Shown here in pieces: positions 1 to 64,000 of a stretch of 64,000 nucleotides of DNA. Origin of the DNA: a virus (taxonomy: Duplodnaviria; Caudoviricetes); IMG/VR virus record IMGVR_UViG_3300042268_000564. One strand, written 5' to 3'. Within the stretch, counting starts at the first letter, position 1. Every line of letters begins with the position of its first letter. The notes under the pieces are model-generated. The model saw nothing but the letters and a program-made list of their open reading frames with translations, did not search any database and was not told the DNA's origin. Made by a program: the position numbers and the translations under genes.

Positions 1-2
1 GA

Positions 3-2141
3 AAATCAATTGTTTGGTCTGCTATAGATACTGTTGGCAACGGTGGCGTTTATGACTATGTTTTGCAGTGTGAAGCTACTGCACCATTGGTACAGTTTCC
101 ATTGCCGCAATACTCTTTGTTAAATTATGGGATGGCGATTTGGTCAGATATTTTATTAAAAAGAACTGACTCTATTTCCACTTCTTTCAAGCAATTGCAG
201 GGTGGCTTAGTCAAGGTAGGACTTTGTTTGAGCATGTCTGACGAGCTTAATGGATTGTTCGGCATGTTTGAGTCTGACCTTGCTGGGAGCTGGGCAAGAC
301 TTTATAAAGCGGACAATGGCTTGTTGACGTTAATAAAAGAAGAGCCGCTTGGAATATCATTGGTTAACGACGTCGAGTATGAGATTTCAGCGAGGCTTGT
401 TGATAACAGTGTTGCATTGGCAATGAACGGCAGCGACGTTTTGACTCACGAGCTGATAGGTATAGAACTTGTTGATAGTGGTGAATTTGGTATTGTAGCG
501 AAAGAGAGTTGCTTAGTCCAATTTGATTGGATTGAGGTTGATGGGATACATGCACCTGTTTTTGTTTCACCAGAAGGTGAAGTGATTACTGAAGAATTTG
601 TTTCGGGTACGAATATTGAGGTGTGGGAACAAATAGAGTTGGATACATCTATTATTAGCGGGACTGTTGCTGTTGAATATTCTATTGACGGTGGCAACAC
701 TTATGTGCCAATTCCTATGGCGACAATCGATTATCCTGATGCCATTACAAAAAGATTCAACATTGATTTTATCCCTGCAATACAGGGTGTTGCGAATACG
801 ATTCGTTTCAAAGTAAAAATGTTAAACACTGGTGTCGGCTGGGTGCGCAGGCTTTCGGTGAGTTATAGGACTACGGAAGTGCCAGCTTATATTTTGGAGA
901 ATATGGCAGTAACATCGGACGGGTTTAGACTGTTGCCGGGGATGACAGACGGCAAAATAACGATGACAGATGACATTACGCCTGACCAGATATATTATTG
1001 GGAAAAAGTTGTTAGAGATGAATATCGTGCGTCACAATTTGTTCCGATATCGTCAATTTTGAATCTAGCTACAGTAATTGTAGACAGTTCTCAAGGGACG
1101 AATACAGGTGATTTAATCGCAGATGCGAGCATGACTACGTATTGGGAAAGTATGCGTGGTGAGAATAGTTATGTGATTTTTGAATTTCCTGCGCCAGTAG
1201 AAATTACTGGTTTTAGATGGGTAAAGAAGTCGGTAACTGAAGGTGCTGTTTATTATCGTGCTCAATATTTCAATCCTGACCAAAACAAATATGTTGATAT
1301 TCATAGTTATGGTTATGAGGTAAATGCTGACATTCGTCATGATTTTCCGCAAGCGGTTGTTTGTCAAAAGTTTAGAATTATGATTGATTGTGTGCAGCCT
1401 ATGAGCTTTGGGAATGCGAGATTTATAGATATTTTTGGTCGAGCACTTGGCGGCATGGTGTCTATTGATTATGAATATTCAACGGATTCTGGCGTGACAT
1501 GGACGTCGTCAGGAAGTTTGTTGAGCTTGCGTAGCGTTCCGAATGAATCGTCTTTGAGGCTTCGTGCTGTGGTGCATAGAGATGATGTTTTGTCTGACGT
1601 GTTTGTAAGAAGTTTTGGTGCTAGGTTCTCAGGTAGAGATAGTGATGGAACACAGTTAACTGACATTATATATAATGTTGAGCTGGGCAATAGGTCTATT
1701 GCAGATTTTCCCGTGAATCAAGAAATTGATATGCGTGGTGTACTCGGGAATAATTTTATTCTTGGGGCAAGATTCATTGTTCACCCTGACTATGGACATG
1801 AACAATTGAAGCCGAAGCTTGGTGGTTATAAATTTGCAGTTTCATCGTCAAAATATCAGACTCAAATTGATAGATTGAAGAACCATATAGACAGCGTTTT
1901 GTTGCGAGCGGATAGAGACCCGAATAGAGACATGTTGTCAGATGCCGTGATTATGTTAATAGGGCATGAATTGGACAAAGAACGGCAATCTAATGGTGAA
2001 GCTGGTTCGGTAATCCACGGATTGTTGAATATTCTTCAGAGAGAAATGTCGGCATTGCGTAGCAAAATGGTTGTTGGTGACGTTGGACACCTTGATGAGG
2101 CTTTGCCAAATATTGTGCGCAAAGTAAATATACTGGAATAA
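3..2141 (+). CDS. Virion structural protein, 5'-truncated; contains a discoidin/F5-8 type C-like domain and beta-rich domains
   Basis: Frame is open from position 3 (KSIVWSAIDTVG...), upstream of the TTG at 63; 'TYWES...YVIFEFPAPVEITGFRW...KFRIMID' is discoidin-like; two '(Y)SxDxGxT(Y/W)' Asp-box-like motifs. Confidence 0.65.
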   Translation, partial: KSIVWSAIDTVGNGGVYDYVLQCEATAPLVQFPLPQYSLLNYGMAIWSDILLKRTDSISTSFKQLQGGLVKVGLCLSMSDELNGLFGMFESDLAGSWARLYKADNGLLTLIKEEPLGISLVNDVEYEISARLVDNSVALAMNGSDVLTHELIGIELVDSGEFGIVAKESCLVQFDWIEVDGIHAPVFVSPEGEVITEEFVSGTNIEVWEQIELDTSIISGTVAVEYSIDGGNTYVPIPMATIDYPDAITKRFNIDFIPAIQGVANTIRFKVKMLNTGVGWVRRLSVSYRTTEVPAYILENMAVTSDGFRLLPGMTDGKITMTDDITPDQIYYWEKVVRDEYRASQFVPISSILNLATVIVDSSQGTNTGDLIADASMTTYWESMRGENSYVIFEFPAPVEITGFRWVKKSVTEGAVYYRAQYFNPDQNKYVDIHSYGYEVNADIRHDFPQAVVCQKFRIMIDCVQPMSFGNARFIDIFGRALGGMVSIDYEYSTDSGVTWTSSGSLLSLRSVPNESSLRLRAVVHRDDVLSDVFVRSFGARFSGRDSDGTQLTDIIYNVELGNRSIADFPVNQEIDMRGVLGNNFILGARFIVHPDYGHEQLKPKLGGYKFAVSSSKYQTQIDRLKNHIDSVLLRADRDPNRDMLSDAVIMLIGHELDKERQSNGEAGSVIHGLLNILQREMSALRSKMVVGDVGHLDEALPNIVRKVNILE

Positions 2142-2160
2142 AAATTGGGGGGGCGCAAAG

Positions 2161-4047
2161 ATGCCACAACTACAAACGGTTTATAATGGAGATTTTATTG
2201 TTTGGCAAAGAAAGATGGCAGAGGTCATTGTTGACCTTAAATCCGACTTTATAAATGTTCAGCAAGTTGGTCTTATTCTCGCAGAATCATCATTTTTCAA
2301 CTTTACTCTTGCAAAGGGAATATATGTGGTGATTGATGTGGCGGCCACTTCTGCCCCTAATACATGGACGAATGTGTATTCTGGGGATTTGATGGGGGGC
2401 ACAAGCTGGACTCAGGGGATGACAAATCAGGTTGCAGATGACAAAGGAGTATGGCAAGAGAATGAATATGTTTACGACCACGGCATAAGCCTTGTTGCTA
2501 GATATGTAAGAATTAGAGTCGTGGCCGATAGCTCACTTACGCCTTTGCAGACAGTCGCAATTAAGAAGGTTTTGATTCGCAATCATCAAGGCATTTCTAT
2601 TACTGCTGGTGCGGCTATTCAGACGAATGAGCTTGGATGGCAGACAGGTGAAGTTCTTAAAGAAATCATGGAAGATTTGCTTGAGAACCGAATTTTACTT
2701 ACCACAACTAGTGACGAGCTTGAAGATGCGAGAGTTAGTCCGAAAGGGACTTGGGATGCGAACAATGAATTGTATGGCGCGCCTGCACCCAGAATTTTCA
2801 GTAGTTTAACAGAAAGGCTCAACGACCTTGAACTTGATGCTGAACGCAGACTTGTGGCTAGAAAAGTTATTGTCCCTGTAGAGACTGTAAGGAGTGTGCA
2901 AACAGGCAGCTCTGTTGTGGATACAGGCATTGTTGCAGACAGCCCTTATCGCAAAGTGAATGAATATGCTGCCGCCGAAGATACGGTTGATGTCCTTGTT
3001 CAGGTAACTGAGGGTGTGGGGACTTTTGAGGAACCATTGAGAGAGAATGGTGTGTTGATATATGGGAGAATAACTTACGGTGTCAATACTGCTGGATATG
3101 GGGCAGGTTCTACGGCGCAGGTTACTTTATATCGTTCATCAGATGATTCGGTTTATTTGCTTGACACTGATAGAACCATTAAGTTGGTGGTGCCAGTGGA
3201 AACAGACCTTTATCACATGGACAGATATGACCTTACCAGAACAAATTTTGCGAGTGGGGTTATTCAAGATATAGGGGTATTGAATGATATTGATTCAATA
3301 CAAAAAGAGATAAAAGATGCTCTCTTGTCTGATACTGTTTCTCAAGAGTTGATAGTCTATGAAGAGGCAGGGCTTTATTATGCAGACCTTGCTTTTGATA
3401 GTAATGCTGCGGCAAGTTCAGGATGGCAGGTTGCCAAAGATGGCTTAACTGCAATTCCGGGTATGGATTATACTTTTATCAATTCAAGAAAAATCAGATT
3501 AAACACTCACGACAATGCTTTGCCTACAGAGTGGGCAATTCAGTATTTTACGAATGAGGAAACTACATTAGACAATAAAATCAATGAAATTGTAGAAGCA
3601 ATAGCTCGTTTGACTATGACTATCCGTGTTCTTACAACCAACATTGATGAAATTAACGATGCAATAGCTGTTGATGTTCGTGCCGAGATATTGCAGTTTG
3701 ACCGTTCAAGTAGCGACGGATATGAATATTTTAAGCCTCTCACTTACAAAGTAAGAGATGAGGATAATGACCTCGCCATTGTTTATAAGAACGGTGTTTC
3801 TATTGGGAATAAAGACACGGTGTGGGCATTTCGTGGTGATGGCGTTGTGGGTATGTATCGCTCTTTGGCTGCTTATGACAGAAATGCAGAATATTCTATC
3901 AGATATTATTTCAGGAAGCATGACCATCTTGCGAATAAATTGCATGAGATGACGGACAATACTGACAGAGATTTAATTTCTAAGAATTGGGCAAGAACTA
4001 ACCCTGTGCCAGCCAGTGCTGATTCTGACGGAGTAAAATTGATATGA
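2161..4047 (+). CDS. Tail/baseplate-associated structural protein
   Basis: 'ELEDAR...SLTERLNDLE' linker typical of tail fibre/upper baseplate proteins; N-terminal domain paralogous to 6704-7813 (LGWQTxEV). Confidence 0.55.
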   Translation: MPQLQTVYNGDFIVWQRKMAEVIVDLKSDFINVQQVGLILAESSFFNFTLAKGIYVVIDVAATSAPNTWTNVYSGDLMGGTSWTQGMTNQVADDKGVWQENEYVYDHGISLVARYVRIRVVADSSLTPLQTVAIKKVLIRNHQGISITAGAAIQTNELGWQTGEVLKEIMEDLLENRILLTTTSDELEDARVSPKGTWDANNELYGAPAPRIFSSLTERLNDLELDAERRLVARKVIVPVETVRSVQTGSSVVDTGIVADSPYRKVNEYAAAEDTVDVLVQVTEGVGTFEEPLRENGVLIYGRITYGVNTAGYGAGSTAQVTLYRSSDDSVYLLDTDRTIKLVVPVETDLYHMDRYDLTRTNFASGVIQDIGVLNDIDSIQKEIKDALLSDTVSQELIVYEEAGLYYADLAFDSNAAASSGWQVAKDGLTAIPGMDYTFINSRKIRLNTHDNALPTEWAIQYFTNEETTLDNKINEIVEAIARLTMTIRVLTTNIDEINDAIAVDVRAEILQFDRSSSDGYEYFKPLTYKVRDEDNDLAIVYKNGVSIGNKDTVWAFRGDGVVGMYRSLAAYDRNAEYSIRYYFRKHDHLANKLHEMTDNTDRDLISKNWARTNPVPASADSDGVKLI

Positions 4048-6692
4048 TTTTGTTTCTAAAAGATAGCGATAAAAAATCTGCTTACAATACCATTGAGGCA
4101 GTTCAGGGATGTCTTTCTAAGAATTACAGCTTGCTTGAGAAATTCAGGCAGGCTTTTTGTGCAGAATTTGGTTTGAAATCTGAATGGTTACATAAATTAA
4201 AAAGTAAGCATCTTTCGTCAGGTGTTTTTAAAATTGAAAATACGCCCCATGTAACGCCTTTGGTTTGGTTTAAGGGTGAAAAGTTGAATTATGTGGATGG
4301 CTTGTATTTTTGTGATGAAAAACAAAATATTAATGGAGGGGATTGTTATTCCCTCGTAGTAAAAGAGCTGGTTGTTGCGGGTTTGTTAGACGAGCCTACT
4401 GCAATGAAGATGCTTTTTAAATTGTCCGAGAGATTTTACAACAGTTTAAAGGGAGAAGCCGTAATGAAATCAAACGAAACATCATTGTTTGGCAATGATT
4501 GTCATGTGGATGCCAAGCTTAGTGTAGATAGTGAAAGAGTGACATTGGCAGGCGCAACAGCAGTGGCAGATAGCGAGAATGAGAAGTATAGCGTGGGCTA
4601 TGATGCGACAAGGACTGCGAAGTATGATAAAGACCTCGAAAAAGCTACAGTTGGTGAATTAGCCGCAGCTTTTGGTGAGGCATATCACGAAGCAACAAGT
4701 CGCCGTAGAGTTTCAGAGGAAGAGGCACAGATAAAAGCCACTTTCGGTATTTCCAGAAAAGAGCTTGGTGTCGTTTCTGAAACATACCCTGTGTTCTACA
4801 TGGCATTGGCTCTCAAAGCAGTTGATGCAGTAATAAAAGAAAACCTTGTTCAAGAGAAGTTGTCTCGCTGGGAATGGGGTGATGAGGAGCCATTGGGCTA
4901 CCAGATGTTTGAAACAGGTCTCCGCAAAGAAGAAAGAATGTTAGCCGATGCTACAAGACTTTGTCGCTTTAAAAGTGACGATGCTTCACCTATTTGGATT
5001 ACTACGAAAATTAAAAGTAGTATGTCCGGTGTTTTTTTGGGACTGACTATTACTTGCCTCAACAAAGACATAGAGCGAGCCACACAGATAAAGCTGAATA
5101 TCTCTAAGTGGATAAAAGAGAACAATTATTTCAATGGTCAGAAAATTGATGGTCAGGGGAAATTCCTTGATGTGGCTAATTACACATGGGATGACGTGGT
5201 TCTCAATTCTGATGTAAAAGACCAAGTATTTGATGATATTGTCGGGTTCTTGAATCATGAAGAGCTTTACAGAAAGAATAATCTTCCTTTTAAGCGTGGC
5301 ATTATTCTTTACGGGAAACCGGGCTGTGGAAAAACCTTGCTTGGCAAGGTTATAGCTAACGAGATTGATTCTACTTTTATATGGCTGACATCCGCGCAGG
5401 TAAAATCCCCTGAAATGATTCGTCATATTTTTGGCATGGCAAGAGACCTCGCACCATGTGTTCTTTTCTTTGAAGATATTGACATGTATACGGTCGACAG
5501 GTCATACGGCATATTCAATCCTCTGGTTGGCGAAATGTTGGCTCAGATGGACGGGATGGAAGAAAACAACGGTGTGATTGTTGTTGCTACAACCAATAGG
5601 CTTGACGCTATTGAGGGTGCCCTTGCGTCAAGACCAAGTCGTTTCGACAGACGTTTTTCATTGGACGAAATGGATGCTGAAACAACAAGGAAAATGGTTG
5701 AAAAGAAACTCGGCAGTGCTAAGTTGATTGGGGTAACTTCTGATGAGATTGCTACAATGGTTAAAGGGCTTAATGGCTCTTTCATCCAAGAGGTTGTTAT
5801 TTCAGCAAAAAGAAAAGCTATCGCTCGTGGGCACACAAACTCCGAGGGCATTGTTGTGCTTGATAAGAATATTGTTGAGGAAGCTGTTGCTGAAGTGGCC
5901 AAATCTTTCAAAATCATGCTTGATGCCGTGAATTCAGGTTACTACAAAGAATATGTTGAGCCAAAGAACGGCATGGAAGACAAAATAAGTATGGATTTTG
6001 CCAAAGAAAAGCCTGTGCTTGTAAGCAGTGAGGATGTTGAGCCTGTAGTATTGGCATCTGTTAAGCCAAAGAATGTGAATCTTACTCAGTTTGAAAAGGA
6101 TGAGATTGACGCTGAAGTAAATGCTGCAATGCTTGCTATTGCCAATGCTAATGAATCGTCAAATAAAGACGGACTTAAGCTCTACACGGAAAACAAGGGA
6201 TATGAGACTTTAGCTCAAACATTATTTGAAAAGCCTCTTGCCGAAGTGGACTGGAAGGCACAGACGAAGAGTAACTTGAGAACAATGTTCAGAATGTTGG
6301 TATTGTCCAGAAACGTGCGTAGAGCACAGGGCAGTGATGCTAAAGACCCTTTTAAGACTGAAAAATTTATCAGCGACATGCTTCATGCTATGGACATGCG
6401 TTCAGATAGATACTATTGGGTTCATGCTTTCGTAAGAATGGAGCAGAATTTCGGCAGACCAGTGAATCTACCTTTCAATCCTTATAAAGACCAGACATCT
6501 AAAGATGCTGCTTTAACTTTGTTAAAGGAAATGATGGGGCAGATTAAGTCTCGTAAAGAACAAGATGACGAAATTAATAAAAAGAATGGCGTATTTGTTC
6601 CAGAGAAAAAGGAATTTGAAAATCCTGAACTTTCTTTCAATGAACCTAAAAATGAGAATAATGTAGTTCAGCCACCACAGCACATGAAATAA
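4044..6692 (+). CDS. AAA+ ATPase with long N- and C-terminal extensions (possible second start at 4464)
   Basis: Walker A GKPGCGKT, Walker B LFFEDID, second region of homology TTNRLDAIEGALASRPSRFDR; GGGAG SD before the in-frame ATG at 4464. Confidence 0.9.
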   Translation: MILFLKDSDKKSAYNTIEAVQGCLSKNYSLLEKFRQAFCAEFGLKSEWLHKLKSKHLSSGVFKIENTPHVTPLVWFKGEKLNYVDGLYFCDEKQNINGGDCYSLVVKELVVAGLLDEPTAMKMLFKLSERFYNSLKGEAVMKSNETSLFGNDCHVDAKLSVDSERVTLAGATAVADSENEKYSVGYDATRTAKYDKDLEKATVGELAAAFGEAYHEATSRRRVSEEEAQIKATFGISRKELGVVSETYPVFYMALALKAVDAVIKENLVQEKLSRWEWGDEEPLGYQMFETGLRKEERMLADATRLCRFKSDDASPIWITTKIKSSMSGVFLGLTITCLNKDIERATQIKLNISKWIKENNYFNGQKIDGQGKFLDVANYTWDDVVLNSDVKDQVFDDIVGFLNHEELYRKNNLPFKRGIILYGKPGCGKTLLGKVIANEIDSTFIWLTSAQVKSPEMIRHIFGMARDLAPCVLFFEDIDMYTVDRSYGIFNPLVGEMLAQMDGMEENNGVIVVATTNRLDAIEGALASRPSRFDRRFSLDEMDAETTRKMVEKKLGSAKLIGVTSDEIATMVKGLNGSFIQEVVISAKRKAIARGHTNSEGIVVLDKNIVEEAVAEVAKSFKIMLDAVNSGYYKEYVEPKNGMEDKISMDFAKEKPVLVSSEDVEPVVLASVKPKNVNLTQFEKDEIDAEVNAAMLAIANANESSNKDGLKLYTENKGYETLAQTLFEKPLAEVDWKAQTKSNLRTMFRMLVLSRNVRRAQGSDAKDPFKTEKFISDMLHAMDMRSDRYYWVHAFVRMEQNFGRPVNLPFNPYKDQTSKDAALTLLKEMMGQIKSRKEQDDEINKKNGVFVPEKKEFENPELSFNEPKNENNVVQPPQHMK

Positions 6693-6703
6693 GAGGCATC
6701 TAA

Positions 6704-7813
6704 ATGGGAATGTTTGCAGGGATACTAAGCGGACAGTATGTTGTATGGCATAATCGTCCTGCACAACTTACGGTGAACTTGACGCCAGCTTTGCCGACTG
6801 TTACGAGGCTAGAATTGGTAGTAGGGAATAATAAGTATAACCCTGCCGCTGATATTAAAATCTGGTCTCGTAGCAGCAGTCTTGGCACGTTTGTCTATTT
6901 AGCTACCATGTCGGCAACCACAATTCCTGCTTTGCCCGGTGATGGAACATTCGTAGATGTAGTTTATCGTGCAGACTTTCCTGCTACACCAATGAGCGAT
7001 TTGCGCTTTATAGTCACCAAGGACGGAAGTCAAGCAAGAGAAATTACGCCAATCAAAAAATATAACATTTACAACAACACTGCTTCGCCTATAATTGGTG
7101 GCAGTAGGTTTGATGCGAGTAGTTTGGGTTGGCAAACATCTGAGGTGTTTGAAACAATATTCAGATATCTTGAGGCACCTATTTCTATTGAGCATACTGT
7201 TGACATCGATACAGAGACTCATGGGCAATTGCCAGAGGCGAGAATAAGGAATGATGATTTATTAGCCCGTGTTGCTGATGACGAGTGGATTTCTGGTGTA
7301 TGGGATTTTGAGCAAGGTCAGCTTCGTGTAGAGCGTGGGCTTGATTTCCCGATTCTTGCCGAAGTAGGACGTTTATTTCAAAAGCTGCCAGATGGTCATC
7401 TTTATATTGGTGATGGTTCTCAATGGAGAAAACTATTAAGAGAAGACGATATTCTGAATCAGTCCAGCTACTGTTGGATTTTTTCAAGAGAGTCGAAAAT
7501 TCCTAAAGGATGCTTCTTGAAAGCTGGCGAGTCAGTCCTTTCTGCTGATGAGGGAATCCCTGCCACAACAAGTGGCAGGCTTTCTACGGTTTATGTCAGA
7601 GTGAAAGAAATTGTTGTTGATGGGCAGGCTGTGGAAATACTGAAGAATGGTGTAGTGGTGGAAACGGTGCAAATACAGAATGGCACTCAAATGGGATTCA
7701 AGGATGTGAATATTATTTTTCAGAAGGAAGATATTGTTGCGGTTCGAGCAGCCGAGACAAATGTATCGTTTATGGTGTCGCCGAAAGTGACATTATTGTA
7801 TAAGACCGCTTAA
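6704..7813 (+). CDS. Tail fibre/appendage protein (paralog family)
   Basis: One 'HGQLPEARI..DLLARVADDEWISGVWDF' repeat; C-terminal beta domain shared with 7830-10412. Confidence 0.65.
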   Translation: MGMFAGILSGQYVVWHNRPAQLTVNLTPALPTVTRLELVVGNNKYNPAADIKIWSRSSSLGTFVYLATMSATTIPALPGDGTFVDVVYRADFPATPMSDLRFIVTKDGSQAREITPIKKYNIYNNTASPIIGGSRFDASSLGWQTSEVFETIFRYLEAPISIEHTVDIDTETHGQLPEARIRNDDLLARVADDEWISGVWDFEQGQLRVERGLDFPILAEVGRLFQKLPDGHLYIGDGSQWRKLLREDDILNQSSYCWIFSRESKIPKGCFLKAGESVLSADEGIPATTSGRLSTVYVRVKEIVVDGQAVEILKNGVVVETVQIQNGTQMGFKDVNIIFQKEDIVAVRAAETNVSFMVSPKVTLLYKTA

Positions 7814-7829
7814 AAATAAGGAGACTGAA

Positions 7830-10412
7830 ATGGCAAAGAGTTTGATTTTAAAGAATATTACTGGTAGCAATAGTGTTACGATACCAGACCTTGGTATACA
7901 CATTCCCGTAGGGGAAACAATAGATTTTACCCCGCTCATTCAAAAAGATAGATTTTTAGTATATGCGTCTGCGAATTTGCGTAGTCGTGTAAGTGCTAAC
8001 GAAGTTGAAGTGATTTATCAAGGTTCTGCGGTGCCATTCGCACAATTGGAATCATTTCTTGAAAGATTGTGCGTGTTAGAGCATGATATAGCTGCTGACC
8101 ATACAGGTAATTTGCCAGAATCAAGAATCTCTGACGATGGTATTTTGGCTCGTCTTGCTGATGATGAAGTAGTTACTGGGCATTGGACATTCCCCGGTGG
8201 GATAACAGTCCAGACAGGAACAACTTTGCCAGCCACATTGCCTGCTGGTAGCATTTTTTACAATACCGACACTCAAGAACTTTTTGTAAGCAATGGTAGC
8301 TCATGGGTTGAATATGCAACGCTTGAGGATATTTTAAGCGGTCATGACCATGATGGAACAAATTCGCCAAAGGTTAGCCATACAAATCTTTTGGATATTG
8401 GTGAAAATGACCATCATAATAAAGAGCACGACCTTAATGGCACTGACCATATCGGAAATCTCTCTGAATCAAGAATCCAGAATGAGGGGATTCTTGCTCG
8501 TGTTGCTGATGATGAAGCTATCACTGGGATTTATGATTTTACAACGGGTGGCTTGATTGTTCAGGCTGGGACTTTGGCAAACAGACCTGTTGGAACTATC
8601 GCTGATGGTAGACTTTATTGGGCTACTGATACAAAAACTTTGTATGTGGGGAACGGGCTTACTTGGGACGCATTGGTTTCGGGGGATGATTTTACGGCTC
8701 ATGACCACGATGGTACGAATTCGCCGAGAGTTGACCATGTAGACCTTTTAAATAAGGGGACTTATACTCACGCTGATATTGATGCTCATATTGATGAAAC
8801 TGTTGACCCTCATGGTGACGAGATGACCGTTTCCACTAGAGTAATCACCCCTGAAATTAAAAATGCAGGGGATATTACAGTTGATGCTGCAAGTGATAGT
8901 GATACTACAGTATTTTTTAAGAATAGTGGACTTGGCAGTATTACTTTGAGAGTTATGGGGAATTTCCAGTATGATGGGACAATCGACCATACCACTCTTA
9001 TTGAATCGCAGGTAAATGACAATTCAATCGTATTGAATAGCAATTTTACAGCGGGAGCACCTACTTCCGATGCATCTGTAAAGGTCAGACGTGGTGACGA
9101 ACCTGATGCAATAACTAATTGGTCGGAATCTGATGACCGTTGGCAAGTTGGCGTTGAAGGTGACATGTATTTTGTTGCCAGAATCGATGCAGATGAAACT
9201 GTAACTGGTGATTGGCAATTTGACAATGTTTTAATTATCCCAAGAGGCGCAATATTGCCTGCACCCGAAGAAGCTAAAATATTCTGGAAATCAGATACTG
9301 ACGACCTTTATCTGAGCGACGGAACTACATGGATTAGGTTCATTAAGACTGGTGAATTTGAGGCTCATAATCATGATGGCGTTAATAGCCCTGCCGTTTC
9401 TCATAATGACCTTGACGATGTAACACCAAATCAGCATCATAATCAAGCGCATGACCTTAATGGTACCGACCATTTGGGTAGCTTGGATGAATCAAGAATC
9501 GCTGATGGCGCAATTCTTGCCCGTGTAGGGAGTAATGAAACAATTACTGGCGAGTGGACTTTTGATAATTCACTTAGAATCCAAAGAGCCGCAGGCACTG
9601 CTGGGCTTACGCCTTATCTTGGGAGGTTGTTGTGGGACACGTCAGATTCTAGCTTGAAAATGGGTGATGGAACAGCTTGGAACACGATTGCTAAACAGGG
9701 TGGGATTCTTTCTGCATCTGCTGGCAATGGTTTAAGCAATAGCGGGACTTCTGAAAATCCTGTATTTGATGTCAATGTTGACAATGCGACTTTGCAGATT
9801 CTTGGCGATATTCTTTCGGTTAAAGCGATTCCTGAAGCGTTAATAACTGACGGGAATATTTTGGCACGTTTGGGGAGCGACGAAACAATTACGGGCAAAT
9901 GGAGTTTTGATACTGAGCTTGTAATTCCGGTACTTTCTGGGACTACTCCGCCTGTAGCTGTTGTTGAAGGTGCTCTCATTCAAATGGATGGTGATGATAA
10001 TTTTTATATTGGTGCTAATGGGGAATGGGCAAAAATCATAACAAGTCAAAACTTGTCGGAAACAGTTCGTTCAAGGATTCAGTTAAGTAGAAATGGTGGG
10101 TGTAATCCGGGCACGTTCTTACAGAATGGCGAGGTAATCACTTCTCTTACACAGGGAATACCAGTCGTTGCAAATTGTACTCTTGCAGGTGCTGCGGTGC
10201 TTAATGGGCTAACAATTTCAGATGGCAGTGGTGTTGAAATTTTTAAGAATGGTTCGGCGGTGGCGACTATTGATATCGCAAGTGGGCAGAACAAAGGATA
10301 CTCTAACACGCTGTCTGTGGCTTTTGTAGCGGGAGATTTTATTTCTGTTCGCACCAAAACTACTAATGGGTCAAATTTATCAAATCCGCAAGTGACGCTT
10401 GAGTTTAAGTAA
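7830..10412 (+). CDS. Long tail fibre protein with His-rich repeats
   Basis: About five 'ILAR...E.(I/V)TG.W.F' repeats, three H(D/N)HDG(T/V)NSP motifs, 'L(Y/F)..(D/N)G..W' modules; AGGAG SD. Confidence 0.75.
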   Translation: MAKSLILKNITGSNSVTIPDLGIHIPVGETIDFTPLIQKDRFLVYASANLRSRVSANEVEVIYQGSAVPFAQLESFLERLCVLEHDIAADHTGNLPESRISDDGILARLADDEVVTGHWTFPGGITVQTGTTLPATLPAGSIFYNTDTQELFVSNGSSWVEYATLEDILSGHDHDGTNSPKVSHTNLLDIGENDHHNKEHDLNGTDHIGNLSESRIQNEGILARVADDEAITGIYDFTTGGLIVQAGTLANRPVGTIADGRLYWATDTKTLYVGNGLTWDALVSGDDFTAHDHDGTNSPRVDHVDLLNKGTYTHADIDAHIDETVDPHGDEMTVSTRVITPEIKNAGDITVDAASDSDTTVFFKNSGLGSITLRVMGNFQYDGTIDHTTLIESQVNDNSIVLNSNFTAGAPTSDASVKVRRGDEPDAITNWSESDDRWQVGVEGDMYFVARIDADETVTGDWQFDNVLIIPRGAILPAPEEAKIFWKSDTDDLYLSDGTTWIRFIKTGEFEAHNHDGVNSPAVSHNDLDDVTPNQHHNQAHDLNGTDHLGSLDESRIADGAILARVGSNETITGEWTFDNSLRIQRAAGTAGLTPYLGRLLWDTSDSSLKMGDGTAWNTIAKQGGILSASAGNGLSNSGTSENPVFDVNVDNATLQILGDILSVKAIPEALITDGNILARLGSDETITGKWSFDTELVIPVLSGTTPPVAVVEGALIQMDGDDNFYIGANGEWAKIITSQNLSETVRSRIQLSRNGGCNPGTFLQNGEVITSLTQGIPVVANCTLAGAAVLNGLTISDGSGVEIFKNGSAVATIDIASGQNKGYSNTLSVAFVAGDFISVRTKTTNGSNLSNPQVTLEFK

Positions 10413-10423
10413 TATAGTTGTAG

Positions 10424-11311
10424 ATGAAACAATTAATCATTAAAAATCTTACGGCGATGGAACAGATTGTAGGGGACATGGGCATCCATGTCCCTGCATC
10501 TGCATCTGTAAATTTTACAGATTTGTTTGCAAAAAATCGTTTTTTACCGTCGGTTTCTCAAAATCTTGCAGATTTGGTGCAGAATGATATTGTCTTGATT
10601 AATGATGGGAGTAGCGATTTAAGTAAAGCTGACGCTGCTATTTATTTAAGAGAGTTCGCTGTAGAAGACCATGAGATAGAGCGACATTTGGGGAATTATC
10701 CTGAAGATAGACTAGTCGACAATAATATTTTTGCACGGTTATCACAGAATGAAACCATTTCAGGGATTTGGAAGTTTGACTCTCAAGCTGGAGGGCAACT
10801 TCATATAGAATCGGGCACGTCGCTGCCATCTGGCACGCCTGATGACGGCAGATTATTTTGGAATACTGGGGAACAGTTTCTGTATGCAAGTGAGGGCGGG
10901 GCATGGCATAATGTTTCTTATGTCCAGTCTGCATTCTATCAGTCCCCATTGATTTACGAGTTTGGGACTTACACTACATTTTCTAGTGGTTATTTAAACT
11001 CGCAGTGGGCTAGTTCGTCCACGTCGCCAGTGATTGTGCCGAGACAAGGGACAATTAAAAGTTTGGCTTGCGAGGCAGGGGCAAGTGGAACGGTAAATGC
11101 TTATACTTTTACCATTAGACGTTATTCCGGCAGTAGTTGGGTGGATTTTACGTCTATTAGCAAGACCGATGGTGCGGGATATAAATATGAAACCGCTATT
11201 AATGCGGATTTTTCTGCTGGTGATAGATTCGCATGTTACGCTCAGGTTACGAGCGGGACTGGTAGCTTGACTAATGCTCATTTATATCTCGAAGTGGTTT
11301 GGCGAGAGTAA
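10424..11311 (+). CDS. Short tail fibre/appendage paralog
   Basis: N-terminal 'LIIKNLT...DMGIHVP' domain, one ARL..NETISGIWKF repeat, C-terminal beta domain. Confidence 0.65.
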   Translation: MKQLIIKNLTAMEQIVGDMGIHVPASASVNFTDLFAKNRFLPSVSQNLADLVQNDIVLINDGSSDLSKADAAIYLREFAVEDHEIERHLGNYPEDRLVDNNIFARLSQNETISGIWKFDSQAGGQLHIESGTSLPSGTPDDGRLFWNTGEQFLYASEGGAWHNVSYVQSAFYQSPLIYEFGTYTTFSSGYLNSQWASSSTSPVIVPRQGTIKSLACEAGASGTVNAYTFTIRRYSGSSWVDFTSISKTDGAGYKYETAINADFSAGDRFACYAQVTSGTGSLTNAHLYLEVVWRE

Positions 11312-11314
11312 CCT

Positions 11315-12184
11315 GTGGCATATAAAACACTATTACTTAGGAATGTTACAGTGAGCGACATTTATTTGTCAGACATAGGGATAAGTGTTGCGGCTGGTTC
11401 GTCTGTTGATGTTACGTCTACTTTTGAACTTGCGCCACAGATGCTTTTAAAGTCGTCTTTATTAAGTAGAATACAGGCTCAAGAGATTGTCCTGAATGAC
11501 GGTGTTAGTGATATAGACTATTTGCAGGCTGAAGCATACTTGCAGTGGTATGCAGTTCCAACTCATTTTGTGGAGAGTGCAGCACATTTAAGTGATATGC
11601 AGGATTCGCAAGTTTCGCCAGATGATATCTTGGCACGTTTGCAGGGGAACCATAATATCACTGGACAATGGTATTTCCCCAATGGGTTAATAATGGAATA
11701 CGGCGATACTTTGCCCACGCAAGGGATATTGAATGGTCGACTTTATTGGCTTACTACGACAAGAAGGTTGCACGTAGGCAAAGATGGAGTATGGATTGAC
11801 CTTGTGAGAGCTGTTGTGGCATTGTATGGTGCATCTATTGTATATGAATTTGCTTATAACAATACTCTTTATTCGGGGTCATATTTAAGAACGTCTTGGG
11901 CAGCATCTAACATTGCGCCAGTTATTGCGCCAAGGGCTGGGAGTTTGCGCTCGCTTGTAACACATAGCACGTCGTCGAGGAGTTACACTGCCGCTGTTAG
12001 ATTTTACCGAAGTGGCAGTTGGCAAACTTTTTTTGACCTTGACGTGTCGTCAGGTGGTTATATAGGGATTGTTGACAATATAGATGTGGATTTTAACGCA
12101 GGGGAACGTATTGCGATTCAGGTTTCTAGTGGCAGAATGAGTTACCCCCATGCTTATTTGGAAGTGATTTGGAGGCAGGCATGA
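11315..12184 (+). CDS. Short tail fibre/appendage paralog
   Basis: Full-length paralog of 10424-11311 (shared C-terminal 'AHLYLEVVWR'/'HAYLEVIWR'). Confidence 0.65.
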   Translation: MAYKTLLLRNVTVSDIYLSDIGISVAAGSSVDVTSTFELAPQMLLKSSLLSRIQAQEIVLNDGVSDIDYLQAEAYLQWYAVPTHFVESAAHLSDMQDSQVSPDDILARLQGNHNITGQWYFPNGLIMEYGDTLPTQGILNGRLYWLTTTRRLHVGKDGVWIDLVRAVVALYGASIVYEFAYNNTLYSGSYLRTSWAASNIAPVIAPRAGSLRSLVTHSTSSRSYTAAVRFYRSGSWQTFFDLDVSSGGYIGIVDNIDVDFNAGERIAIQVSSGRMSYPHAYLEVIWRQA

Positions 12185-13368
12185 TAAGGCTTATCAATAA
12201 CGTTACTAATGAAGATTGTTTGATAGATGATATTGGAATCTGTGTGCCTGCGAATGGACAGTATGATTTTGGCGTGTGGGACTTGGATATGGTTTTGAAG
12301 TCCAACGACCTTTTTAAGTTGATAGATGAGGGCATTTTTACTCTCGAAGTTGAAAATGAAGTTATAGTAGAGACGGCGGCCGAGGCAAGATTATTTTTTA
12401 CACCTGTAACTCAGATGTGTTTGTCGGATGTAGCCTTGAAGCGGGTTGAGGCGGACAACTTGTCGACGATGGAAGAATTCATTATCGCTAACTTGTTGAA
12501 TGTGATTTTTGAAACACATACAGAACAATTGTTGTTGAGGGAATATTTGAGGAATGTGTTTGTGTTTTTTGGGAAAGAGCAATGCCTTCTTGATTATGTG
12601 GAAAATATTGCGCTATTGGATGGACAAGCAAGGCTTGCGCCTAGAGGTGAAACAAGTGTTTTATATGCCCATCCAAGTTCTATAGACGATGTCACGATTT
12701 GGGGAAATATTCATATTGTCAATTGCCAGTCTGATGCACAAGGTTTGCAGGTAAATTTAGTAGAGGGGTGCGTTGGCGAAACGTCGATAATTTTTAGACC
12801 ATTGGACAAGGTTAATTGGCGGCAGTATGAATATTTGTGTTGTGAAATAGATGGTACGCCGGGTGTAGAGGTGTTTTTGGTTGTCAATAATGATATTGTG
12901 CCGAATAGCTCTGTTACTTTGCGTGATGGGCGAATGACGGCATATTTTGATATTTCAAAAATAACAAGAAACAAGGTAAAACAAATAGGGCTAGGTGTGA
13001 AAATTTTAAAAGCTGTGTTGCCTGTTACTTTTAAAGTTGGCACCTTTGTGGGCATACAAAAGGAATCTACATATGACTTTGGACGAATTGAGACGATAAC
13101 TACGACTGTGCATGGCGAAATTAATGAGCTTTTTATAAAAAATAATTGGTTGGTGCCGTCACCCAAAAGTTTGACGATGGACATTTCATTGGATGATGGA
13201 CAAAATTGGAAAAGAGTTGAAGAAAATATGTTTGATAATTGGGTTTCTACGGATTCGTGGAGCATGAATAGTAAGAGCCAGTTAAAAACAAGATTTAAGT
13301 TTGAAAGACCGTCAGAGATGGATGATGAACCTGTCTTAGACGATTTCTTTGTTATGTGGAGAGTATAG
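12181..13368 (+). CDS. Structural protein with the shared N-terminal domain
   Basis: GGAGG SD and ATGA overlap at 12181; N-terminus 'LINNVT...IDDIGICVP'; C-terminal 'SLDDGQNW' Asp-box. Confidence 0.5.
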   Translation: MIRLINNVTNEDCLIDDIGICVPANGQYDFGVWDLDMVLKSNDLFKLIDEGIFTLEVENEVIVETAAEARLFFTPVTQMCLSDVALKRVEADNLSTMEEFIIANLLNVIFETHTEQLLLREYLRNVFVFFGKEQCLLDYVENIALLDGQARLAPRGETSVLYAHPSSIDDVTIWGNIHIVNCQSDAQGLQVNLVEGCVGETSIIFRPLDKVNWRQYEYLCCEIDGTPGVEVFLVVNNDIVPNSSVTLRDGRMTAYFDISKITRNKVKQIGLGVKILKAVLPVTFKVGTFVGIQKESTYDFGRIETITTTVHGEINELFIKNNWLVPSPKSLTMDISLDDGQNWKRVEENMFDNWVSTDSWSMNSKSQLKTRFKFERPSEMDDEPVLDDFFVMWRV

Positions 13369-13370
13369 AC

Positions 13371-14501
13371 TTGGCAGTAATAGAGATTAAAAATTTAACA
13401 GACTCAGGTCTCTTGTTTAAAAACGGATTATTTTTAAAGGAAGGTAAATCTGTAACATTCTCATCGAGTTTTGACGGGGATGAATTGTTGCAATATTTTG
13501 ATGCAGGGCTGATACAGGTTAAGGTTGGCAAGCGAGTCGTAAATAGAGATGAACTGGTAAAACTTGTTACGCCGATGACAATAGCATCTAATGCAATATT
13601 TACACCTGCAAAGATAGGTCGATTGTTGGGCGTTGATAATTTTGAGATGTTTGGCATGATAAATGTCATGAGTTTCATAGATAAATTTAATCTACAAGCA
13701 CAAATGTATCCTGTTATAAAACCTTTTTTCTTTGACGTTTTGGCGAGTCCGTCAGTTATTCAAAGCTATAAGGATATTCACATAACTAGCAAAGGTTTAG
13801 AATTGTTCCCGGATTCATATAATCAGGACTGTGTATTGTGTTGGGCTGATAGGCAACATGTTACTTGCTTGGATGACGTAGCTCTTGATTCTGTGGCTGG
13901 CGAGCTTGTTTGTTCATCAAGTGGTTCAAGAGGGTTGTCGCTGATTTACAGTCCAGCCTCCAGAGAGAGGTGGGACAATTATGCATATTTATGCCTTGAG
14001 CTTGATGTAAATGTTTCATCTTTGGTTGAGCTAAAGATAAATGAATATGGAAGCATGAAGAAATGGGTGCCGTCGGGGCGGCAAAAAGTGTTTTTTAATA
14101 CGGCAGATGTCGTATTATCGGCAGTGGATATTTGTGAACTAAGGATTTGTGGTGAGGCATCGCTGGGAGTAGTTAAGATTGGGAAGATGTATGGGTTGAG
14201 AAATGTCGTTTATCGAGAGCAGGGTGCTGTGGTTACAAATAATATTCCGAGTGATTTAGCGATTGAAGGATGGTTCTGTAAGGCTGTTAATTTTATGGAC
14301 GATAGTAGGATAGAGGTATACTGCTCTGAAAATGGTGGAATGAGTTATAGCCTTATTCAACAGTTTGAGATGATGACTTGGCGACAATTAGAAAATATTG
14401 AGAGTGATAGGGCTTTACAATATAAGCTTATATTGTATCGTTCGTCAGATGGCAGAGGCACGCCTAGCATAACTAGATTTTCTGCTTTTAATAGGGGGTA
14501 G
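13371..14501 (+). CDS. Structural protein, distant paralog of 12181-13368
   Basis: TTG start giving MAVIEIKNLT (alternative GTG at 13356); shared 'W..Y.YLC.E.D' and 'SxxGGxxY' motifs. Confidence 0.5.
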   Translation: MAVIEIKNLTDSGLLFKNGLFLKEGKSVTFSSSFDGDELLQYFDAGLIQVKVGKRVVNRDELVKLVTPMTIASNAIFTPAKIGRLLGVDNFEMFGMINVMSFIDKFNLQAQMYPVIKPFFFDVLASPSVIQSYKDIHITSKGLELFPDSYNQDCVLCWADRQHVTCLDDVALDSVAGELVCSSSGSRGLSLIYSPASRERWDNYAYLCLELDVNVSSLVELKINEYGSMKKWVPSGRQKVFFNTADVVLSAVDICELRICGEASLGVVKIGKMYGLRNVVYREQGAVVTNNIPSDLAIEGWFCKAVNFMDDSRIEVYCSENGGMSYSLIQQFEMMTWRQLENIESDRALQYKLILYRSSDGRGTPSITRFSAFNRG

Positions 14502-14503
14502 TC

Positions 14504-15451
14504 GTGGATAATTTTATATCGCCGCAACAAATGTCGCATTTGGTAAAGGAAATGTTGACAGCCTTGCGCAGTAATACTAATGAGGCTGGCATAATGCAAG
14601 TTGAGCCAGTTTTGAAGTCGGGTAGAGCGGGGGAAGTGGCTGCTACGTTTTGTACGCATGATTTTAGTGACCCTACAACATGGTATCAATTTAGTGAGTT
14701 TTATCCAGATTATTTGCCAGTTTCTAGCGACAGAACTGTTTTTGATTTGGGGCACTCACCCATTGTGAATGCTGATTCATATCGTCTTTATGGGAGAGAT
14801 TATGCTTTACCTGAAAAGGACGGCAGCTTCTCAGACAGAGGAAAATATAGGATAGCTGTTCGAGTAGATGGGAATCAGGTATTGGCAAATGATGTTGAAT
14901 ATGGCTGGCAGATGGACTTTATGAATGGCAAATTAACATTTAATGAGCGAGTGCCTAATGATAAAGAAGTGCGTGTAGATTTTTGGGCTGTGCCTGCTCA
15001 GGGCGGGAGTCGATTTGTGTTAAAGCCGCCAGTTGGGAAACAATTAATGGTGGAACATCTGGAAGTGCAATTTTCTAAAACTACTATTATCAATGATGAT
15101 ATATGTTTCGAGGTGTGGGGTGGGCTTCCTGTTGGCGCAGAGTTCACTTATTTAAACCCTGCTTATCGGAATTCTTTAATAAATCCTTGGCGGCAAGTAT
15201 ATCGTTCAGCGCAAGATTTTATCAATAATGGGAATGAAGGGCAAGGTGAGATTCCCGTATTTGGTGGGACGTCGAGGGGTATGTCGACGCCAGTTATTGT
15301 GTTCCCGTTTAAATATGTGCAAGCTTTTACCGTGCAAGGCTCTTTGAATAGTGAGTTTCATGTTTATTTGGCGGGTGATAAGCCTTATACAAATTGTGAA
15401 ATTGCTACTTGTTCTTTTTATACGTTGACTACGGATGAGGTTGTGAGCTAA
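14504..15451 (+). CDS. Hypothetical virion protein
   Basis: 315-aa ORF, GGGGG SD, beta-rich, inside the structural cluster. Confidence 0.45.
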   Translation: MDNFISPQQMSHLVKEMLTALRSNTNEAGIMQVEPVLKSGRAGEVAATFCTHDFSDPTTWYQFSEFYPDYLPVSSDRTVFDLGHSPIVNADSYRLYGRDYALPEKDGSFSDRGKYRIAVRVDGNQVLANDVEYGWQMDFMNGKLTFNERVPNDKEVRVDFWAVPAQGGSRFVLKPPVGKQLMVEHLEVQFSKTTIINDDICFEVWGGLPVGAEFTYLNPAYRNSLINPWRQVYRSAQDFINNGNEGQGEIPVFGGTSRGMSTPVIVFPFKYVQAFTVQGSLNSEFHVYLAGDKPYTNCEIATCSFYTLTTDEVVS

Positions 15452-16021
15452 ATGCAATTGACAAAAGAGGAATTAATTAAGGTTGGGAAGCCCGGTGATA
15501 TTTTAATAATGACGTCGATTGGCTTTGACCCGATAGGCATAACAATCCGTTGGTGGAACGGCAGCGACTGGTCACACACATCTTTGTATAAAGGTGATGG
15601 AAAAATCACAGAAGCTATTTATACAGGGGTTCATTCTGCGGACTGGGACGAGGTTCCATACGGGACAGATTATAAGGTAGCTATTTTGCGTCCATTAGAT
15701 GCAACTTATGAACAAAAGTTAAAGGCAATTCAATTTGCAGATAGTAAGGTCGGGATGAAATACGATTACCTTATGATATTGGCAATGGCACCACTTATTC
15801 TTTTGACCCGGATGGGGTTTTCGTTAAGAGGTATAAGGAATATGTTGGATGTTAAAGGGGCTTATATTTGCAGCGAATTGAATTTGGATTCTTATTTCGA
15901 GAGCAGCGGAATTCGCTTGGTTGACCCTAAGATTAATAGGTCGCAAATTACACCAGATGATTTCATAAGGCATGGAATCAATTTGAAACTTATTGGTATT
16001 TACGACCCAAGAGAAGAATAA
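15452..16021 (+). CDS. Permuted papain-like NlpC/P60 enzyme (YiiX/YaeF family)
   Basis: 'KPGDILI...WSHTSLY...EA' His first, 'YDY', then 'YICSEL' Cys: the circularly permuted catalytic order. Confidence 0.85.
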   Translation: MQLTKEELIKVGKPGDILIMTSIGFDPIGITIRWWNGSDWSHTSLYKGDGKITEAIYTGVHSADWDEVPYGTDYKVAILRPLDATYEQKLKAIQFADSKVGMKYDYLMILAMAPLILLTRMGFSLRGIRNMLDVKGAYICSELNLDSYFESSGIRLVDPKINRSQITPDDFIRHGINLKLIGIYDPREE

Positions 16022-16023
16022 GC

Positions 16024-17223
16024 ATGAGCGATAAAACTTTATTGAAAGATTTCAAGATGCTCTTAATAGAAGAGCATTTTAATGACCTTATCGAAGACCT
16101 TTTGTGGAGATTGCGCCAGATTGAAAGAAAGAGTATTGATGACATAACAAAGATTCTTTCAGGTGCGGGTGTTTCTGTGTCTTATGAAGAGGTGTCTGAT
16201 TGGTTGAACTATCTTGATGCAGATATTTTGATTCCACAGGAATTGGTTAAACCAGACCCTAATAAAAAAGCTCCGCCGCCAAAGAAAAAAGGCAATGTGA
16301 ATAATGGGGTTTATGACCCTAATTCTTCGTCACCTATTTGTGGTGATGATTGTCCATCTGCTGCGATGTGTAAATTTTATGCGCATTATTACGGGAAACG
16401 TTGCGTGGTTGATACACAGGCAAAGAAAACATTTTTACAGCCATTAAAGAATTACATTGGTAAAACTTATGGCAGAGATGAAGACCTTAAACAAGTGTTT
16501 TTTAATTTTGCAGAGCAGGTTGCAACTATCAATCAGTTAATGCAGCGTAAAATTCGTCACATGAATACACAAGGGATTACTGTGATTGAGAGAAAAACAG
16601 ACCCTAGCACTGGTAAGCTTGTTGAGAACGAGGTGCCCAATCCTTTAAACTCTGCAATTCTTTCTGACTCAAAGCAGATAATGTCAATGCTTAAAGAAAT
16701 GGGCATGACACCTAAATCCCTCATCAATGAAGACAGTGGCGAAAATGACCCTGCATCTCTGTCTAAGGCTATGGAAATGGAAGAAAGACGTAGGCTTGAG
16801 CAAGAGCATCTTACAGAAGTCAAAAAAGAAAGATATAAGCAGCGACCTGAGATTTCGAGCAAGGAACAGTTACTTGCTCTTATCGAAGAAAAGAAAGATT
16901 TTAATCAGGCGTTGCAACAAGTTTTGCAAGGTGAAGACGTTGTAGAGGTTGACCCGCCAACGTCTGCCCCCATGTCGTCCATTCCAAGGGATGAGCAAGA
17001 GCTTCAGAGTTTGTTGGATAATAATGAAAAGGCTGACGAAAAACAGCCTTCTGTGGGTGAGAAGAAGGATGTTGATTCTGGTAATATAGTTGACGTTGCA
17101 AAGAAGATATTAGAGAAAAAAGGTAATAAAGTATTTGATGATAAGCGCAACCAACATGATGTGGAAATTCCACCTGATGTGCAAAGCATTATTGATAAAA
17201 TCGGTAAATCGAAGGGAGACTAA
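16024..17223 (+). CDS. terS: Probable terminase small subunit (P27-like core) with a Cys4 cluster and acidic tail
   Basis: 'NPLNSAI...QIMSMLKEMGMTPKS' matches the P27-type TerS NP...(F/M)G(L/M)TPxS motif; Cx3Cx5Cx10C upstream. Confidence 0.6.
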   Translation: MSDKTLLKDFKMLLIEEHFNDLIEDLLWRLRQIERKSIDDITKILSGAGVSVSYEEVSDWLNYLDADILIPQELVKPDPNKKAPPPKKKGNVNNGVYDPNSSSPICGDDCPSAAMCKFYAHYYGKRCVVDTQAKKTFLQPLKNYIGKTYGRDEDLKQVFFNFAEQVATINQLMQRKIRHMNTQGITVIERKTDPSTGKLVENEVPNPLNSAILSDSKQIMSMLKEMGMTPKSLINEDSGENDPASLSKAMEMEERRRLEQEHLTEVKKERYKQRPEISSKEQLLALIEEKKDFNQALQQVLQGEDVVEVDPPTSAPMSSIPRDEQELQSLLDNNEKADEKQPSVGEKKDVDSGNIVDVAKKILEKKGNKVFDDKRNQHDVEIPPDVQSIIDKIGKSKGD

Positions 17224-17225
17224 CA

Positions 17226-17636
17226 ATGTCTGGATATTGGATTAATTCAAAAGGGAAGAAATTTATTGGTGACAGTGGTATTGTGCCAGCGGCTGATGCT
17301 GAGAATCCAAATGTGGTAAGCTATGAAGAATGGAACAAGCTTGCAATAGAGATTGTAGCGAGTGGCTCGCCATCTGAAAGTCTTAATGACTCTCCTCAAG
17401 TGGTTCCGTTTACAGCTACAATGACATCGCCAGAAGGTTTGCAGGAATGGACATATGATATGGCCGCATCTGTTGCTGGTATTGATGGCGTGGAAGTCCT
17501 GAATGTTGTAAAAGGTGAAGCTGGAATCTCTGCCGACCTTCAGTTCCCTGTAGATATTATAGAAGGACAAGTAGTTACACTCACCTGTATGTCAGGTGGC
17601 AGAGTGGCAACGCTTGAAATCGCTGTCGAAGCGTAA
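17226..17636 (+). CDS. Hypothetical protein
   Basis: 136-aa ORF with GGGAG SD. Confidence 0.5.
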   Translation: MSGYWINSKGKKFIGDSGIVPAADAENPNVVSYEEWNKLAIEIVASGSPSESLNDSPQVVPFTATMTSPEGLQEWTYDMAASVAGIDGVEVLNVVKGEAGISADLQFPVDIIEGQVVTLTCMSGGRVATLEIAVEA

Positions 17637-17652
17637 TTAAGGTAGGAAATTC

Positions 17653-18081
17653 ATGCCAAGAATAATGCGATTTACCCACGAATATTACGAGAATCGTATT
17701 ATTTGGGGGTTTGACATTAAAGTTGTTGATGATGGAACAGGTAAAAAGCAACTAAGTATTTCTCCCGGCGGCGGGGTTGTTAATAAAGAAATGGTAGAAA
17801 CAGTTGCTGAGAAGGTGTTGCCAGTATCAGACTTTATATTGGATGGGAACAAAAAAGCCCGTACAGACATTGTTGTGTTAGACAGTACGGGAGAAATATA
17901 CGTAATGAAGGGTGTCCCCGGCAGTGGTGTCGCACCTACATCGCCAGAGATAGCACTACAGCTTGCGCATGTGTCAATAAAGGCAGGGTGGAATGGTTTC
18001 GTTGGTAGTGGTGCTCATGATGAAGTAATATGCATGAGAAGTAATCATGTAATTGATACAAGATTTGAGCCTCTGACATAA
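17653..18081 (+). CDS. Hypothetical, probably virion protein
   Basis: 'RTDIVVLD...G.PG...P..P...LQLAHV' resembles phage tail/baseplate attachment domains; SD present. Confidence 0.45.
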   Translation: MPRIMRFTHEYYENRIIWGFDIKVVDDGTGKKQLSISPGGGVVNKEMVETVAEKVLPVSDFILDGNKKARTDIVVLDSTGEIYVMKGVPGSGVAPTSPEIALQLAHVSIKAGWNGFVGSGAHDEVICMRSNHVIDTRFEPLT

Positions 18082-18093
18082 ATTAATGGCTTG

Positions 18094-18130
18094 AAAAGGG
18101 CAGGAATAATTTTCCTGCCCTTTTTTATTT
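18094..18130 (+). terminator. Rho-independent terminator
   Basis: AAAAGGGCAGGAA / TTCCTGCCCTTTT stem followed by a T-tract. Confidence 0.85.
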
Positions 18131-18149
18131 TGTGGCTATTATAGTTTAT

Positions 18150-19280
18150 ATGCCAAAGAAACAAAAGACATTACGAGATGAATTTGCCGAATTGCATCTT
18201 AGTTCTCGTAAATTTGATGATAAGGTTTGCGAAATTACGATGGATGGATGTGGAGCTTTTTGCACGCCTGAATTTTGCGAGGCAAAAAAAGCAGGTGTGT
18301 GTCGAGGATGCACGCATTGTGATTTTTATAATAATTGTCCAGAGGGTGGATGCTCAACTTGTTCTGTTAGGTGCGGAAATAGAAAAGATATTGATGTGTG
18401 GATAAAAGATGTTGGCGGGTTTTCTATTGATTCAGTTAAGTGTGAGAATGTTTTTAATGGCGAGCTTCCTGTTTTTATTCCACAGATAAAAGATTCTTGT
18501 TTTGGTGTAGAGCATGGGGCATATCTGATTTCTTTTACGAGGTTTTTAAGGATTCTTGATGGTGATGTTAAGTGGCTTTATAGGAAGAAAAAGACGATAA
18601 GAGAAGCTTATAAGATTCCAGATAAAACAAAGTTGATTTTGCATTTTTTCGCAAAAGATGACTTGCTTGAAGTTATATGGCGGTTTCAAGACAAGGATTG
18701 GGGTGGCGGGAAGAATATCTGGCAGGTTTTTGCAGAGTTTGGGTTCGATGCTGTGATACCAGTTAATTATTCGTGTTTCGGCAACCAGCCTCGGATGGAA
18801 CATGTTTTGAATGTTAAGCGGAGTATTTTGAGTGCTGAGTCGTTGTCGAAAGTCGGCATTCCTGTGATTATGGATTTGATGTGGCATTCTGATGTGGATT
18901 TTGACAGACTGCTTGCGTGGGGGCTTTCTCGGAATGTGCAGTGGTACTCTATGAATTTTCAAACGCTGCGTAAAGGTAATTGGGCTTTGCCGTTAATAAT
19001 TGAGTTGTTAGAGAAGGTGTTTATGAGCAATCCAAACGCTAAAGTGATTGCAAATGGCATTTCAGACGAGAAACGAATAAAGGCAATATGGTCTAAATTT
19101 GGCGATAAAGTTGTTGTGTCTAATTTCAGTGCTTTTGTCAAGTCTGCGCAAACAGGACTTGTTTATGACGAGAAATGTAAGAAGTGGGTAAAAACAGGAC
19201 AAGACAAGGTTGAGTGCTGGAAAAAGACTGTTGATATGTATACACGTTGGGGTAGCAAATATGGGCAAAAAAAAGATTGA
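18150..19280 (+). CDS. Cys-rich N-terminal domain plus DUF4417-like domain (paralog 1)
   Basis: 11-Cys N-terminus; 'HFFAKDDLLE..W...FDAVIPVNYS...PRMEHVLN..RS...GIPVI' resembles DUF4417; start ATG 18150 or GTG 18132. Confidence 0.6.
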   Translation: MPKKQKTLRDEFAELHLSSRKFDDKVCEITMDGCGAFCTPEFCEAKKAGVCRGCTHCDFYNNCPEGGCSTCSVRCGNRKDIDVWIKDVGGFSIDSVKCENVFNGELPVFIPQIKDSCFGVEHGAYLISFTRFLRILDGDVKWLYRKKKTIREAYKIPDKTKLILHFFAKDDLLEVIWRFQDKDWGGGKNIWQVFAEFGFDAVIPVNYSCFGNQPRMEHVLNVKRSILSAESLSKVGIPVIMDLMWHSDVDFDRLLAWGLSRNVQWYSMNFQTLRKGNWALPLIIELLEKVFMSNPNAKVIANGISDEKRIKAIWSKFGDKVVVSNFSAFVKSAQTGLVYDEKCKKWVKTGQDKVECWKKTVDMYTRWGSKYGQKKD

Positions 19281-20508
19281 TGGCATTGGCATCACAGTAA
19301 AAGGTGGGAATAATTCACTTCAGCTAATCGGCGCCAACAAAACAAAAGGGATAGACGCAGAGAATCGTAACTTTCAAACCACGATAGAAACAGATTGTGG
19401 GTTGGCTTGTCAGGAATGTTCGCAGTATAAGAATGGTCTTTGTTATGGTTGTTATAACGACTGTCGGCAGGGTGTTCGTAGTTGCGTTTCTCAAGATTGC
19501 ACACAGCCAGTTACTTTTGTCCATGACGATGCAGATGCTACCACAGAGCATGGGCTTTGCACTTTAAGATGTTGTAAACGTACTGATATTTCAGAATGGT
19601 TGAATGATGTCTCTGATGGTCGTGGCGATGACCTATCTATTAAGCATATTCGATGGGAACCATCGAGTTTCCCGAAAATGGGACGATTTCTCCCGTCTGT
19701 GAATGGACATATGGAGAATGTTTACGTGCCATATGTAACACTGCCAGTCAATTATCTTTATAGTGAAAAAACCCAAAGAATGCGTGGCGGCGATAAGTCT
19801 GTTCACGAAATGTATGATTTGCATCCTGATACTGAGGTAATCGTAACGGGATATTGCAAGGATAATGTTCTGGAAAGCTTCTGGACTAATAGAGAAAGAG
19901 AATATTTACTTCATAAGATAAAGGCAAAAGGGGTAAAGACTCTGCTTGGCTTTAACTATTCTGTTTACCATAAAGACCCAAGAATGGAACATCTTGTTAA
20001 TATGCGCAGATGTTTTCAGATAATGGACGAAGCGCAGAAGATAGGATTTAAAACAATCCCTGATATTTGTTGGCACAATTCAGCGGATATGAATCAGTTT
20101 ATTGAGTGGATAAACAAGAACAAGGTGAGCGTCGTGAGCACTAGTATGCAGTGTTGTAGAGAGAACGCTTATATTGCTAAGTATGTTTACGACCTTGAAT
20201 ATATTGCGAGTAAGTGTCCTGATGTTAAGAGATGGATTATTAACGGTCCATCTACACCAAGCAGGATAAGAATGTTTGCTGAGTTGTTCCCGAAAATGGT
20301 TCTTATGTCGAGCCGAGCGGGACAGTTGGCGAAATATAACATGATTTGGGATTTCAAGTGTAATGAATATGTCAAATGTGTAAAACCAGACGGTTCTCTT
20401 TTAAGCAGGGCGGAGGCATTTCAAATAAATTGTCAGTTTTTTGAAGATGTGGTTGCAGGTGTCGGACTGGAAAGGTTCGGTGAAGGTTATTTTGGTGACG
20501 ACAAATGA
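19261..20508 (+). CDS. Cys-rich plus DUF4417-like protein (paralog 2)
   Basis: CGLACQEC..C.GC..; 'NYSVY..PRMEHLVNMRR', 'IPDICW', 'WIINGPS'. Confidence 0.6.
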   Translation: MGKKKIDGIGITVKGGNNSLQLIGANKTKGIDAENRNFQTTIETDCGLACQECSQYKNGLCYGCYNDCRQGVRSCVSQDCTQPVTFVHDDADATTEHGLCTLRCCKRTDISEWLNDVSDGRGDDLSIKHIRWEPSSFPKMGRFLPSVNGHMENVYVPYVTLPVNYLYSEKTQRMRGGDKSVHEMYDLHPDTEVIVTGYCKDNVLESFWTNREREYLLHKIKAKGVKTLLGFNYSVYHKDPRMEHLVNMRRCFQIMDEAQKIGFKTIPDICWHNSADMNQFIEWINKNKVSVVSTSMQCCRENAYIAKYVYDLEYIASKCPDVKRWIINGPSTPSRIRMFAELFPKMVLMSSRAGQLAKYNMIWDFKCNEYVKCVKPDGSLLSRAEAFQINCQFFEDVVAGVGLERFGEGYFGDDK

Positions 20509-21761
20509 GTAGGCACAACAAGATAGAGCTTCGGATAAAAAAAGGTAAGGCAAACACAAAGCTTAAAATGGGTGGCGTTAATGCTATCGAGCCTATGGAT
20601 GTTAACAATCGTTTTGTTCAGTCATCTATTGAGGGAAGCTGCGGACAATTTTGTAATGAGTGTGACCAATTTGCTCAGAAACTTTGCGAAGGTTGTTATG
20701 TGGGTTGTCATTCAGAGATTAGGCATTGCATGACAACTGAATGTGATGTTGAGACATCGTCAATAGTTAAAGATAAAACAGGGAATGATACAGAATTAAA
20801 AGGCCCATGTTTAATTCGTTGCTGTAAACGCAATAATTTGAATGAATGGATTGATGACGTGTCTGACAATACAGGCACGTTATCGATACAGGGGATAAGG
20901 TGGGAGCCTTTTCCTGTAGTAGGCTTGCCAGCTTTTATCCCATCTATGAAAGGCCCTGTTGGTGTAGGTGGCATTTATTATCCGATAGTATCTATTTCAT
21001 TGTCAGATATCTACAGGGTAAAAACGGATATGATAGCCACACCCGGCAAAACGATTCAAGAGATGTTTGGTCTGCATCCTGACACTAAGGTAATTTTGAA
21101 CGCTTATTGTGCCGACCCGATTATAGAAAGGTTTTGGACTACTTATCGGGAAAAAGGTCATCTGCAAACTATCCGTGCTAAAGGCATTGAATATGCTATG
21201 GGTTTTAACTATTCGGTATATTATGGGCATCCTCGAATGGAACATCTTATTAATATAAGACGTAACATGGGAATGGTAGCAGAAATGCAGCGAGCAGGGC
21301 TGAAGGTAATACCAGACTTGTGCTGGTTTAATGACGTTGACCTAGACCAATACATTCAATGGATAAATTATAATAAAGTAAGTGTTCTTGGCGTGAGTCT
21401 TCAGTTGTCCAGAGATGAGGCTGTCATGGCTCGGAATCTTATTGATTTAAAGAGGCTGCAAGATAGTTGTCCTGATGTAAAGAAATGGATTATTAACGGT
21501 CCATCCAAGCCATATCGCATCAAAATGCTTATGGATGATTATAGGGATTTAATTTTTATGAACAAATATGCACATCAACTGGCATCTTACAGATTGGTTT
21601 GGGATTTTGAAAGTGCAACATTTGTAAAGCAGATTAATGAGAACGGTGAGGTTATATCACGAAAAGATGCTTTGAAAAAGAATTGTGACTTTTTTACAGA
21701 GTTTGTTCAAGGTAAAAATCACCATTTGTTCCATTCGGAATATTTTGGGAAACAGGAGTAA
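20505..21761 (+). CDS. Cys-rich plus DUF4417-like protein (paralog 3)
   Basis: Close paralog of 19261-20508; ATGA overlap. Confidence 0.6.
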   Translation: MSRHNKIELRIKKGKANTKLKMGGVNAIEPMDVNNRFVQSSIEGSCGQFCNECDQFAQKLCEGCYVGCHSEIRHCMTTECDVETSSIVKDKTGNDTELKGPCLIRCCKRNNLNEWIDDVSDNTGTLSIQGIRWEPFPVVGLPAFIPSMKGPVGVGGIYYPIVSISLSDIYRVKTDMIATPGKTIQEMFGLHPDTKVILNAYCADPIIERFWTTYREKGHLQTIRAKGIEYAMGFNYSVYYGHPRMEHLINIRRNMGMVAEMQRAGLKVIPDLCWFNDVDLDQYIQWINYNKVSVLGVSLQLSRDEAVMARNLIDLKRLQDSCPDVKKWIINGPSKPYRIKMLMDDYRDLIFMNKYAHQLASYRLVWDFESATFVKQINENGEVISRKDALKKNCDFFTEFVQGKNHHLFHSEYFGKQE

Positions 21762-21765
21762 AAAA

Positions 21766-22791
21766 ATGATAAGTGAAAAAAGACGTGTGGCAATAGAATA
21801 CGGTTTTATTGGTATTGGTGGTGCTGGCGGTAAATTGGTAGAAGCTTTCCGTTTTGTTGGTGGTTATAAGTCTCTTGCGATAAACATCTCATCGCAGGAC
21901 TTGGCAAAATTGAAGATGGATGACAATGATGACAAAATTCATATGGATTTAGGACTCGATGGTGCAGGAAAAGAGATGGAGGTCGGCGCAGCCGCAGTAA
22001 AAAGATATGCTGGTGAATTACATGATGCAATAAGTAGGAAGTTCAAGAATACAGATTATCTTATCTGTTGTGTTGGTGGTGGCGGCGGCACTGGCTCAGG
22101 TGGTGCCAAAGAGTTGATTAATATCTGCAAGCAGTATGCGCAGAATGTTGGTGTAATGCTTACATTGCCAAAGGACACTGAGGGCGAAAAAGTAAGACAT
22201 AATACTGCTGAACTTTTGAATGATTTGTATGTGATGGCAGAGGCAAAAGAAATCTCTCCTTTAATTTTGGTGGATAATCAGAAAATTTCAGATATTAATG
22301 CTGATTGGAATATTTTGAGTTTTTGGAAAAAAGCGAATGCTGAAGTAGCAATGTTGTTTCATCAGATTAATCTGTTGTGTGCTGAGGATAGTGAAGTTCA
22401 CCCATTTGACCCTGCTGATTATAGAACAATCATGAAGTCTGGCAGATGTTTAGTGTTCGGTAGTCTTGATATTCCATCAGAGAATCTTTCTGAGAGCAGC
22501 ATATCTATATATATGAGAGAGAATCTAACATCTGGGCTATTGGCCAGAGACTTTGAAGAGTCTTACATGACATCAAAAGTAGCAGGGGCAATTTTAGTAG
22601 GGAACGAAGAAATCCTTGGTGAAATTCCAATGGAATATCTTGAAAGAGCCTTTGGTGTTTTAAATAGAATGATAGGCGACGGAACCGTTCATAGAGGAAT
22701 TTATACAAATGATGCTATTGCTTTGCGGGTTTATACCTTGATTGGCAATTTGGTTATACCCGAAACAAGAATAAAGGCACTCGCTCGATAG
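21766..22791 (+). CDS. Tubulin/FtsZ-family GTPase (PhuZ/TubZ-like)
   Basis: N-terminal GIGGAGGK, 'GAGK' T3 region, signature GGGTGSG, 'LVDN', T7-like 'FDPADY'; AGGAG SD before ATG 21766. Confidence 0.92.
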   Translation: MISEKRRVAIEYGFIGIGGAGGKLVEAFRFVGGYKSLAINISSQDLAKLKMDDNDDKIHMDLGLDGAGKEMEVGAAAVKRYAGELHDAISRKFKNTDYLICCVGGGGGTGSGGAKELINICKQYAQNVGVMLTLPKDTEGEKVRHNTAELLNDLYVMAEAKEISPLILVDNQKISDINADWNILSFWKKANAEVAMLFHQINLLCAEDSEVHPFDPADYRTIMKSGRCLVFGSLDIPSENLSESSISIYMRENLTSGLLARDFEESYMTSKVAGAILVGNEEILGEIPMEYLERAFGVLNRMIGDGTVHRGIYTNDAIALRVYTLIGNLVIPETRIKALAR

Positions 22792-22860
22792 TTGTTTTTT
22801 TGAAATGGGCTTATAAAGTATTTCTTAGAAAACCGAAGCTGAAATTATGGGGGAAAACAC

Positions 22861-24462
22861 ATGAGGGACAGTAAGAGGGAGCAGCACGCACCCTATTTAT
22901 TGCTGGACTGGCAAGATATACAGCAGATGTTGGCGGGTCATCATCCGTTGATATTGTTCCGTATGGCGATGGCAGAAGAAGCTACTTTTAATCCACCGTC
23001 AAGAGTTGAGTCGGGAGATTATCTGACAAATGCAGAGTTCCTTTCTACTCGATTGAAAGAGAATGATTTACATCTGGCAGATATAGAAAGCATGGGAATA
23101 GACTTATTCCGTGCCACTGATGGCTTAACAGATGTTTCGGATTCTGCTTTAAAAAGAATATTAACATTGGCGGAGCAAAAGTCTAAAAAAGGTGTTTTAC
23201 GCAAAAAAGGTCTTGTTGATTCATCTGAGTTAAAACCTATTCAGCGTAAGGTTCCTATTCAAAAAGGTGCAAATTATGGCGACCCTGAGAATAAAGCATT
23301 TCCATTAGATACAGCAGAGCGTGTAAAAGCAGCTCACGCTCACCTTCACAAAGCTTGGCAGAATAAAGGTGAGACTGGAATTACTGCGTCTTATGGACGA
23401 GATAAGTTTTTGAAGGTTCACAAGCGAATAATTACAAGAATGCGTAGGCTTGGTTTGCAGCATACGCCAGTAGATACCTTAGATTCTGCAACACGCAGGA
23501 TGTTAAAGGCAGAGAAGGCGGCTAAAGTTGCATTAAAAGATAGTGTTGCGCCAGAGATTGCGAGTCAAGATGATGTGAATAGACTGCAAAACATTCTGGA
23601 AGTGTTATTCACAGACCATATTTCTTTTTTGAAAAATTATATTATTGCTAAAGATGAAGGCAATGATTCTGTTGCTGAGTCGATGAAGACACTGCTTGAT
23701 AATAATAATGAAGCAATTTTGGGATTTGTTAATGAGCATCTTTTAACAGAAGAGTCTGATGTTTATTTGTTAAAGCAGTTCAGCAATATTTGGGATGATT
23801 ATGTCAATGCAGCTCTTTCGATGGCATTAAGCGGTGATACTGGCAGTGAAAACATGAAGAAAGATTCAGAGCGGAATCTTTTTCTTGCTAAAGATGGGAT
23901 TGTTGCCTTTGTGGTTTCTTTGACCTCTGATGTGGCAGAACAAGCAAAGCTTAATGCTGCATTTACAGATTGGGCTACATATTTGCAGCAGTATATTGAG
24001 ATGCGTGATAGTGATGATTTTGCAGCATCTTTTCAAAGCTTGAAAGATTGGCAAAAGTCAAAATCAGTGGTTGCAGGTTTGATTGCCAAGTGGATAGTTA
24101 ATAGAGATGCCTTTGCAGAAGCATCGGTTGATGGTAATGAAATTGCCGAAACTGACGAGCCAGAAGTTGGTGATATCCCAAGAGGTGCCCCAGCAGGTGG
24201 AACTCAGCCGGGAGCAACGCAGCCAGAGGTAACAAACCCGCCAGCACCAATGGCGAATATGAATCCAAATCAATTACAGGATGCAGCAGCAAGTCCTGCC
24301 GCACCTGTGCCAGCAGCCAATACGTCACCCACAACTGCATCTGTTTATCCACCTCAAGGTGTTGAACAGAATAGAGAGCAAGGTAGTGGACATAAGCCTT
24401 ATAGAGATGATTGCACGCCAGACCGCAGAAGCGGGAAATGCTATAAAAAACATGGAAAATAA
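22861..24462 (+). CDS. Multi-domain protein with a DUF6582-like/His-rich module, helical bundle and Pro-rich tail; possible head-internal protein
   Basis: 'YGDPENKAFPLDTAERVKAAHAHL' resembles DUF6582; motif shared with the next gene and the prohead protease. Confidence 0.5.
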   Translation: MRDSKREQHAPYLLLDWQDIQQMLAGHHPLILFRMAMAEEATFNPPSRVESGDYLTNAEFLSTRLKENDLHLADIESMGIDLFRATDGLTDVSDSALKRILTLAEQKSKKGVLRKKGLVDSSELKPIQRKVPIQKGANYGDPENKAFPLDTAERVKAAHAHLHKAWQNKGETGITASYGRDKFLKVHKRIITRMRRLGLQHTPVDTLDSATRRMLKAEKAAKVALKDSVAPEIASQDDVNRLQNILEVLFTDHISFLKNYIIAKDEGNDSVAESMKTLLDNNNEAILGFVNEHLLTEESDVYLLKQFSNIWDDYVNAALSMALSGDTGSENMKKDSERNLFLAKDGIVAFVVSLTSDVAEQAKLNAAFTDWATYLQQYIEMRDSDDFAASFQSLKDWQKSKSVVAGLIAKWIVNRDAFAEASVDGNEIAETDEPEVGDIPRGAPAGGTQPGATQPEVTNPPAPMANMNPNQLQDAAASPAAPVPAANTSPTTASVYPPQGVEQNREQGSGHKPYRDDCTPDRRSGKCYKKHGK

Positions 24463-25336
24463 CAAAAAGGGTGTCCCAGTAACACCCACAAGTGAAGATG
24501 GGATTGCGCCTTTAAACGGCGTCCCTACGCCTATGAACCCATACGCAAAAAAGGATGAAGGTGGCAAAGAAATGTCGGAAAAAGAAAAGCAAGAGAATGA
24601 AAATGTAATAGAAATGTCTTATAGCGAGACTATTGATTTTTTGCGAGGGGAGCACCCCCTTGCTGTGGCGATTGATGAAATGCGCAGAGAAGGATTGATT
24701 TGTGTATCACGAGAAGAATTTGAAAGCCGACTTTCATTGGTTATAAAGCGACAGGAGGGCAAGGTTGATGTGAGCGATGTCCCTAATGCTGATGCTAGAG
24801 CAAAGGCAAGAGAAAATGAATCGCCGGAGTCTGAAAAAGAATATGCAGATAGAGAAAATCTAGCGTTTCCTGTTGATTCCGAAAAGCGAGCAAGCACTGC
24901 ACATGCTTACATTCACAAGTATTGGAATATGCCCTCAAAGAAGGGGATTACGGCAACTTATGGACGTGATGATTTTATCCGTGTTCATAATAGTATTGTT
25001 GCCGCTATGAAAAAATTTGGTGTTACTCATAATTATTTGGATTCTTTGGATGAAGCGTCTGGATACAAAAAGGGTGAGAATGGTGAAGCTGTGTCGCTGC
25101 AAAGCTGTAATAAATCTGGTCAAAAGTTATCAGGTTCGTCAGAAAAGAGTAGCACTAAGCTTTCATTTGATTTCGCAGAAAAGCAACGAGTAGTGTCTTG
25201 GTCAAGGAACAGGATGCGTGAAGCAGGTAGTATAGAGAAAATAGAAGGGCTAGTTGCGACTGTAAGGTGGGAGTGTGGCTTGGTAACAACTGAGTTACTT
25301 GCCAGCTTAATGCCAAGCATGTCCGCAAAAAAATAA
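24452..25336 (+). CDS. Paralog carrying the DUF6582-like/His-rich module (start 24452 or 24572)
   Basis: 'YADRENLAFPVDSEKRASTAHAYIHKYW...GITATYGRD' closely matches the upstream gene's 'GITASYGRD'. Confidence 0.5.
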   Translation: MENNKKGVPVTPTSEDGIAPLNGVPTPMNPYAKKDEGGKEMSEKEKQENENVIEMSYSETIDFLRGEHPLAVAIDEMRREGLICVSREEFESRLSLVIKRQEGKVDVSDVPNADARAKARENESPESEKEYADRENLAFPVDSEKRASTAHAYIHKYWNMPSKKGITATYGRDDFIRVHNSIVAAMKKFGVTHNYLDSLDEASGYKKGENGEAVSLQSCNKSGQKLSGSSEKSSTKLSFDFAEKQRVVSWSRNRMREAGSIEKIEGLVATVRWECGLVTTELLASLMPSMSAKK

Positions 25337-25338
25337 AT

Positions 25339-25399
25339 ATCAACCTTATTCTGAAGTTGGCGTAAAAGTTCTGCCACGAGGTTGATTTTTTCTTTTACG
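25339..25399 (+). terminator. Terminator-like hairpin with an alternative pairing, upstream of nrdJ
   Basis: ATCAACCT/AGGTTGAT stem followed by a T-tract. Confidence 0.45.
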
Positions 25400-25447
25400 G
25401 ACGGCGTTGTTTTAACAAGATGATTAATAAGTGAACGAGGTACGTCA

Positions 25448-28400
25448 ATGTCAATGCGATTGGTTAAGAAAAGAGATGGCAAAATGTCTGAATTTAATAA
25501 GGAAAAAATTGTTAATGCAATATATAGGGCAGCAATGGATTCATATGGCTGCAATAAGGAAATAGACCATGTAGAAAAGACTCAATATGATGTTGATTGG
25601 CAGGAGCGTTGTAGTGTCGTTGCGGATGCTGTGGTCGAAACTCTTAAGCAAAAACAGGAAATTGAATGTACTGTTGAGAATATACAAGACCTTATAGAGA
25701 TAGAATTGATGAAGGTTGATGGACGGGTGGCCAAGTCTTATATTCTTTACAGGAATGAGCGTAGTGAGGCAAGAAAAGTTGACGAGAAGAAAGCCCATCA
25801 GGTTCAATTTTTAACCCCTGAGCTTTTGAGTAAATATAAACATTTGCCTGACCCATTTCCTACAGAACTTGGCAAGATTGTTTATTATAGGACTTATTCA
25901 AGACCTGTAGAGACGCAGAATCGCAGGGAACGTTGGTGGGAAACATGTGCAAGAGTGGTTGAATACAGTTCTTATTTGGAGCGTGAAGCGATTGCAAGAA
26001 AACGAGCGATTACCGACCATGATATTAAGAGATTGCAAGACGAAGCTGTTGAGCTTTTTGATGCAATATTCAATTTGAAGGTATTTCCGTCAGGAAGAAC
26101 ATTGTGGACGGGCAACACGTTAAGCTCGAAAATGTATCCTCTCTCTAATTTTAACTGTTCTCTTGTGACAATAGATTGTTACAAAAAATTCAGCGAAATT
26201 TTCAGTGTTTTAATGTTGGGGACAGGTGTTGGTCTATCCGTAGAAAAGAAATATATTTCGAAGCTTCCTAAAATTAACACGCAGATTGAGCTGATACAGA
26301 AGGATGTAAAAAGAGTCCCTAAACACGAGAGAAAAGAATTTAGTGAATTGCGGCAAAAGTCCGACAATATGTTAGAGATAGTAGTTGGAGATTCAAAGTT
26401 CGGTTGGGCGATGGCATTAGAAATGTTTTTTCAAATTGTAACCCAGTCGCAATATTCAGACATTAAATTCATTGTCATGAATTACGACAATGTAAGACCT
26501 GCTGGCGAAAGACTTAAAACCTTTGGCGGATATGCTTCTGGTGAGCAGGCAATAGCGCAGATGTTTTATAAGATTGGGCAATTACTTGCAGGCAGAAAAT
26601 CAGAAGGACACTGGTATAAAATCAAGCCTATTGACGCTTTGGATATTGCTACTATAATCGCTGAAAATGTTGTTTCTGGTGGCGTTAGGCGTTCGTCTGA
26701 GATTGTTTTTTGCGACCCTGATGATAAAGAAGTTATTGAAGCAAAAAGTAAACTTTATTTCAAAGATGAGAATGATACGTGGCAGGTTAATGGTGATTTA
26801 ATCCATCGTACATTATCGAATAACACGATTCTTTATAAAGAACGTCCGACAAAAGAACAATTGTCTGCACAGTTTCAGTCAATGAGATACAGCGGTGAAC
26901 CCGGTTTTGGGAATATGGCAGAAATGCTTAGACGTAGACCTGATGTTCAGGGTGGCAATCCGTGTCAGCCTAAAGGTGAATATATTTTGACAAAAGATGG
27001 TTTCCGCAAGATAGAAGAAATTGTGGACACTGTTACTCTTAATGGAAAGAATTATTTGTCTACGCCCATGTTCTCTACTGGACGCAAAGAAGTTTTTGAG
27101 GTTACGTTGGCAAACAATGCAAAAATTCGGATGACAGGCAATCACAAGGTGACTGTGGGTTATGATATATCAACGAACACCTTTAAAGATGTTGAGTTAA
27201 AGGATTTAAAGCCGGGTGACAGTGTATGTGTTGACTATTCACCGATATTTGATGCTCACATAGGAAACAAAGCAGAATATGAAAAAGGGATTGTGGCAGG
27301 CTGGTTGCTGGCTGACGGGTGCTTTTCGAAGCATCATCATGACGATGATTATTCTGTGGAATTTTGCGTCGGTGAAAAAGAGTTTGAATACGCTTCGCAA
27401 TTGGAGGGTTTGGTTGTTAAACATTATGATGATAATTTCCAGCTTAAACCACATGGACAAACGAAAGCGGCTTTGCGAGGTCGAGTTTTTAAACAGTCTG
27501 TTGTGACCCAAATGAAGGCAGATTTAGGCATCCAAGGTTGGAATAAGTTTGATAATGAACTTTATAAAAAAGGGAAAGATTTTAAGTTGGGAGTTTTGCG
27601 AGCAATATTTACTTGTGATGGAAGTAGTTCGTCTAATCGAATAGCGTCACTTTACTCTATTGATGAGAAATTTCTAGCTGGTATTCAACGAATATTGATG
27701 GAATTTGGGATATATTCTGACATTTTGATTAACGGGAAGGCGAAAATTTATATTGCAAAAGACGATAAGGTAAGAAATAACAAAACGTGTTGGGCTTTAA
27801 ATGTTCACGATGTTGAATTTGAAAAAATTGGCTTTCTTACAGAATATAAAAATAAAAGAATGCTTGTCAACATTAATAGGAAGCGAAGTTCCAGATTAGT
27901 TAATAGAGCTAAAAGTATGAATAAAGTTTTGGAGCATAAGCGAGAATTGGTAATTACCAGCATCGAGTCGGTTGGAATGCATGACGTTTATGACATTACT
28001 GTTGATGAGGTACATCATTATAACACGAATGGGTTAGTTGTCCATAACTGTTTCGAAATACTTCTCAGGGATAGAGGGGTTTGCAATTTAACCGAAGTTA
28101 ATATGATGGCGTTTGTCCGACCTGATGGCTCTATTGATAAAGACGGCTTGTTCAAGGCTCAAAAATTATCTGCAAAAATTGGTTATAGAATGGCGACAAC
28201 AGAGCTGGAAATGCATGAATGGAACCTTGTAAATCAGGAGGACATGCTTACGGGCTGTTCTATTACAGGTGTAATGGACTTTGTTAATGCAAGTGGAATT
28301 TCTCACGAGGAATTGGCTGCATTATTGGAAGAGATGAGACAAGTGGCGAAAGCAGAAGTTAATCGGCTTGCGAAGTTTTTGGGTACTAATGAATCAAAGT

Positions 28401-28984
28401 TGGTAACAACAATTAAGCCAAGCGGAACAATTTCTCAACTGCCTACAGTGAGTAGCGGTGTTCATTTTTCTCATGCGCCATATTATATCCGCAGAGTTAG
28501 AGTGAATTCAAATGACCCAATGGCAAAAGCACTCAAGAAGGCTGGTTTTGTGTGGCATCCTGAGAATAATCAAACGCTTGAGTCTCATACAACTGCTGTA
28601 TTCGAAATTCCAGTAAAAGCTCCTAAAGGTAAAACAAAATATGATGTGAGTGCTGTTGAGCAATTGGAACTTTATAAATTGGTTATGAAACATTATGTAG
28701 ACCATAATGCAAGTAATACAGTTCATGTAAGAAATGATGAGTGGGAACAAGTGGAAGAGTGGGTTTACAACAATTGGGATGATGTTGTTGGGCTTACTTT
28801 TCTCTCTCTTGATGACAGTTTCTATCAGTTAATGCCTTATGAGGAGATAACCGAAGAGAAATACAATGAACTATCCGCCGCTTTGCCTACATTTAATCCG
28901 ACTATGCTGAAAGAATTTGAAAGCTTTGTAGAGGAATTTGACCTCGGTTCGGATTGCGAGGGAGGAGCTTGTCCTATTCGATAA
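25448..28984 (+). CDS. nrdJ: Class II (B12-dependent) ribonucleoside-triphosphate reductase with N-terminal ATP-cone and an intein
   Basis: ATP-cone (VKKRDG...FNKEKI), 'YYRTYSR', 'PSGRTLW', 'FNC', 'GGVRRSSEI', NP|CFE, 'TTIKPSGT', C-terminal CEGGACPIR. Confidence 0.93.
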   Translation: MSMRLVKKRDGKMSEFNKEKIVNAIYRAAMDSYGCNKEIDHVEKTQYDVDWQERCSVVADAVVETLKQKQEIECTVENIQDLIEIELMKVDGRVAKSYILYRNERSEARKVDEKKAHQVQFLTPELLSKYKHLPDPFPTELGKIVYYRTYSRPVETQNRRERWWETCARVVEYSSYLEREAIARKRAITDHDIKRLQDEAVELFDAIFNLKVFPSGRTLWTGNTLSSKMYPLSNFNCSLVTIDCYKKFSEIFSVLMLGTGVGLSVEKKYISKLPKINTQIELIQKDVKRVPKHERKEFSELRQKSDNMLEIVVGDSKFGWAMALEMFFQIVTQSQYSDIKFIVMNYDNVRPAGERLKTFGGYASGEQAIAQMFYKIGQLLAGRKSEGHWYKIKPIDALDIATIIAENVVSGGVRRSSEIVFCDPDDKEVIEAKSKLYFKDENDTWQVNGDLIHRTLSNNTILYKERPTKEQLSAQFQSMRYSGEPGFGNMAEMLRRRPDVQGGNPCQPKGEYILTKDGFRKIEEIVDTVTLNGKNYLSTPMFSTGRKEVFEVTLANNAKIRMTGNHKVTVGYDISTNTFKDVELKDLKPGDSVCVDYSPIFDAHIGNKAEYEKGIVAGWLLADGCFSKHHHDDDYSVEFCVGEKEFEYASQLEGLVVKHYDDNFQLKPHGQTKAALRGRVFKQSVVTQMKADLGIQGWNKFDNELYKKGKDFKLGVLRAIFTCDGSSSSNRIASLYSIDEKFLAGIQRILMEFGIYSDILINGKAKIYIAKDDKVRNNKTCWALNVHDVEFEKIGFLTEYKNKRMLVNINRKRSSRLVNRAKSMNKVLEHKRELVITSIESVGMHDVYDITVDEVHHYNTNGLVVHNCFEILLRDRGVCNLTEVNMMAFVRPDGSIDKDGLFKAQKLSAKIGYRMATTELEMHEWNLVNQEDMLTGCSITGVMDFVNASGISHEELAALLEEMRQVAKAEVNRLAKFLGTNESKLVTTIKPSGTISQLPTVSSGVHFSHAPYYIRRVRVNSNDPMAKALKKAGFVWHPENNQTLESHTTAVFEIPVKAPKGKTKYDVSAVEQLELYKLVMKHYVDHNASNTVHVRNDEWEQVEEWVYNNWDDVVGLTFLSLDDSFYQLMPYEEITEEKYNELSAALPTFNPTMLKEFESFVEEFDLGSDCEGGACPIR
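26963..28048 (+). mobile_element. Intein (362 aa) with LAGLIDADG homing endonuclease in NrdJ
   Basis: Begins CQPKGEYI, block B 'TGNHKV', LAGLIDADG-like GWLLADG and AIFTCDG, ends 'VYDITV...VVHN' followed by C. Confidence 0.93.
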
Positions 28985-28993
28985 CGGAGTGTT

Positions 28994-31957
28994 ATGTCGT
29001 TAATTGTACCATCGAACAAAGAGTCTGATGAAATATCGGTAATTGAGACTAATAACCTTACTACCGACCAGATTTCCTTAGTTAAATATTTAAGAGAAAA
29101 CCCAGTAGTTGCCGCAAAGGTGCTACTGGGTGTTACTCTTGAATGGTATCAGGCTGAAGCCTTGAATGATGTTTGGCGAAAAAGATTTTCTATTTTTTGT
29201 TGGTCTCGTCAGATTGGGAAAACTTTTACTGAAGCTGTTTTATTTGCTTTGATAGCTGCGCTTTATCCTGAAGAAGATTGCGTGTTTATTGCGCCATCTT
29301 TACGTCAGTCCATGAATCCTTTTAATTATATTCGTGAATTTTATGCGAATCACGCAATGTTTAGAAGTATGGTTCGTGGAAAGATGACAAAAACAAAGTT
29401 AGAGATGAAGAATAATTCTACTGTGACACCGCTTCCGTTGGGAGATGGGTGCCTGTCAGAGGCTCTACTGGCTAGTGACGGCGGGTTCTTTTATCTCGAA
29501 TCCGCTTGTAGTGCAAAAAGAAAAAAACAAAAAGTTGTAACCACTGATAAAATAAGTGGTGAGAACGGTTTTAAAGAAGCTGATTATTTCTTTTACAACG
29601 GGCACGTTCCTATAAAAATAGCTGATACTAAACGTGGCTACCAGCTTAAAGGTTCTCATATCCATCCTATCCGTGCGATTAAGGACGGGGTGTTGCAGTG
29701 GGTGAGGATGCCAGACCTTAACGTAGGTGATAAGGTTGTGATTGACCGTAGAGAAAATTGGTTTCCAAAAACAAATGATATTACCTATGACGAGGCGTAT
29801 TTTGTAGGGGCTATGATTGGAGACGGAAACTATACGGAACAATATTGGCTCGGATTTGCAAATTCACCGAAGGATAGAGAAATTGTAGATTACATTAATG
29901 AGCCTGCGAATAAAATCTTGGGTATGAAATTTAAGCCGATTTCTGATGAATTTCATTTTATTATTCGTTCTAAAGAAAAACGGCTTGAATTCTTCGATTA
30001 TTTTGGGATGCCACAGTATGACCATCGTGACGAGCGTGCTTATGCTAAGAACAAATCTATGCCGTCTAAAATCATGTCTTGCTCGAAAGATGCAATGCGT
30101 GGTTTTTTACAGGGATTGTTTGACACTGATGGGCATGTTTCAGAGAATAAAGCAGGCACGGCGAGAGAGGTAGGCTTTACTAATACATCAGAACGGCTTG
30201 CAAGAGAAGTGCAGTCCGTCTTGTTGAAATTTGGGATTATTTCATCGTTAGAAACAAGAACTCGACGGGGTTGGAACCCTATATTTAATTTGCATATAAC
30301 AGGGCAAGATTTGATTCTGTTTGCCGAACGTATTGGCTTCAGGTTAAAGCGCAAGCAGGAACGATTAGAAAAAATAATTGCAAAAAGTAAGCGTAATTAT
30401 TCTTTAACTGACCAGATTTATCATATTGGCAATAGCTTGCTTGCAGTTGAGAATGAATTTGGCTTGGCAAAGAAGTGTGTAATTGACAAAAGTAAACATA
30501 CTTTATGGGAACGATTAGTTGAAAGAATAAATAAACAACAAGGAATTACATATGAGCAGTTGGCAAGATTCCTTGATGTTTATAAAGATGTTGAACATGA
30601 TGAATTGGTCTTTTTGCGTGATGTTTATGAACGTCATTATTTTTATGATGAAATAGCGTCTATTGAAGATTCAGAGGCTGATACTTACGATGTTCATATT
30701 CCTGATGACCATACATTCTGGTCTAATGGCTTTATTTCGCACAACAGTAAGATTCTTGGAACGCACGCATCGGTTATTGGGATAGATGAATATGCACGTT
30801 TTTCTAAGGAAATAGTTGATACTATCATCATGCCGATGGCGAACCGTAAAAAGAACCCATTTAGCCGTGGTAATAGAGTTAGCATCATTTCTACGCCATT
30901 ATCTAAAGCAAACCATTATTATCGAACATTTTGTGATTACCAGAAAGAACAAACGCTTAACCCTAACGGCGATTATCATGTTTCCACATATAATTTTCTT
31001 GATTCAGACAATGTCGACCTTGACGTGTTTGCTAACCAGATTAAATCCATGCCGTTTGAGCGATTTGCCAGAGAGAATCTTGCAGTATTTACCTCTGAAG
31101 TTGGTGGCTTTTTCTCTGAGGAGCTTTTAAGACAGTGCGAAGATGAGCTTTCTATTGAATTGGCAGGGGAAGATGGGTTTGAATATGTAATGGGTATCGA
31201 CCCGCCAAGTGTTAATAACCAACTAGGCTTAACCTTGTTTAAGCTTACGGAAAATAATCAAAAATTAGAGCTTGTATATTGCTGTGGGATTCCTGCTGGA
31301 TACATTACCACGCCTCAACTTGTTGGGTTGATAGTTCGTTTTATTAAGCGTTTTAATATTAAGCGCATTCATATAGATGAAGGTGGCGGCGGTCGTCAGG
31401 TTGCAGGTTATTTGTTTGCGCCCGGTGTTATTGTTGATGAATATGAATGTCCTGTGAAGGTAATGTTGCCCCCTCGTGGCGAAGAGATTATGCAATGGAG
31501 CGGGGCAAGAAATGCTGATGACCCACTTACATTGAATAACAAAAGATTAGAACCTGTAGTTATAAAGCTTACGTCTTTTAACCCTCATAATAAATCTGCG
31601 ATGTATTTCAATGTCCGCAATGCTATGCAGGAAGGTGCGATTATTATGCCTGCCTATCGTCCGGGTGACAATAAATTTGTAGAGACGAATACATTGCAAG
31701 GTGAACTCGAAGGGCTTAAAGGCGAGCAAACAGCAGCGGGTATTTTGATGTTGCGTAAGCCAGAGAATCTTTATGATGACCGAGCAGATTCTTATGTGTT
31801 GGCGTATGACGCATTTTTGGGATACATGCAAAAAGGAAATTTCCCGACTACGGTTAAGAGCGTTAAGCATCAAGATGACCTTGTGTCGAGTAATTGGGAT
31901 AGCCGCAGAGACATTCCTTTCACGGATAGAGGGGATTGGGGCAATCGGGATTGGTAA
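28994..31957 (+). CDS. terL: Terminase large subunit with an intein
   Basis: 'LEWYQ', Walker A SRQIGKT, 'IAPSLRQS', Walker B IGIDEY, 'ISTP', RNase H-like 'MGIDP' and 'DDRADS'. Confidence 0.93.
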   Translation: MSLIVPSNKESDEISVIETNNLTTDQISLVKYLRENPVVAAKVLLGVTLEWYQAEALNDVWRKRFSIFCWSRQIGKTFTEAVLFALIAALYPEEDCVFIAPSLRQSMNPFNYIREFYANHAMFRSMVRGKMTKTKLEMKNNSTVTPLPLGDGCLSEALLASDGGFFYLESACSAKRKKQKVVTTDKISGENGFKEADYFFYNGHVPIKIADTKRGYQLKGSHIHPIRAIKDGVLQWVRMPDLNVGDKVVIDRRENWFPKTNDITYDEAYFVGAMIGDGNYTEQYWLGFANSPKDREIVDYINEPANKILGMKFKPISDEFHFIIRSKEKRLEFFDYFGMPQYDHRDERAYAKNKSMPSKIMSCSKDAMRGFLQGLFDTDGHVSENKAGTAREVGFTNTSERLAREVQSVLLKFGIISSLETRTRRGWNPIFNLHITGQDLILFAERIGFRLKRKQERLEKIIAKSKRNYSLTDQIYHIGNSLLAVENEFGLAKKCVIDKSKHTLWERLVERINKQQGITYEQLARFLDVYKDVEHDELVFLRDVYERHYFYDEIASIEDSEADTYDVHIPDDHTFWSNGFISHNSKILGTHASVIGIDEYARFSKEIVDTIIMPMANRKKNPFSRGNRVSIISTPLSKANHYYRTFCDYQKEQTLNPNGDYHVSTYNFLDSDNVDLDVFANQIKSMPFERFARENLAVFTSEVGGFFSEELLRQCEDELSIELAGEDGFEYVMGIDPPSVNNQLGLTLFKLTENNQKLELVYCCGIPAGYITTPQLVGLIVRFIKRFNIKRIHIDEGGGGRQVAGYLFAPGVIVDEYECPVKVMLPPRGEEIMQWSGARNADDPLTLNNKRLEPVVIKLTSFNPHNKSAMYFNVRNAMQEGAIIMPAYRPGDNKFVETNTLQGELEGLKGEQTAAGILMLRKPENLYDDRADSYVLAYDAFLGYMQKGNFPTTVKSVKHQDDLVSSNWDSRRDIPFTDRGDWGNRDW
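29450..30745 (+). mobile_element. Intein (432 aa) with LAGLIDADG homing endonuclease in TerL
   Basis: Begins CLSEALLA, block B 'GSHIHPI', GAMIGDG and GLFDTDG motifs, ends 'TYDVHIP..HTFWSNGFISHN' followed by S. Confidence 0.93.
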
Positions 31958-31999
31958 CAGTAATATATTAATGTAACTCAATAGAAAACGGAGAGATTC

Positions 32000-34900
32000 A
32001 TGCCAAAGCAATATTATCGGCATACATCAGATACGCCTGACGAACAGGAAGGGATGTTGCAGAGAATAATACGTTCGATAGCACCTGCATGGCAAAAGGT
32101 AAAAACTTTTGGTAAGGCACTGGTTGGTGGGACGATTTATTATTATGGCAACCGAATTTTCTGGGGTGGTGAAACAAGTCGTTATTTATATAAGCGATAT
32201 CGAACCATTTTTCAGAGAATGGGTTTTGTTCGACAGGCTATTTTGGCTTATAAGCACAGGATTGTAGCCGAGCGTCCAAAGATTCTAAGTGTGAATAAGC
32301 ATGTAATGACGCTGCTTGAGCATAGGTTCAAGCATATTGGGCTTTGGGAACAGTATGGTTTAATAGCTCAGGATTTGTTGGAATTTGGCGATTCTTTTAC
32401 TGAAATTGTCTATTCAAATCCAAATTCTAAACAGGGTTTTAGGGTTATAGGGCTTAAGAGGCTCGAACCTGATTACATGTATATTCAGCGTGACCCTTAT
32501 GGACGACCGATTCTTTATATCAGTGTTATTGATGGGATTCCTGTAACTATTGAGCCTTATCGTATGCTCCATATCAAGATGGATTCTCAGCCGGGGGACG
32601 CTTTTGGCGTAGGTTTGATAGAAGGTGGTATGGACGACCTTGCCGCTCTTCGTATCTTGGAAGATTTGAACATTCAACTTGTTAAACACAATATTTATCC
32701 ACATAGGGTTTATATTTGTCCGAGTGATGAGATTGTGGCACAGGTTGAAAGCAAATTAGCGCAGCAGAATAGGTTCGGCGACCTTGTAGTTCCAGAAGGT
32801 GTAAAGGTGCAGCAGATGACCTCTGGCACGGGGATTGACCTGCGTGGTTTTATGCTTTATTACCAACAGAAATTTTTCCTTGATGTTGGCGTTCCGATGG
32901 ACATGCTGATTAAAGGAACGGGTGGAAACAGAAGTACCGCAGCCGAGATGAGTTCTGCATTTAATGGAAATGCAAGTGCTATTCAGAGAGGCATTCTTGA
33001 AAAATTGGAATGGCTTGGTGAGTTGATTCTAACCTTAGAAGGTATTCCAGCAGCGGTTAGATTGATAGCACCTGAAATTGATAAAGCTTTGCAATTTGCA
33101 AGACGTAAAGAATACAGGGAAATGTTCTTGGAAGGACTTATGTCGAGAGATTTTGCCCAAGAATTGCTTGAACTTAAGCATCCTCTTAATAATATTACAG
33201 TGCCTGAAAATTTTACTGTGCAACTTAATCAAGAAAAGAATTGGATGGAACAGTTCAAACTTGGCTTGCTCACAAGACCTTATGCAATCAAGTTGCTTGG
33301 TCATGATGTTCCAGAGAATAGACCAGCACAGCCTCAAACACCTAATTTTATGATGGCACCGCCAGCGCAAGGACAGCCACCGAAGCCCGGACAAGGGAAA
33401 TCAGGGGGAGTCCCGTTGGGAAATTTAGATGAGCCAGATTTGTTGGAGCCGTCTGAAGTGGGGGTTGTCGCACCTACTGATAAGAATGAAAAGCAGGATG
33501 GTGAGCAACCACCTGAAGCCCCTGAAAATGCTCAAGCGGCGGCAAGTAGAAATATCAGGGTTGGGTTAAAAAGTATTAATGTAGATAAGTTGGAGGGCAC
33601 CCGTATGAGCAAAGATGGTTATGTTCAGACTGTTTATATACGAAAAGTCAATAATAATGGCGAAATAGAAGAGGCACCTTACGTGCCTGTTGATGTTTCA
33701 GTGGCGAGAAAAAGAGCACATGTTCAGCCTGATGCAAGATGGAAGCAAGAAGCGCAAAAGGATTGTGGAATGAATGGCAATCCTAAAAAAGGTGAACTTG
33801 TTAAGCCTGAGCAGGCTGAGCAAATAGATGGGAATGCGTCTGGAATAAGAACCAATACAGTTGTTAAGCCTGATGGTGGAAAGCCGTTAAGTCAGTTACC
33901 TGAAGGTTCAGGATTAAAGCCAAGACAGCATCGTAACAAGGCATTGCCACCCGGACATGAAAGAGGGAATAGACCTCTCGGCAACGCCGATGCGCCATTG
34001 AAGAAACATGAAGAGCCATATGGGCAGCCGAAGAATGACGACTTGCGTGCAAGAGCAGCAGAATTAAAGGAAGAGCTTGAAAGAATTTCTAAGGCTCTTG
34101 GCGAGACACGGGGGGACAGTATGGGTAAATCATTAAAAGATGATGACATGAATGAAAATGTTGACGAAATGAATGAAGAATTGCCACCTCAGCCTGAGCA
34201 AGACCAAGTTGAAGGTGAGGAAGCCGAGGGTGAGGACGAAGGTGAAGTTGAGCAGTTACCACCTGATGTTGGCGCAGAGTCACCACCACAAGGTAATGAG
34301 CAGCCGATGCCACAGCAAGGGATGCCGGGTGGACAACCTCAGATGCCAGTAGTGCCGGGATATTTCAATCCTAATCCTAATGGAAAATACCATCCAAAAT
34401 TTGCCGATGTATTTGGCGACAATGATTATTCAATTAAGAAGCCACAAAGGCATGTTGAGCGCATTAAAGAAGAATTGATTGACGCTTATGGACAGAAGCA
34501 TCGCAGAGTGCATGAGCGCACTAGAGAACATCACAGACCTGCAAGTGCCGAAAGTGATTTTATTAAACGCAAGAAAACATCGGCTCAGAGACGTTGGATG
34601 AAGAAAAGTCCAAATCAACTCAAGCAAAGCAAGTCTCAGGAAGAATATTATCTTGCTTATATTGATGTGTGTTTGCAGGATGAGAGTGATGTTTGGATAA
34701 ATAGAATTGTGAATAGTGCAAAATCTGCAATGGATTCATCACAGAATAGGCTTGTTGAAGGCTTGCGTCAGATTGCCAAAGAAGAGTCCAACAAGATTGG
34801 AATGAGAGTGGAAAGTTATCTGGCAGCAGAATTGTTGGTTGCTGATACCAAGTTGCGAGATGTAGTCAAAGAAGGGTTGAAGAACATTCACGTAGCGGGT

Positions 34901-35347
34901 TTGAATTTTGCAAAAGATGTATTCGCCGCACATTTTATTGAGAATAATGATGATATTCGCCGCATAGATGCAAATCTTAAGCTTTTGCAAGAAAGATTTT
35001 TGACTAGAGTTGCAGCGAAAATTGCTGAAAAGGTTGATAGTTCAGAAACCGTTGACACGTTGGTTAGCGAAGTATATACAGTGTTTTCAAATGCGAGAAT
35101 AGCAATTGAAACGTTAGTATCGTCGTCGGGACATGAATTGTTCAGGTCTGCGTTTGACAATATTATGCGTAATGCTGTTGTTGCGGAAGACATTACTGCA
35201 ATTGAATTTCTTGTGCCAAAAGGGATTAAAGCCTGCAAGAATTGTGAAGCTAATAGCAGTAAAGTTATGGCATTGAATTGGTTTAAATTTGAACCATGCC
35301 ACGAGTGCGCTACTGTATACCGAATCCATTTCGCTGATGAAGAATAA
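32000..35347 (+). CDS. Portal protein fused via a long disordered region to a MuF/gp7-like C-terminal domain
   Basis: 'DLLEFGDSFTEIV...LKRLEP..M', 'HIK...FGVGLI' portal motifs; position after TerL; C-terminal helical domain ending CKNC...CHEC. Confidence 0.8.
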   Translation: MPKQYYRHTSDTPDEQEGMLQRIIRSIAPAWQKVKTFGKALVGGTIYYYGNRIFWGGETSRYLYKRYRTIFQRMGFVRQAILAYKHRIVAERPKILSVNKHVMTLLEHRFKHIGLWEQYGLIAQDLLEFGDSFTEIVYSNPNSKQGFRVIGLKRLEPDYMYIQRDPYGRPILYISVIDGIPVTIEPYRMLHIKMDSQPGDAFGVGLIEGGMDDLAALRILEDLNIQLVKHNIYPHRVYICPSDEIVAQVESKLAQQNRFGDLVVPEGVKVQQMTSGTGIDLRGFMLYYQQKFFLDVGVPMDMLIKGTGGNRSTAAEMSSAFNGNASAIQRGILEKLEWLGELILTLEGIPAAVRLIAPEIDKALQFARRKEYREMFLEGLMSRDFAQELLELKHPLNNITVPENFTVQLNQEKNWMEQFKLGLLTRPYAIKLLGHDVPENRPAQPQTPNFMMAPPAQGQPPKPGQGKSGGVPLGNLDEPDLLEPSEVGVVAPTDKNEKQDGEQPPEAPENAQAAASRNIRVGLKSINVDKLEGTRMSKDGYVQTVYIRKVNNNGEIEEAPYVPVDVSVARKRAHVQPDARWKQEAQKDCGMNGNPKKGELVKPEQAEQIDGNASGIRTNTVVKPDGGKPLSQLPEGSGLKPRQHRNKALPPGHERGNRPLGNADAPLKKHEEPYGQPKNDDLRARAAELKEELERISKALGETRGDSMGKSLKDDDMNENVDEMNEELPPQPEQDQVEGEEAEGEDEGEVEQLPPDVGAESPPQGNEQPMPQQGMPGGQPQMPVVPGYFNPNPNGKYHPKFADVFGDNDYSIKKPQRHVERIKEELIDAYGQKHRRVHERTREHHRPASAESDFIKRKKTSAQRRWMKKSPNQLKQSKSQEEYYLAYIDVCLQDESDVWINRIVNSAKSAMDSSQNRLVEGLRQIAKEESNKIGMRVESYLAAELLVADTKLRDVVKEGLKNIHVAGLNFAKDVFAAHFIENNDDIRRIDANLKLLQERFLTRVAAKIAEKVDSSETVDTLVSEVYTVFSNARIAIETLVSSSGHELFRSAFDNIMRNAVVAEDITAIEFLVPKGIKACKNCEANSSKVMALNWFKFEPCHECATVYRIHFADEE

Positions 35348-35374
35348 AATATTTTTTAAGGCTGGATAACAATT

Positions 35375-35407
35375 CTGCCTCCCCTTAGACGGGAGGCAGC
35401 TTGTTTT
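35375..35407 (+). terminator. GC-rich hairpin (terminator or stabiliser) between portal and protease
   Basis: CTGCCTCCC / GGGAGGCAG, then CTTGTTTT. Confidence 0.55.
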
Positions 35408-35431
35408 AAAACGGATAGGGAGACGAAAAGT

Positions 35432-38400
35432 ATGGACATTTTAAAGCTGCACGACAGCGTTTATGGGAGTGAGAGCGACATTCGTGATGCAGTCGGCGAA
35501 TTGGAAAAATTTGTAGCATCGGCAGGAATGTTCAATGAAACATCATTGATTCCAGCCACTAAACCTATTACACCTCAATTGGCTGATTCAAATAAAGAAG
35601 AGGTTGGCGCAATGCCATCTTCGTCTACTACAAGTGATGGCAAGGTTGAACCTGAAGGAACGCCTATGCCTGTTGCGGTTATGGAAAAAATTCAGACTGA
35701 AAAGCAAGCCCGTTTTTTGAATTTGTTTTTTCATGTTCTGTGGAATTCTTCTGCGGATAGCGAAGAGCCAGCCAAGAAGGCAAAATTGCAGGATGCTCAC
35801 ACTGCGTTGGCTGAAAAGATGGCAGAAAAGGGCTGGCAACATCCTTATCTTGATACATTAGATGATACATTGCCACCTCACTTGTCTACAACAGTTGGCA
35901 TAATTAGTCCTGCTGAAAGCCCTCAGATTTCTGATGGTCGAGTTCCAATTACGGTAGGCATTGCTGATACAGATGGCAAGTTGGAAGGCAAGAAAGATGA
36001 TTTGAAGGCAGAGAAAAAGAACGATAGGTTTGTTGCTACTTTGCCAGAATTGCAGCTTGGGTTGGGTTATAGCAAGTTAACAAGAGATGAAGCCTTGAAG
36101 TTAGTAGGTGACTCGTTAGAGCCAGAAACAGAATTACCGCAAGACGCTCTCTATCTTCTTATTGATGTTGTAGAAGAAGGTATTTTTAATAATGTTGAAG
36201 TGACTAAGGCTGAAATGGAAGCTGCCGCACCTGATTATGCAGGTAGGATGTTCATTGAAGGGCATGATTGGAATGACCCGCAAAAAGCTATTGGTCAAGT
36301 ATTAAAAGCCTCGGTTTATTTTAATAAAATTCGTAACAAATGGACGATGAGGGCTTTAACGGTCGTATTGCGTAAACATGCGATTGAATCCTTTACTCTT
36401 GGGCTTTATAAATTCGTGTCTATTGGTGCCTCTATGCGTGCCACTTGTAATATTTGTGGGCTTTCATTGCAAGAAGGTTGCCCTCATAAACGAGGTGTTT
36501 TTTATGACACGCCAAGAGGGAAAATCAAATGTCATTTTATTGGCAGAGAAATGGTCATGGAAGAGCTTTCTGCCGTTAATGTCCCGGCTTGTAGACCTGC
36601 TGGTGTGGTGGGAAGAGTTTCTATTGATAGAGCTAGAGAAATGCTTGCAGCATCTATGGAAGGTGGCGAAGCAATAGGTTCATTAGATTTTGTTTGTTCT
36701 TTGCAGGAAATTATTTATAGAGAAGACAAGGGGGAAGTGCCAATGTCAAAATGGCAAGAAAAATTTAGGACTGGCGACATTAAGGGTTATATGACTCTAT
36801 TAGCCAGTGCTGAAGAATCAACCACTCTTGGACATGTTTTCCAAGAAATGCGTGCAAAAAGAAAAGTGGATTATTCAAATGACGAAACTCTTTCTTTTGC
36901 GCACGAACTTTTGCATCGTTGGTTTAATACGCCTGCAAGATGTGAAAATTGGACTGAAGAAGAAATTGTGGCAGAGCATGACAACATTGTTGCGAAAATG
37001 TCTGAAATGGGACAGGAACATGTTGGGATTTCTTTCATGGACGCTGCATTACATGAGCAGAGTAAATTTGCAAAATGTAATAAATGTGGACAAGAACCAT
37101 GCAGTGGCACAGATATGTGCAACTCTGAAACCGTAAAAGATGCAATTGTATCTGAAGAGCTTGAAATTGCCGACTGTGGTAAAGGCGATGGTAAAGGCAA
37201 TAAAAAAGTTGCACCTGTTGTGCAAAATATTAATCAGGAACAATGTTCAAAACCTGAAAAGGTAAAAGCGAACTTGGACAGTAAATTATTAAATACAGAT
37301 GGGGCAGCAGAACCGGAAAATGCCTCCGAACAAACTAAGGTGGTGGCCGGTGGGGAAATTGAAAAAGAAGATGAACAATTGCCTGAACAAGGTAAGGGGG
37401 AAGCAGTAGCAGAATCTTCTGGCACCGTAGCGGTATCTATGAATGATGCTTGTGAGCGTCGAGCTGGTTATATAGACGGCGTGGCAAAAGCTCAGGCAGG
37501 TGGTAAAGCTGGTGGCAAAGAGATGAATCAGGGGGCTGGCATTGTAAAAGGTGACGATTATGAAGCTGGCTATCAAGAGGGCTATAAACGTCCAACCAAG
37601 GGGAAAAATCACCTTAAAGAACAGATTTCTAAAGGAGGCATTCAAATGGTGAATACTGGTAGCGAATCTCCAGTAGTAGCAGTAAACAATGAAGCAGAAA
37701 ATGCCAATGTTGAACTTGCTGCACTGAAAGATGTAGGAACAAACGAAATTCAGGGTGAACTTAAAGCAGAAATGCAGAAAGTTGATGTCGACAATCAGGT
37801 TGACAAGGACAAATTGGGAGACGTTAACGTGCAGTCATCCAGCGAACAGAGAGATGCTAGTTTTAAAACTGGCGTGAAGGAAGAAAAAGTTTCCAAAAAT
37901 GGTGCCGATTATGGTTACATTAAGTGCCCAGAATGCGGCTTAGACAACATTGCAGTAGATGCAAAAAAATGTCCTAACTGTGGCAAAAATGTTGAAATGA
38001 AAGAAGATAAGCGCATGGGTGATTTCCCTGTGCAGAAAACTCATTCAGCTTATGACACGCCACCAATGGAAGCGAAAAGTCAGAAACCATCTGAAGCACC
38101 GAAAATGAAGCTTACCGCTGAAGTAGCTCTCACTGACGAGCTTAAAATGGTTAAGCAGCATCTCAAACATCTTGATGAAAGAGCTGAAAATGAGAGGGCA
38201 GCTTGGGCAGCAGAACGCCAAGATTTTATGAGCGAAAGAGAAAGCCTTGTCGCTGCTAATCAGCAGATGTCTGAAGAGCTTGAATCTCTTAAACTCGACC
38301 TTCAGACCAAAGATACTATGTATCGTACCGTATCTGAAGAAAATTCAGTTCTTACTGCAAAACTTGAGAAGTATGCACAGAATGAAAAGAATGAAGTGAT

Positions 38401-38767
38401 TGAACAGATTGTTCAGACTAAGATTGAACTTGGTTTGATTTCTGATGAAGACGTAGATGCACAGCGTCAGAGATATACCGAACAGAGTATTGACACTTTG
38501 AAGGTAATTTTGACTGAAGTTGCGGGGAACACAAAGGCAATAGCTCTTGCTAAGAGCCAAACATTTGGGGTGCCAAGTGAAACTACTGAGTCTTTGACTG
38601 GCAACAGCGAAAAAGACCGTGTGGTTGAAACAGGGGATGATGCCGTTAAGCTTGAAAAAGAAGCTAATGAGCACATTGCAAAAGAAGACAAAGTTGAAAA
38701 GCCAGCAGGAGTAAAGACTCGTGGCAATTCTATCATGGGCACAATTTTGCGCTCATTGGGGCAGTAA
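35432..38767 (+). CDS. Prohead protease-scaffold polyprotein
   Basis: 'HDW..P..AIGQV', 'VSIG...CNICG...CPH', 'ELSAVNVPA' protease motifs; zinc ribbon; C-terminal coiled-coil scaffold; in-frame starts at 36743 and 37646. Confidence 0.8.
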   Translation: MDILKLHDSVYGSESDIRDAVGELEKFVASAGMFNETSLIPATKPITPQLADSNKEEVGAMPSSSTTSDGKVEPEGTPMPVAVMEKIQTEKQARFLNLFFHVLWNSSADSEEPAKKAKLQDAHTALAEKMAEKGWQHPYLDTLDDTLPPHLSTTVGIISPAESPQISDGRVPITVGIADTDGKLEGKKDDLKAEKKNDRFVATLPELQLGLGYSKLTRDEALKLVGDSLEPETELPQDALYLLIDVVEEGIFNNVEVTKAEMEAAAPDYAGRMFIEGHDWNDPQKAIGQVLKASVYFNKIRNKWTMRALTVVLRKHAIESFTLGLYKFVSIGASMRATCNICGLSLQEGCPHKRGVFYDTPRGKIKCHFIGREMVMEELSAVNVPACRPAGVVGRVSIDRAREMLAASMEGGEAIGSLDFVCSLQEIIYREDKGEVPMSKWQEKFRTGDIKGYMTLLASAEESTTLGHVFQEMRAKRKVDYSNDETLSFAHELLHRWFNTPARCENWTEEEIVAEHDNIVAKMSEMGQEHVGISFMDAALHEQSKFAKCNKCGQEPCSGTDMCNSETVKDAIVSEELEIADCGKGDGKGNKKVAPVVQNINQEQCSKPEKVKANLDSKLLNTDGAAEPENASEQTKVVAGGEIEKEDEQLPEQGKGEAVAESSGTVAVSMNDACERRAGYIDGVAKAQAGGKAGGKEMNQGAGIVKGDDYEAGYQEGYKRPTKGKNHLKEQISKGGIQMVNTGSESPVVAVNNEAENANVELAALKDVGTNEIQGELKAEMQKVDVDNQVDKDKLGDVNVQSSSEQRDASFKTGVKEEKVSKNGADYGYIKCPECGLDNIAVDAKKCPNCGKNVEMKEDKRMGDFPVQKTHSAYDTPPMEAKSQKPSEAPKMKLTAEVALTDELKMVKQHLKHLDERAENERAAWAAERQDFMSERESLVAANQQMSEELESLKLDLQTKDTMYRTVSEENSVLTAKLEKYAQNEKNEVIEQIVQTKIELGLISDEDVDAQRQRYTEQSIDTLKVILTEVAGNTKAIALAKSQTFGVPSETTESLTGNSEKDRVVETGDDAVKLEKEANEHIAKEDKVEKPAGVKTRGNSIMGTILRSLGQ

Positions 38768-38820
38768 TCCGCAAGGATTTAAAACATTAACTTAGTTAAA
38801 ATTTCAAAGGAGTTATTAAT

Positions 38821-39306
38821 ATGAGCGGAGCAAGAGTAGCTTTAAAATCAATCCCTGAAAAGGGTGTTACAGTTGATGGCGTTGTAGCGGTTCTTCCATC
38901 AGACAAAACCGTTATTACAAGAGAAAAAGTTGCAGCAGGCAAAACTGTTCTTAAAGGACAGGCTGTTGTTTTCACACCCGGCGTTCAGATGACTGTTGAA
39001 GTATCTGTTGCAAATGAAACCAGAGTATTCGCTGGCATCGCCCATTCAAGCGGCACTATGGATACAGCTATGTATGATGGCACAATCGAAATGATTTCCG
39101 TTGTTCGTGGCCCAATCGGTAGAGCACTTCAGGGTGAAGACCTTTCAGCGGCAACTTTTGCCAAAGCAGGAGCCGATGGTAAATTCTACGTGGCAGCAGA
39201 CTTCGCAACTAGCCACGCAAGAATTCGCAAAATGGCTTATGCCGAAAATTTCAATGGCGATGCTATTGTTGGTGCTGATTTTGAATTCAACACTATCGGC
39301 AAGTAA
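38821..39306 (+). CDS. Probable capsid decoration/cement protein
   Basis: 161-aa beta-rich Gly/Ala protein between scaffold and MCP; high-expression codon usage. Confidence 0.6.
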   Translation: MSGARVALKSIPEKGVTVDGVVAVLPSDKTVITREKVAAGKTVLKGQAVVFTPGVQMTVEVSVANETRVFAGIAHSSGTMDTAMYDGTIEMISVVRGPIGRALQGEDLSAATFAKAGADGKFYVAADFATSHARIRKMAYAENFNGDAIVGADFEFNTIGK

Positions 39307-39337
39307 GAGATTCGTAATTTAAAGAAGGAGAATTAAG

Positions 39338-40384
39338 ATGAAGGTAGCATCATTAAACGAAACAAGTAATGAAATTTTCGACGGGAAAGTAAATGCAGCA
39401 ACTTTCCAGAAACTGCTCGAAAATCACGAAGCAGCTATGGCGGCACAGCGTGCAGACGTTGAGCCTATCCTTAGATTGATGGAAAATGACGGTCATTTCA
39501 TCCCCGGCGTTGGCGAACGTATCAAAATCACTCAGCTTCTCTCTTCTGATGACGCTCCAGAGCTGCTTCCAGTAGCTTTCGACGAAAGAATCAGAAGTGC
39601 GCAGCAGAACCTCCAGAACCTCAGACAGTATACTCGCTGGGCATCAGTTGATGGTAAAACAACTTATTTCCCGACTATTACTGCTATGAGACGTTCTTAC
39701 ATCGCTGGCAAAAATAGCTCGCCTGAAAATCATGGTATCATCATGGATACTGTTGATATCACCTGTGAAGATTACGAACAGGCAGCAGCTATTGACAAGA
39801 ACACCATCAAAGACAGCCGCTGGAACGCTCTTGGACTTATCCTTGACGCTGTAGGATATTCTATGAAAATCGGTGAAAACATCGACATCATGGCTTCTTA
39901 CACTGAAGGTGCAAAATTCCAGACAGCAGCAGCAGGCAACCAGTTCAATATCGGTCAGATTTCTGATGTTATTGCGCAGATTGAAGAAACTCAACAGTTC
40001 ATTCCTTCTGTAATGTTCGTTGGCACCGAAATTGGTTCCAAAATCAGAAAAATGCCTGAATTCCAGAACGCAGCTTTCTTCGGCGGAAGAGACATTTGGG
40101 TATCTGGTAAGCTGACAAACCTTTTCGGCTTGCAGATTATCGTTACTCCTTTCCTCGACAGAGACAGAGAAGGTAACAAACGTGCAGACCGCAAAGTTGT
40201 GGTTCTTGACGGTAATTTCCCTTCAATCTTCGCATCTCTCGAAGAAACAACTGTAGGTTCAGAAGACAGCTTCCTCAACAACCTGACTAACACGATTGCT
40301 CGTGAACGCAGACAGATTAAAGTTGTTGACAGCAAGGCTTGTGCCGTTATTAACGGTATCGACCCCGCAACACTGCTTGGCTAA
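39338..40384 (+). CDS. Major capsid protein (HK97 fold)
   Basis: Position; 'IDKNTIKDSRWNAL', 'G.LTNLFGLQIIVT'; strong AAGGAG SD; strong TTC/AAC/ATC codon bias; followed by a terminator. Confidence 0.88.
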   Translation: MKVASLNETSNEIFDGKVNAATFQKLLENHEAAMAAQRADVEPILRLMENDGHFIPGVGERIKITQLLSSDDAPELLPVAFDERIRSAQQNLQNLRQYTRWASVDGKTTYFPTITAMRRSYIAGKNSSPENHGIIMDTVDITCEDYEQAAAIDKNTIKDSRWNALGLILDAVGYSMKIGENIDIMASYTEGAKFQTAAAGNQFNIGQISDVIAQIEETQQFIPSVMFVGTEIGSKIRKMPEFQNAAFFGGRDIWVSGKLTNLFGLQIIVTPFLDRDREGNKRADRKVVVLDGNFPSIFASLEETTVGSEDSFLNNLTNTIARERRQIKVVDSKACAVINGIDPATLLG

Positions 40385-40397
40385 TCTATAGCTAATT

Positions 40398-40430
40398 AAA
40401 AGCCAGAGGTTTTTGCCTCTGGCTTTTTCT
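40398..40430 (+). terminator. Rho-independent terminator after MCP
   Basis: AAAAGCCAGAGG / CCTCTGGCTTTT. Confidence 0.85.
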
Positions 40431-40444
40431 CTATAGGAGACATT

Positions 40445-40834
40445 GTGAGCAAGAAAAAACGATTGCATAAATTAACTAAATATTTACAAAGAGGATGCAG
40501 ATACCGAGGCGCATTTTATGACTTTCTTGGGCGAATGAAGGTAAATGGGGACTGTGAAATTGTAGCTATTTATAAGGATACAAAAATGAGCTGGGACGAG
40601 ATTACGCCAGAGCAGATAAAGGAATATTTAGCCATAGAAACATTGCAGGCTCGTCGGGATTATTTGTTTGAAATAGATTTATTCAAGTTGAAATCACAGT
40701 CTGTGGCGACACAGGTGAGAATAATAGATGAGAACCTTGACGCAGTATTTCTTGCTTTAAACGATTGCTTGGCAGTGGCGGGGATTTACGTGCCGACTGA
40801 GGCAGAGAAAAGAGAGCGCATGTTCAGGCAATAA
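40445..40834 (+). CDS. Hypothetical protein
   Basis: AGGAG SD, GTG start, 129 aa. Confidence 0.55.
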   Translation: MSKKKRLHKLTKYLQRGCRYRGAFYDFLGRMKVNGDCEIVAIYKDTKMSWDEITPEQIKEYLAIETLQARRDYLFEIDLFKLKSQSVATQVRIIDENLDAVFLALNDCLAVAGIYVPTEAEKRERMFRQ

Positions 40835-40861
40835 TAAAGTATTGAATAGAGGTGAGATTCT

Positions 40862-41833
40862 ATGCCAACAAATGATGTTGTAGTTTTAACAAGTTTAGCA
40901 CAAGTGATGCAGGTATTCCCTGAGCCTGCATTGGAAACATTTGAAATTGAGGACTCTAAGATACAGGGTTATATATTGCATGAAAGCGATATTGTTAGAG
41001 GGCTTGTAAATTACAATTATTTGGTTGCTCAACAAAATGATATAGAGATGAGCTTTCAGTCTTATGGCGTGGATGCTACAGGGTTTATTGATTTTGTTTG
41101 GAACCCTGATGCAGTAGGACATCCAGATTTAGTTATTCAGATGTATGAAGGGCCTGATTACTGGTTTGATTGGAATACTAGAACAATGTTGTTAACGCCA
41201 GCTTTCATGATGAAGGTTGTAACATTGTGGAACACTCTTACCGTGCCAGCAACACCTGCTTTAAAAATAACGGATATTAGCGTTCCTGTTGAATTTACCG
41301 TTATTGGTGGCACTTTGGATGGGCAAAGAAAGCGCAGTTACTTTTACGATACTGGTAGATTCAATGATGTTACTCAACAATTATTTTTGAATGATAGTGC
41401 AGTTGACCCATTTATTCAGCGATTAACAGCATTGTTGGTCGTATTGGATATTATTAAATATTGGATAAAGCCTCTTTATCAGATTGATGAAGATACAAAT
41501 ATCGTTGGTGTAGTTTTTAAAGACAAAGATAGCTTGCCCGGTTGGGACCACATGCAGAAACGCTTGGAAAATGCGATAGCAGACATGATGGATGCTATTA
41601 AGAAGTGGGGCATTAAAAACGGAAGGGTTGGGAATGGATTAGGTAGCAATCCTGAAGACCCAAGTTTATTGCGTTCATTGTATGTGGCAACTGCGGTGCG
41701 TGGCTCTGCCACAACATCACCTACAGAATACAGCCCATTTATGGGATGGGATGACCCATTTTTGTTTGAAAGACCTGATAGCGGTTCTGCTGTTGGTGAT
41801 TCAATATTTGGTTACACACAACGTCCTTGGTGA
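40862..41833 (+). CDS. Probable head-tail adaptor/neck protein
   Basis: Position after MCP; N-terminal helical 'SLAQV...IQGYI..ESDIV' pattern of adaptors. Confidence 0.45.
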   Translation: MPTNDVVVLTSLAQVMQVFPEPALETFEIEDSKIQGYILHESDIVRGLVNYNYLVAQQNDIEMSFQSYGVDATGFIDFVWNPDAVGHPDLVIQMYEGPDYWFDWNTRTMLLTPAFMMKVVTLWNTLTVPATPALKITDISVPVEFTVIGGTLDGQRKRSYFYDTGRFNDVTQQLFLNDSAVDPFIQRLTALLVVLDIIKYWIKPLYQIDEDTNIVGVVFKDKDSLPGWDHMQKRLENAIADMMDAIKKWGIKNGRVGNGLGSNPEDPSLLRSLYVATAVRGSATTSPTEYSPFMGWDDPFLFERPDSGSAVGDSIFGYTQRPW

Positions 41834-41841
41834 GGTAGAGA

Positions 41842-42543
41842 ATGGTCAGGGTTCCAAAAAGTTTAGCTGAAACGGGTTATTTCCGTAAAACATTAAGAGA
41901 TAAGAATGTGTATAAATATATGCACAAATTTTATCGCACCTTTCTTAAGCCCGGTCGTGCGAAGCCTTTTAGTATTCGCAGGCAAACTTTGTATACCTGT
42001 CAATATGTTTTTCCACCTCAAAGAGGGTATCCGAAAGGTCGTCCATGTGTAGACGATGTTTATAACTTGCCTGACCCTGATTGTCCCGCTTGCAACGGCA
42101 CAGGTCATCCTCAGCTTTCGGACAAGTGGCGAGAAGTGAGAGTTATGGGTTTGTTGGCCCCTATGGGAACTGATACGCAGAATCCTTATTTGTTCGGGCA
42201 AGTTGATATGACCCAAAGAAAGCTTGTTTGCGGGTTGCCGATATCGCCGACATATACAGAGCTGTATGGTTTAAAGCCTAAAACAGATGTTCTTGATAAA
42301 GCTGGAAATACTATAGAGACAGATGTCTTTATCGGATATAAGCTTGAGTTGGATGATGTGATTGTGTGGGAAGAAACTTATTTTGATGGCTTGGTCGAAA
42401 GGACAAAAGTAACCGAATACATTATCACTGGTTTCTCAATGGAAAACATAGAAGTTGGCTATTTTAGAACAACACAAGTTGCGATATTAACGCAGAAAAA
42501 TGTGAATAGCCCAACTACGCCTCAGCCTCGATTTGGTGGTTAA
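41842..42543 (+). CDS. Probable head closure/neck protein with zinc knuckle
   Basis: C..C..CPACNGTG; position in the neck module. Confidence 0.5.
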   Translation: MVRVPKSLAETGYFRKTLRDKNVYKYMHKFYRTFLKPGRAKPFSIRRQTLYTCQYVFPPQRGYPKGRPCVDDVYNLPDPDCPACNGTGHPQLSDKWREVRVMGLLAPMGTDTQNPYLFGQVDMTQRKLVCGLPISPTYTELYGLKPKTDVLDKAGNTIETDVFIGYKLELDDVIVWEETYFDGLVERTKVTEYIITGFSMENIEVGYFRTTQVAILTQKNVNSPTTPQPRFGG

Positions 42544-42545
42544 GA

Positions 42546-43016
42546 ATGATAACTGGTTCGTTAAATATAACTAGGGTGCTCGGCTTTGTAAAGAAGATGA
42601 AGGAGATGGCATCGAAACTTGCCGATGCCCTTGACGACAGTAATACGCAGGAACAGGTACAAGAGATAATTTTGCAGGAAATACATGCTGCAATAGATGA
42701 GGTTGGGCTAACTACAAATACGGGACATTTGAAATCGAGTTTTAAGTTTGTCGGGGTAGAAAAGGGGCAAACAACAGTTACTTATAAAGTAATAAGCACG
42801 GCAAGATATGCGAGTTATTTAAACGATGGTTCGGCTCCGTCATATGGTAGATATGTGCCTGCGATAGGGAAGCGGCTTATTAATGGTGAGGCAGGTATGC
42901 ATCCGGGGAATAGACCTTATCGTTTTATGGAACTTGCGCAGCGCAGGGTTGCCGAACGATTAAGACCAACTTTGACGCAACAGATTACGAGTTTTATAAA
43001 GAAATGGTTGAGTTGA
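42546..43016 (+). CDS. HK97 gp10-like neck/tail completion protein
   Basis: 'TGHLKSS...ARYASYLNDG...HPG.RPYRFM' motifs. Confidence 0.75.
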   Translation: MITGSLNITRVLGFVKKMKEMASKLADALDDSNTQEQVQEIILQEIHAAIDEVGLTTNTGHLKSSFKFVGVEKGQTTVTYKVISTARYASYLNDGSAPSYGRYVPAIGKRLINGEAGMHPGNRPYRFMELAQRRVAERLRPTLTQQITSFIKKWLS

Positions 43017-43017
43017 T

Positions 43018-44094
43018 ATGGAACTTTCATATATAGAAGCTTGGGTAAGAATGTTGAGGCTGCTGTATTCCAGAGGTAGAGCTGACACCGAAAGAACAAT
43101 GGCAGTTACGGTTAATGCAGGTTTCCCTTTTGCTGATGTGGCTGAAAATGCTAATTTGCCGAATGACCCGTATTATGCAAGTGGGACGTCCAGCTCTGTG
43201 AATAGAACTGTTGATAGACGAACAGTTCAGCCGCCAGAAGTGTCTGTTCATGATGCTGGGGCAAATTTCCCAAAGAAATATCAAGACAACTTTATATCAA
43301 ATCTCTATTCAAGAGATGTAGTGTTGCCGCCAGAACTTGTAGGGACAGTTGCTCTTGTTAAAAATGTAATGCTTGAAAGACCCGATGGGACATTGAGAGT
43401 GTTAATAGAGAATGAGCACTACAGATTCGATGCAGAGCAGAATATAATCACATTTTTTGTCGAGTTTTTTGACTATGCACCTATTGGTGCCAATGTGCAA
43501 TATACCTGCGAGTTGTATTCCGAAACTTTATGTGGCGTAAATGAGTTAGTTCTTACAAGCCAAATATTAGCAGGTGAAGTAATTGGGGCAATCTATTCTC
43601 TCGAAGGCGACGTATCTGTTCAAGTCGATTTTTGGGGAAGTGACCCGAAACAGACAGAGTGGATGCTCCAGAGATTTAGAAATTTGTGGATTAATGAGCG
43701 CAAGCTGCGCAGGTCATTGGCTGCTCAGGGGCTGATTACAATGAATTTGTCTTGGACTCATGGTGGGACATCAAAAAGCCTTGATAAAAATTTGCGTCCA
43801 TATCTGTATAACATCTCGGCAATGGTTAAATTTACTACTGAATACCGAGTAATGGAACTTGCAGAACAATATGTTGCTGACTTTGACAATTTCAGTGCAG
43901 GCAGTAATTGGTTGGGCACTATTGCCCCATCATTCCAAGCGGAGCCTATCAGAGAAGTGGCAGCAAAATTAGTATTGGAACCATTCAGATTGAGAATGGT
44001 TATCCCTTGGGGGAATGACAATAAATTATTAAATACGGGAGATGCGTCCTACGGTGTTCATAACACTATGGGACAAATTACCTTTAAGACTTAA
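43018..44094 (+). CDS. Probable tail terminator/completion protein
   Basis: Position before the sheaths; 'QVDFWG' beta motif. Confidence 0.45.
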   Translation: MELSYIEAWVRMLRLLYSRGRADTERTMAVTVNAGFPFADVAENANLPNDPYYASGTSSSVNRTVDRRTVQPPEVSVHDAGANFPKKYQDNFISNLYSRDVVLPPELVGTVALVKNVMLERPDGTLRVLIENEHYRFDAEQNIITFFVEFFDYAPIGANVQYTCELYSETLCGVNELVLTSQILAGEVIGAIYSLEGDVSVQVDFWGSDPKQTEWMLQRFRNLWINERKLRRSLAAQGLITMNLSWTHGGTSKSLDKNLRPYLYNISAMVKFTTEYRVMELAEQYVADFDNFSAGSNWLGTIAPSFQAEPIREVAAKLVLEPFRLRMVIPWGNDNKLLNTGDASYGVHNTMGQITFKT

Positions 44095-44109
44095 GCGAGG
44101 AGATTAACG

Positions 44110-44328
44110 ATGGCAGCAGAAGTGCAAAGAACAATCGGTTACTGGAAGGAATTCTTCAAAGGCGACAAAAAGAAAATGATGCTTTTGACAGCTTTCATCC
44201 ATGAGAAGAAATTGACTACAGCTTCCAAGTATACATTGAAAGAACTGGAAGATGGAATGACTCTTTTGGGAAACAGATGTCTGCATGATTCAGACAAATG
44301 CCTGTTTAACACAAGACGTGACATGTAA
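44110..44328 (+). CDS. Small hypothetical protein
   Basis: GAGGAG SD, 72 aa, at the position of small pre-sheath proteins. Confidence 0.55.
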   Translation: MAAEVQRTIGYWKEFFKGDKKKMMLLTAFIHEKKLTTASKYTLKELEDGMTLLGNRCLHDSDKCLFNTRRDM

Positions 44329-44335
44329 TTAACGG

Positions 44336-46465
44336 ATGTCATTAAAGCCCTATACTTCATTAGTTGTCTCTCAGCGAAATGCTGACGTAATAGGCAAGCA
44401 ACCCGACGTCGTCTATATGCTGGCTCCCGCTCTCAAGGGCGGAGCCAAGCTTGACGATAGCGGGAATATTGTATATGGCGAAAATGGCTTTCAGGTATTT
44501 GGGGCTTCAGAGGCTTTTTCGAGTCTGCCTGCGTTCGAGTATGAATTTGGCAATGCCGCTGATGGGAGTCCTGCATCTGTTTATGCGAAGTGGATATATG
44601 ACCACGGAAACTTTAATATCCGATGCAGAAGGATTGTCGGAAGTGACCTTAATTATGCAACGACTGTGTTAAAGAATGAATATGGACAAGATGTATTGCA
44701 GGTGAGGTCGGAGGTTCAGGAAGAATCAGGCAATAAGATTTTTGTTGATGTGGACAAGAGTTCTGGCGTGGAAGGTTTTCTTTATTCCACTAATGCCTAT
44801 TTTGATGCAAGTCTTAAAAGGTTATATGTAGGGAAACAATATTTACCGACAGACATTTTAACTTTTAAGGGAAGGGTTGCAGACCAACCTCTTTTGGTTG
44901 AGTTTTTTGGTGGCAGTGCAAATGAGTTTAATTTGTTTGCATGGAACAGAATACTTCATGCAACTGATGAGTCGGGGCAGTCATATTCTTACGTTACTGT
45001 TACTCCGACTGGGCTTGAGTTTACTTATGATGTTGGTACAAAGCAATTTGTATTCGGCGAGAACGTTACAGGACGAGTTGACATCCTTGTCGAGGCTGTT
45101 TTTGGCGAGGCAGTCAAGGTTTGTACGTGGATGGCAGGCAATACTTTTTCTTTTGATTTTGATGATATTCAATTTGACGGGCTTTATCTCAATGGCGTTG
45201 GTGAGGTTAATAATATAACCAAGAATAAATATTTGCGGTTATACAATGAAGCCCCCGACCAAGAGACAGTGATTTCATTTGAAGAAACATTAGATTTAAG
45301 AAAGATGCTCACTGTCAAAAATAGTATCCGAACAGAGACATACTTTTTGGACGAGCCAATCGATTTGATGAATGAGATAAATCTTCGTTCTCGTCTGGTA
45401 GCCGCAGATTTGCTTGTTAATGATTCATTTGTTGCAGAATTTTTTCCTGAGCAGGTATTGCAGCCCATTGGGTTCAAGTTGGCAGCTTACGACGGAAATT
45501 TTTTAAACTTGTATGACAATCTCAGAAGTGTAGCAGATGCAGCAGAGATTGATACGGGGCTTATAAGAACTACAGTGATGGGGGGTAGTTATGATGCGCC
45601 AGCTTTATCTATGGGCAATCAGTTGTCGGGTGGCAGTTCAGGGTTAGATGCGACATTGGCGGATTATCTGGAAGCGTTGGTTGAAGCAGGCTCTTTGAAT
45701 GATATTACCATAGTCATAGCACCCGGCGTTGATGATGCTACCATGCACATGCTGCTTGGCGACCATTGTCAAGAAATGTTCGGGCATGGGAAATACAGGA
45801 TAAGTATTGGCGGCGTGGGACTCGGTGAAACATTAGAAGAAAAAGTTGCTCGAACAAGCATACTTAATAACGAAAGGTTTTCTTTAATAGGTGATGGGTT
45901 GCAATTGAAAGACCCCGTTACTGGCGTTAAGAGGATGTTTTCTGGTTCTATTGCCGTAGCACCTTTTGTAGGACAGCTTTTGGCTCAGAATTATTACACA
46001 TCACTTACGAATCAGACATTAAGGAATGCGTATAACGTAGAGAATCATTACGATGATGCGCAACACAATGTTTTACATGAAGCCAGAATGATTACCTTTT
46101 ATTTCGATGCTGGTGTGAAAATCGTCGACGCTATTACAACGTCAACTTACAACGCCTATGAAGATATCCATATGTTAAGGATTTTTGATGCAGTAAGTCA
46201 TAGTTTACAAGTCGTAATGAAGGGTAACGTAGGCGAGGTCAACATGCCGCCACGTTGGGGATACATTTTGGCGAAAATGCAAAAGTATTTAGAGACACTT
46301 GTAAGTGTCGGGGCAATTTCGGATTTTAAATTATTGAATGAGGTTCGTGCGGAAGACATAGTTTCCAAGCGGTTCAGATTCAGAGTCGGGGTTATACCTG
46401 TGTTCCCTGTGAAATACATAGAGGGATTTGTAGATATTGTGCCACCTACATTTGTTCAGGTGTAA
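44336..46465 (+). CDS. Tail sheath protein 1
   Basis: 'LSGG..G', 'DYLEAL', 'SLTNQ', 'I..LRIFD', 'PVFPVKYI' sheath C-terminal motifs. Confidence 0.85.
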   Translation: MSLKPYTSLVVSQRNADVIGKQPDVVYMLAPALKGGAKLDDSGNIVYGENGFQVFGASEAFSSLPAFEYEFGNAADGSPASVYAKWIYDHGNFNIRCRRIVGSDLNYATTVLKNEYGQDVLQVRSEVQEESGNKIFVDVDKSSGVEGFLYSTNAYFDASLKRLYVGKQYLPTDILTFKGRVADQPLLVEFFGGSANEFNLFAWNRILHATDESGQSYSYVTVTPTGLEFTYDVGTKQFVFGENVTGRVDILVEAVFGEAVKVCTWMAGNTFSFDFDDIQFDGLYLNGVGEVNNITKNKYLRLYNEAPDQETVISFEETLDLRKMLTVKNSIRTETYFLDEPIDLMNEINLRSRLVAADLLVNDSFVAEFFPEQVLQPIGFKLAAYDGNFLNLYDNLRSVADAAEIDTGLIRTTVMGGSYDAPALSMGNQLSGGSSGLDATLADYLEALVEAGSLNDITIVIAPGVDDATMHMLLGDHCQEMFGHGKYRISIGGVGLGETLEEKVARTSILNNERFSLIGDGLQLKDPVTGVKRMFSGSIAVAPFVGQLLAQNYYTSLTNQTLRNAYNVENHYDDAQHNVLHEARMITFYFDAGVKIVDAITTSTYNAYEDIHMLRIFDAVSHSLQVVMKGNVGEVNMPPRWGYILAKMQKYLETLVSVGAISDFKLLNEVRAEDIVSKRFRFRVGVIPVFPVKYIEGFVDIVPPTFVQV

Positions 46466-46543
46466 GAAAGCGGCAATAGGTTTGAAAATATTATTTTGAA
46501 CGTTATTAACAATTAACGTGACAAGAAGCAGGAGGAACGAGAA

Positions 46544-48781
46544 ATGTCAAATATACCTTATACCAGTCTCGTAGTCAATCCTGACGGGCTGGAGACTCTC
46601 GGTGGTCGCACGCCAGATGTAATTTACATGATGGCACCAGCACTCAAGGGTGGCGAAAAATTAGACGATGACGGTGTGCCTGTAATTGATATCAATGGAA
46701 ACACAGTTTTCAGAGATAAAATTTTCAGCACAAGAGAGAGTTTTGAACGGGAATTCGGACGGGCAAGAGATGGCAGCCAAGCATCAATCTACGCTAAGTG
46801 GATTTATGATAAAGGTAAATATGCTATTCGTTGCCGCCGTGTTGCAAGCAGTGATTTGGCTTATGCAACCGCAGCTCTTAAAAATGAAGCTGGCGATGAT
46901 ATTCTTCAAGTTAAATCAAGAGCGCAGAGCACATTCGCAAATGAAATTTTTGTAGATGTTGACGGCTCTACAAACAGAGAAGCTTATTTGGTTAAACCAA
47001 ATGCAGCTTTTGACCCTGCATTGATGGTTCTCGAAACCAATGAAGTTTATAGCGCAGTTGACAGACTTTTCTTTGAAGGTAAAAGACTGAGCGACAACCT
47101 TCCTTTCAGAATTGAATTTTACGGTGATGGTAGCACTCAGAATTTTGAACTTTTTAACTGGAGTCCAGTTTCAGGTTCAGCTCCTTTTATCGTAACTGAT
47201 GGACAGACAACCTTTGATTATGCCGGTCCAGACATGGCTGTTATCGACATTCCTGCCGGACAGTATTCTTATGATACTGCCACTAAGGAACTTAGATTCG
47301 GTAGCGCACCTGTGCTTGGCTCACATAATCTTTTGGTTAATACTCTTTGCCCATTTGGCGAAGCAAGATTGACTATGTCATCTAATGGCACTGCTCAGGT
47401 TTACAATATTGATTTCGCAATCAATGATGTAGATTTCTTGGCATTGTATGTTAATGGTATTGGCGCACAGTATGACCAGAAATATTTGAAGCTTGTTCGC
47501 TTGTATACAACTTCACAGTTCGTTTCAATGCGTGGGCTTACAGTAACAGTTGGCGCAGGAACTAACGTTGATACAATTAAGCTTACAATCGTTGCAGGAA
47601 CTGGCGTAAGCATGAAGGCAGAGGTTTATGACAATCTTGCTACTCTGGCAGATGTTGTGAATCAGGTTAATGTTTCTTCATCATTGGTTTTGGCAGAAAT
47701 TCTTGTGAATAATATGAATCAGTTGCCAGCAATGTGTACTGAAGTAGCTTTCTTGCCTATCGGGATTATGCTGACCATTCGCAATGGCAATGAAGTTGAA
47801 AAATTCGATGACCTTAGAGATGCAGAAGACATCTCTATGAAATTAAATGATGGCGCAAATGGTTCTGACCTCGTAACTATGGAAGTTATTGGTTCGGCAA
47901 ATCATGAATTGCCATCACTTGAGTCAGATGTTCAGCTTTCAGGTGGACGTTCTGGCGACAATCCAACAATTATTGATTATCTTGACGCTCTTGCTGAAGC
48001 AGCGGCTGTTAAAGATGTAACAATCATGATTGCCCCCGGCGTAGAAGATGAAGCTTTCCATGCTCTTATGAAAGATGAATGTGAAGCCTCGTCAAGCATC
48101 GGTGATTATCGTATCGCTTTCGCAGGTGTTGGACTTGGTGAATCACTTGAAAGAAAACAGCAGCGCACAAGAATCCTCAACAGTGAAAGATTGTCGATGA
48201 TTGGTGACGGTTTGTATCTTGTAAGTGCGTATGATGGACGCAGAAGATTATATTCTGGTGCTGTAGGGGTTTGCCCATTCGTAGCGCAGATTATTAGTCA
48301 GAAATTCTTCGTGTGCCATACTTACAAATACTTGTCTAACGCTTATGGCGTTGAACACGAGTATGATGATGCGCAGCATCAGGTATTGCATGATGCCAGA
48401 TTGATTACTTTCCGCATCAATAATGGCATTCAGATTATTGACGCTATCACAACATCAACCATTATGGCTTATGAAGATATCCATATGGTTAGAACTTATG
48501 ATGTGGTTAGCAGGGGTATCAGAAAGGCTATGGAAAAAGCCATTGGCAAATCCAATATGCCGCCTACTTGGGGTTGGGTGCTTGGAATGATTCAAAAATT
48601 CCTTGAAAGCCTGAGAAATATCGGGGCAATCATGGATTTCAGACTTCTTAATGAAGTTTCTATCCAAGACATCGTTGAAAAACGATTCAGATTCCGTGTA
48701 GGGCTTATCCCTGTATTCCCAATCAAGTATGTAGAAGCGGAACTTGATATTATCCCGCCAACCTACGTGCCAACCAGCTAA
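46544..48781 (+). CDS. Tail sheath protein 2 (probably the major one)
   Basis: Full-length paralog of sheath 1; strong AGGAGG SD. Confidence 0.88.
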   Translation: MSNIPYTSLVVNPDGLETLGGRTPDVIYMMAPALKGGEKLDDDGVPVIDINGNTVFRDKIFSTRESFEREFGRARDGSQASIYAKWIYDKGKYAIRCRRVASSDLAYATAALKNEAGDDILQVKSRAQSTFANEIFVDVDGSTNREAYLVKPNAAFDPALMVLETNEVYSAVDRLFFEGKRLSDNLPFRIEFYGDGSTQNFELFNWSPVSGSAPFIVTDGQTTFDYAGPDMAVIDIPAGQYSYDTATKELRFGSAPVLGSHNLLVNTLCPFGEARLTMSSNGTAQVYNIDFAINDVDFLALYVNGIGAQYDQKYLKLVRLYTTSQFVSMRGLTVTVGAGTNVDTIKLTIVAGTGVSMKAEVYDNLATLADVVNQVNVSSSLVLAEILVNNMNQLPAMCTEVAFLPIGIMLTIRNGNEVEKFDDLRDAEDISMKLNDGANGSDLVTMEVIGSANHELPSLESDVQLSGGRSGDNPTIIDYLDALAEAAAVKDVTIMIAPGVEDEAFHALMKDECEASSSIGDYRIAFAGVGLGESLERKQQRTRILNSERLSMIGDGLYLVSAYDGRRRLYSGAVGVCPFVAQIISQKFFVCHTYKYLSNAYGVEHEYDDAQHQVLHDARLITFRINNGIQIIDAITTSTIMAYEDIHMVRTYDVVSRGIRKAMEKAIGKSNMPPTWGWVLGMIQKFLESLRNIGAIMDFRLLNEVSIQDIVEKRFRFRVGLIPVFPIKYVEAELDIIPPTYVPTS

Positions 48782-48798
48782 TAACTGGAACAAACTAA

Positions 48799-48820
48799 AG
48801 GGGCTGTTCAGACAGCCCCT
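48799..48820 (+). other. Hairpin between sheath 2 and tube, with no T-tract
   Basis: AGGGGCTGT-TCAG-ACAGCCCCT. Confidence 0.6.
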
Positions 48821-48849
48821 AACTTAAAGACTATGGAAGGAGTCACATC

Positions 48850-49485
48850 ATGAGTTTAATGAGATATGAACGTGAAAATAATCTCGTAGACGAAGCTCCG
48901 GGTCCGGGAGTGAATGAGCCAGCGATTTTCTCTGGCGCAGACGGGATGATTATGTTTGACGGCGAGCCAATGGCAAGACGTGTTGAAAGCTCAGTTGAAA
49001 TCGGTCTCGACTGGGACGAAGTATATTTCCAAGGGCAATACACAGTAGGTGCTTTGGTTCTTAAATCAATCAAGATTACTGGTGGTATCAAACAAGCTAC
49101 AGCCAACCTTAATGTTCTGAAAAAGTTCGTTGGCATGTCGCCTGCCGATGGCACAAGAGATGATGCAACAATCCGTGATGTAAGATATATCGCACCAGTT
49201 GATATTATTCTTATTCTGGACAAATCTATGCTTCCTCCGAACATTGCTTCTTATGAAGCGATATTGGTGTTCAATGCTGTTATGAACAGCTTCTCAATGC
49301 CAACTGCCGCAGCGAGCACAGTATTTAATGACCAGAAATGGACAGCATCGAACCTGAGCTTTAAAACTGGCACACCTATGGATAGCCTTAAACTTGTTGG
49401 TAATGAATTTGTTGCCAATGAATATGTTAATCGCAATATCCCAGAAGGTGGACGTGCTGGTGGTGAGGTTAACACTATTTGGTAA
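48850..49485 (+). CDS. Tail tube protein
   Basis: Follows the sheaths; 'SGADG', 'ITGGI' beta-sandwich pattern; followed by a terminator. Confidence 0.75.
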   Translation: MSLMRYERENNLVDEAPGPGVNEPAIFSGADGMIMFDGEPMARRVESSVEIGLDWDEVYFQGQYTVGALVLKSIKITGGIKQATANLNVLKKFVGMSPADGTRDDATIRDVRYIAPVDIILILDKSMLPPNIASYEAILVFNAVMNSFSMPTAAASTVFNDQKWTASNLSFKTGTPMDSLKLVGNEFVANEYVNRNIPEGGRAGGEVNTIW

Positions 49486-49513
49486 GACAACGGGAACGGT
49501 AAATCTCCTGCTT

Positions 49514-49547
49514 AAAAGGGCTGAAGAAATTCAGCCCTTTTTTATTT
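49514..49547 (+). terminator. Rho-independent terminator after tube
   Basis: AAAAGGGCTGAA-GAAA-TTCAGCCCTTTTTT. Confidence 0.9.
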
Positions 49548-49589
49548 CTACAAGAAACTATTATATAGGGGTGGCTGATTGATTTTTTT

Positions 49590-49845
49590 AGGGTTTTGAT
49601 GCAAAGAAACATAATGAAAGAATCAAAAGTTGTCCTCGAAGGGGTAAAATAATTTTAGATACAAGAAAACCTGTGTTTTCAGCGTATCTTTGCAAACCGT
49701 GTTTGCAATTGTCCTTTCTGCGAAAGCAGTTCAACAAATTTCTTATTTGTTGGAGTGAGGAGCCTACCGTCCCTCATATCAACAAACAGGCAAATAAGTT
49801 TTTATAACTTTGCTTGAACGGTGGCTGATTCAGCCAGTTATTTTT
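49590..49845 (+). ncRNA. Candidate structured RNA (multi-hairpin)
   Basis: Seven nearly back-to-back stem-loops, including a GNRA-capped one, in the only long intergenic gap. Confidence 0.4.
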
Positions 49846-49869
49846 AATTAACAAATGGGGGTTCCAATA

Positions 49870-50457
49870 ATGGACGAAGTTGAAAGAGCCAGAATGGCTA
49901 TGAATGGTGCCAAGGGGAGTTTGCCAGAAGAGTATAAGGAAAAAAACTCATCAAGTGAACTGAGCGCAGAAGAAAGAGCAGAGCTGAATTCACCTGTAGC
50001 TTCTGTAGGAAGTTTCAGCAATGGCGAAGCTGTTGAGATGACAGTTGATGACTTTCTTGCCGCTACAAAAAGAGACCACTACGTTTCTAAAACGTGGGAA
50101 AGCAAGAAACGTATCGTAAAAATCAAGAAATTCACCAAAGGTGACAATGACAGAGTTTCTTCCCCATTGATGAAGAAAACGGTCGCTATTGAGATTTCAG
50201 ATGACAAAGACCCAAGCAAATCAAAGCCAAAGCTTGATGTTTCTATGGAAACATTCACAGAAATGGAAAAGATTATGGTCGAAGTCGGTTTGAGTTATTA
50301 CCAGAAAGATAATAGACCTCTTATTGACCGTGCTTACATTGACAAGGTGCTTACCGCTGATGAATTTAAAGAGCTTGTAACACTTGTTCAAGAAGTGAAT
50401 CCTGAAGCTATGGCAGCAAGTGCCAAGGTCGAAAAGAACGAACAGTTAAAAAAATAA
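49870..50457 (+). CDS. Tail assembly chaperone (gpG-like)
   Basis: Between tube and TMP; GGGGG SD before 49870; ends in a slippery site. Confidence 0.75.
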   Translation: MDEVERARMAMNGAKGSLPEEYKEKNSSSELSAEERAELNSPVASVGSFSNGEAVEMTVDDFLAATKRDHYVSKTWESKKRIVKIKKFTKGDNDRVSSPLMKKTVAIEISDDKDPSKSKPKLDVSMETFTEMEKIMVEVGLSYYQKDNRPLIDRAYIDKVLTADEFKELVTLVQEVNPEAMAASAKVEKNEQLKK

Positions 50458-50490
50458 TAAGGGGGCACCCGGAGCTGTACGGGTTCCTCC
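50448..50490 (+). other. -1 programmed ribosomal frameshift signal
   Basis: A-AAA-AAA heptamer at 50448-50454, 6-nt spacer, GC hairpin at 50461-50490; -1 frame open to 50906. Confidence 0.8.
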
Positions 50491-50906
50491 TGACATCTTT
50501 TCTTTGGCGACAAACACCAACTGAAATGAGACAAGTTCCCCAAGCAGACTATGATTTCATGGCTGCTTTTGGGGAAATTGTCATAGAAGGAGTTGTTGAC
50601 CTTGTCAAGGGTGTTCTTGGGGTGGCAGAAGATGCTGCCGAAAAGTCGCCTGAGCTTAAAAAGCATATTAACAAGGCAAAGAATAAGGCTGGTGTTTTGA
50701 CAGGGAAAAAACAAGCAGCGAGCACTACTGATAGTGAAAGTATTAGTCAAGAAGATTGGACTGCGGCAAGAAATGCGAAGCTAATGCCACAAATTAAGCG
50801 TGTAAGTCAGAAGCCAGAAGCTGATAGACGCTTTGATTGGTATGAGAAAAAGGGGTTCTTGGCTGAGTGTTGGCAACAGCGGCAGGAAAGATTGAACGGA
50901 GATTGA
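50448..50906 (+). CDS. Tail assembly chaperone extension (gpT-like, -1 frame)
   Basis: -1 frame reads KKIIRGHPELYGFLLTSFLWRQTPTEM and joins the 50526 ORF. Confidence 0.7.
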   Translation, partial: KKIIRGHPELYGFLLTSFLWRQTPTEMRQVPQADYDFMAAFGEIVIEGVVDLVKGVLGVAEDAAEKSPELKKHINKAKNKAGVLTGKKQAASTTDSESISQEDWTAARNAKLMPQIKRVSQKPEADRRFDWYEKKGFLAECWQQRQERLNGD

Positions 50907-50928
50907 ATGAGATAAGGGGATTATAACT

Positions 50929-53900
50929 GTGTCTGAAGGCGCATCTTTTGATTTTTTGTGTAATACTGGACAAGCTCAGAATGCTGTTTCTGGGCTTGCA
51001 GACCTTTTTGGGCAAAAGTTCGGCGGAATGTCTACGGCAGTTAATAGTGCCATGTCTAATATTAGTAGCGACTTTATGAAGTTCGCTGGTGCGATGACTA
51101 GTGCGGCTGGTGCAGTCGATTATCTAGTTAAAGGTCTTAAGGGTTTTGAAGCGTTCGAAAAGCTTATTGTTAAAACTGGCGGTCTTTTAAACGCCACAAA
51201 GGGTGAGTTAAAGCTTCTTCAAGACACAGCGATTGATTTGGGTGCTGCTACAGAATATGCAGCAAAAGATGTTGCTGGTGCGATGTCCCAAATGGCACTT
51301 GCAGGTTTCAGTGTAAACGAAATCGTAGGTGCGTTACCGGGTTTGCTTGGTATGGCAACCGCAGGTATGGTTGGTATCGGACAAGCAACAACCATTGCAT
51401 CCGAAATTCTTAGAACATTTCAAATCGAAGCAAAGAACATGGATTATGTTGCTGGTGCTTTGACCACAACATTTACCACTACAAATACAACTCTGAGCAC
51501 TTTGTCTTATACGATGAAGTATGTTGGTGCGCAGGCATCAGAACTTGGCGTAGGCTTAAGTCAGGTTGCAGCGGTTGCTGGTGTTTTGGGTAATATCGGT
51601 GTTAAAGGTTCTATGTCAGGGACAGGTTTGCGTCAGTTCATGGAAAAATTAGCGGCAGGACTTGGCGGCATGAGCCAGAAGCTTGCGGCAGGCACCAAAG
51701 GCTTGAAGTCTATGGGGTTGTCATGGAAGGACGTATCAGACGATGCAGGCAATCTTAATCTTGTAAAAGCAGTAGAAAAGATAGGTGCTGCTCTTGATAA
51801 AATGGGTGCCAAGGCATCTGCGAGGATTAAGATTCTCAGAGATATTTTCGGTGTGAGAGCATCATCGCAAATTGCGGCACTTATTTCTCAGGGTTCCGAA
51901 GTGTTAGGTGCGAAAGACCTTGAGATTGCATTCGGTGGTGCAAAACAACAGTTGATGGGCTTTTTAAATCAGGCTACAAGGCTTGACGAAGGTTTACATG
52001 GCATGAAACTTAATGCTGAGGAAATGGCAGAGAGTTTCGTTGTTGTTGGTGGCGTAGGTCGAAGGAATCTTTCAAGGCTTTCCGACCAAATGAGAGAATT
52101 AGGGCTTGTTGGCGGTGCATTTAATACTCAAGTTGGTGTAATGCGTGAAAGAGTGCAAAAAGTTGACGGAAAGATTATTAGAGACAATACCTTTACGCCA
52201 GTTCAAGAGCTGACAGAAGGAACTTTGCGAGCAGTTGATGGGCTTGCAAGATTGCGTGCTCACATTAATGCTATGGGCACTGATGCTGAAAAAATTAAAT
52301 TGATTCAAGAGATATTTGGTGCAGACCCGGCTATGCAGGACAGAGCTATTAAAGCTTTTACTCAAGGTGGCGCAGCGATGAAAGATTTTGCGAACAGAAT
52401 GCTTGCTGCGAACTCTGCTATGGACATCCAAAAGAAAGTTATGGATTCTACTTGGGGTTCACTGGAATTGCTCTCAGGTTCATTTGATACATTCCAGACG
52501 GTGCTCGGTGAACTTGTGAGTCCAATAGTTCGTGTTACAGCGTTGTTCTTGGCATCTGCGATTGATTTGTTAATGGCAGGCAATACGATTGAGGGTAAGT
52601 GGGCTGAATTTTTGTCGAACCTTGGCGGTTTAGAGAGATTCATAAACAAGCTCGTAGATGCGTTTAATAAGTTCTCTGCCGCAGGGAAGGCTGTTGTAAT
52701 AATACTTTTAAGTATGGCTACCCTGTCTACGGTAGTCGCTGCTGTCGCAGCAGCGAAACTTCTATTAATCACGACTGGTGCGGCGTTGGTTTCAACATTT
52801 GCCACGTTGTCGGCTGCGGCAGCGTCGCTTGGCGCAGCACTTTCTTTGCCTTTCATATTGGCGGCGGCTCCTATTACTTATCTGACGTATCAACTTCTTC
52901 CTGCGTTGTTAGAAACAGGTCGACAGGTGTCCGAGGTTTTTGGGGCAATGGGGACGATTGACATGGCACCGAAGATTTCTGCAATGGACATCGCATCTGC
53001 CATGCCTGAGAAAGGGTTGCTTGCGAAGGTGGCTGTGGGTGTCGAATATGCAGTCTCTGGCATTTATAAAGTGATGGAATATATAGTTATTGGATTAATT
53101 GAGGCTGCGGGATTATTTTTTGCATGGCTCCAGCTTAAATTTGCGGGGCTTATGGCGTTTACTTTTGATTTAATTTCTAATTTCGGTGAATTTGTAGCGC
53201 AATCTATTTCATCTCTTGCGAATGTTTTTGTGGGAATAGTAAATAGCATTGACAGAGTTACAGAAGCTTTAGTGGCTATGTTGTTAAGGACTTTAGTTGG
53301 TTTTTCTTATTTAGCATTAGAAGCCTTTTTCGGGATTTTAATTTCATTCGTTACTGGTGCAGTAAAAACTATGTGGGCGGCTATTAGAACTTTTGCAGTA
53401 GACTTGCCTGCTATTTTCCTCAACATGTTTTTATCTCTTCAAGCAAAGGCATTGTCTTTCTTGGGGACACTGTTGACGTTGACCATTACGGTCTTTAACA
53501 AGATATTGATGGCTGTCATTGACGGGTCTGTTTTTGTTCTTGATGCCATAACAAAGATTGTTCTTGTTCTTGCCACTTTACCTGTTTCTTTACCGTATAT
53601 TGCAATTAAAGCGTCGATTGCTTTTATAAAAGCGTTCTTGGAAAAGTTGCAGCCCGGATTTGATGCTATACAAGGTGCTCTTTCGGAAATGTTTGAGAAT
53701 ATTAAAAAGGCACTTTTGAAATTGGCATCGGATATAATTAATGCAATTATTGCTCCAGTAAAGAATTTTATTTTAGGGCTTGGTCGAGCGGTTGCCTCTA
53801 TGTCTATGACGATGATTAGCTTGCCGGGTTTAATTTATATGGTCGTGGGCAAGATTGTAGATGCAGTGTTAAATGGGATTGCTGGCGTTGGAAATTCTAT

Positions 53901-56900
53901 TTACAACTTCATGACTTCTCTTCCTGATAAAATCCGTAGGTTTATCATAAGTATCTTTTCAGCAATCGCAGATTTCTTTTCCGGTGCGGCAAGAGCAATC
54001 GGAAGCTTTGGCGTCTCTCTTGGTATTACAGTAAGTCGTGTGTTGGGTGGAATAGCAAAAGCAGTGGCAGGGATTATTGTCGGGATGCCTTATATGATAT
54101 TGAGAGTGATATGGGCTGTTGTCTCCGGAATTGCAACAGGCTTTATTATTCTCATGACGAGAGCTTTTGATTCTGTTCGTTCTATGCTTTATAGAGTAGG
54201 CAGTACTTTTATTTATCAAGGAATTGGACAGTTTATTACTAACTTAAAAACATTTTTTGCAGAAGCCGTGCCGAATATGATTAAAGATGTGAAGCGAGAA
54301 CTGGCAGAGTTTTATGTGAAAATAGTTGAAGCTGTAGCATATGTAATTTATGGCTTGCCAAGCATTATAGCAGGAATGATAAAGAGTTTTGTTGATAATG
54401 TATTAACTTTCCTATTGGATGCGCCTGCAATGGTTGCAAACTTTTTCATTGAAGCTATTGAGAATGGTGTAACAATGGTAACAGACCTCGTCGGTGCGAT
54501 ATTGAGCTTTGGCACCGATGAAGTAGGTGAAAAGACATATTCTGCTGTAGGCAACCTGATTGAAAGGTTGATTAAAACAATTGTAGCATTTCCAGACATT
54601 TTATTAGCGGAAATTGACTATCAAATAGCTCGTGTAAGCAAGAAGTTGGATGATGCAATTGAAATATTGATGAACATAAATTGGGATGAGGTTATGCAAG
54701 CCTTTGCCAATATTATTGATAATGTCATAAATAAGCTTGTGAAGATTTTTGATGGGCTATTAGGTGTTTTCGGGGATGGTGCAGAGAATGGTTTTATAAG
54801 ACTTCTGGGACGTCTGATAATGGCTGTTTACAGAATGTTTGATGCAATAATCGCAAAATTCCCTTGGGGAAAATTATGGGCATTGTTCGGCAAGGTATGG
54901 GACTTTTTTGTTAATCTCGGCAATGCGATTAGCAGAGCAATAATAAGTTCTATCGCTCGTTTGTTCGGATACTTGTCTAGCGGTGGGCTTATGAAGGCTT
55001 TTGACTTTGTAATCGGGAAATTCTTGGGATTGCAGCGGGCATTCTTGGATTGGTCATTAGACATGAAGGCACTTGTGAAAAGTATATTTCCTGATAAGGG
55101 CTTTGCTGGTGTGATACGAAATGTGTTGCTTGGTGTATTGAACCTCATGGAAGCTGGCGCACATATTTTAATAAGAATCATGCGACCTGTTCAAGCGTGG
55201 CTTGAAAATGTATTTACTGAGATACAAGCAGTCATAGATTTATTCAGTGATATTTTTACTGTTTTTGACGGGCTTGGGGTTGGTATATTTGATGTGTTCG
55301 CTGACCCTAATCTGTATGGAATGCTAGAACAGGGTTTCCAAGCTGCTTTTAACAGGTTGGCTGGTTTCGTCCCTGCGCCATTGGTGAAAGCGTTCGAAAC
55401 AATTATGGTTGCTCTTGGTGCGCCAGTTGCGGCTGGTGGCTCCGTTTTAAATAATATCGGTGGCGTAATCGTTAATTTGTTTTTAACTTTAACAAAAGTG
55501 TTTGGCGTTTTTGCTACAGTTTTTAAGGGCTTGACAGATGATGTGTTGAATAATGTAGATGGAATTGTGTCGTGGATTGAAGGTGCATTTACTAAAATTG
55601 CTAATGCTGGTAAGGCAGGCGGTTTGGGTGGTATGGCTGCTGCTGTTGCTGGTCTTTTGCGGGAGGTTTTCGATACAGTATCTGACAAACTTAATGCCGC
55701 AGGTATTAAGGTATTTGACGGGATTTTAACTGTATTAGAAGAATCGGGTCCAATGGGGCAGCGTGTAGCAAATCTTATGAGGCTTGTTGGTCCTGTTGCG
55801 AAGCCTATATTTGATATGATAACAGGTTTATTTAAGTGGTTGGGCAGCAGTGCGATGTCTCCATTAACATGGTTTATAGAGAATGTTGGTAGTGCTATAA
55901 AAGGGATTTCTGCGCTAGGTGCGGGGCTTGTTACTTATTTTGGTGATAGCACAGCACAAGATGCAACTGGTACCACTGGTTTTGCAGAAATGATGCAGAC
56001 GAAGTTTAAGGAGTATTTCACAGACCCAATTGCTGAAAGTTGGGCAAAATTTAAAGCTACTATAACTGAAGAAACTGAAGAGCTCGGTGAATGGGGCTTT
56101 GATATGACCAATTTAAAGAAGCAATTTGCAGATTTAAAAGACTGGGCTGCTTCTCAAATGGCAGATGTGGTTTTAGGCATAATAGAAAAGATTGTGAAAT
56201 CCTTGGAAAAAGAATTAGGTGTGAGTCTTGGCAGTGAAAAGATTGCAGCAGCAAGAAAAGGTCTTACTGGTGCAAGCGAGGTTGCTGACAAATTTGCCCC
56301 GTCAGTTGATAAACTTGGACAGGTTCAAGGTTCGGCTGCGGATAAGGGTATATATTTAGCAGGTGAAGCTACTGCCAAAATGGCAAAAGCTTATGATGAT
56401 AAAATAAAAAATACTTTTGGTCGAGATAATGTTGTTTCAAGAGGCGTAGGCAACGTAGCATCGGTTCTTGCAGGTGGCACGTCAGGTCAAGGTTGGCAAA
56501 AAATTTACGATGGACTTATGAATGCGCCTCAGCTAGAAGGCCAGATTATGGACGCTGAAATGTTGGCGGGGCAGACTCTTATAAATGAGAGGGTAACTGC
56601 ACATCTAAGAAGTCGATATAAAGAAATGGCGGCTGGTACTGATATCGACTTTACTACATTTGCCAAGCTTTATTCAGGTGCGTCACAAGCTGGTTCAAAG
56701 GGTCGTGGCGGACTTACTATAGTAGATTTTATGCAAAAATTTGTAGATGATGTAAAAGCGAATAAAGTAACTGCTGACGGCAAGGCAATTGGTTCGCAAA
56801 ATATGGATGGTGCATCTGTTGTTGTTAATAATAATGGAAATACTATTAACACTCAGGTTAGTGGAACGTCAGGTGAAGATGTCGCTGCTAAAACTCAGAG

Positions 56901-57048
56901 TAATATCGCAAATACAATAGAGGCTGAGACTAGATTAAAAGGTGTGAACAAAGACCAAAAATCTACACCGCCAGCAAAGCCTAGCAAGGGCGGGATTGGA
57001 ACTAGCCCAGACTTTAAGCCAAGAAGAGTAGTAATGCCATCGGCGTAA
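50929..57048 (+). CDS. Tape measure protein (TP901-like core)
   Basis: 2039 aa; 'AIDLGAATEY.A.DVA.AM..MALAGF', 'GVKGSMSGTGLR'; long amphipathic repeats. Confidence 0.93.
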   Translation: MSEGASFDFLCNTGQAQNAVSGLADLFGQKFGGMSTAVNSAMSNISSDFMKFAGAMTSAAGAVDYLVKGLKGFEAFEKLIVKTGGLLNATKGELKLLQDTAIDLGAATEYAAKDVAGAMSQMALAGFSVNEIVGALPGLLGMATAGMVGIGQATTIASEILRTFQIEAKNMDYVAGALTTTFTTTNTTLSTLSYTMKYVGAQASELGVGLSQVAAVAGVLGNIGVKGSMSGTGLRQFMEKLAAGLGGMSQKLAAGTKGLKSMGLSWKDVSDDAGNLNLVKAVEKIGAALDKMGAKASARIKILRDIFGVRASSQIAALISQGSEVLGAKDLEIAFGGAKQQLMGFLNQATRLDEGLHGMKLNAEEMAESFVVVGGVGRRNLSRLSDQMRELGLVGGAFNTQVGVMRERVQKVDGKIIRDNTFTPVQELTEGTLRAVDGLARLRAHINAMGTDAEKIKLIQEIFGADPAMQDRAIKAFTQGGAAMKDFANRMLAANSAMDIQKKVMDSTWGSLELLSGSFDTFQTVLGELVSPIVRVTALFLASAIDLLMAGNTIEGKWAEFLSNLGGLERFINKLVDAFNKFSAAGKAVVIILLSMATLSTVVAAVAAAKLLLITTGAALVSTFATLSAAAASLGAALSLPFILAAAPITYLTYQLLPALLETGRQVSEVFGAMGTIDMAPKISAMDIASAMPEKGLLAKVAVGVEYAVSGIYKVMEYIVIGLIEAAGLFFAWLQLKFAGLMAFTFDLISNFGEFVAQSISSLANVFVGIVNSIDRVTEALVAMLLRTLVGFSYLALEAFFGILISFVTGAVKTMWAAIRTFAVDLPAIFLNMFLSLQAKALSFLGTLLTLTITVFNKILMAVIDGSVFVLDAITKIVLVLATLPVSLPYIAIKASIAFIKAFLEKLQPGFDAIQGALSEMFENIKKALLKLASDIINAIIAPVKNFILGLGRAVASMSMTMISLPGLIYMVVGKIVDAVLNGIAGVGNSIYNFMTSLPDKIRRFIISIFSAIADFFSGAARAIGSFGVSLGITVSRVLGGIAKAVAGIIVGMPYMILRVIWAVVSGIATGFIILMTRAFDSVRSMLYRVGSTFIYQGIGQFITNLKTFFAEAVPNMIKDVKRELAEFYVKIVEAVAYVIYGLPSIIAGMIKSFVDNVLTFLLDAPAMVANFFIEAIENGVTMVTDLVGAILSFGTDEVGEKTYSAVGNLIERLIKTIVAFPDILLAEIDYQIARVSKKLDDAIEILMNINWDEVMQAFANIIDNVINKLVKIFDGLLGVFGDGAENGFIRLLGRLIMAVYRMFDAIIAKFPWGKLWALFGKVWDFFVNLGNAISRAIISSIARLFGYLSSGGLMKAFDFVIGKFLGLQRAFLDWSLDMKALVKSIFPDKGFAGVIRNVLLGVLNLMEAGAHILIRIMRPVQAWLENVFTEIQAVIDLFSDIFTVFDGLGVGIFDVFADPNLYGMLEQGFQAAFNRLAGFVPAPLVKAFETIMVALGAPVAAGGSVLNNIGGVIVNLFLTLTKVFGVFATVFKGLTDDVLNNVDGIVSWIEGAFTKIANAGKAGGLGGMAAAVAGLLREVFDTVSDKLNAAGIKVFDGILTVLEESGPMGQRVANLMRLVGPVAKPIFDMITGLFKWLGSSAMSPLTWFIENVGSAIKGISALGAGLVTYFGDSTAQDATGTTGFAEMMQTKFKEYFTDPIAESWAKFKATITEETEELGEWGFDMTNLKKQFADLKDWAASQMADVVLGIIEKIVKSLEKELGVSLGSEKIAAARKGLTGASEVADKFAPSVDKLGQVQGSAADKGIYLAGEATAKMAKAYDDKIKNTFGRDNVVSRGVGNVASVLAGGTSGQGWQKIYDGLMNAPQLEGQIMDAEMLAGQTLINERVTAHLRSRYKEMAAGTDIDFTTFAKLYSGASQAGSKGRGGLTIVDFMQKFVDDVKANKVTADGKAIGSQNMDGASVVVNNNGNTINTQVSGTSGEDVAAKTQSNIANTIEAETRLKGVNKDQKSTPPAKPSKGGIGTSPDFKPRRVVMPSA

Positions 57049-57061
57049 TGGAGGGGAAATT

Positions 57062-58435
57062 GTGGCAAATGAAAATGTAAAAAGAATAGAAGACTCTCAA
57101 AGCCCGTCTACTATCGCATTTAAGGAAAACAATTTAAAGCCCTTAAGTGAAGATGCTGGTAAGCTTCAGGATGATTATGCAAAGAAACAGAGCCAAATGG
57201 TTGATGATGCTAAGGCTAAAGTAGGTCTTGGTAGTGAATCAGCAACTGCTATTCAGCAAATGGATGAGGGTGGCATCGGAAAAAATACCGACATGGTCTC
57301 ATCTAACAAGAATAAAACTCTCACTCTTGCAGAGCAGAGAGCATTAGCGGCTTATGCACAATATTCTTTGCCGAAATTTTATATTCCACCTCTTTTGGTT
57401 ACGGATACGGGGCAAGCAGATGATGTCGGCAAGGGAGTGCGTGCGGGGTTTATTTTTACCAGTATTGGCGACCTTAAAGTAGAGGATTTAACTTTTCCAA
57501 GAAATTTGCCAATCTTGAAAGTTCCTGATGCCGATATTGATGCAGTTCAGGACATGGGTTTTGGTAGTGGCAGCATAAAAGTGTCTGGCAGGCTATGGGG
57601 CGAGGCAGGTTATGCTCGCTTAGAGACATTGCGAGAGCTTTGCAAGTCTCGCAGACCGTTAATTTTCATTTCTCAGGAAACAGGGGCTTGGTATGTAATG
57701 CCTCAAAATGTTCCGGGTAAAAATACTGCTGCTGATAAACCTTATCAGTATTTCTTTGATGTTACTTTTGTTTGCGTTGCGCAACTGAATGAGGAAGACC
57801 CAACGGTGCAACATTATGCGAAATTAAGACGCGAACTCGTAAGGAAGAAATTTAACAGAGAAATGGCTTTAATTCGAGCACAAAATTCTGTCAAAGAAAG
57901 AATTAAGAATTTCGATACTATAACTGGAGCTGGTTCTGGAATCCAAAAAGGGTTCTATTATGATGCTACGAGTGGGAATGCAAGCTATAATCCTGATTTG
58001 CAAGAATTGCAGAATGAAAATTTTGTTGCAAAAACTACTGGCTCTGGTGGGATGGTTAATAATAATGGTCAAACAATTCAGGATTCGTCTAACTGGAAAG
58101 AGCAGGAGCTTGGCAAGGTTAAAGATATTAATGCATCTGCAAAAGATATAAATGAAAAACATGATGCGGCGGCTAAATCTAATACGCAGGCTACAAATTC
58201 TACAGATAAGAATCTTGGTATGCCAAGTAATACAAATCCCGGCGGTGGCGGACGTAATGAGCAGACTAATAAAGAAAAAAATACTAATACTGTGCCAATA
58301 AGAGAACCTAAAACATCTACTCCAGAAGAGCGTGCTGCTGCCGCTAAAAAATGGCAAGAAACGTCTCTGAAAAAGTATAACGAGCGAGGGAAAGTTAAAG
58401 TTCTGGGTGGTGGCGGCGGTGCATCATGGGAGTAA
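57062..58435 (+). CDS. Tail tube initiator-like protein (P2 gpU/Mu gpN-like core) with low-complexity flanks
   Basis: 'QDMG.GSGSIKVSG....A.ARLETLREL....PLIF' pattern; directly after TMP. Confidence 0.6.
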   Translation: MANENVKRIEDSQSPSTIAFKENNLKPLSEDAGKLQDDYAKKQSQMVDDAKAKVGLGSESATAIQQMDEGGIGKNTDMVSSNKNKTLTLAEQRALAAYAQYSLPKFYIPPLLVTDTGQADDVGKGVRAGFIFTSIGDLKVEDLTFPRNLPILKVPDADIDAVQDMGFGSGSIKVSGRLWGEAGYARLETLRELCKSRRPLIFISQETGAWYVMPQNVPGKNTAADKPYQYFFDVTFVCVAQLNEEDPTVQHYAKLRRELVRKKFNREMALIRAQNSVKERIKNFDTITGAGSGIQKGFYYDATSGNASYNPDLQELQNENFVAKTTGSGGMVNNNGQTIQDSSNWKEQELGKVKDINASAKDINEKHDAAAKSNTQATNSTDKNLGMPSNTNPGGGGRNEQTNKEKNTNTVPIREPKTSTPEERAAAAKKWQETSLKKYNERGKVKVLGGGGGASWE

Positions 58436-58441
58436 TGAAAA

Positions 58442-60094
58442 ATGGCTGACGAAGTTTTATTAACACCAATAGAAACTGTTGATGAAGAGATTAAGCTGGT
58501 TATAGACCAACTTAAGAGAGAGCTTGCTGCGTCTTATGAGAGTCCTTCACCTAATGACAGGTTGCCAACATCTGATAAGCAGATAGAAAGAATTCGTAAC
58601 CTGATTTTTACTGGTAAGGAAATGACGAATATAGATGAAGCGAGTCTTCCTGTCTATGTTAAGGAGCTTATAGAATCGGGTTTGCGTTTGCCATTATGGG
58701 ATGCAGGTTTGATTGTTGACCCTGATTGGATTGATAGATTTAATGCAGCAATAGAGGCAGGAAATCAAGAGCTTGCAATGAGGATTCTTGTAGATAAGGA
58801 AGATGCCCCTGACGAAGGGACTGTTTTAGGAAGCTGTTGCGATATAGGAAAAAGAAATAAATATTGTGAGCTGGAATTGGCAGATGAAACAGAAACATTT
58901 GGTAATAATGATAGAATCAAAGCTTTACTTTGGTATCTCAACTACATTTTTTTTATTGAACAGCAACATTACTATGCTGCTTACCATATGATAAGAGAAC
59001 GTAAGAAACGTAATACTATTTTTCCAAAAACATCGCCGTGGTATTTTACGCCTACATTACGTGGTTCTTGGGAGCGTCAAGATGTTACCGATAAATATGT
59101 GGATTATTTTAATCAAGAGCTTTACGTTCCATTTCTTGCTGATTTGTCTGGAAAGAAAGTTACTGGCTGTTATTTAAAAGTGAATAATAACCTGATAGAT
59201 GATTACACGATTGTTGTGGCTGAAGGTGTTACAGGAAACTTGAAAATAACGCTTGCAACCAGTGCTTTGCGTGAAGAATATTTGAATGTGACTGATGCTG
59301 TTGATTTTCAGAATAAAGTTAATGGCGTGAGTGCTATTGGCTCTATAGAGTTGACAGAATATTCTGATTCATTTTTGCTCCCTGCGGCATTGTCTACATA
59401 TACGAGAGATGAATATCGTTTTACAAGAGAACAGGTAGATGTTTTCAGCATTGCTTTTTATGGAGACTACGCCACGAAGCCCCAATGGGTAGCATTGAAT
59501 ATGTCTGCTGAACGTAGGATAACTTTGTCGGGTTGGGAAGATGATTATAAGAGTTGGCTTTCTATTCAAAATTCGGTAGAGCAAGTCTTTTTGGATTTGT
59601 TGGTGTTAAGACCACTCGGCGAAGTTGTTGATTTTCCTATCTTAGAAAGAATGTCGCCAGACATTTTGCAGGCAAAAGCTCCTACAAGAACAAATGATTT
59701 GTCAGATGACATGATGCAAAGGCTTGTGGATATTATAAAAGAAGATGATGTATTAACACCCGATTTCTTAACTATGATGGATGGCATAGAGACTTATGTC
59801 GATTCAATAGTAGGGAAACAAACGGCTGTGCCCATCCCTGAAACTGAGGGGGATAAGGTAGCCAGAATAAGGTATGAGACTTTGTTTGGAACAAAAGAAG
59901 GGCTGAACATTGAAGTGTTTGAACTGCCGCCTTTCTGGTCACTACAGAGAGTTTCTGTGAAAAAGTTTGGCGTGGCTGACTATTGGCGTGATATTGCAGA
60001 CCTAAACAATGTGAGTAATCCGCTTGATGAGGTTGAAATGTTTGAGGGGCGCAGATTGGCTTTGCCACGTTCTGCTGCTGACAAGGCTGGATAA
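58442..60094 (+). CDS. Baseplate protein with C-terminal LysM/tail-X-like domain
   Basis: 'SLQRVS.K.FG...WRDIADLNNVSNP...G.RLALP'. Confidence 0.7.
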   Translation: MADEVLLTPIETVDEEIKLVIDQLKRELAASYESPSPNDRLPTSDKQIERIRNLIFTGKEMTNIDEASLPVYVKELIESGLRLPLWDAGLIVDPDWIDRFNAAIEAGNQELAMRILVDKEDAPDEGTVLGSCCDIGKRNKYCELELADETETFGNNDRIKALLWYLNYIFFIEQQHYYAAYHMIRERKKRNTIFPKTSPWYFTPTLRGSWERQDVTDKYVDYFNQELYVPFLADLSGKKVTGCYLKVNNNLIDDYTIVVAEGVTGNLKITLATSALREEYLNVTDAVDFQNKVNGVSAIGSIELTEYSDSFLLPAALSTYTRDEYRFTREQVDVFSIAFYGDYATKPQWVALNMSAERRITLSGWEDDYKSWLSIQNSVEQVFLDLLVLRPLGEVVDFPILERMSPDILQAKAPTRTNDLSDDMMQRLVDIIKEDDVLTPDFLTMMDGIETYVDSIVGKQTAVPIPETEGDKVARIRYETLFGTKEGLNIEVFELPPFWSLQRVSVKKFGVADYWRDIADLNNVSNPLDEVEMFEGRRLALPRSAADKAG

Positions 60095-63012
60095 TGGTGA
60101 AAGATATAAAAGGTAATAAAGAGCTTGGCGATGGTGCCAAAATAAACTTTTTGGGCAAAGATTTTTCTTTGGCTGAATTAAGGCAGCTTGGTATTGATGA
60201 CCCTGATGCCATTGCCATGCGTGGAAAAATTCTTGAGAACAATCAGAAAGCAATGAAAGCGTCGGGCAAAATGTTGCCAATGGTGCTTGTGCCACATCAT
60301 CAGATTAGAATTTGGCGAACAGACAGAATCCGAGACATAAATACCGGGATATTGGAGGATATAAAAGTCTTTCCAGTGCAGCCTAATAACGGTTCTCGTG
60401 ATATTCTTGGTGTGAAATTTGATTATAGCTTCGAGCAGGGCTATACGAGCTTTACGTTGACTTTTAATAATGCGAGAGGGAAAAATAAGAGCAGATTTGC
60501 GTCTGGTGATTTGGTTGAGGTTTATTTCCGACTTGTCACAGAGGACGAATTGCGCAGTCTTGAAACATCAGGCTCTTTATATCAGAAAAATAAAGAATCC
60601 ATTAAAGGAATGCCTTTATGTTTTACAGGTGTTTTGGATAAATACACGGCAAGGCAATCGCCAGATGGATTGACAATAGAATGGGCAGGACGTAGCGGTG
60701 GCTATATCCTTGCAGAGCGTAATGTTAGTATGACTTTCCCTAAAGATAGTAAAGATAATAAGAATGGGCTTATGTCTTACGAAGAGATTCTGTGGGAAAT
60801 AATTACCAAAAAAACTGGTTTGGTAATGGGTGAAATTGACCTTGGCATGACAAAGGGTCGAACAGCAGAGGGAAAAGAGTTAACTTTCGAGAATGGGATG
60901 GACTTGTTAAGTCCTGATGTAGAACAGGAAAACACAAAGACGTTTGGCGAAGACTTCCTTAAAGAGGTAGAGGCAATACTTCTTAAACATCCATATTGTT
61001 GCTTTGAAGAACAATCATCTAAAAAAGCGGAATTCAATTCAAAGCAGGACACGGGACAGAAGAAACAGCCAAGATGGTCTTGTTTGTTGGAATATGATTT
61101 GTTACATCCTGAGTTTTTTTCAAAGGCTGAGGTAGAAAGTGGCGATGAGTCTATTATTGGTGATTATAAAATTCCTCTTGGCGGCTCGAAAACCGAGAAT
61201 GCTGCTAAGGGGATTAATGGTGCTGAAGCGACGAAAGATTCTGGCAGTATAAATGAGAAAATTCGTTTTAAAACGGAATGGGCAAGGGATTTATATAAAT
61301 TACAGCATGACAGAGTTACAAAAAACCGCAATATCATTGCAAACTCAGCAGAAATACGTGCACAATATGATTTGAAAAATTCTGCCTTTCAGTGGGTAGA
61401 GATTGGTTCTGATTGGATATATGAAAACCAGAACGCAACCTTTGAAAGGTTATTTAAAGAAACGTATGGTCGTGCTACAAAGAATGAGACAGAGTTCGAT
61501 GCTTGGGTGGCGGAGATTGAGAAAATCAATAAAATGCCAACCCAAGGTTTTTGGGCTTGGCTTTTTGGTGGTGGCGAAGAAAAAACGGAGCAGCAAAAAG
61601 CAACAAGAGATAAATGTGCTCAAGAGCGTAATTGGTATGTAAGATGGAGACCCGGTCAACCTTTTAAAGTCGGTGATTATGTTGTCACACCTCGACCGAA
61701 CAAAGAAGAGAACACGAGAAAGAAATATTATGTCAAAGATGGCGTTTTAAATGCTCCAGAACAGGGGAAAGACCCCGAAAAGGTGATGGACATTTACACG
61801 GTTTATTCTTATTCGGCGAGTGATAATCCGAACTACAAGGTTCAGATTGATTATGCAGGTGATGACAATTTTGTCAGAGTGAATGTTTATACGACAGATT
61901 CCCTTAAGGGAAGGGTATTTCAATCTGTCCCTAACAGGGTCGATGCAATAGCACAAGCGATAGAGAACCTTGCGCCATTAGAGGTAGTTATTGCTGAGGC
62001 TGGCACAAAGGATTTGGGACAAAAGGTAAAAGAGGAAACGTATGTCTTAGATGCGCAATCTGATGATACTGCCGTTTGGACAAAAGCTGAATTAACAAAG
62101 GCAACATGTGAAACTAATGGACAAATAGTTCAAGAGATTAACAAGATTCTCAAAAAGTTTTTTTCCTGTGTCTTTTTTGTTGATGAATACGGTATCGGAC
62201 ATATTAGACCTCGTTATAAGAATGTTCAAAAAAAGGAAGAGGGCACAAAGACTACGCCGCCAGTTTGGGGGCTTTATGCAGGGCAGCCGATTTATCCAAG
62301 GTTATTTGAGACCGAGATTTCAGACAATCTTAAATCTACGCCATCATCTGTGATAGTGCATGGACAAGTTAATGCCGATGGTGCGGGAGTATTTGCGAAG
62401 GTTGACCATGCTATTTTAATGGGATTATTTGGGGAGCAACAAAGATTTGAAGAAGTGAATCAATCTGTTAATAGTAGAATTGAAGCGAAGAATATAGCAA
62501 AGAATAAACTGTTGGACATGGCAAGAAATGCTCTTACCTTTGCCTGTCAGTGTGATTTGATACCTGAGTTGCGACCGGGGCATAGAGTAGATATTGTTGA
62601 TGCTGCAACGGGGGTTGTGGGTAGGTTTTTGGCAGAAAGTATCCAGTGGGAATATTCAAAAGATACGGGAACAAAAATGTCCGTTGGGCTTTCGTTTTGT
62701 GAATTTGCATCAGAAGATGCTTTTACTTCGTCTGCGATTGTTTCTAGTAAGAAACTTAGCGAAAACTATGGAAAACAGCTTTCTGAGAATATTAACGCAA
62801 GAAAAAGTTTGTTCGGTTTTCCTTTGCTTAGAGAGAGTAGTTTGGAAACAGGAAAAGACGAAGAATCGCTTAAAAATATTAATGCAGAATTTGCCGACAA
62901 AGTGCTGCCTCAATTTAATTTGGGGAAAGACGGCGGGGTTATTCAGTTCATTCCAAGAGAGGGTTTTGAGACACCCACGAACAAGGATGGAACTGGTGGG
63001 GTTAAGAAATAG
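60094..63012 (+). CDS. Baseplate hub protein (gpD/gp44-like) with large insertions
   Basis: 'FTLTFNN..G', 'FTGVLD', 'FFVDEYG..HIRP', 'PELRPG..V.I...G.F...I' motifs. Confidence 0.75.
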   Translation: MVKDIKGNKELGDGAKINFLGKDFSLAELRQLGIDDPDAIAMRGKILENNQKAMKASGKMLPMVLVPHHQIRIWRTDRIRDINTGILEDIKVFPVQPNNGSRDILGVKFDYSFEQGYTSFTLTFNNARGKNKSRFASGDLVEVYFRLVTEDELRSLETSGSLYQKNKESIKGMPLCFTGVLDKYTARQSPDGLTIEWAGRSGGYILAERNVSMTFPKDSKDNKNGLMSYEEILWEIITKKTGLVMGEIDLGMTKGRTAEGKELTFENGMDLLSPDVEQENTKTFGEDFLKEVEAILLKHPYCCFEEQSSKKAEFNSKQDTGQKKQPRWSCLLEYDLLHPEFFSKAEVESGDESIIGDYKIPLGGSKTENAAKGINGAEATKDSGSINEKIRFKTEWARDLYKLQHDRVTKNRNIIANSAEIRAQYDLKNSAFQWVEIGSDWIYENQNATFERLFKETYGRATKNETEFDAWVAEIEKINKMPTQGFWAWLFGGGEEKTEQQKATRDKCAQERNWYVRWRPGQPFKVGDYVVTPRPNKEENTRKKYYVKDGVLNAPEQGKDPEKVMDIYTVYSYSASDNPNYKVQIDYAGDDNFVRVNVYTTDSLKGRVFQSVPNRVDAIAQAIENLAPLEVVIAEAGTKDLGQKVKEETYVLDAQSDDTAVWTKAELTKATCETNGQIVQEINKILKKFFSCVFFVDEYGIGHIRPRYKNVQKKEEGTKTTPPVWGLYAGQPIYPRLFETEISDNLKSTPSSVIVHGQVNADGAGVFAKVDHAILMGLFGEQQRFEEVNQSVNSRIEAKNIAKNKLLDMARNALTFACQCDLIPELRPGHRVDIVDAATGVVGRFLAESIQWEYSKDTGTKMSVGLSFCEFASEDAFTSSAIVSSKKLSENYGKQLSENINARKSLFGFPLLRESSLETGKDEESLKNINAEFADKVLPQFNLGKDGGVIQFIPREGFETPTNKDGTGGVKK

Positions 63013-63029
63013 ATAAGGGGTAGATACAA

Positions 63030-64000
63030 ATGGATGGCTCTATAGTAGGCTATTTAGATGCCATGATGACCTCTAAGGTCAATGAGTTGGCAAATAATGA
63101 GACTCAACAAGTGCTGGGTAATAACCAGCAATTTTATACCATAAATACTCGCCGTCGAGGGCATGATGCGGTAGAGATGACTATGTTGCAGGTGAACTTG
63201 TTAACACCTTATGCTGGCGACGGCTATGGCATGGTTTGCGCACCTCGGACAGGGCAGAATATGCTTGTTGCACCTGTAAGAGGGAAAGAGTCTGCTGCCG
63301 TAGCATTAGGACGCATTTACACCACAAATGAAAATATCCCTGCGCATAATGTAGGTGATTTTTTAATCCATCATGAAACCCATTCAGAGTTATTGTTCGC
63401 TTTTACTCAGCCAATTGTAGAATTTGACGGCACGTTAAGAGGTATGGTTCTTGAGCTTGCAGACAAAGAAGATGGTGCCAAAGCTGACAGTAGAACATTT
63501 ACTGTTTCGACTGACGATAAGACGATATCTTTGCAAGAGGGTGACACTGTTTCAGTAATCTTGCTTAATGAGATGCAGAATGACTCCCCTGAACAAAGAG
63601 CAGGCGACGTCGCAGACCCCCGTTTGACATGGGCTACAAAGGTTGTAAAAGGTGCCGACCAGTCATTAACGGTTACGGTAACGAGCCAGCAATTGAGTAA
63701 CGGTCTTGATATTGCCGACTATTCTGAGCCGGATATTAAGCAGTTTAAAGCTTTTAAGATTTTGCCAGACAAGGGGCTGGTCCAGCTCAAGCATTACACG
63801 GGTTCAGGGTTGCATATGGACGAATACCCTGATTATGTATTTTTTGATAATTCGGATGACGACGCTACAGAAGAGAATATTGTGGTTGTAAGGCATAATG
63901 TTAATGCTGTAATCGGCGATGTAATAAGAACCGAAAAAGATGGGGAAAAAGTGCAGGTGTCCAAGCATAGGGCTAAGGGCATGATGTCGCTTTTGAATTA
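63030..64000 (+). CDS. Baseplate central spike (gpV/gp5 OB-fold), 3'-truncated; absent from the ORF track because it has no stop in the window
   Basis: AAGGGG SD, ATG 63030; translates MDGSIVGYL...LTPYAGDGYGMVCAPRTGQNMLVA...GRIY and stays open to the window end. Confidence 0.75.
   Translation, partial: MDGSIVGYLDAMMTSKVNELANNETQQVLGNNQQFYTINTRRRGHDAVEMTMLQVNLLTPYAGDGYGMVCAPRTGQNMLVAPVRGKESAAVALGRIYTTNENIPAHNVGDFLIHHETHSELLFAFTQPIVEFDGTLRGMVLELADKEDGAKADSRTFTVSTDDKTISLQEGDTVSVILLNEMQNDSPEQRAGDVADPRLTWATKVVKGADQSLTVTVTSQQLSNGLDIADYSEPDIKQFKAFKILPDKGLVQLKHYTGSGLHMDEYPDYVFFDNSDDDATEENIVVVRHNVNAVIGDVIRTEKDGEKVQVSKHRAKGMMSLLN

Follow-up and report, generated by a model that had tools for sequence, protein, structure and literature searches.

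A gene block from a TerS-like gene to TerL in an uncultured jumbo phage: paired DUF4417-like proteins, a tubulin and a variable ribonucleotide reductase slot

Does the run of genes that separates a possible small terminase (TerS) from the large terminase (TerL) in this 64,000-nt stretch of phage DNA (hereafter the window) form a single late system, or several units that are inherited side by side? The late block sits in a 394-kb uncultured phage genome and has every gene on the + strand, in the order weak TerS-like gene, three Cys-rich DUF4417-like paralogs (D1 to D3), tubulin, two His-module paralogs (H1 and H2), class II ribonucleotide reductase (RNR) and TerL (Table 1). This order, stated in a preliminary description, was borne out by family matches and ORF coordinates, and the latter likewise uphold the close spacing claimed for the paralogs and tubulin and for RNR and TerL: D1/D2 and D2/D3 overlap by 20 and 4 nt (ATGA), respectively, D3 and tubulin are 4 nt apart, H1 and H2 overlap by 11 nt, and the gap from RNR to TerL is 9 nt. 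The terminator claimed at 18.1 kb was also found, and is strong. For D1, orthologs point to ATG 18150, which suggests that the gene starts there and not at GTG 18132.

Table 1. Features of the block and of the head genes that follow it, in window coordinates.
Feature	Coordinates	Strand	Basis or remarks
TerS-like protein, 399 aa	16024..17223	+	Terminase_4 and phrog_361 matches, both weak
Two small genes (136 aa and 142 aa), end of upstream unit	17226..18081	+	orthologs in L006, L017, L004
Intrinsic terminator	18093..18125	+	14-bp stem and T run; between it and the first DUF4417 gene, by eye, a TATAAT-like box
DUF4417-like type A (D1)	18150..19280	+	DUF4417 E 7.7e-6; ORF opens at GTG 18132
DUF4417-like type B (D2)	19261..20508	+	DUF4417 E 1.4e-7, 31.7 bits vs. 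cut-off 28.9
DUF4417-like type B' (D3), lineage-specific duplicate of B; modelled protein	20505..21761	+	AF2 model
TubZ/RepX-like tubulin, 341 aa	21766..22791	+	PF00091 E 9e-13
H1, 533 aa	22861..24462	+	alignments; orthologs in all tubulin-bearing lineages
H2, 294 aa	24452..25336	+	alignments, fold comparison
Terminator-like hairpin then U run, between H2 and RNR	25339..25396	+	similar ones after H2 in L013, L019
Class II (B12-type) RNR with ATP-cone and LAGLIDADG intein	25448..28984	+	family matches
TerL interrupted by LAGLIDADG intein	28994..31957	+	Terminase_6N, Intein_splicing, LAGLIDADG_3; orthologs 47-82% identity
Portal candidate, 1115 aa	32000..35347	+	position; same-position L012 gene with weak Phage_portal match
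Head-assembly protein of 1111 aa, encoded between the portal and capsid genes	35432..38767	+	two His modules, Zn_ribbon_3
Major capsid protein (HK97 fold family)	39338..40384	+	PF05065 27.2 bits vs. cut-off 24.2; phrog_10

Eight tubulin-bearing lineages were compared, namely the window and seven others (L004, L005-7, L017, L019, L012, L013 and L018). All eight have tubulin and H1, and H2, then RNR, then TerL follow in 6/6 relatives that reach that far (L004, L005-7, L017, L019, L012 and L013), the L018 contig ending inside H1. Five of these lineages, from the class II branch as well as the NrdD branch, have a DUF4417 pair directly 5' of tubulin; in L012, L013 and L018 no DUF4417 genes lie beside tubulin. 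The pair also occurs on three further contigs (L008, L009 and L010), where neither tubulin nor RNR nor TerL lies in the 4 to 10 kb compared on either side. As regards co-conservation in the relatives examined, the proposal of one late system from TerS to TerL therefore stands for tubulin, H1, H2, the RNR slot and TerL, and fails for the DUF4417 pair, the TerS-like gene and the RNR type, all of which vary.

Positionally conserved terminators delimit three units within the stretch, i.e., the TerS-like gene with two small genes, the DUF4417 genes with tubulin, H1 and H2, and RNR with TerL and the portal gene. Wherever a gap lies upstream of the type A gene, as it does in four lineages (window, L006, L017 and L004), it contains a hairpin with a U run, identical in position and different in sequence. 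After H2, a hairpin and U run are clear in three of seven lineages (window, L013 and L019), with a fold z-score that is not significant by itself and an unexceptional fold energy. Phage terminators are often read through, which counts against separate units. In addition, the relatives with a tubulin all fall in a single clade (tubulin identity 63% or more), so that the order they share may come from simple descent. We nonetheless favor the view that the stretch is a synteny block kept in one clade of uncultured jumbo phages, and that it comprises three separately transcribed and separately inherited units rather than one machine. Unit 1 (16.0-18.1 kb) would hold a possible small terminase and two small genes, with the conserved terminator at its end; unit 2 (18.15-25.4 kb) would be an operon with the DUF4417 enzymes first, then tubulin, H1 and H2; and unit 3 would start with RNR and run on into TerL, portal and head genes. 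Taken jointly with base exchange by the DUF4417 enzymes and with H1 and H2 as tubulin partners (see below), this full explanation appears moderately probable.

On inspection, the TerS-like protein is helical in its N-terminal region, which a short Cys motif and a TerS-like core of P27 type follow. Its Terminase_4 match is sub-threshold (E 3e-4, 21.5 bits, cut-off 24.7), as it is in both orthologs tested (L006 and L004), and phrog_361 "terminase small subunit" matches at E 3.9e-4; NCBIfam and PDB sequence searches gave the TerS identity no support, which leaves it a weak call. Orthologs occur only in L004, L005-7 and L017, i.e., in four lineages with the window, and the two small genes downstream gave no above-threshold family in Pfam-type and PHROG profile searches. 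Further downstream, the slot between the orthologous H2 and TerL genes holds three unrelated RNR types (two class II, and NrdD+NrdG): that of the window, a different class II enzyme in L017 and L004 (25-32% identity), and, in L012, L013 and L019, NrdD with a 144-148-aa gene taken as the NrdG activase. As judged from these sequences, this slot has seen at least two replacements of its RNR, which is thus interchangeable, and the earlier suggestion that dNTP supply is coupled to packaging finds no support beyond position.

The three DUF4417-like paralogs match the family with E-values of 1e-7 to 2e-5, only one of them passing the cut-off, and have 10 invariant Cys in common. D2 is 42% identical to D3 and 25% to type A, and type A orthologs occur at 45-63% identity in L006, L017, L004, L019, L008 and L009. 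By orthology, A and B are an ancient pair of distinct orthogroups, with B duplicated in the window lineage; in L004, L008 and L009 the A gene overlaps or directly adjoins the B gene.

The D3 model (AF2; mean pLDDT 73 over 418 residues, with residues 134-418 well modelled) was compared with 48,161 chains in an unbiased structure search. The top five matches were all TGT-superfamily entries (ArcTGT Z 16.6, QTRT2 15.3, TGT 14.8, DpdA 13.7 and Cap10 13.1; 248-273 residues aligned), with a margin of only 1 to 4 Z units over generic TIM barrels, and phage "queuine tRNA-ribosyltransferase" models were among the BFVD matches. We thus predict a TGT/DpdA-like fold for the DUF4417 barrel. PF01702 is absent, a profile search against PDB sequences returned nothing, and hhalign against seven phage DpdAs gave P ~0.1, hence no sequence-level link. 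The residues D204, N235, S237, PRMEH243-247, D271, D279, Q300, N331 and D367 are invariant in both A and B, therefore neither looks like a dead subunit, and in the model they fall at or just past the strand ends of the barrel, its catalytic face. The proteins would form an A-B(-B') complex that breaks and remakes a glycosidic bond on nucleic acid, with the swap of a phage DNA base for one made by the host as the likeliest reaction, and metal or Fe-S clusters would sit in the 10-Cys domain at the N-terminus. Two points run counter to a TGT-like reading: the Cys cluster is N-terminal while the TGT zinc site is C-terminal, and the CX3CX2C-like start of the cluster could point to other chemistry. 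The 394-kb genome has no QueC, no GTP cyclohydrolase I (FolE) and no deazapurine synthesis genes. The DNA modification put forward in the preliminary description has the predicted fold as its sole basis.

H1 and H2 are paralogs that share a 74-aa His module. In H1, an "AGHHPL...NPP" motif near the N-terminus precedes the His module (23272-23493), after which come a helical domain, a linker rich in Pro and, at the C-terminus, a conserved tail (GHKPYR.DC..D..GKCYK.H). The N-terminus of H2 is disordered and contains a conserved peptide; the N motif seen in H1 and the His module (24839-25060) follow, and the C-terminal part is a barrel of Tudor/KOW/SH3-like type (Z ~8, rmsd 1.9 A over 54 residues). 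Since both are always found alongside tubulin, H1 and H2 would be its adaptors or cargo. Across the whole genome, an HMM search placed the His module elsewhere only in the 1111-aa head protein, twice (~35693-35866 and ~36887-37048; full-sequence E 6.6e-8). The latter also has a zinc ribbon (Zn_ribbon_3) and ends, by eye, in a helical region that resembles a coiled coil; family searches returned no protease match for it, and its position suggests that it may be a protease/scaffold protein. The neighboring portal candidate gave no direct family match in profile, PHROG and PDB-sequence/NCBIfam-type searches.

How do these observations bear on other readings of the locus? That everything from the TerS-like gene through TerL acts as one late system, with DNA marking, tubulin positioning and local dNTP supply coupled to packaging, draws on the order from DUF4417 pair to TerL, which is kept in five lineages including one of the NrdD branch (L019) and so suggests an ancestral arrangement, and on the retention of an RNR in its slot through at least two replacements. 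We consider it quite improbable: the DUF4417 pair is absent beside tubulin or differently surrounded in six lineages or contigs (L012, L013 and L018, and L008-L010, respectively), four lineages have no TerS-like gene upstream, the units are set apart by conserved terminators, and a distant tubulin relative (L014, 32-33% identity) is nowhere near a terminase. A different alternative concerns H1 and H2, which might be head-internal or scaffold-accessory proteins rather than tubulin partners, with a DUF6582-like His module, shared with the protease/scaffold protein, as the docking unit by which they enter the procapsid, and a place after tubulin that reflects inherited order only. The two copies of the module in a protein encoded between the portal and capsid genes speak for this, as do sub-threshold DUF6582 (PF20223) matches that recur in H1, H2 and their orthologs, never reaching the cut-off, and the long disordered linker and basic Cys/His tail of H1, features frequent in internal DNA-binding proteins. 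Yet the H2 family (nine clusters) was found only on contigs that, where their lengths are listed, match tubulin-bearing ones, H1 is seen only in tubulin-bearing loci, both genes lie 5' of the terminator-like hairpin, in the tubulin unit and not the head-gene unit, and the protease/scaffold identity is positional only; a head role is possible but rather unlikely.

Two further alternatives leave the gene order aside and address the DUF4417 chemistry. Cap10 belongs to the TGT family and binds a protein N-terminus that has been modified (bioRxiv 10.1101/2025.04.06.647259), and its place within the top five structural matches, together with one ORF in the genome that begins MGQGGRGGG, would fit enzymes that act on proteins, handling tagged cargo or effectors bound for the virion. 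This seems improbable: no DUF4417 neighbor, here or in relatives, has a GGRG N-terminal tag, the single GGRG ORF has no Pfam family and lies 100 kb off, about one chance match like it is expected per genome of this size (rough estimate), and the genome has no QueC-like partner. It is also very doubtful that the barrel is an unrelated TIM-barrel enzyme, e.g., Fe-S dependent or radical-type, with only a generic TGT likeness. Such a reading could call on the lack of profile-level similarity to TGT or DpdA, on aldolase-type barrels with Z up to 12.7, on the C-x3-C-x2-C spacing at the Cys cluster of B-type proteins and on weak radical-SAM rows in the viral fold list; but the five top chains, all of the TGT superfamily, align over 250-273 residues, against 183-247 for other barrels (Z 12.7 or less), the Cys cluster lies ~90 residues before the first barrel strand and not within the barrel, its first spacing varies in type A, and several family members do without it.

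In sequence, the tubulin is closest to RepX and TubZ. Among PDB sequences RepX is the top match (E 6.7e-22), with FtsZ and TubZ ranking below it, the GGGTG.G box and D215/D218 are invariant in the alignment, and close homologs contain a TubZ-like_C domain. PhuZ, the spindle tubulin of nucleus-forming jumbo phages, positions phage DNA and carries capsids, and is likewise a jumbo-phage tubulin; the PhuZ PHROG match is weak, however (E 3.8e-6, where an unnamed PHROG reaches 1.5e-14), the PDB sequence matches include no PhuZ entry, and the tubulin here has no acidic C-terminal tail. The resemblance to TubZRC/TubZ-TubR-TubY systems (Bacillus pXO1 RepX, pBtoxis TubZ, Clostridium phage c-st TubZ) extends to the two dedicated small/medium genes that follow tubulin. 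TubR docks on the C-terminal tail of TubZ, whereas the tubulin here stops right after its C-terminal domain. Unlike in TubZRC, there is no iteron or centromere array within 15-26 kb, H1 and H2 show the new His module, along with a Tudor-like barrel and a Cys/His tail, in place of a recognizable HTH, and the setting is a late operon of a 394-kb phage beside TerL rather than a plasmid or prophage partition locus.

For the DUF4417 pair, the nearest characterized parallels are DpdA/DpdB (PDB 7ui4; PMC10164549), with the phage 9g type DpdA, and the heterodimeric TGT QTRT1/QTRT2 (PDB 6fv5, 7ovs). DpdA is phage-encoded too, has tandem genes in phages such as Megan, and requires the ParB-like DpdB (PMC10164549); a ParB gene adjoins DpdA in Typha, and fusions of DUF4417 to ParB-fold domains exist in other phages. 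It differs in the absence of sequence or profile similarity to the DUF4417 proteins and of their N-terminal cluster, and no ParB-like gene was noticed beside the pair. With QTRT1/QTRT2 the pair has in common two diverged paralogs of one barrel used or encoded together, although A and B keep identical invariant barrel-face residues and their heteromer is only predicted. Compared with Pfam DUF4417 (PF14386), which 22 of 32 wider relatives match, the proteins here have an additional N-terminal domain with 10 Cys and are encoded in A/B pairs; those wider relatives that were inspected are single genes.

The window corresponds to positions 159,068-223,067 of a 393,839-bp virus record, and every gene within it lies on the + strand. 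Family searches bore out the gene list of the preliminary description, with the TerS-like gene matched only below threshold, and its spacings also held: the three Cys-rich DUF4417-like paralogs (D1, D2 and D3) and the tubulin gene are tightly packed (20-nt overlap for D1/D2, 4-nt overlap for D2/D3, 4-nt gap between D3 and tubulin), the paralogous His-module genes H1 and H2 overlap by 11 nt, and the ribonucleotide reductase (RNR) and TerL genes are 9 nt apart. The terminator placed at 18.1 kb was recovered as a 14-bp stem followed by a T run. Three orthologs of the TerS-like gene scored 21.5, 19.5 and 16.6 bits against Terminase_4 (cut-off 24.7), and a TerS identity gained no support from NCBIfam or from the PDB sequence search. 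TerL lies 11.8 kb downstream of the window gene and is followed by a portal candidate, then by genes for a 1111-aa protein and an HK97-type capsid. Immediately 5′ of the TerS-like gene is a permuted-papain (C92-like) protein matching a PHROGs auxiliary-metabolism family (E 6e-16), a placement kept in the relative loci L004, L006 and L017.

The region is likely organized as three transcription units, comprising (i) the TerS-like gene and two small genes (136 and 142 aa), (ii) the DUF4417 genes, tubulin, H1 and H2, and (iii) RNR, TerL and the genes from the portal onward. A strong hairpin with a U run precedes the type A DUF4417 gene (D1 in the window) at the same position, with different sequence, in the window, L006, L017 and L004. 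H2 is followed by a hairpin and U run in the window, L013 and L019, which is clear in these lineages only, and whose fold energy in the window is unexceptional; an Rfam search of 14-36 kb of the window returned no match. Between the terminator and the first DUF4417 gene, a TATAAT-like box was noted by eye in four lineages (GCTATTATAGT, CGTATAATAGT, GTATTATATAAT and GTATTATAATAG), and represents a candidate promoter for phage late or middle genes.

Coordinates of the features discussed (unprefixed positions are those of the window; L prefixes denote relative, comparator or companion loci, and G000:C1 the whole virus record)
Feature	Location	Strand	Remarks
Permuted-papain (C92-like) protein	15452-16021		
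TerS-like gene	16024-17223	+	Terminase_4 E 3e-4; phrog_361 E 3.9e-4; both below threshold
Terminator	18093-18125		
TATAAT-like box regions	18126-18149; L006:4010-4035; L017:6385-6403; L004:8880-8900		
DUF4417 paralog above Pfam cut-off	19210/19261-20508		
H2 disordered N-terminus	24452-24600		
Hairpin after H2	~25339-25396		
RNR slot	25448-28984; L017:13775-15679; L004:13677-16523; L012:12549-16162; L013:13861-16299; L019:13969-17618		
TerL	28994-31957		
Reduced H1 and H2	L004:12293-13622		
Phage Typha locus	L029 202-2050		
Phage Megan locus	L030 670-3903		
GGRG-start ORF	G000:C1:283058-284341 (L031:4059-5342)		427 aa

Relatives of this region were found as a small clade in metagenome assemblies. 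GenBank phages yielded no DNA match to the region, nor any protein matching H1, a DUF4417 paralog or two wider DUF4417 family members; the only matches were the tubulin of Bacillus phage G (26% identity, in a nucleotide-metabolism neighbourhood) and the TerL of Clostridium phage Amboise (26% identity). Scans of IMG/VR with back-translated patterns (derived from one DUF4417 paralog, from an alignment of the paralogs and from the His module) yielded no confirmed relatives.

The preliminary description had read the cassette from the TerS-like gene to TerL as a single late system coupled to packaging. In support of this, the complete order (TerS-like gene, small genes, DUF4417 genes, tubulin, H1, H2, RNR, TerL) is present in three lineages (L005-L007, L017 and L004, with three, three and two DUF4417 genes, respectively). 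Other relatives divide the block, however. L019 carries an A+B DUF4417 pair immediately 5′ of tubulin-H1-H2 (tubulin 64% identical to that of the window), followed by NrdD and its presumed activase NrdG (148 aa); this locus has no TerS-like gene upstream. Two further loci (L012 and L013) retain tubulin (65% identity)-H1-H2-NrdD-NrdG-TerL, and a third (L018) retains tubulin (65% identity) and H1 before the contig ends; in all three, unrelated small genes occupy the place of the DUF4417 pair. Conversely, L008, L009 and L010 encode an A+B pair 61-65% identical to that of L019, and the 4 to 10 kb retrieved to either side contained no tubulin, RNR or TerL. L008, L013 and L018 originate from one sample, so the pair may be located elsewhere in genomes of the L013 and L018 type. 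In L014, a more distant tubulin (32-33% identity) has RNA-polymerase genes around it and no terminase anywhere near. This pattern of presence and absence identifies tubulin-H1-H2-RNR-TerL as the stable core of the block, the DUF4417 pair as an old yet movable neighbour of that core, and the TerS-like gene as confined to one branch of the relatives. Co-conservation thus holds for the core but not for the DUF4417 pair or the TerS-like gene, and the single-system reading is supported only in part.

Within this core, the slot between H2 and TerL has orthologous flanks (tubulin 64-81% and TerL 47-82% identity) and variable contents. The window gene is a class II RNR (RNR_Alpha 3.6e-28, RNR-II_ins_dom 2.3e-7, Ribonuc_red_lgC 1.6e-9, ATP-cone 1.7e-15, plus an intein) of a type shared with L006; L017 and L004 encode a second class II type that shares just 25-32% identity with the first, and L012, L013 and L019 encode NrdD together with a presumed NrdG of 144-148 aa. 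Judged from these sequences, the slot before TerL has been repeatedly refilled by three unrelated RNR types, a clean case of in-place non-orthologous replacement. Homing inteins are frequent in RNR and TerL across the lineages, and one could speculate that they might favour exchange of the adjoining DNA. In the window, LAGLIDADG inteins interrupt both genes, as is also the case in L012, while in L017 only TerL carries one, and in L006 both genes lack them.

The tubulin itself (PF00091, E 9e-13; 49.3 bits, cut-off 33) has an invariant GGGTG.G GTP-binding box and invariant T7 acidic residues (D215/D218). Its best match among PDB sequences was RepX (E 6.7e-22), then FtsZ and TubZ, with no PhuZ entry among these matches. 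Close homologs carry the TubZ-like_C domain (e.g., the 65%-identical P0014), which places the protein in the TubZ group of the Tubulin/FtsZ family. It differs from the TubZRC systems, in which centromere iterons are adjacent and a TubR-type DNA-binding adaptor docks on the C-terminal tail of the tubulin: here the protein ends without such a tail, no centromere iterons or repeat arrays were found in 14-33 kb of the window, and family searches assigned neither H1 nor H2 to an HTH family. A complex prediction for tubulin and H1, run without controls, scored 0.00 and counts neither way.

Neither H1 nor H2 matched a family above threshold; DUF6582 (PF20223) repeatedly came below its cut-off (17.7-20.2 bits vs. 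27.3), and precomputed matches to it in the L012 and L019 orthologs were weak or faint. A motif at the N-terminus is common to the two proteins, as is a module of 74 aa in which 21 positions, including four His, are invariant. Beyond these, H2 ends in a Tudor/KOW/SH3-like barrel, and H1 in a conserved basic Cys/His-rich peptide preceded by a Pro-rich linker. The H2 family comprises only nine clusters, whose contigs, as far as lengths are listed, correspond in length to tubulin-bearing ones. ESM Atlas feature and shape searches with H2 gave low scores only, and Foldseek and VIA matches to the H2 model were confined to the Tudor-like end, leaving the fold of the His module unmatched. Across the 394-kb genome, a His-module HMM hit only H1, H2 and, twice, the 1111-aa protein (E 6.6e-8), in which no protease or scaffold family was found in Pfam, PHROGs or NCBIfam. 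A tail-less TubZ-like tubulin would have two putative private partners whose module recurs in a protein placed among the head genes, and the trio is a candidate link between cytoskeleton and capsid assembly in a phage outside the nucleus-forming phages. H1 and H2 may act either with the filament or with the procapsid. Two further features of these proteins were noted. The disordered N-terminus of H2 holds a peptide conserved across orthologs (M-P-D-x-R-V-P-R ... P-L-N-x-G-G), which resembles a signal for docking or processing. In L004, H1 (317 aa) has lost its central helical domain and H2 (119 aa) its His module while retaining the N motif and Tudor-like barrel, so that each type of piece is kept at least once in the pair.

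Turning to the DUF4417 genes, one paralog exceeded the PF14386 cut-off (31.7 vs. 28.9 bits) and the other two came below it (25.9 and 24.9 bits); 22 of 32 sampled wider relatives matched Pfam DUF4417 (best E 4e-14), and a profile search retrieved 1,293 cluster representatives at E <=0.001. DUF4417 is thus a large family. BLAST separated two orthogroups, type A (D1, ~365 aa) and type B (D2 and D3, 400-430 aa), 25-30% identical to each other, with type B duplicated only in the window, L005-L007 and L017. In all A and B proteins, 10 invariant Cys lie N-terminal to a barrel, and a number of polar residues are invariant as well; sampled members of the wide family mostly have ~10 N-terminal Cys with recurring spacing, and some have none. 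The contexts of two wider relatives (L020-L023) were single genes and uninformative.

An AlphaFold model of D3 (20505-21761; pLDDT 73, residues 134-418 well modelled) was compared with 48,161 PDB representatives without a Foldseek pre-filter. The best match was archaeosine TGT (ArcTGT; Z 16.6, 273 aa, rmsd 4.6), followed by QTRT2 (Z 15.3), bacterial TGT (14.8), the DNA preQ0 insertase DpdA (13.7) and Cap10 (13.1). These five TGT-family matches align over 248-273 residues, and unrelated barrels begin at Z 12.7 (183-247 residues); a second structure comparison agreed with the TGT-family ranking. The predicted model is hence a TIM barrel with TGT-family enzymes as its nearest solved relatives. 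In types A and B alike, invariant residues map to the ends of barrel strands or immediately beyond them, on the face that usually holds the active site. Four Asp are at strand ends: D271 and D367, which do not vary within the clade, and D204 and D279, which are near-invariant across the wide family. In TGT and DpdA, three invariant active-site Asp serve as acid/base, in base recognition and as nucleophile (PMC10164549). Sequence searches did not retrieve this relationship: PF01702 (TGT) is absent from the genome, the DUF4417 profile had no match among PDB sequences, and hhalign comparisons with seven phage DpdAs had P ~0.1. The C-terminal zinc site of TGT (CxCxxC...H) has no counterpart, and the 10 conserved Cys, all N-terminal to the barrel, are at the opposite end from it. 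Precursor genes for deazapurine synthesis (QueC and GTP cyclohydrolase I, FolE) were absent from the 394-kb record, and the host may supply the precursor. Overall, the model offers a concrete predicted fold assignment of DUF4417 to the TGT/DpdA base-exchange enzymes, together with a conserved domain of 10 Cys and an organization in A/B pairs.

A broader proposal can be framed for the second unit, namely a packaging-logistics operon that combines an H1/H2-tubulin tether with a DUF4417 A-B(-B') nucleic-acid transglycosylase, but we consider it very unlikely as a whole. Under this proposal, H1 and H2 would hitch procapsids to a tail-less TubZ-type filament via the His module common to the large assembly protein of the procapsid; alternatively, they would hitch DNA to the filament via the Tudor-like barrel and the Cys/His tail. 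The Fe-S/Zn-bearing A-B(-B') complex would constitute a new nucleic-acid transglycosylase family, marking DNA, or joining cargo to DNA, just before packaging.

For paired TGT-fold phage genes, two loci are useful comparators. The known partner of DpdA is the ParB-like DpdB (PMC10164549), and in Mycobacterium phage Typha a gene for a ParB-like protein is located two genes 5′ of a DpdA-type gene; Microbacterium phage Megan has two adjoining DpdA-type genes with a QueC-like gene after them. The TGT fold can also bind a modified protein N-terminus, as in Cap10 (bioRxiv 10.1101/2025.04.06.647259). As a separate observation, a single ORF in the genome has, perhaps by chance, a GGRG-type glycine-tag start (MGQGGRGGG...); it has no Pfam family and lies near an SbcC-like gene, ~124 kb from the start of the window and beyond its end.
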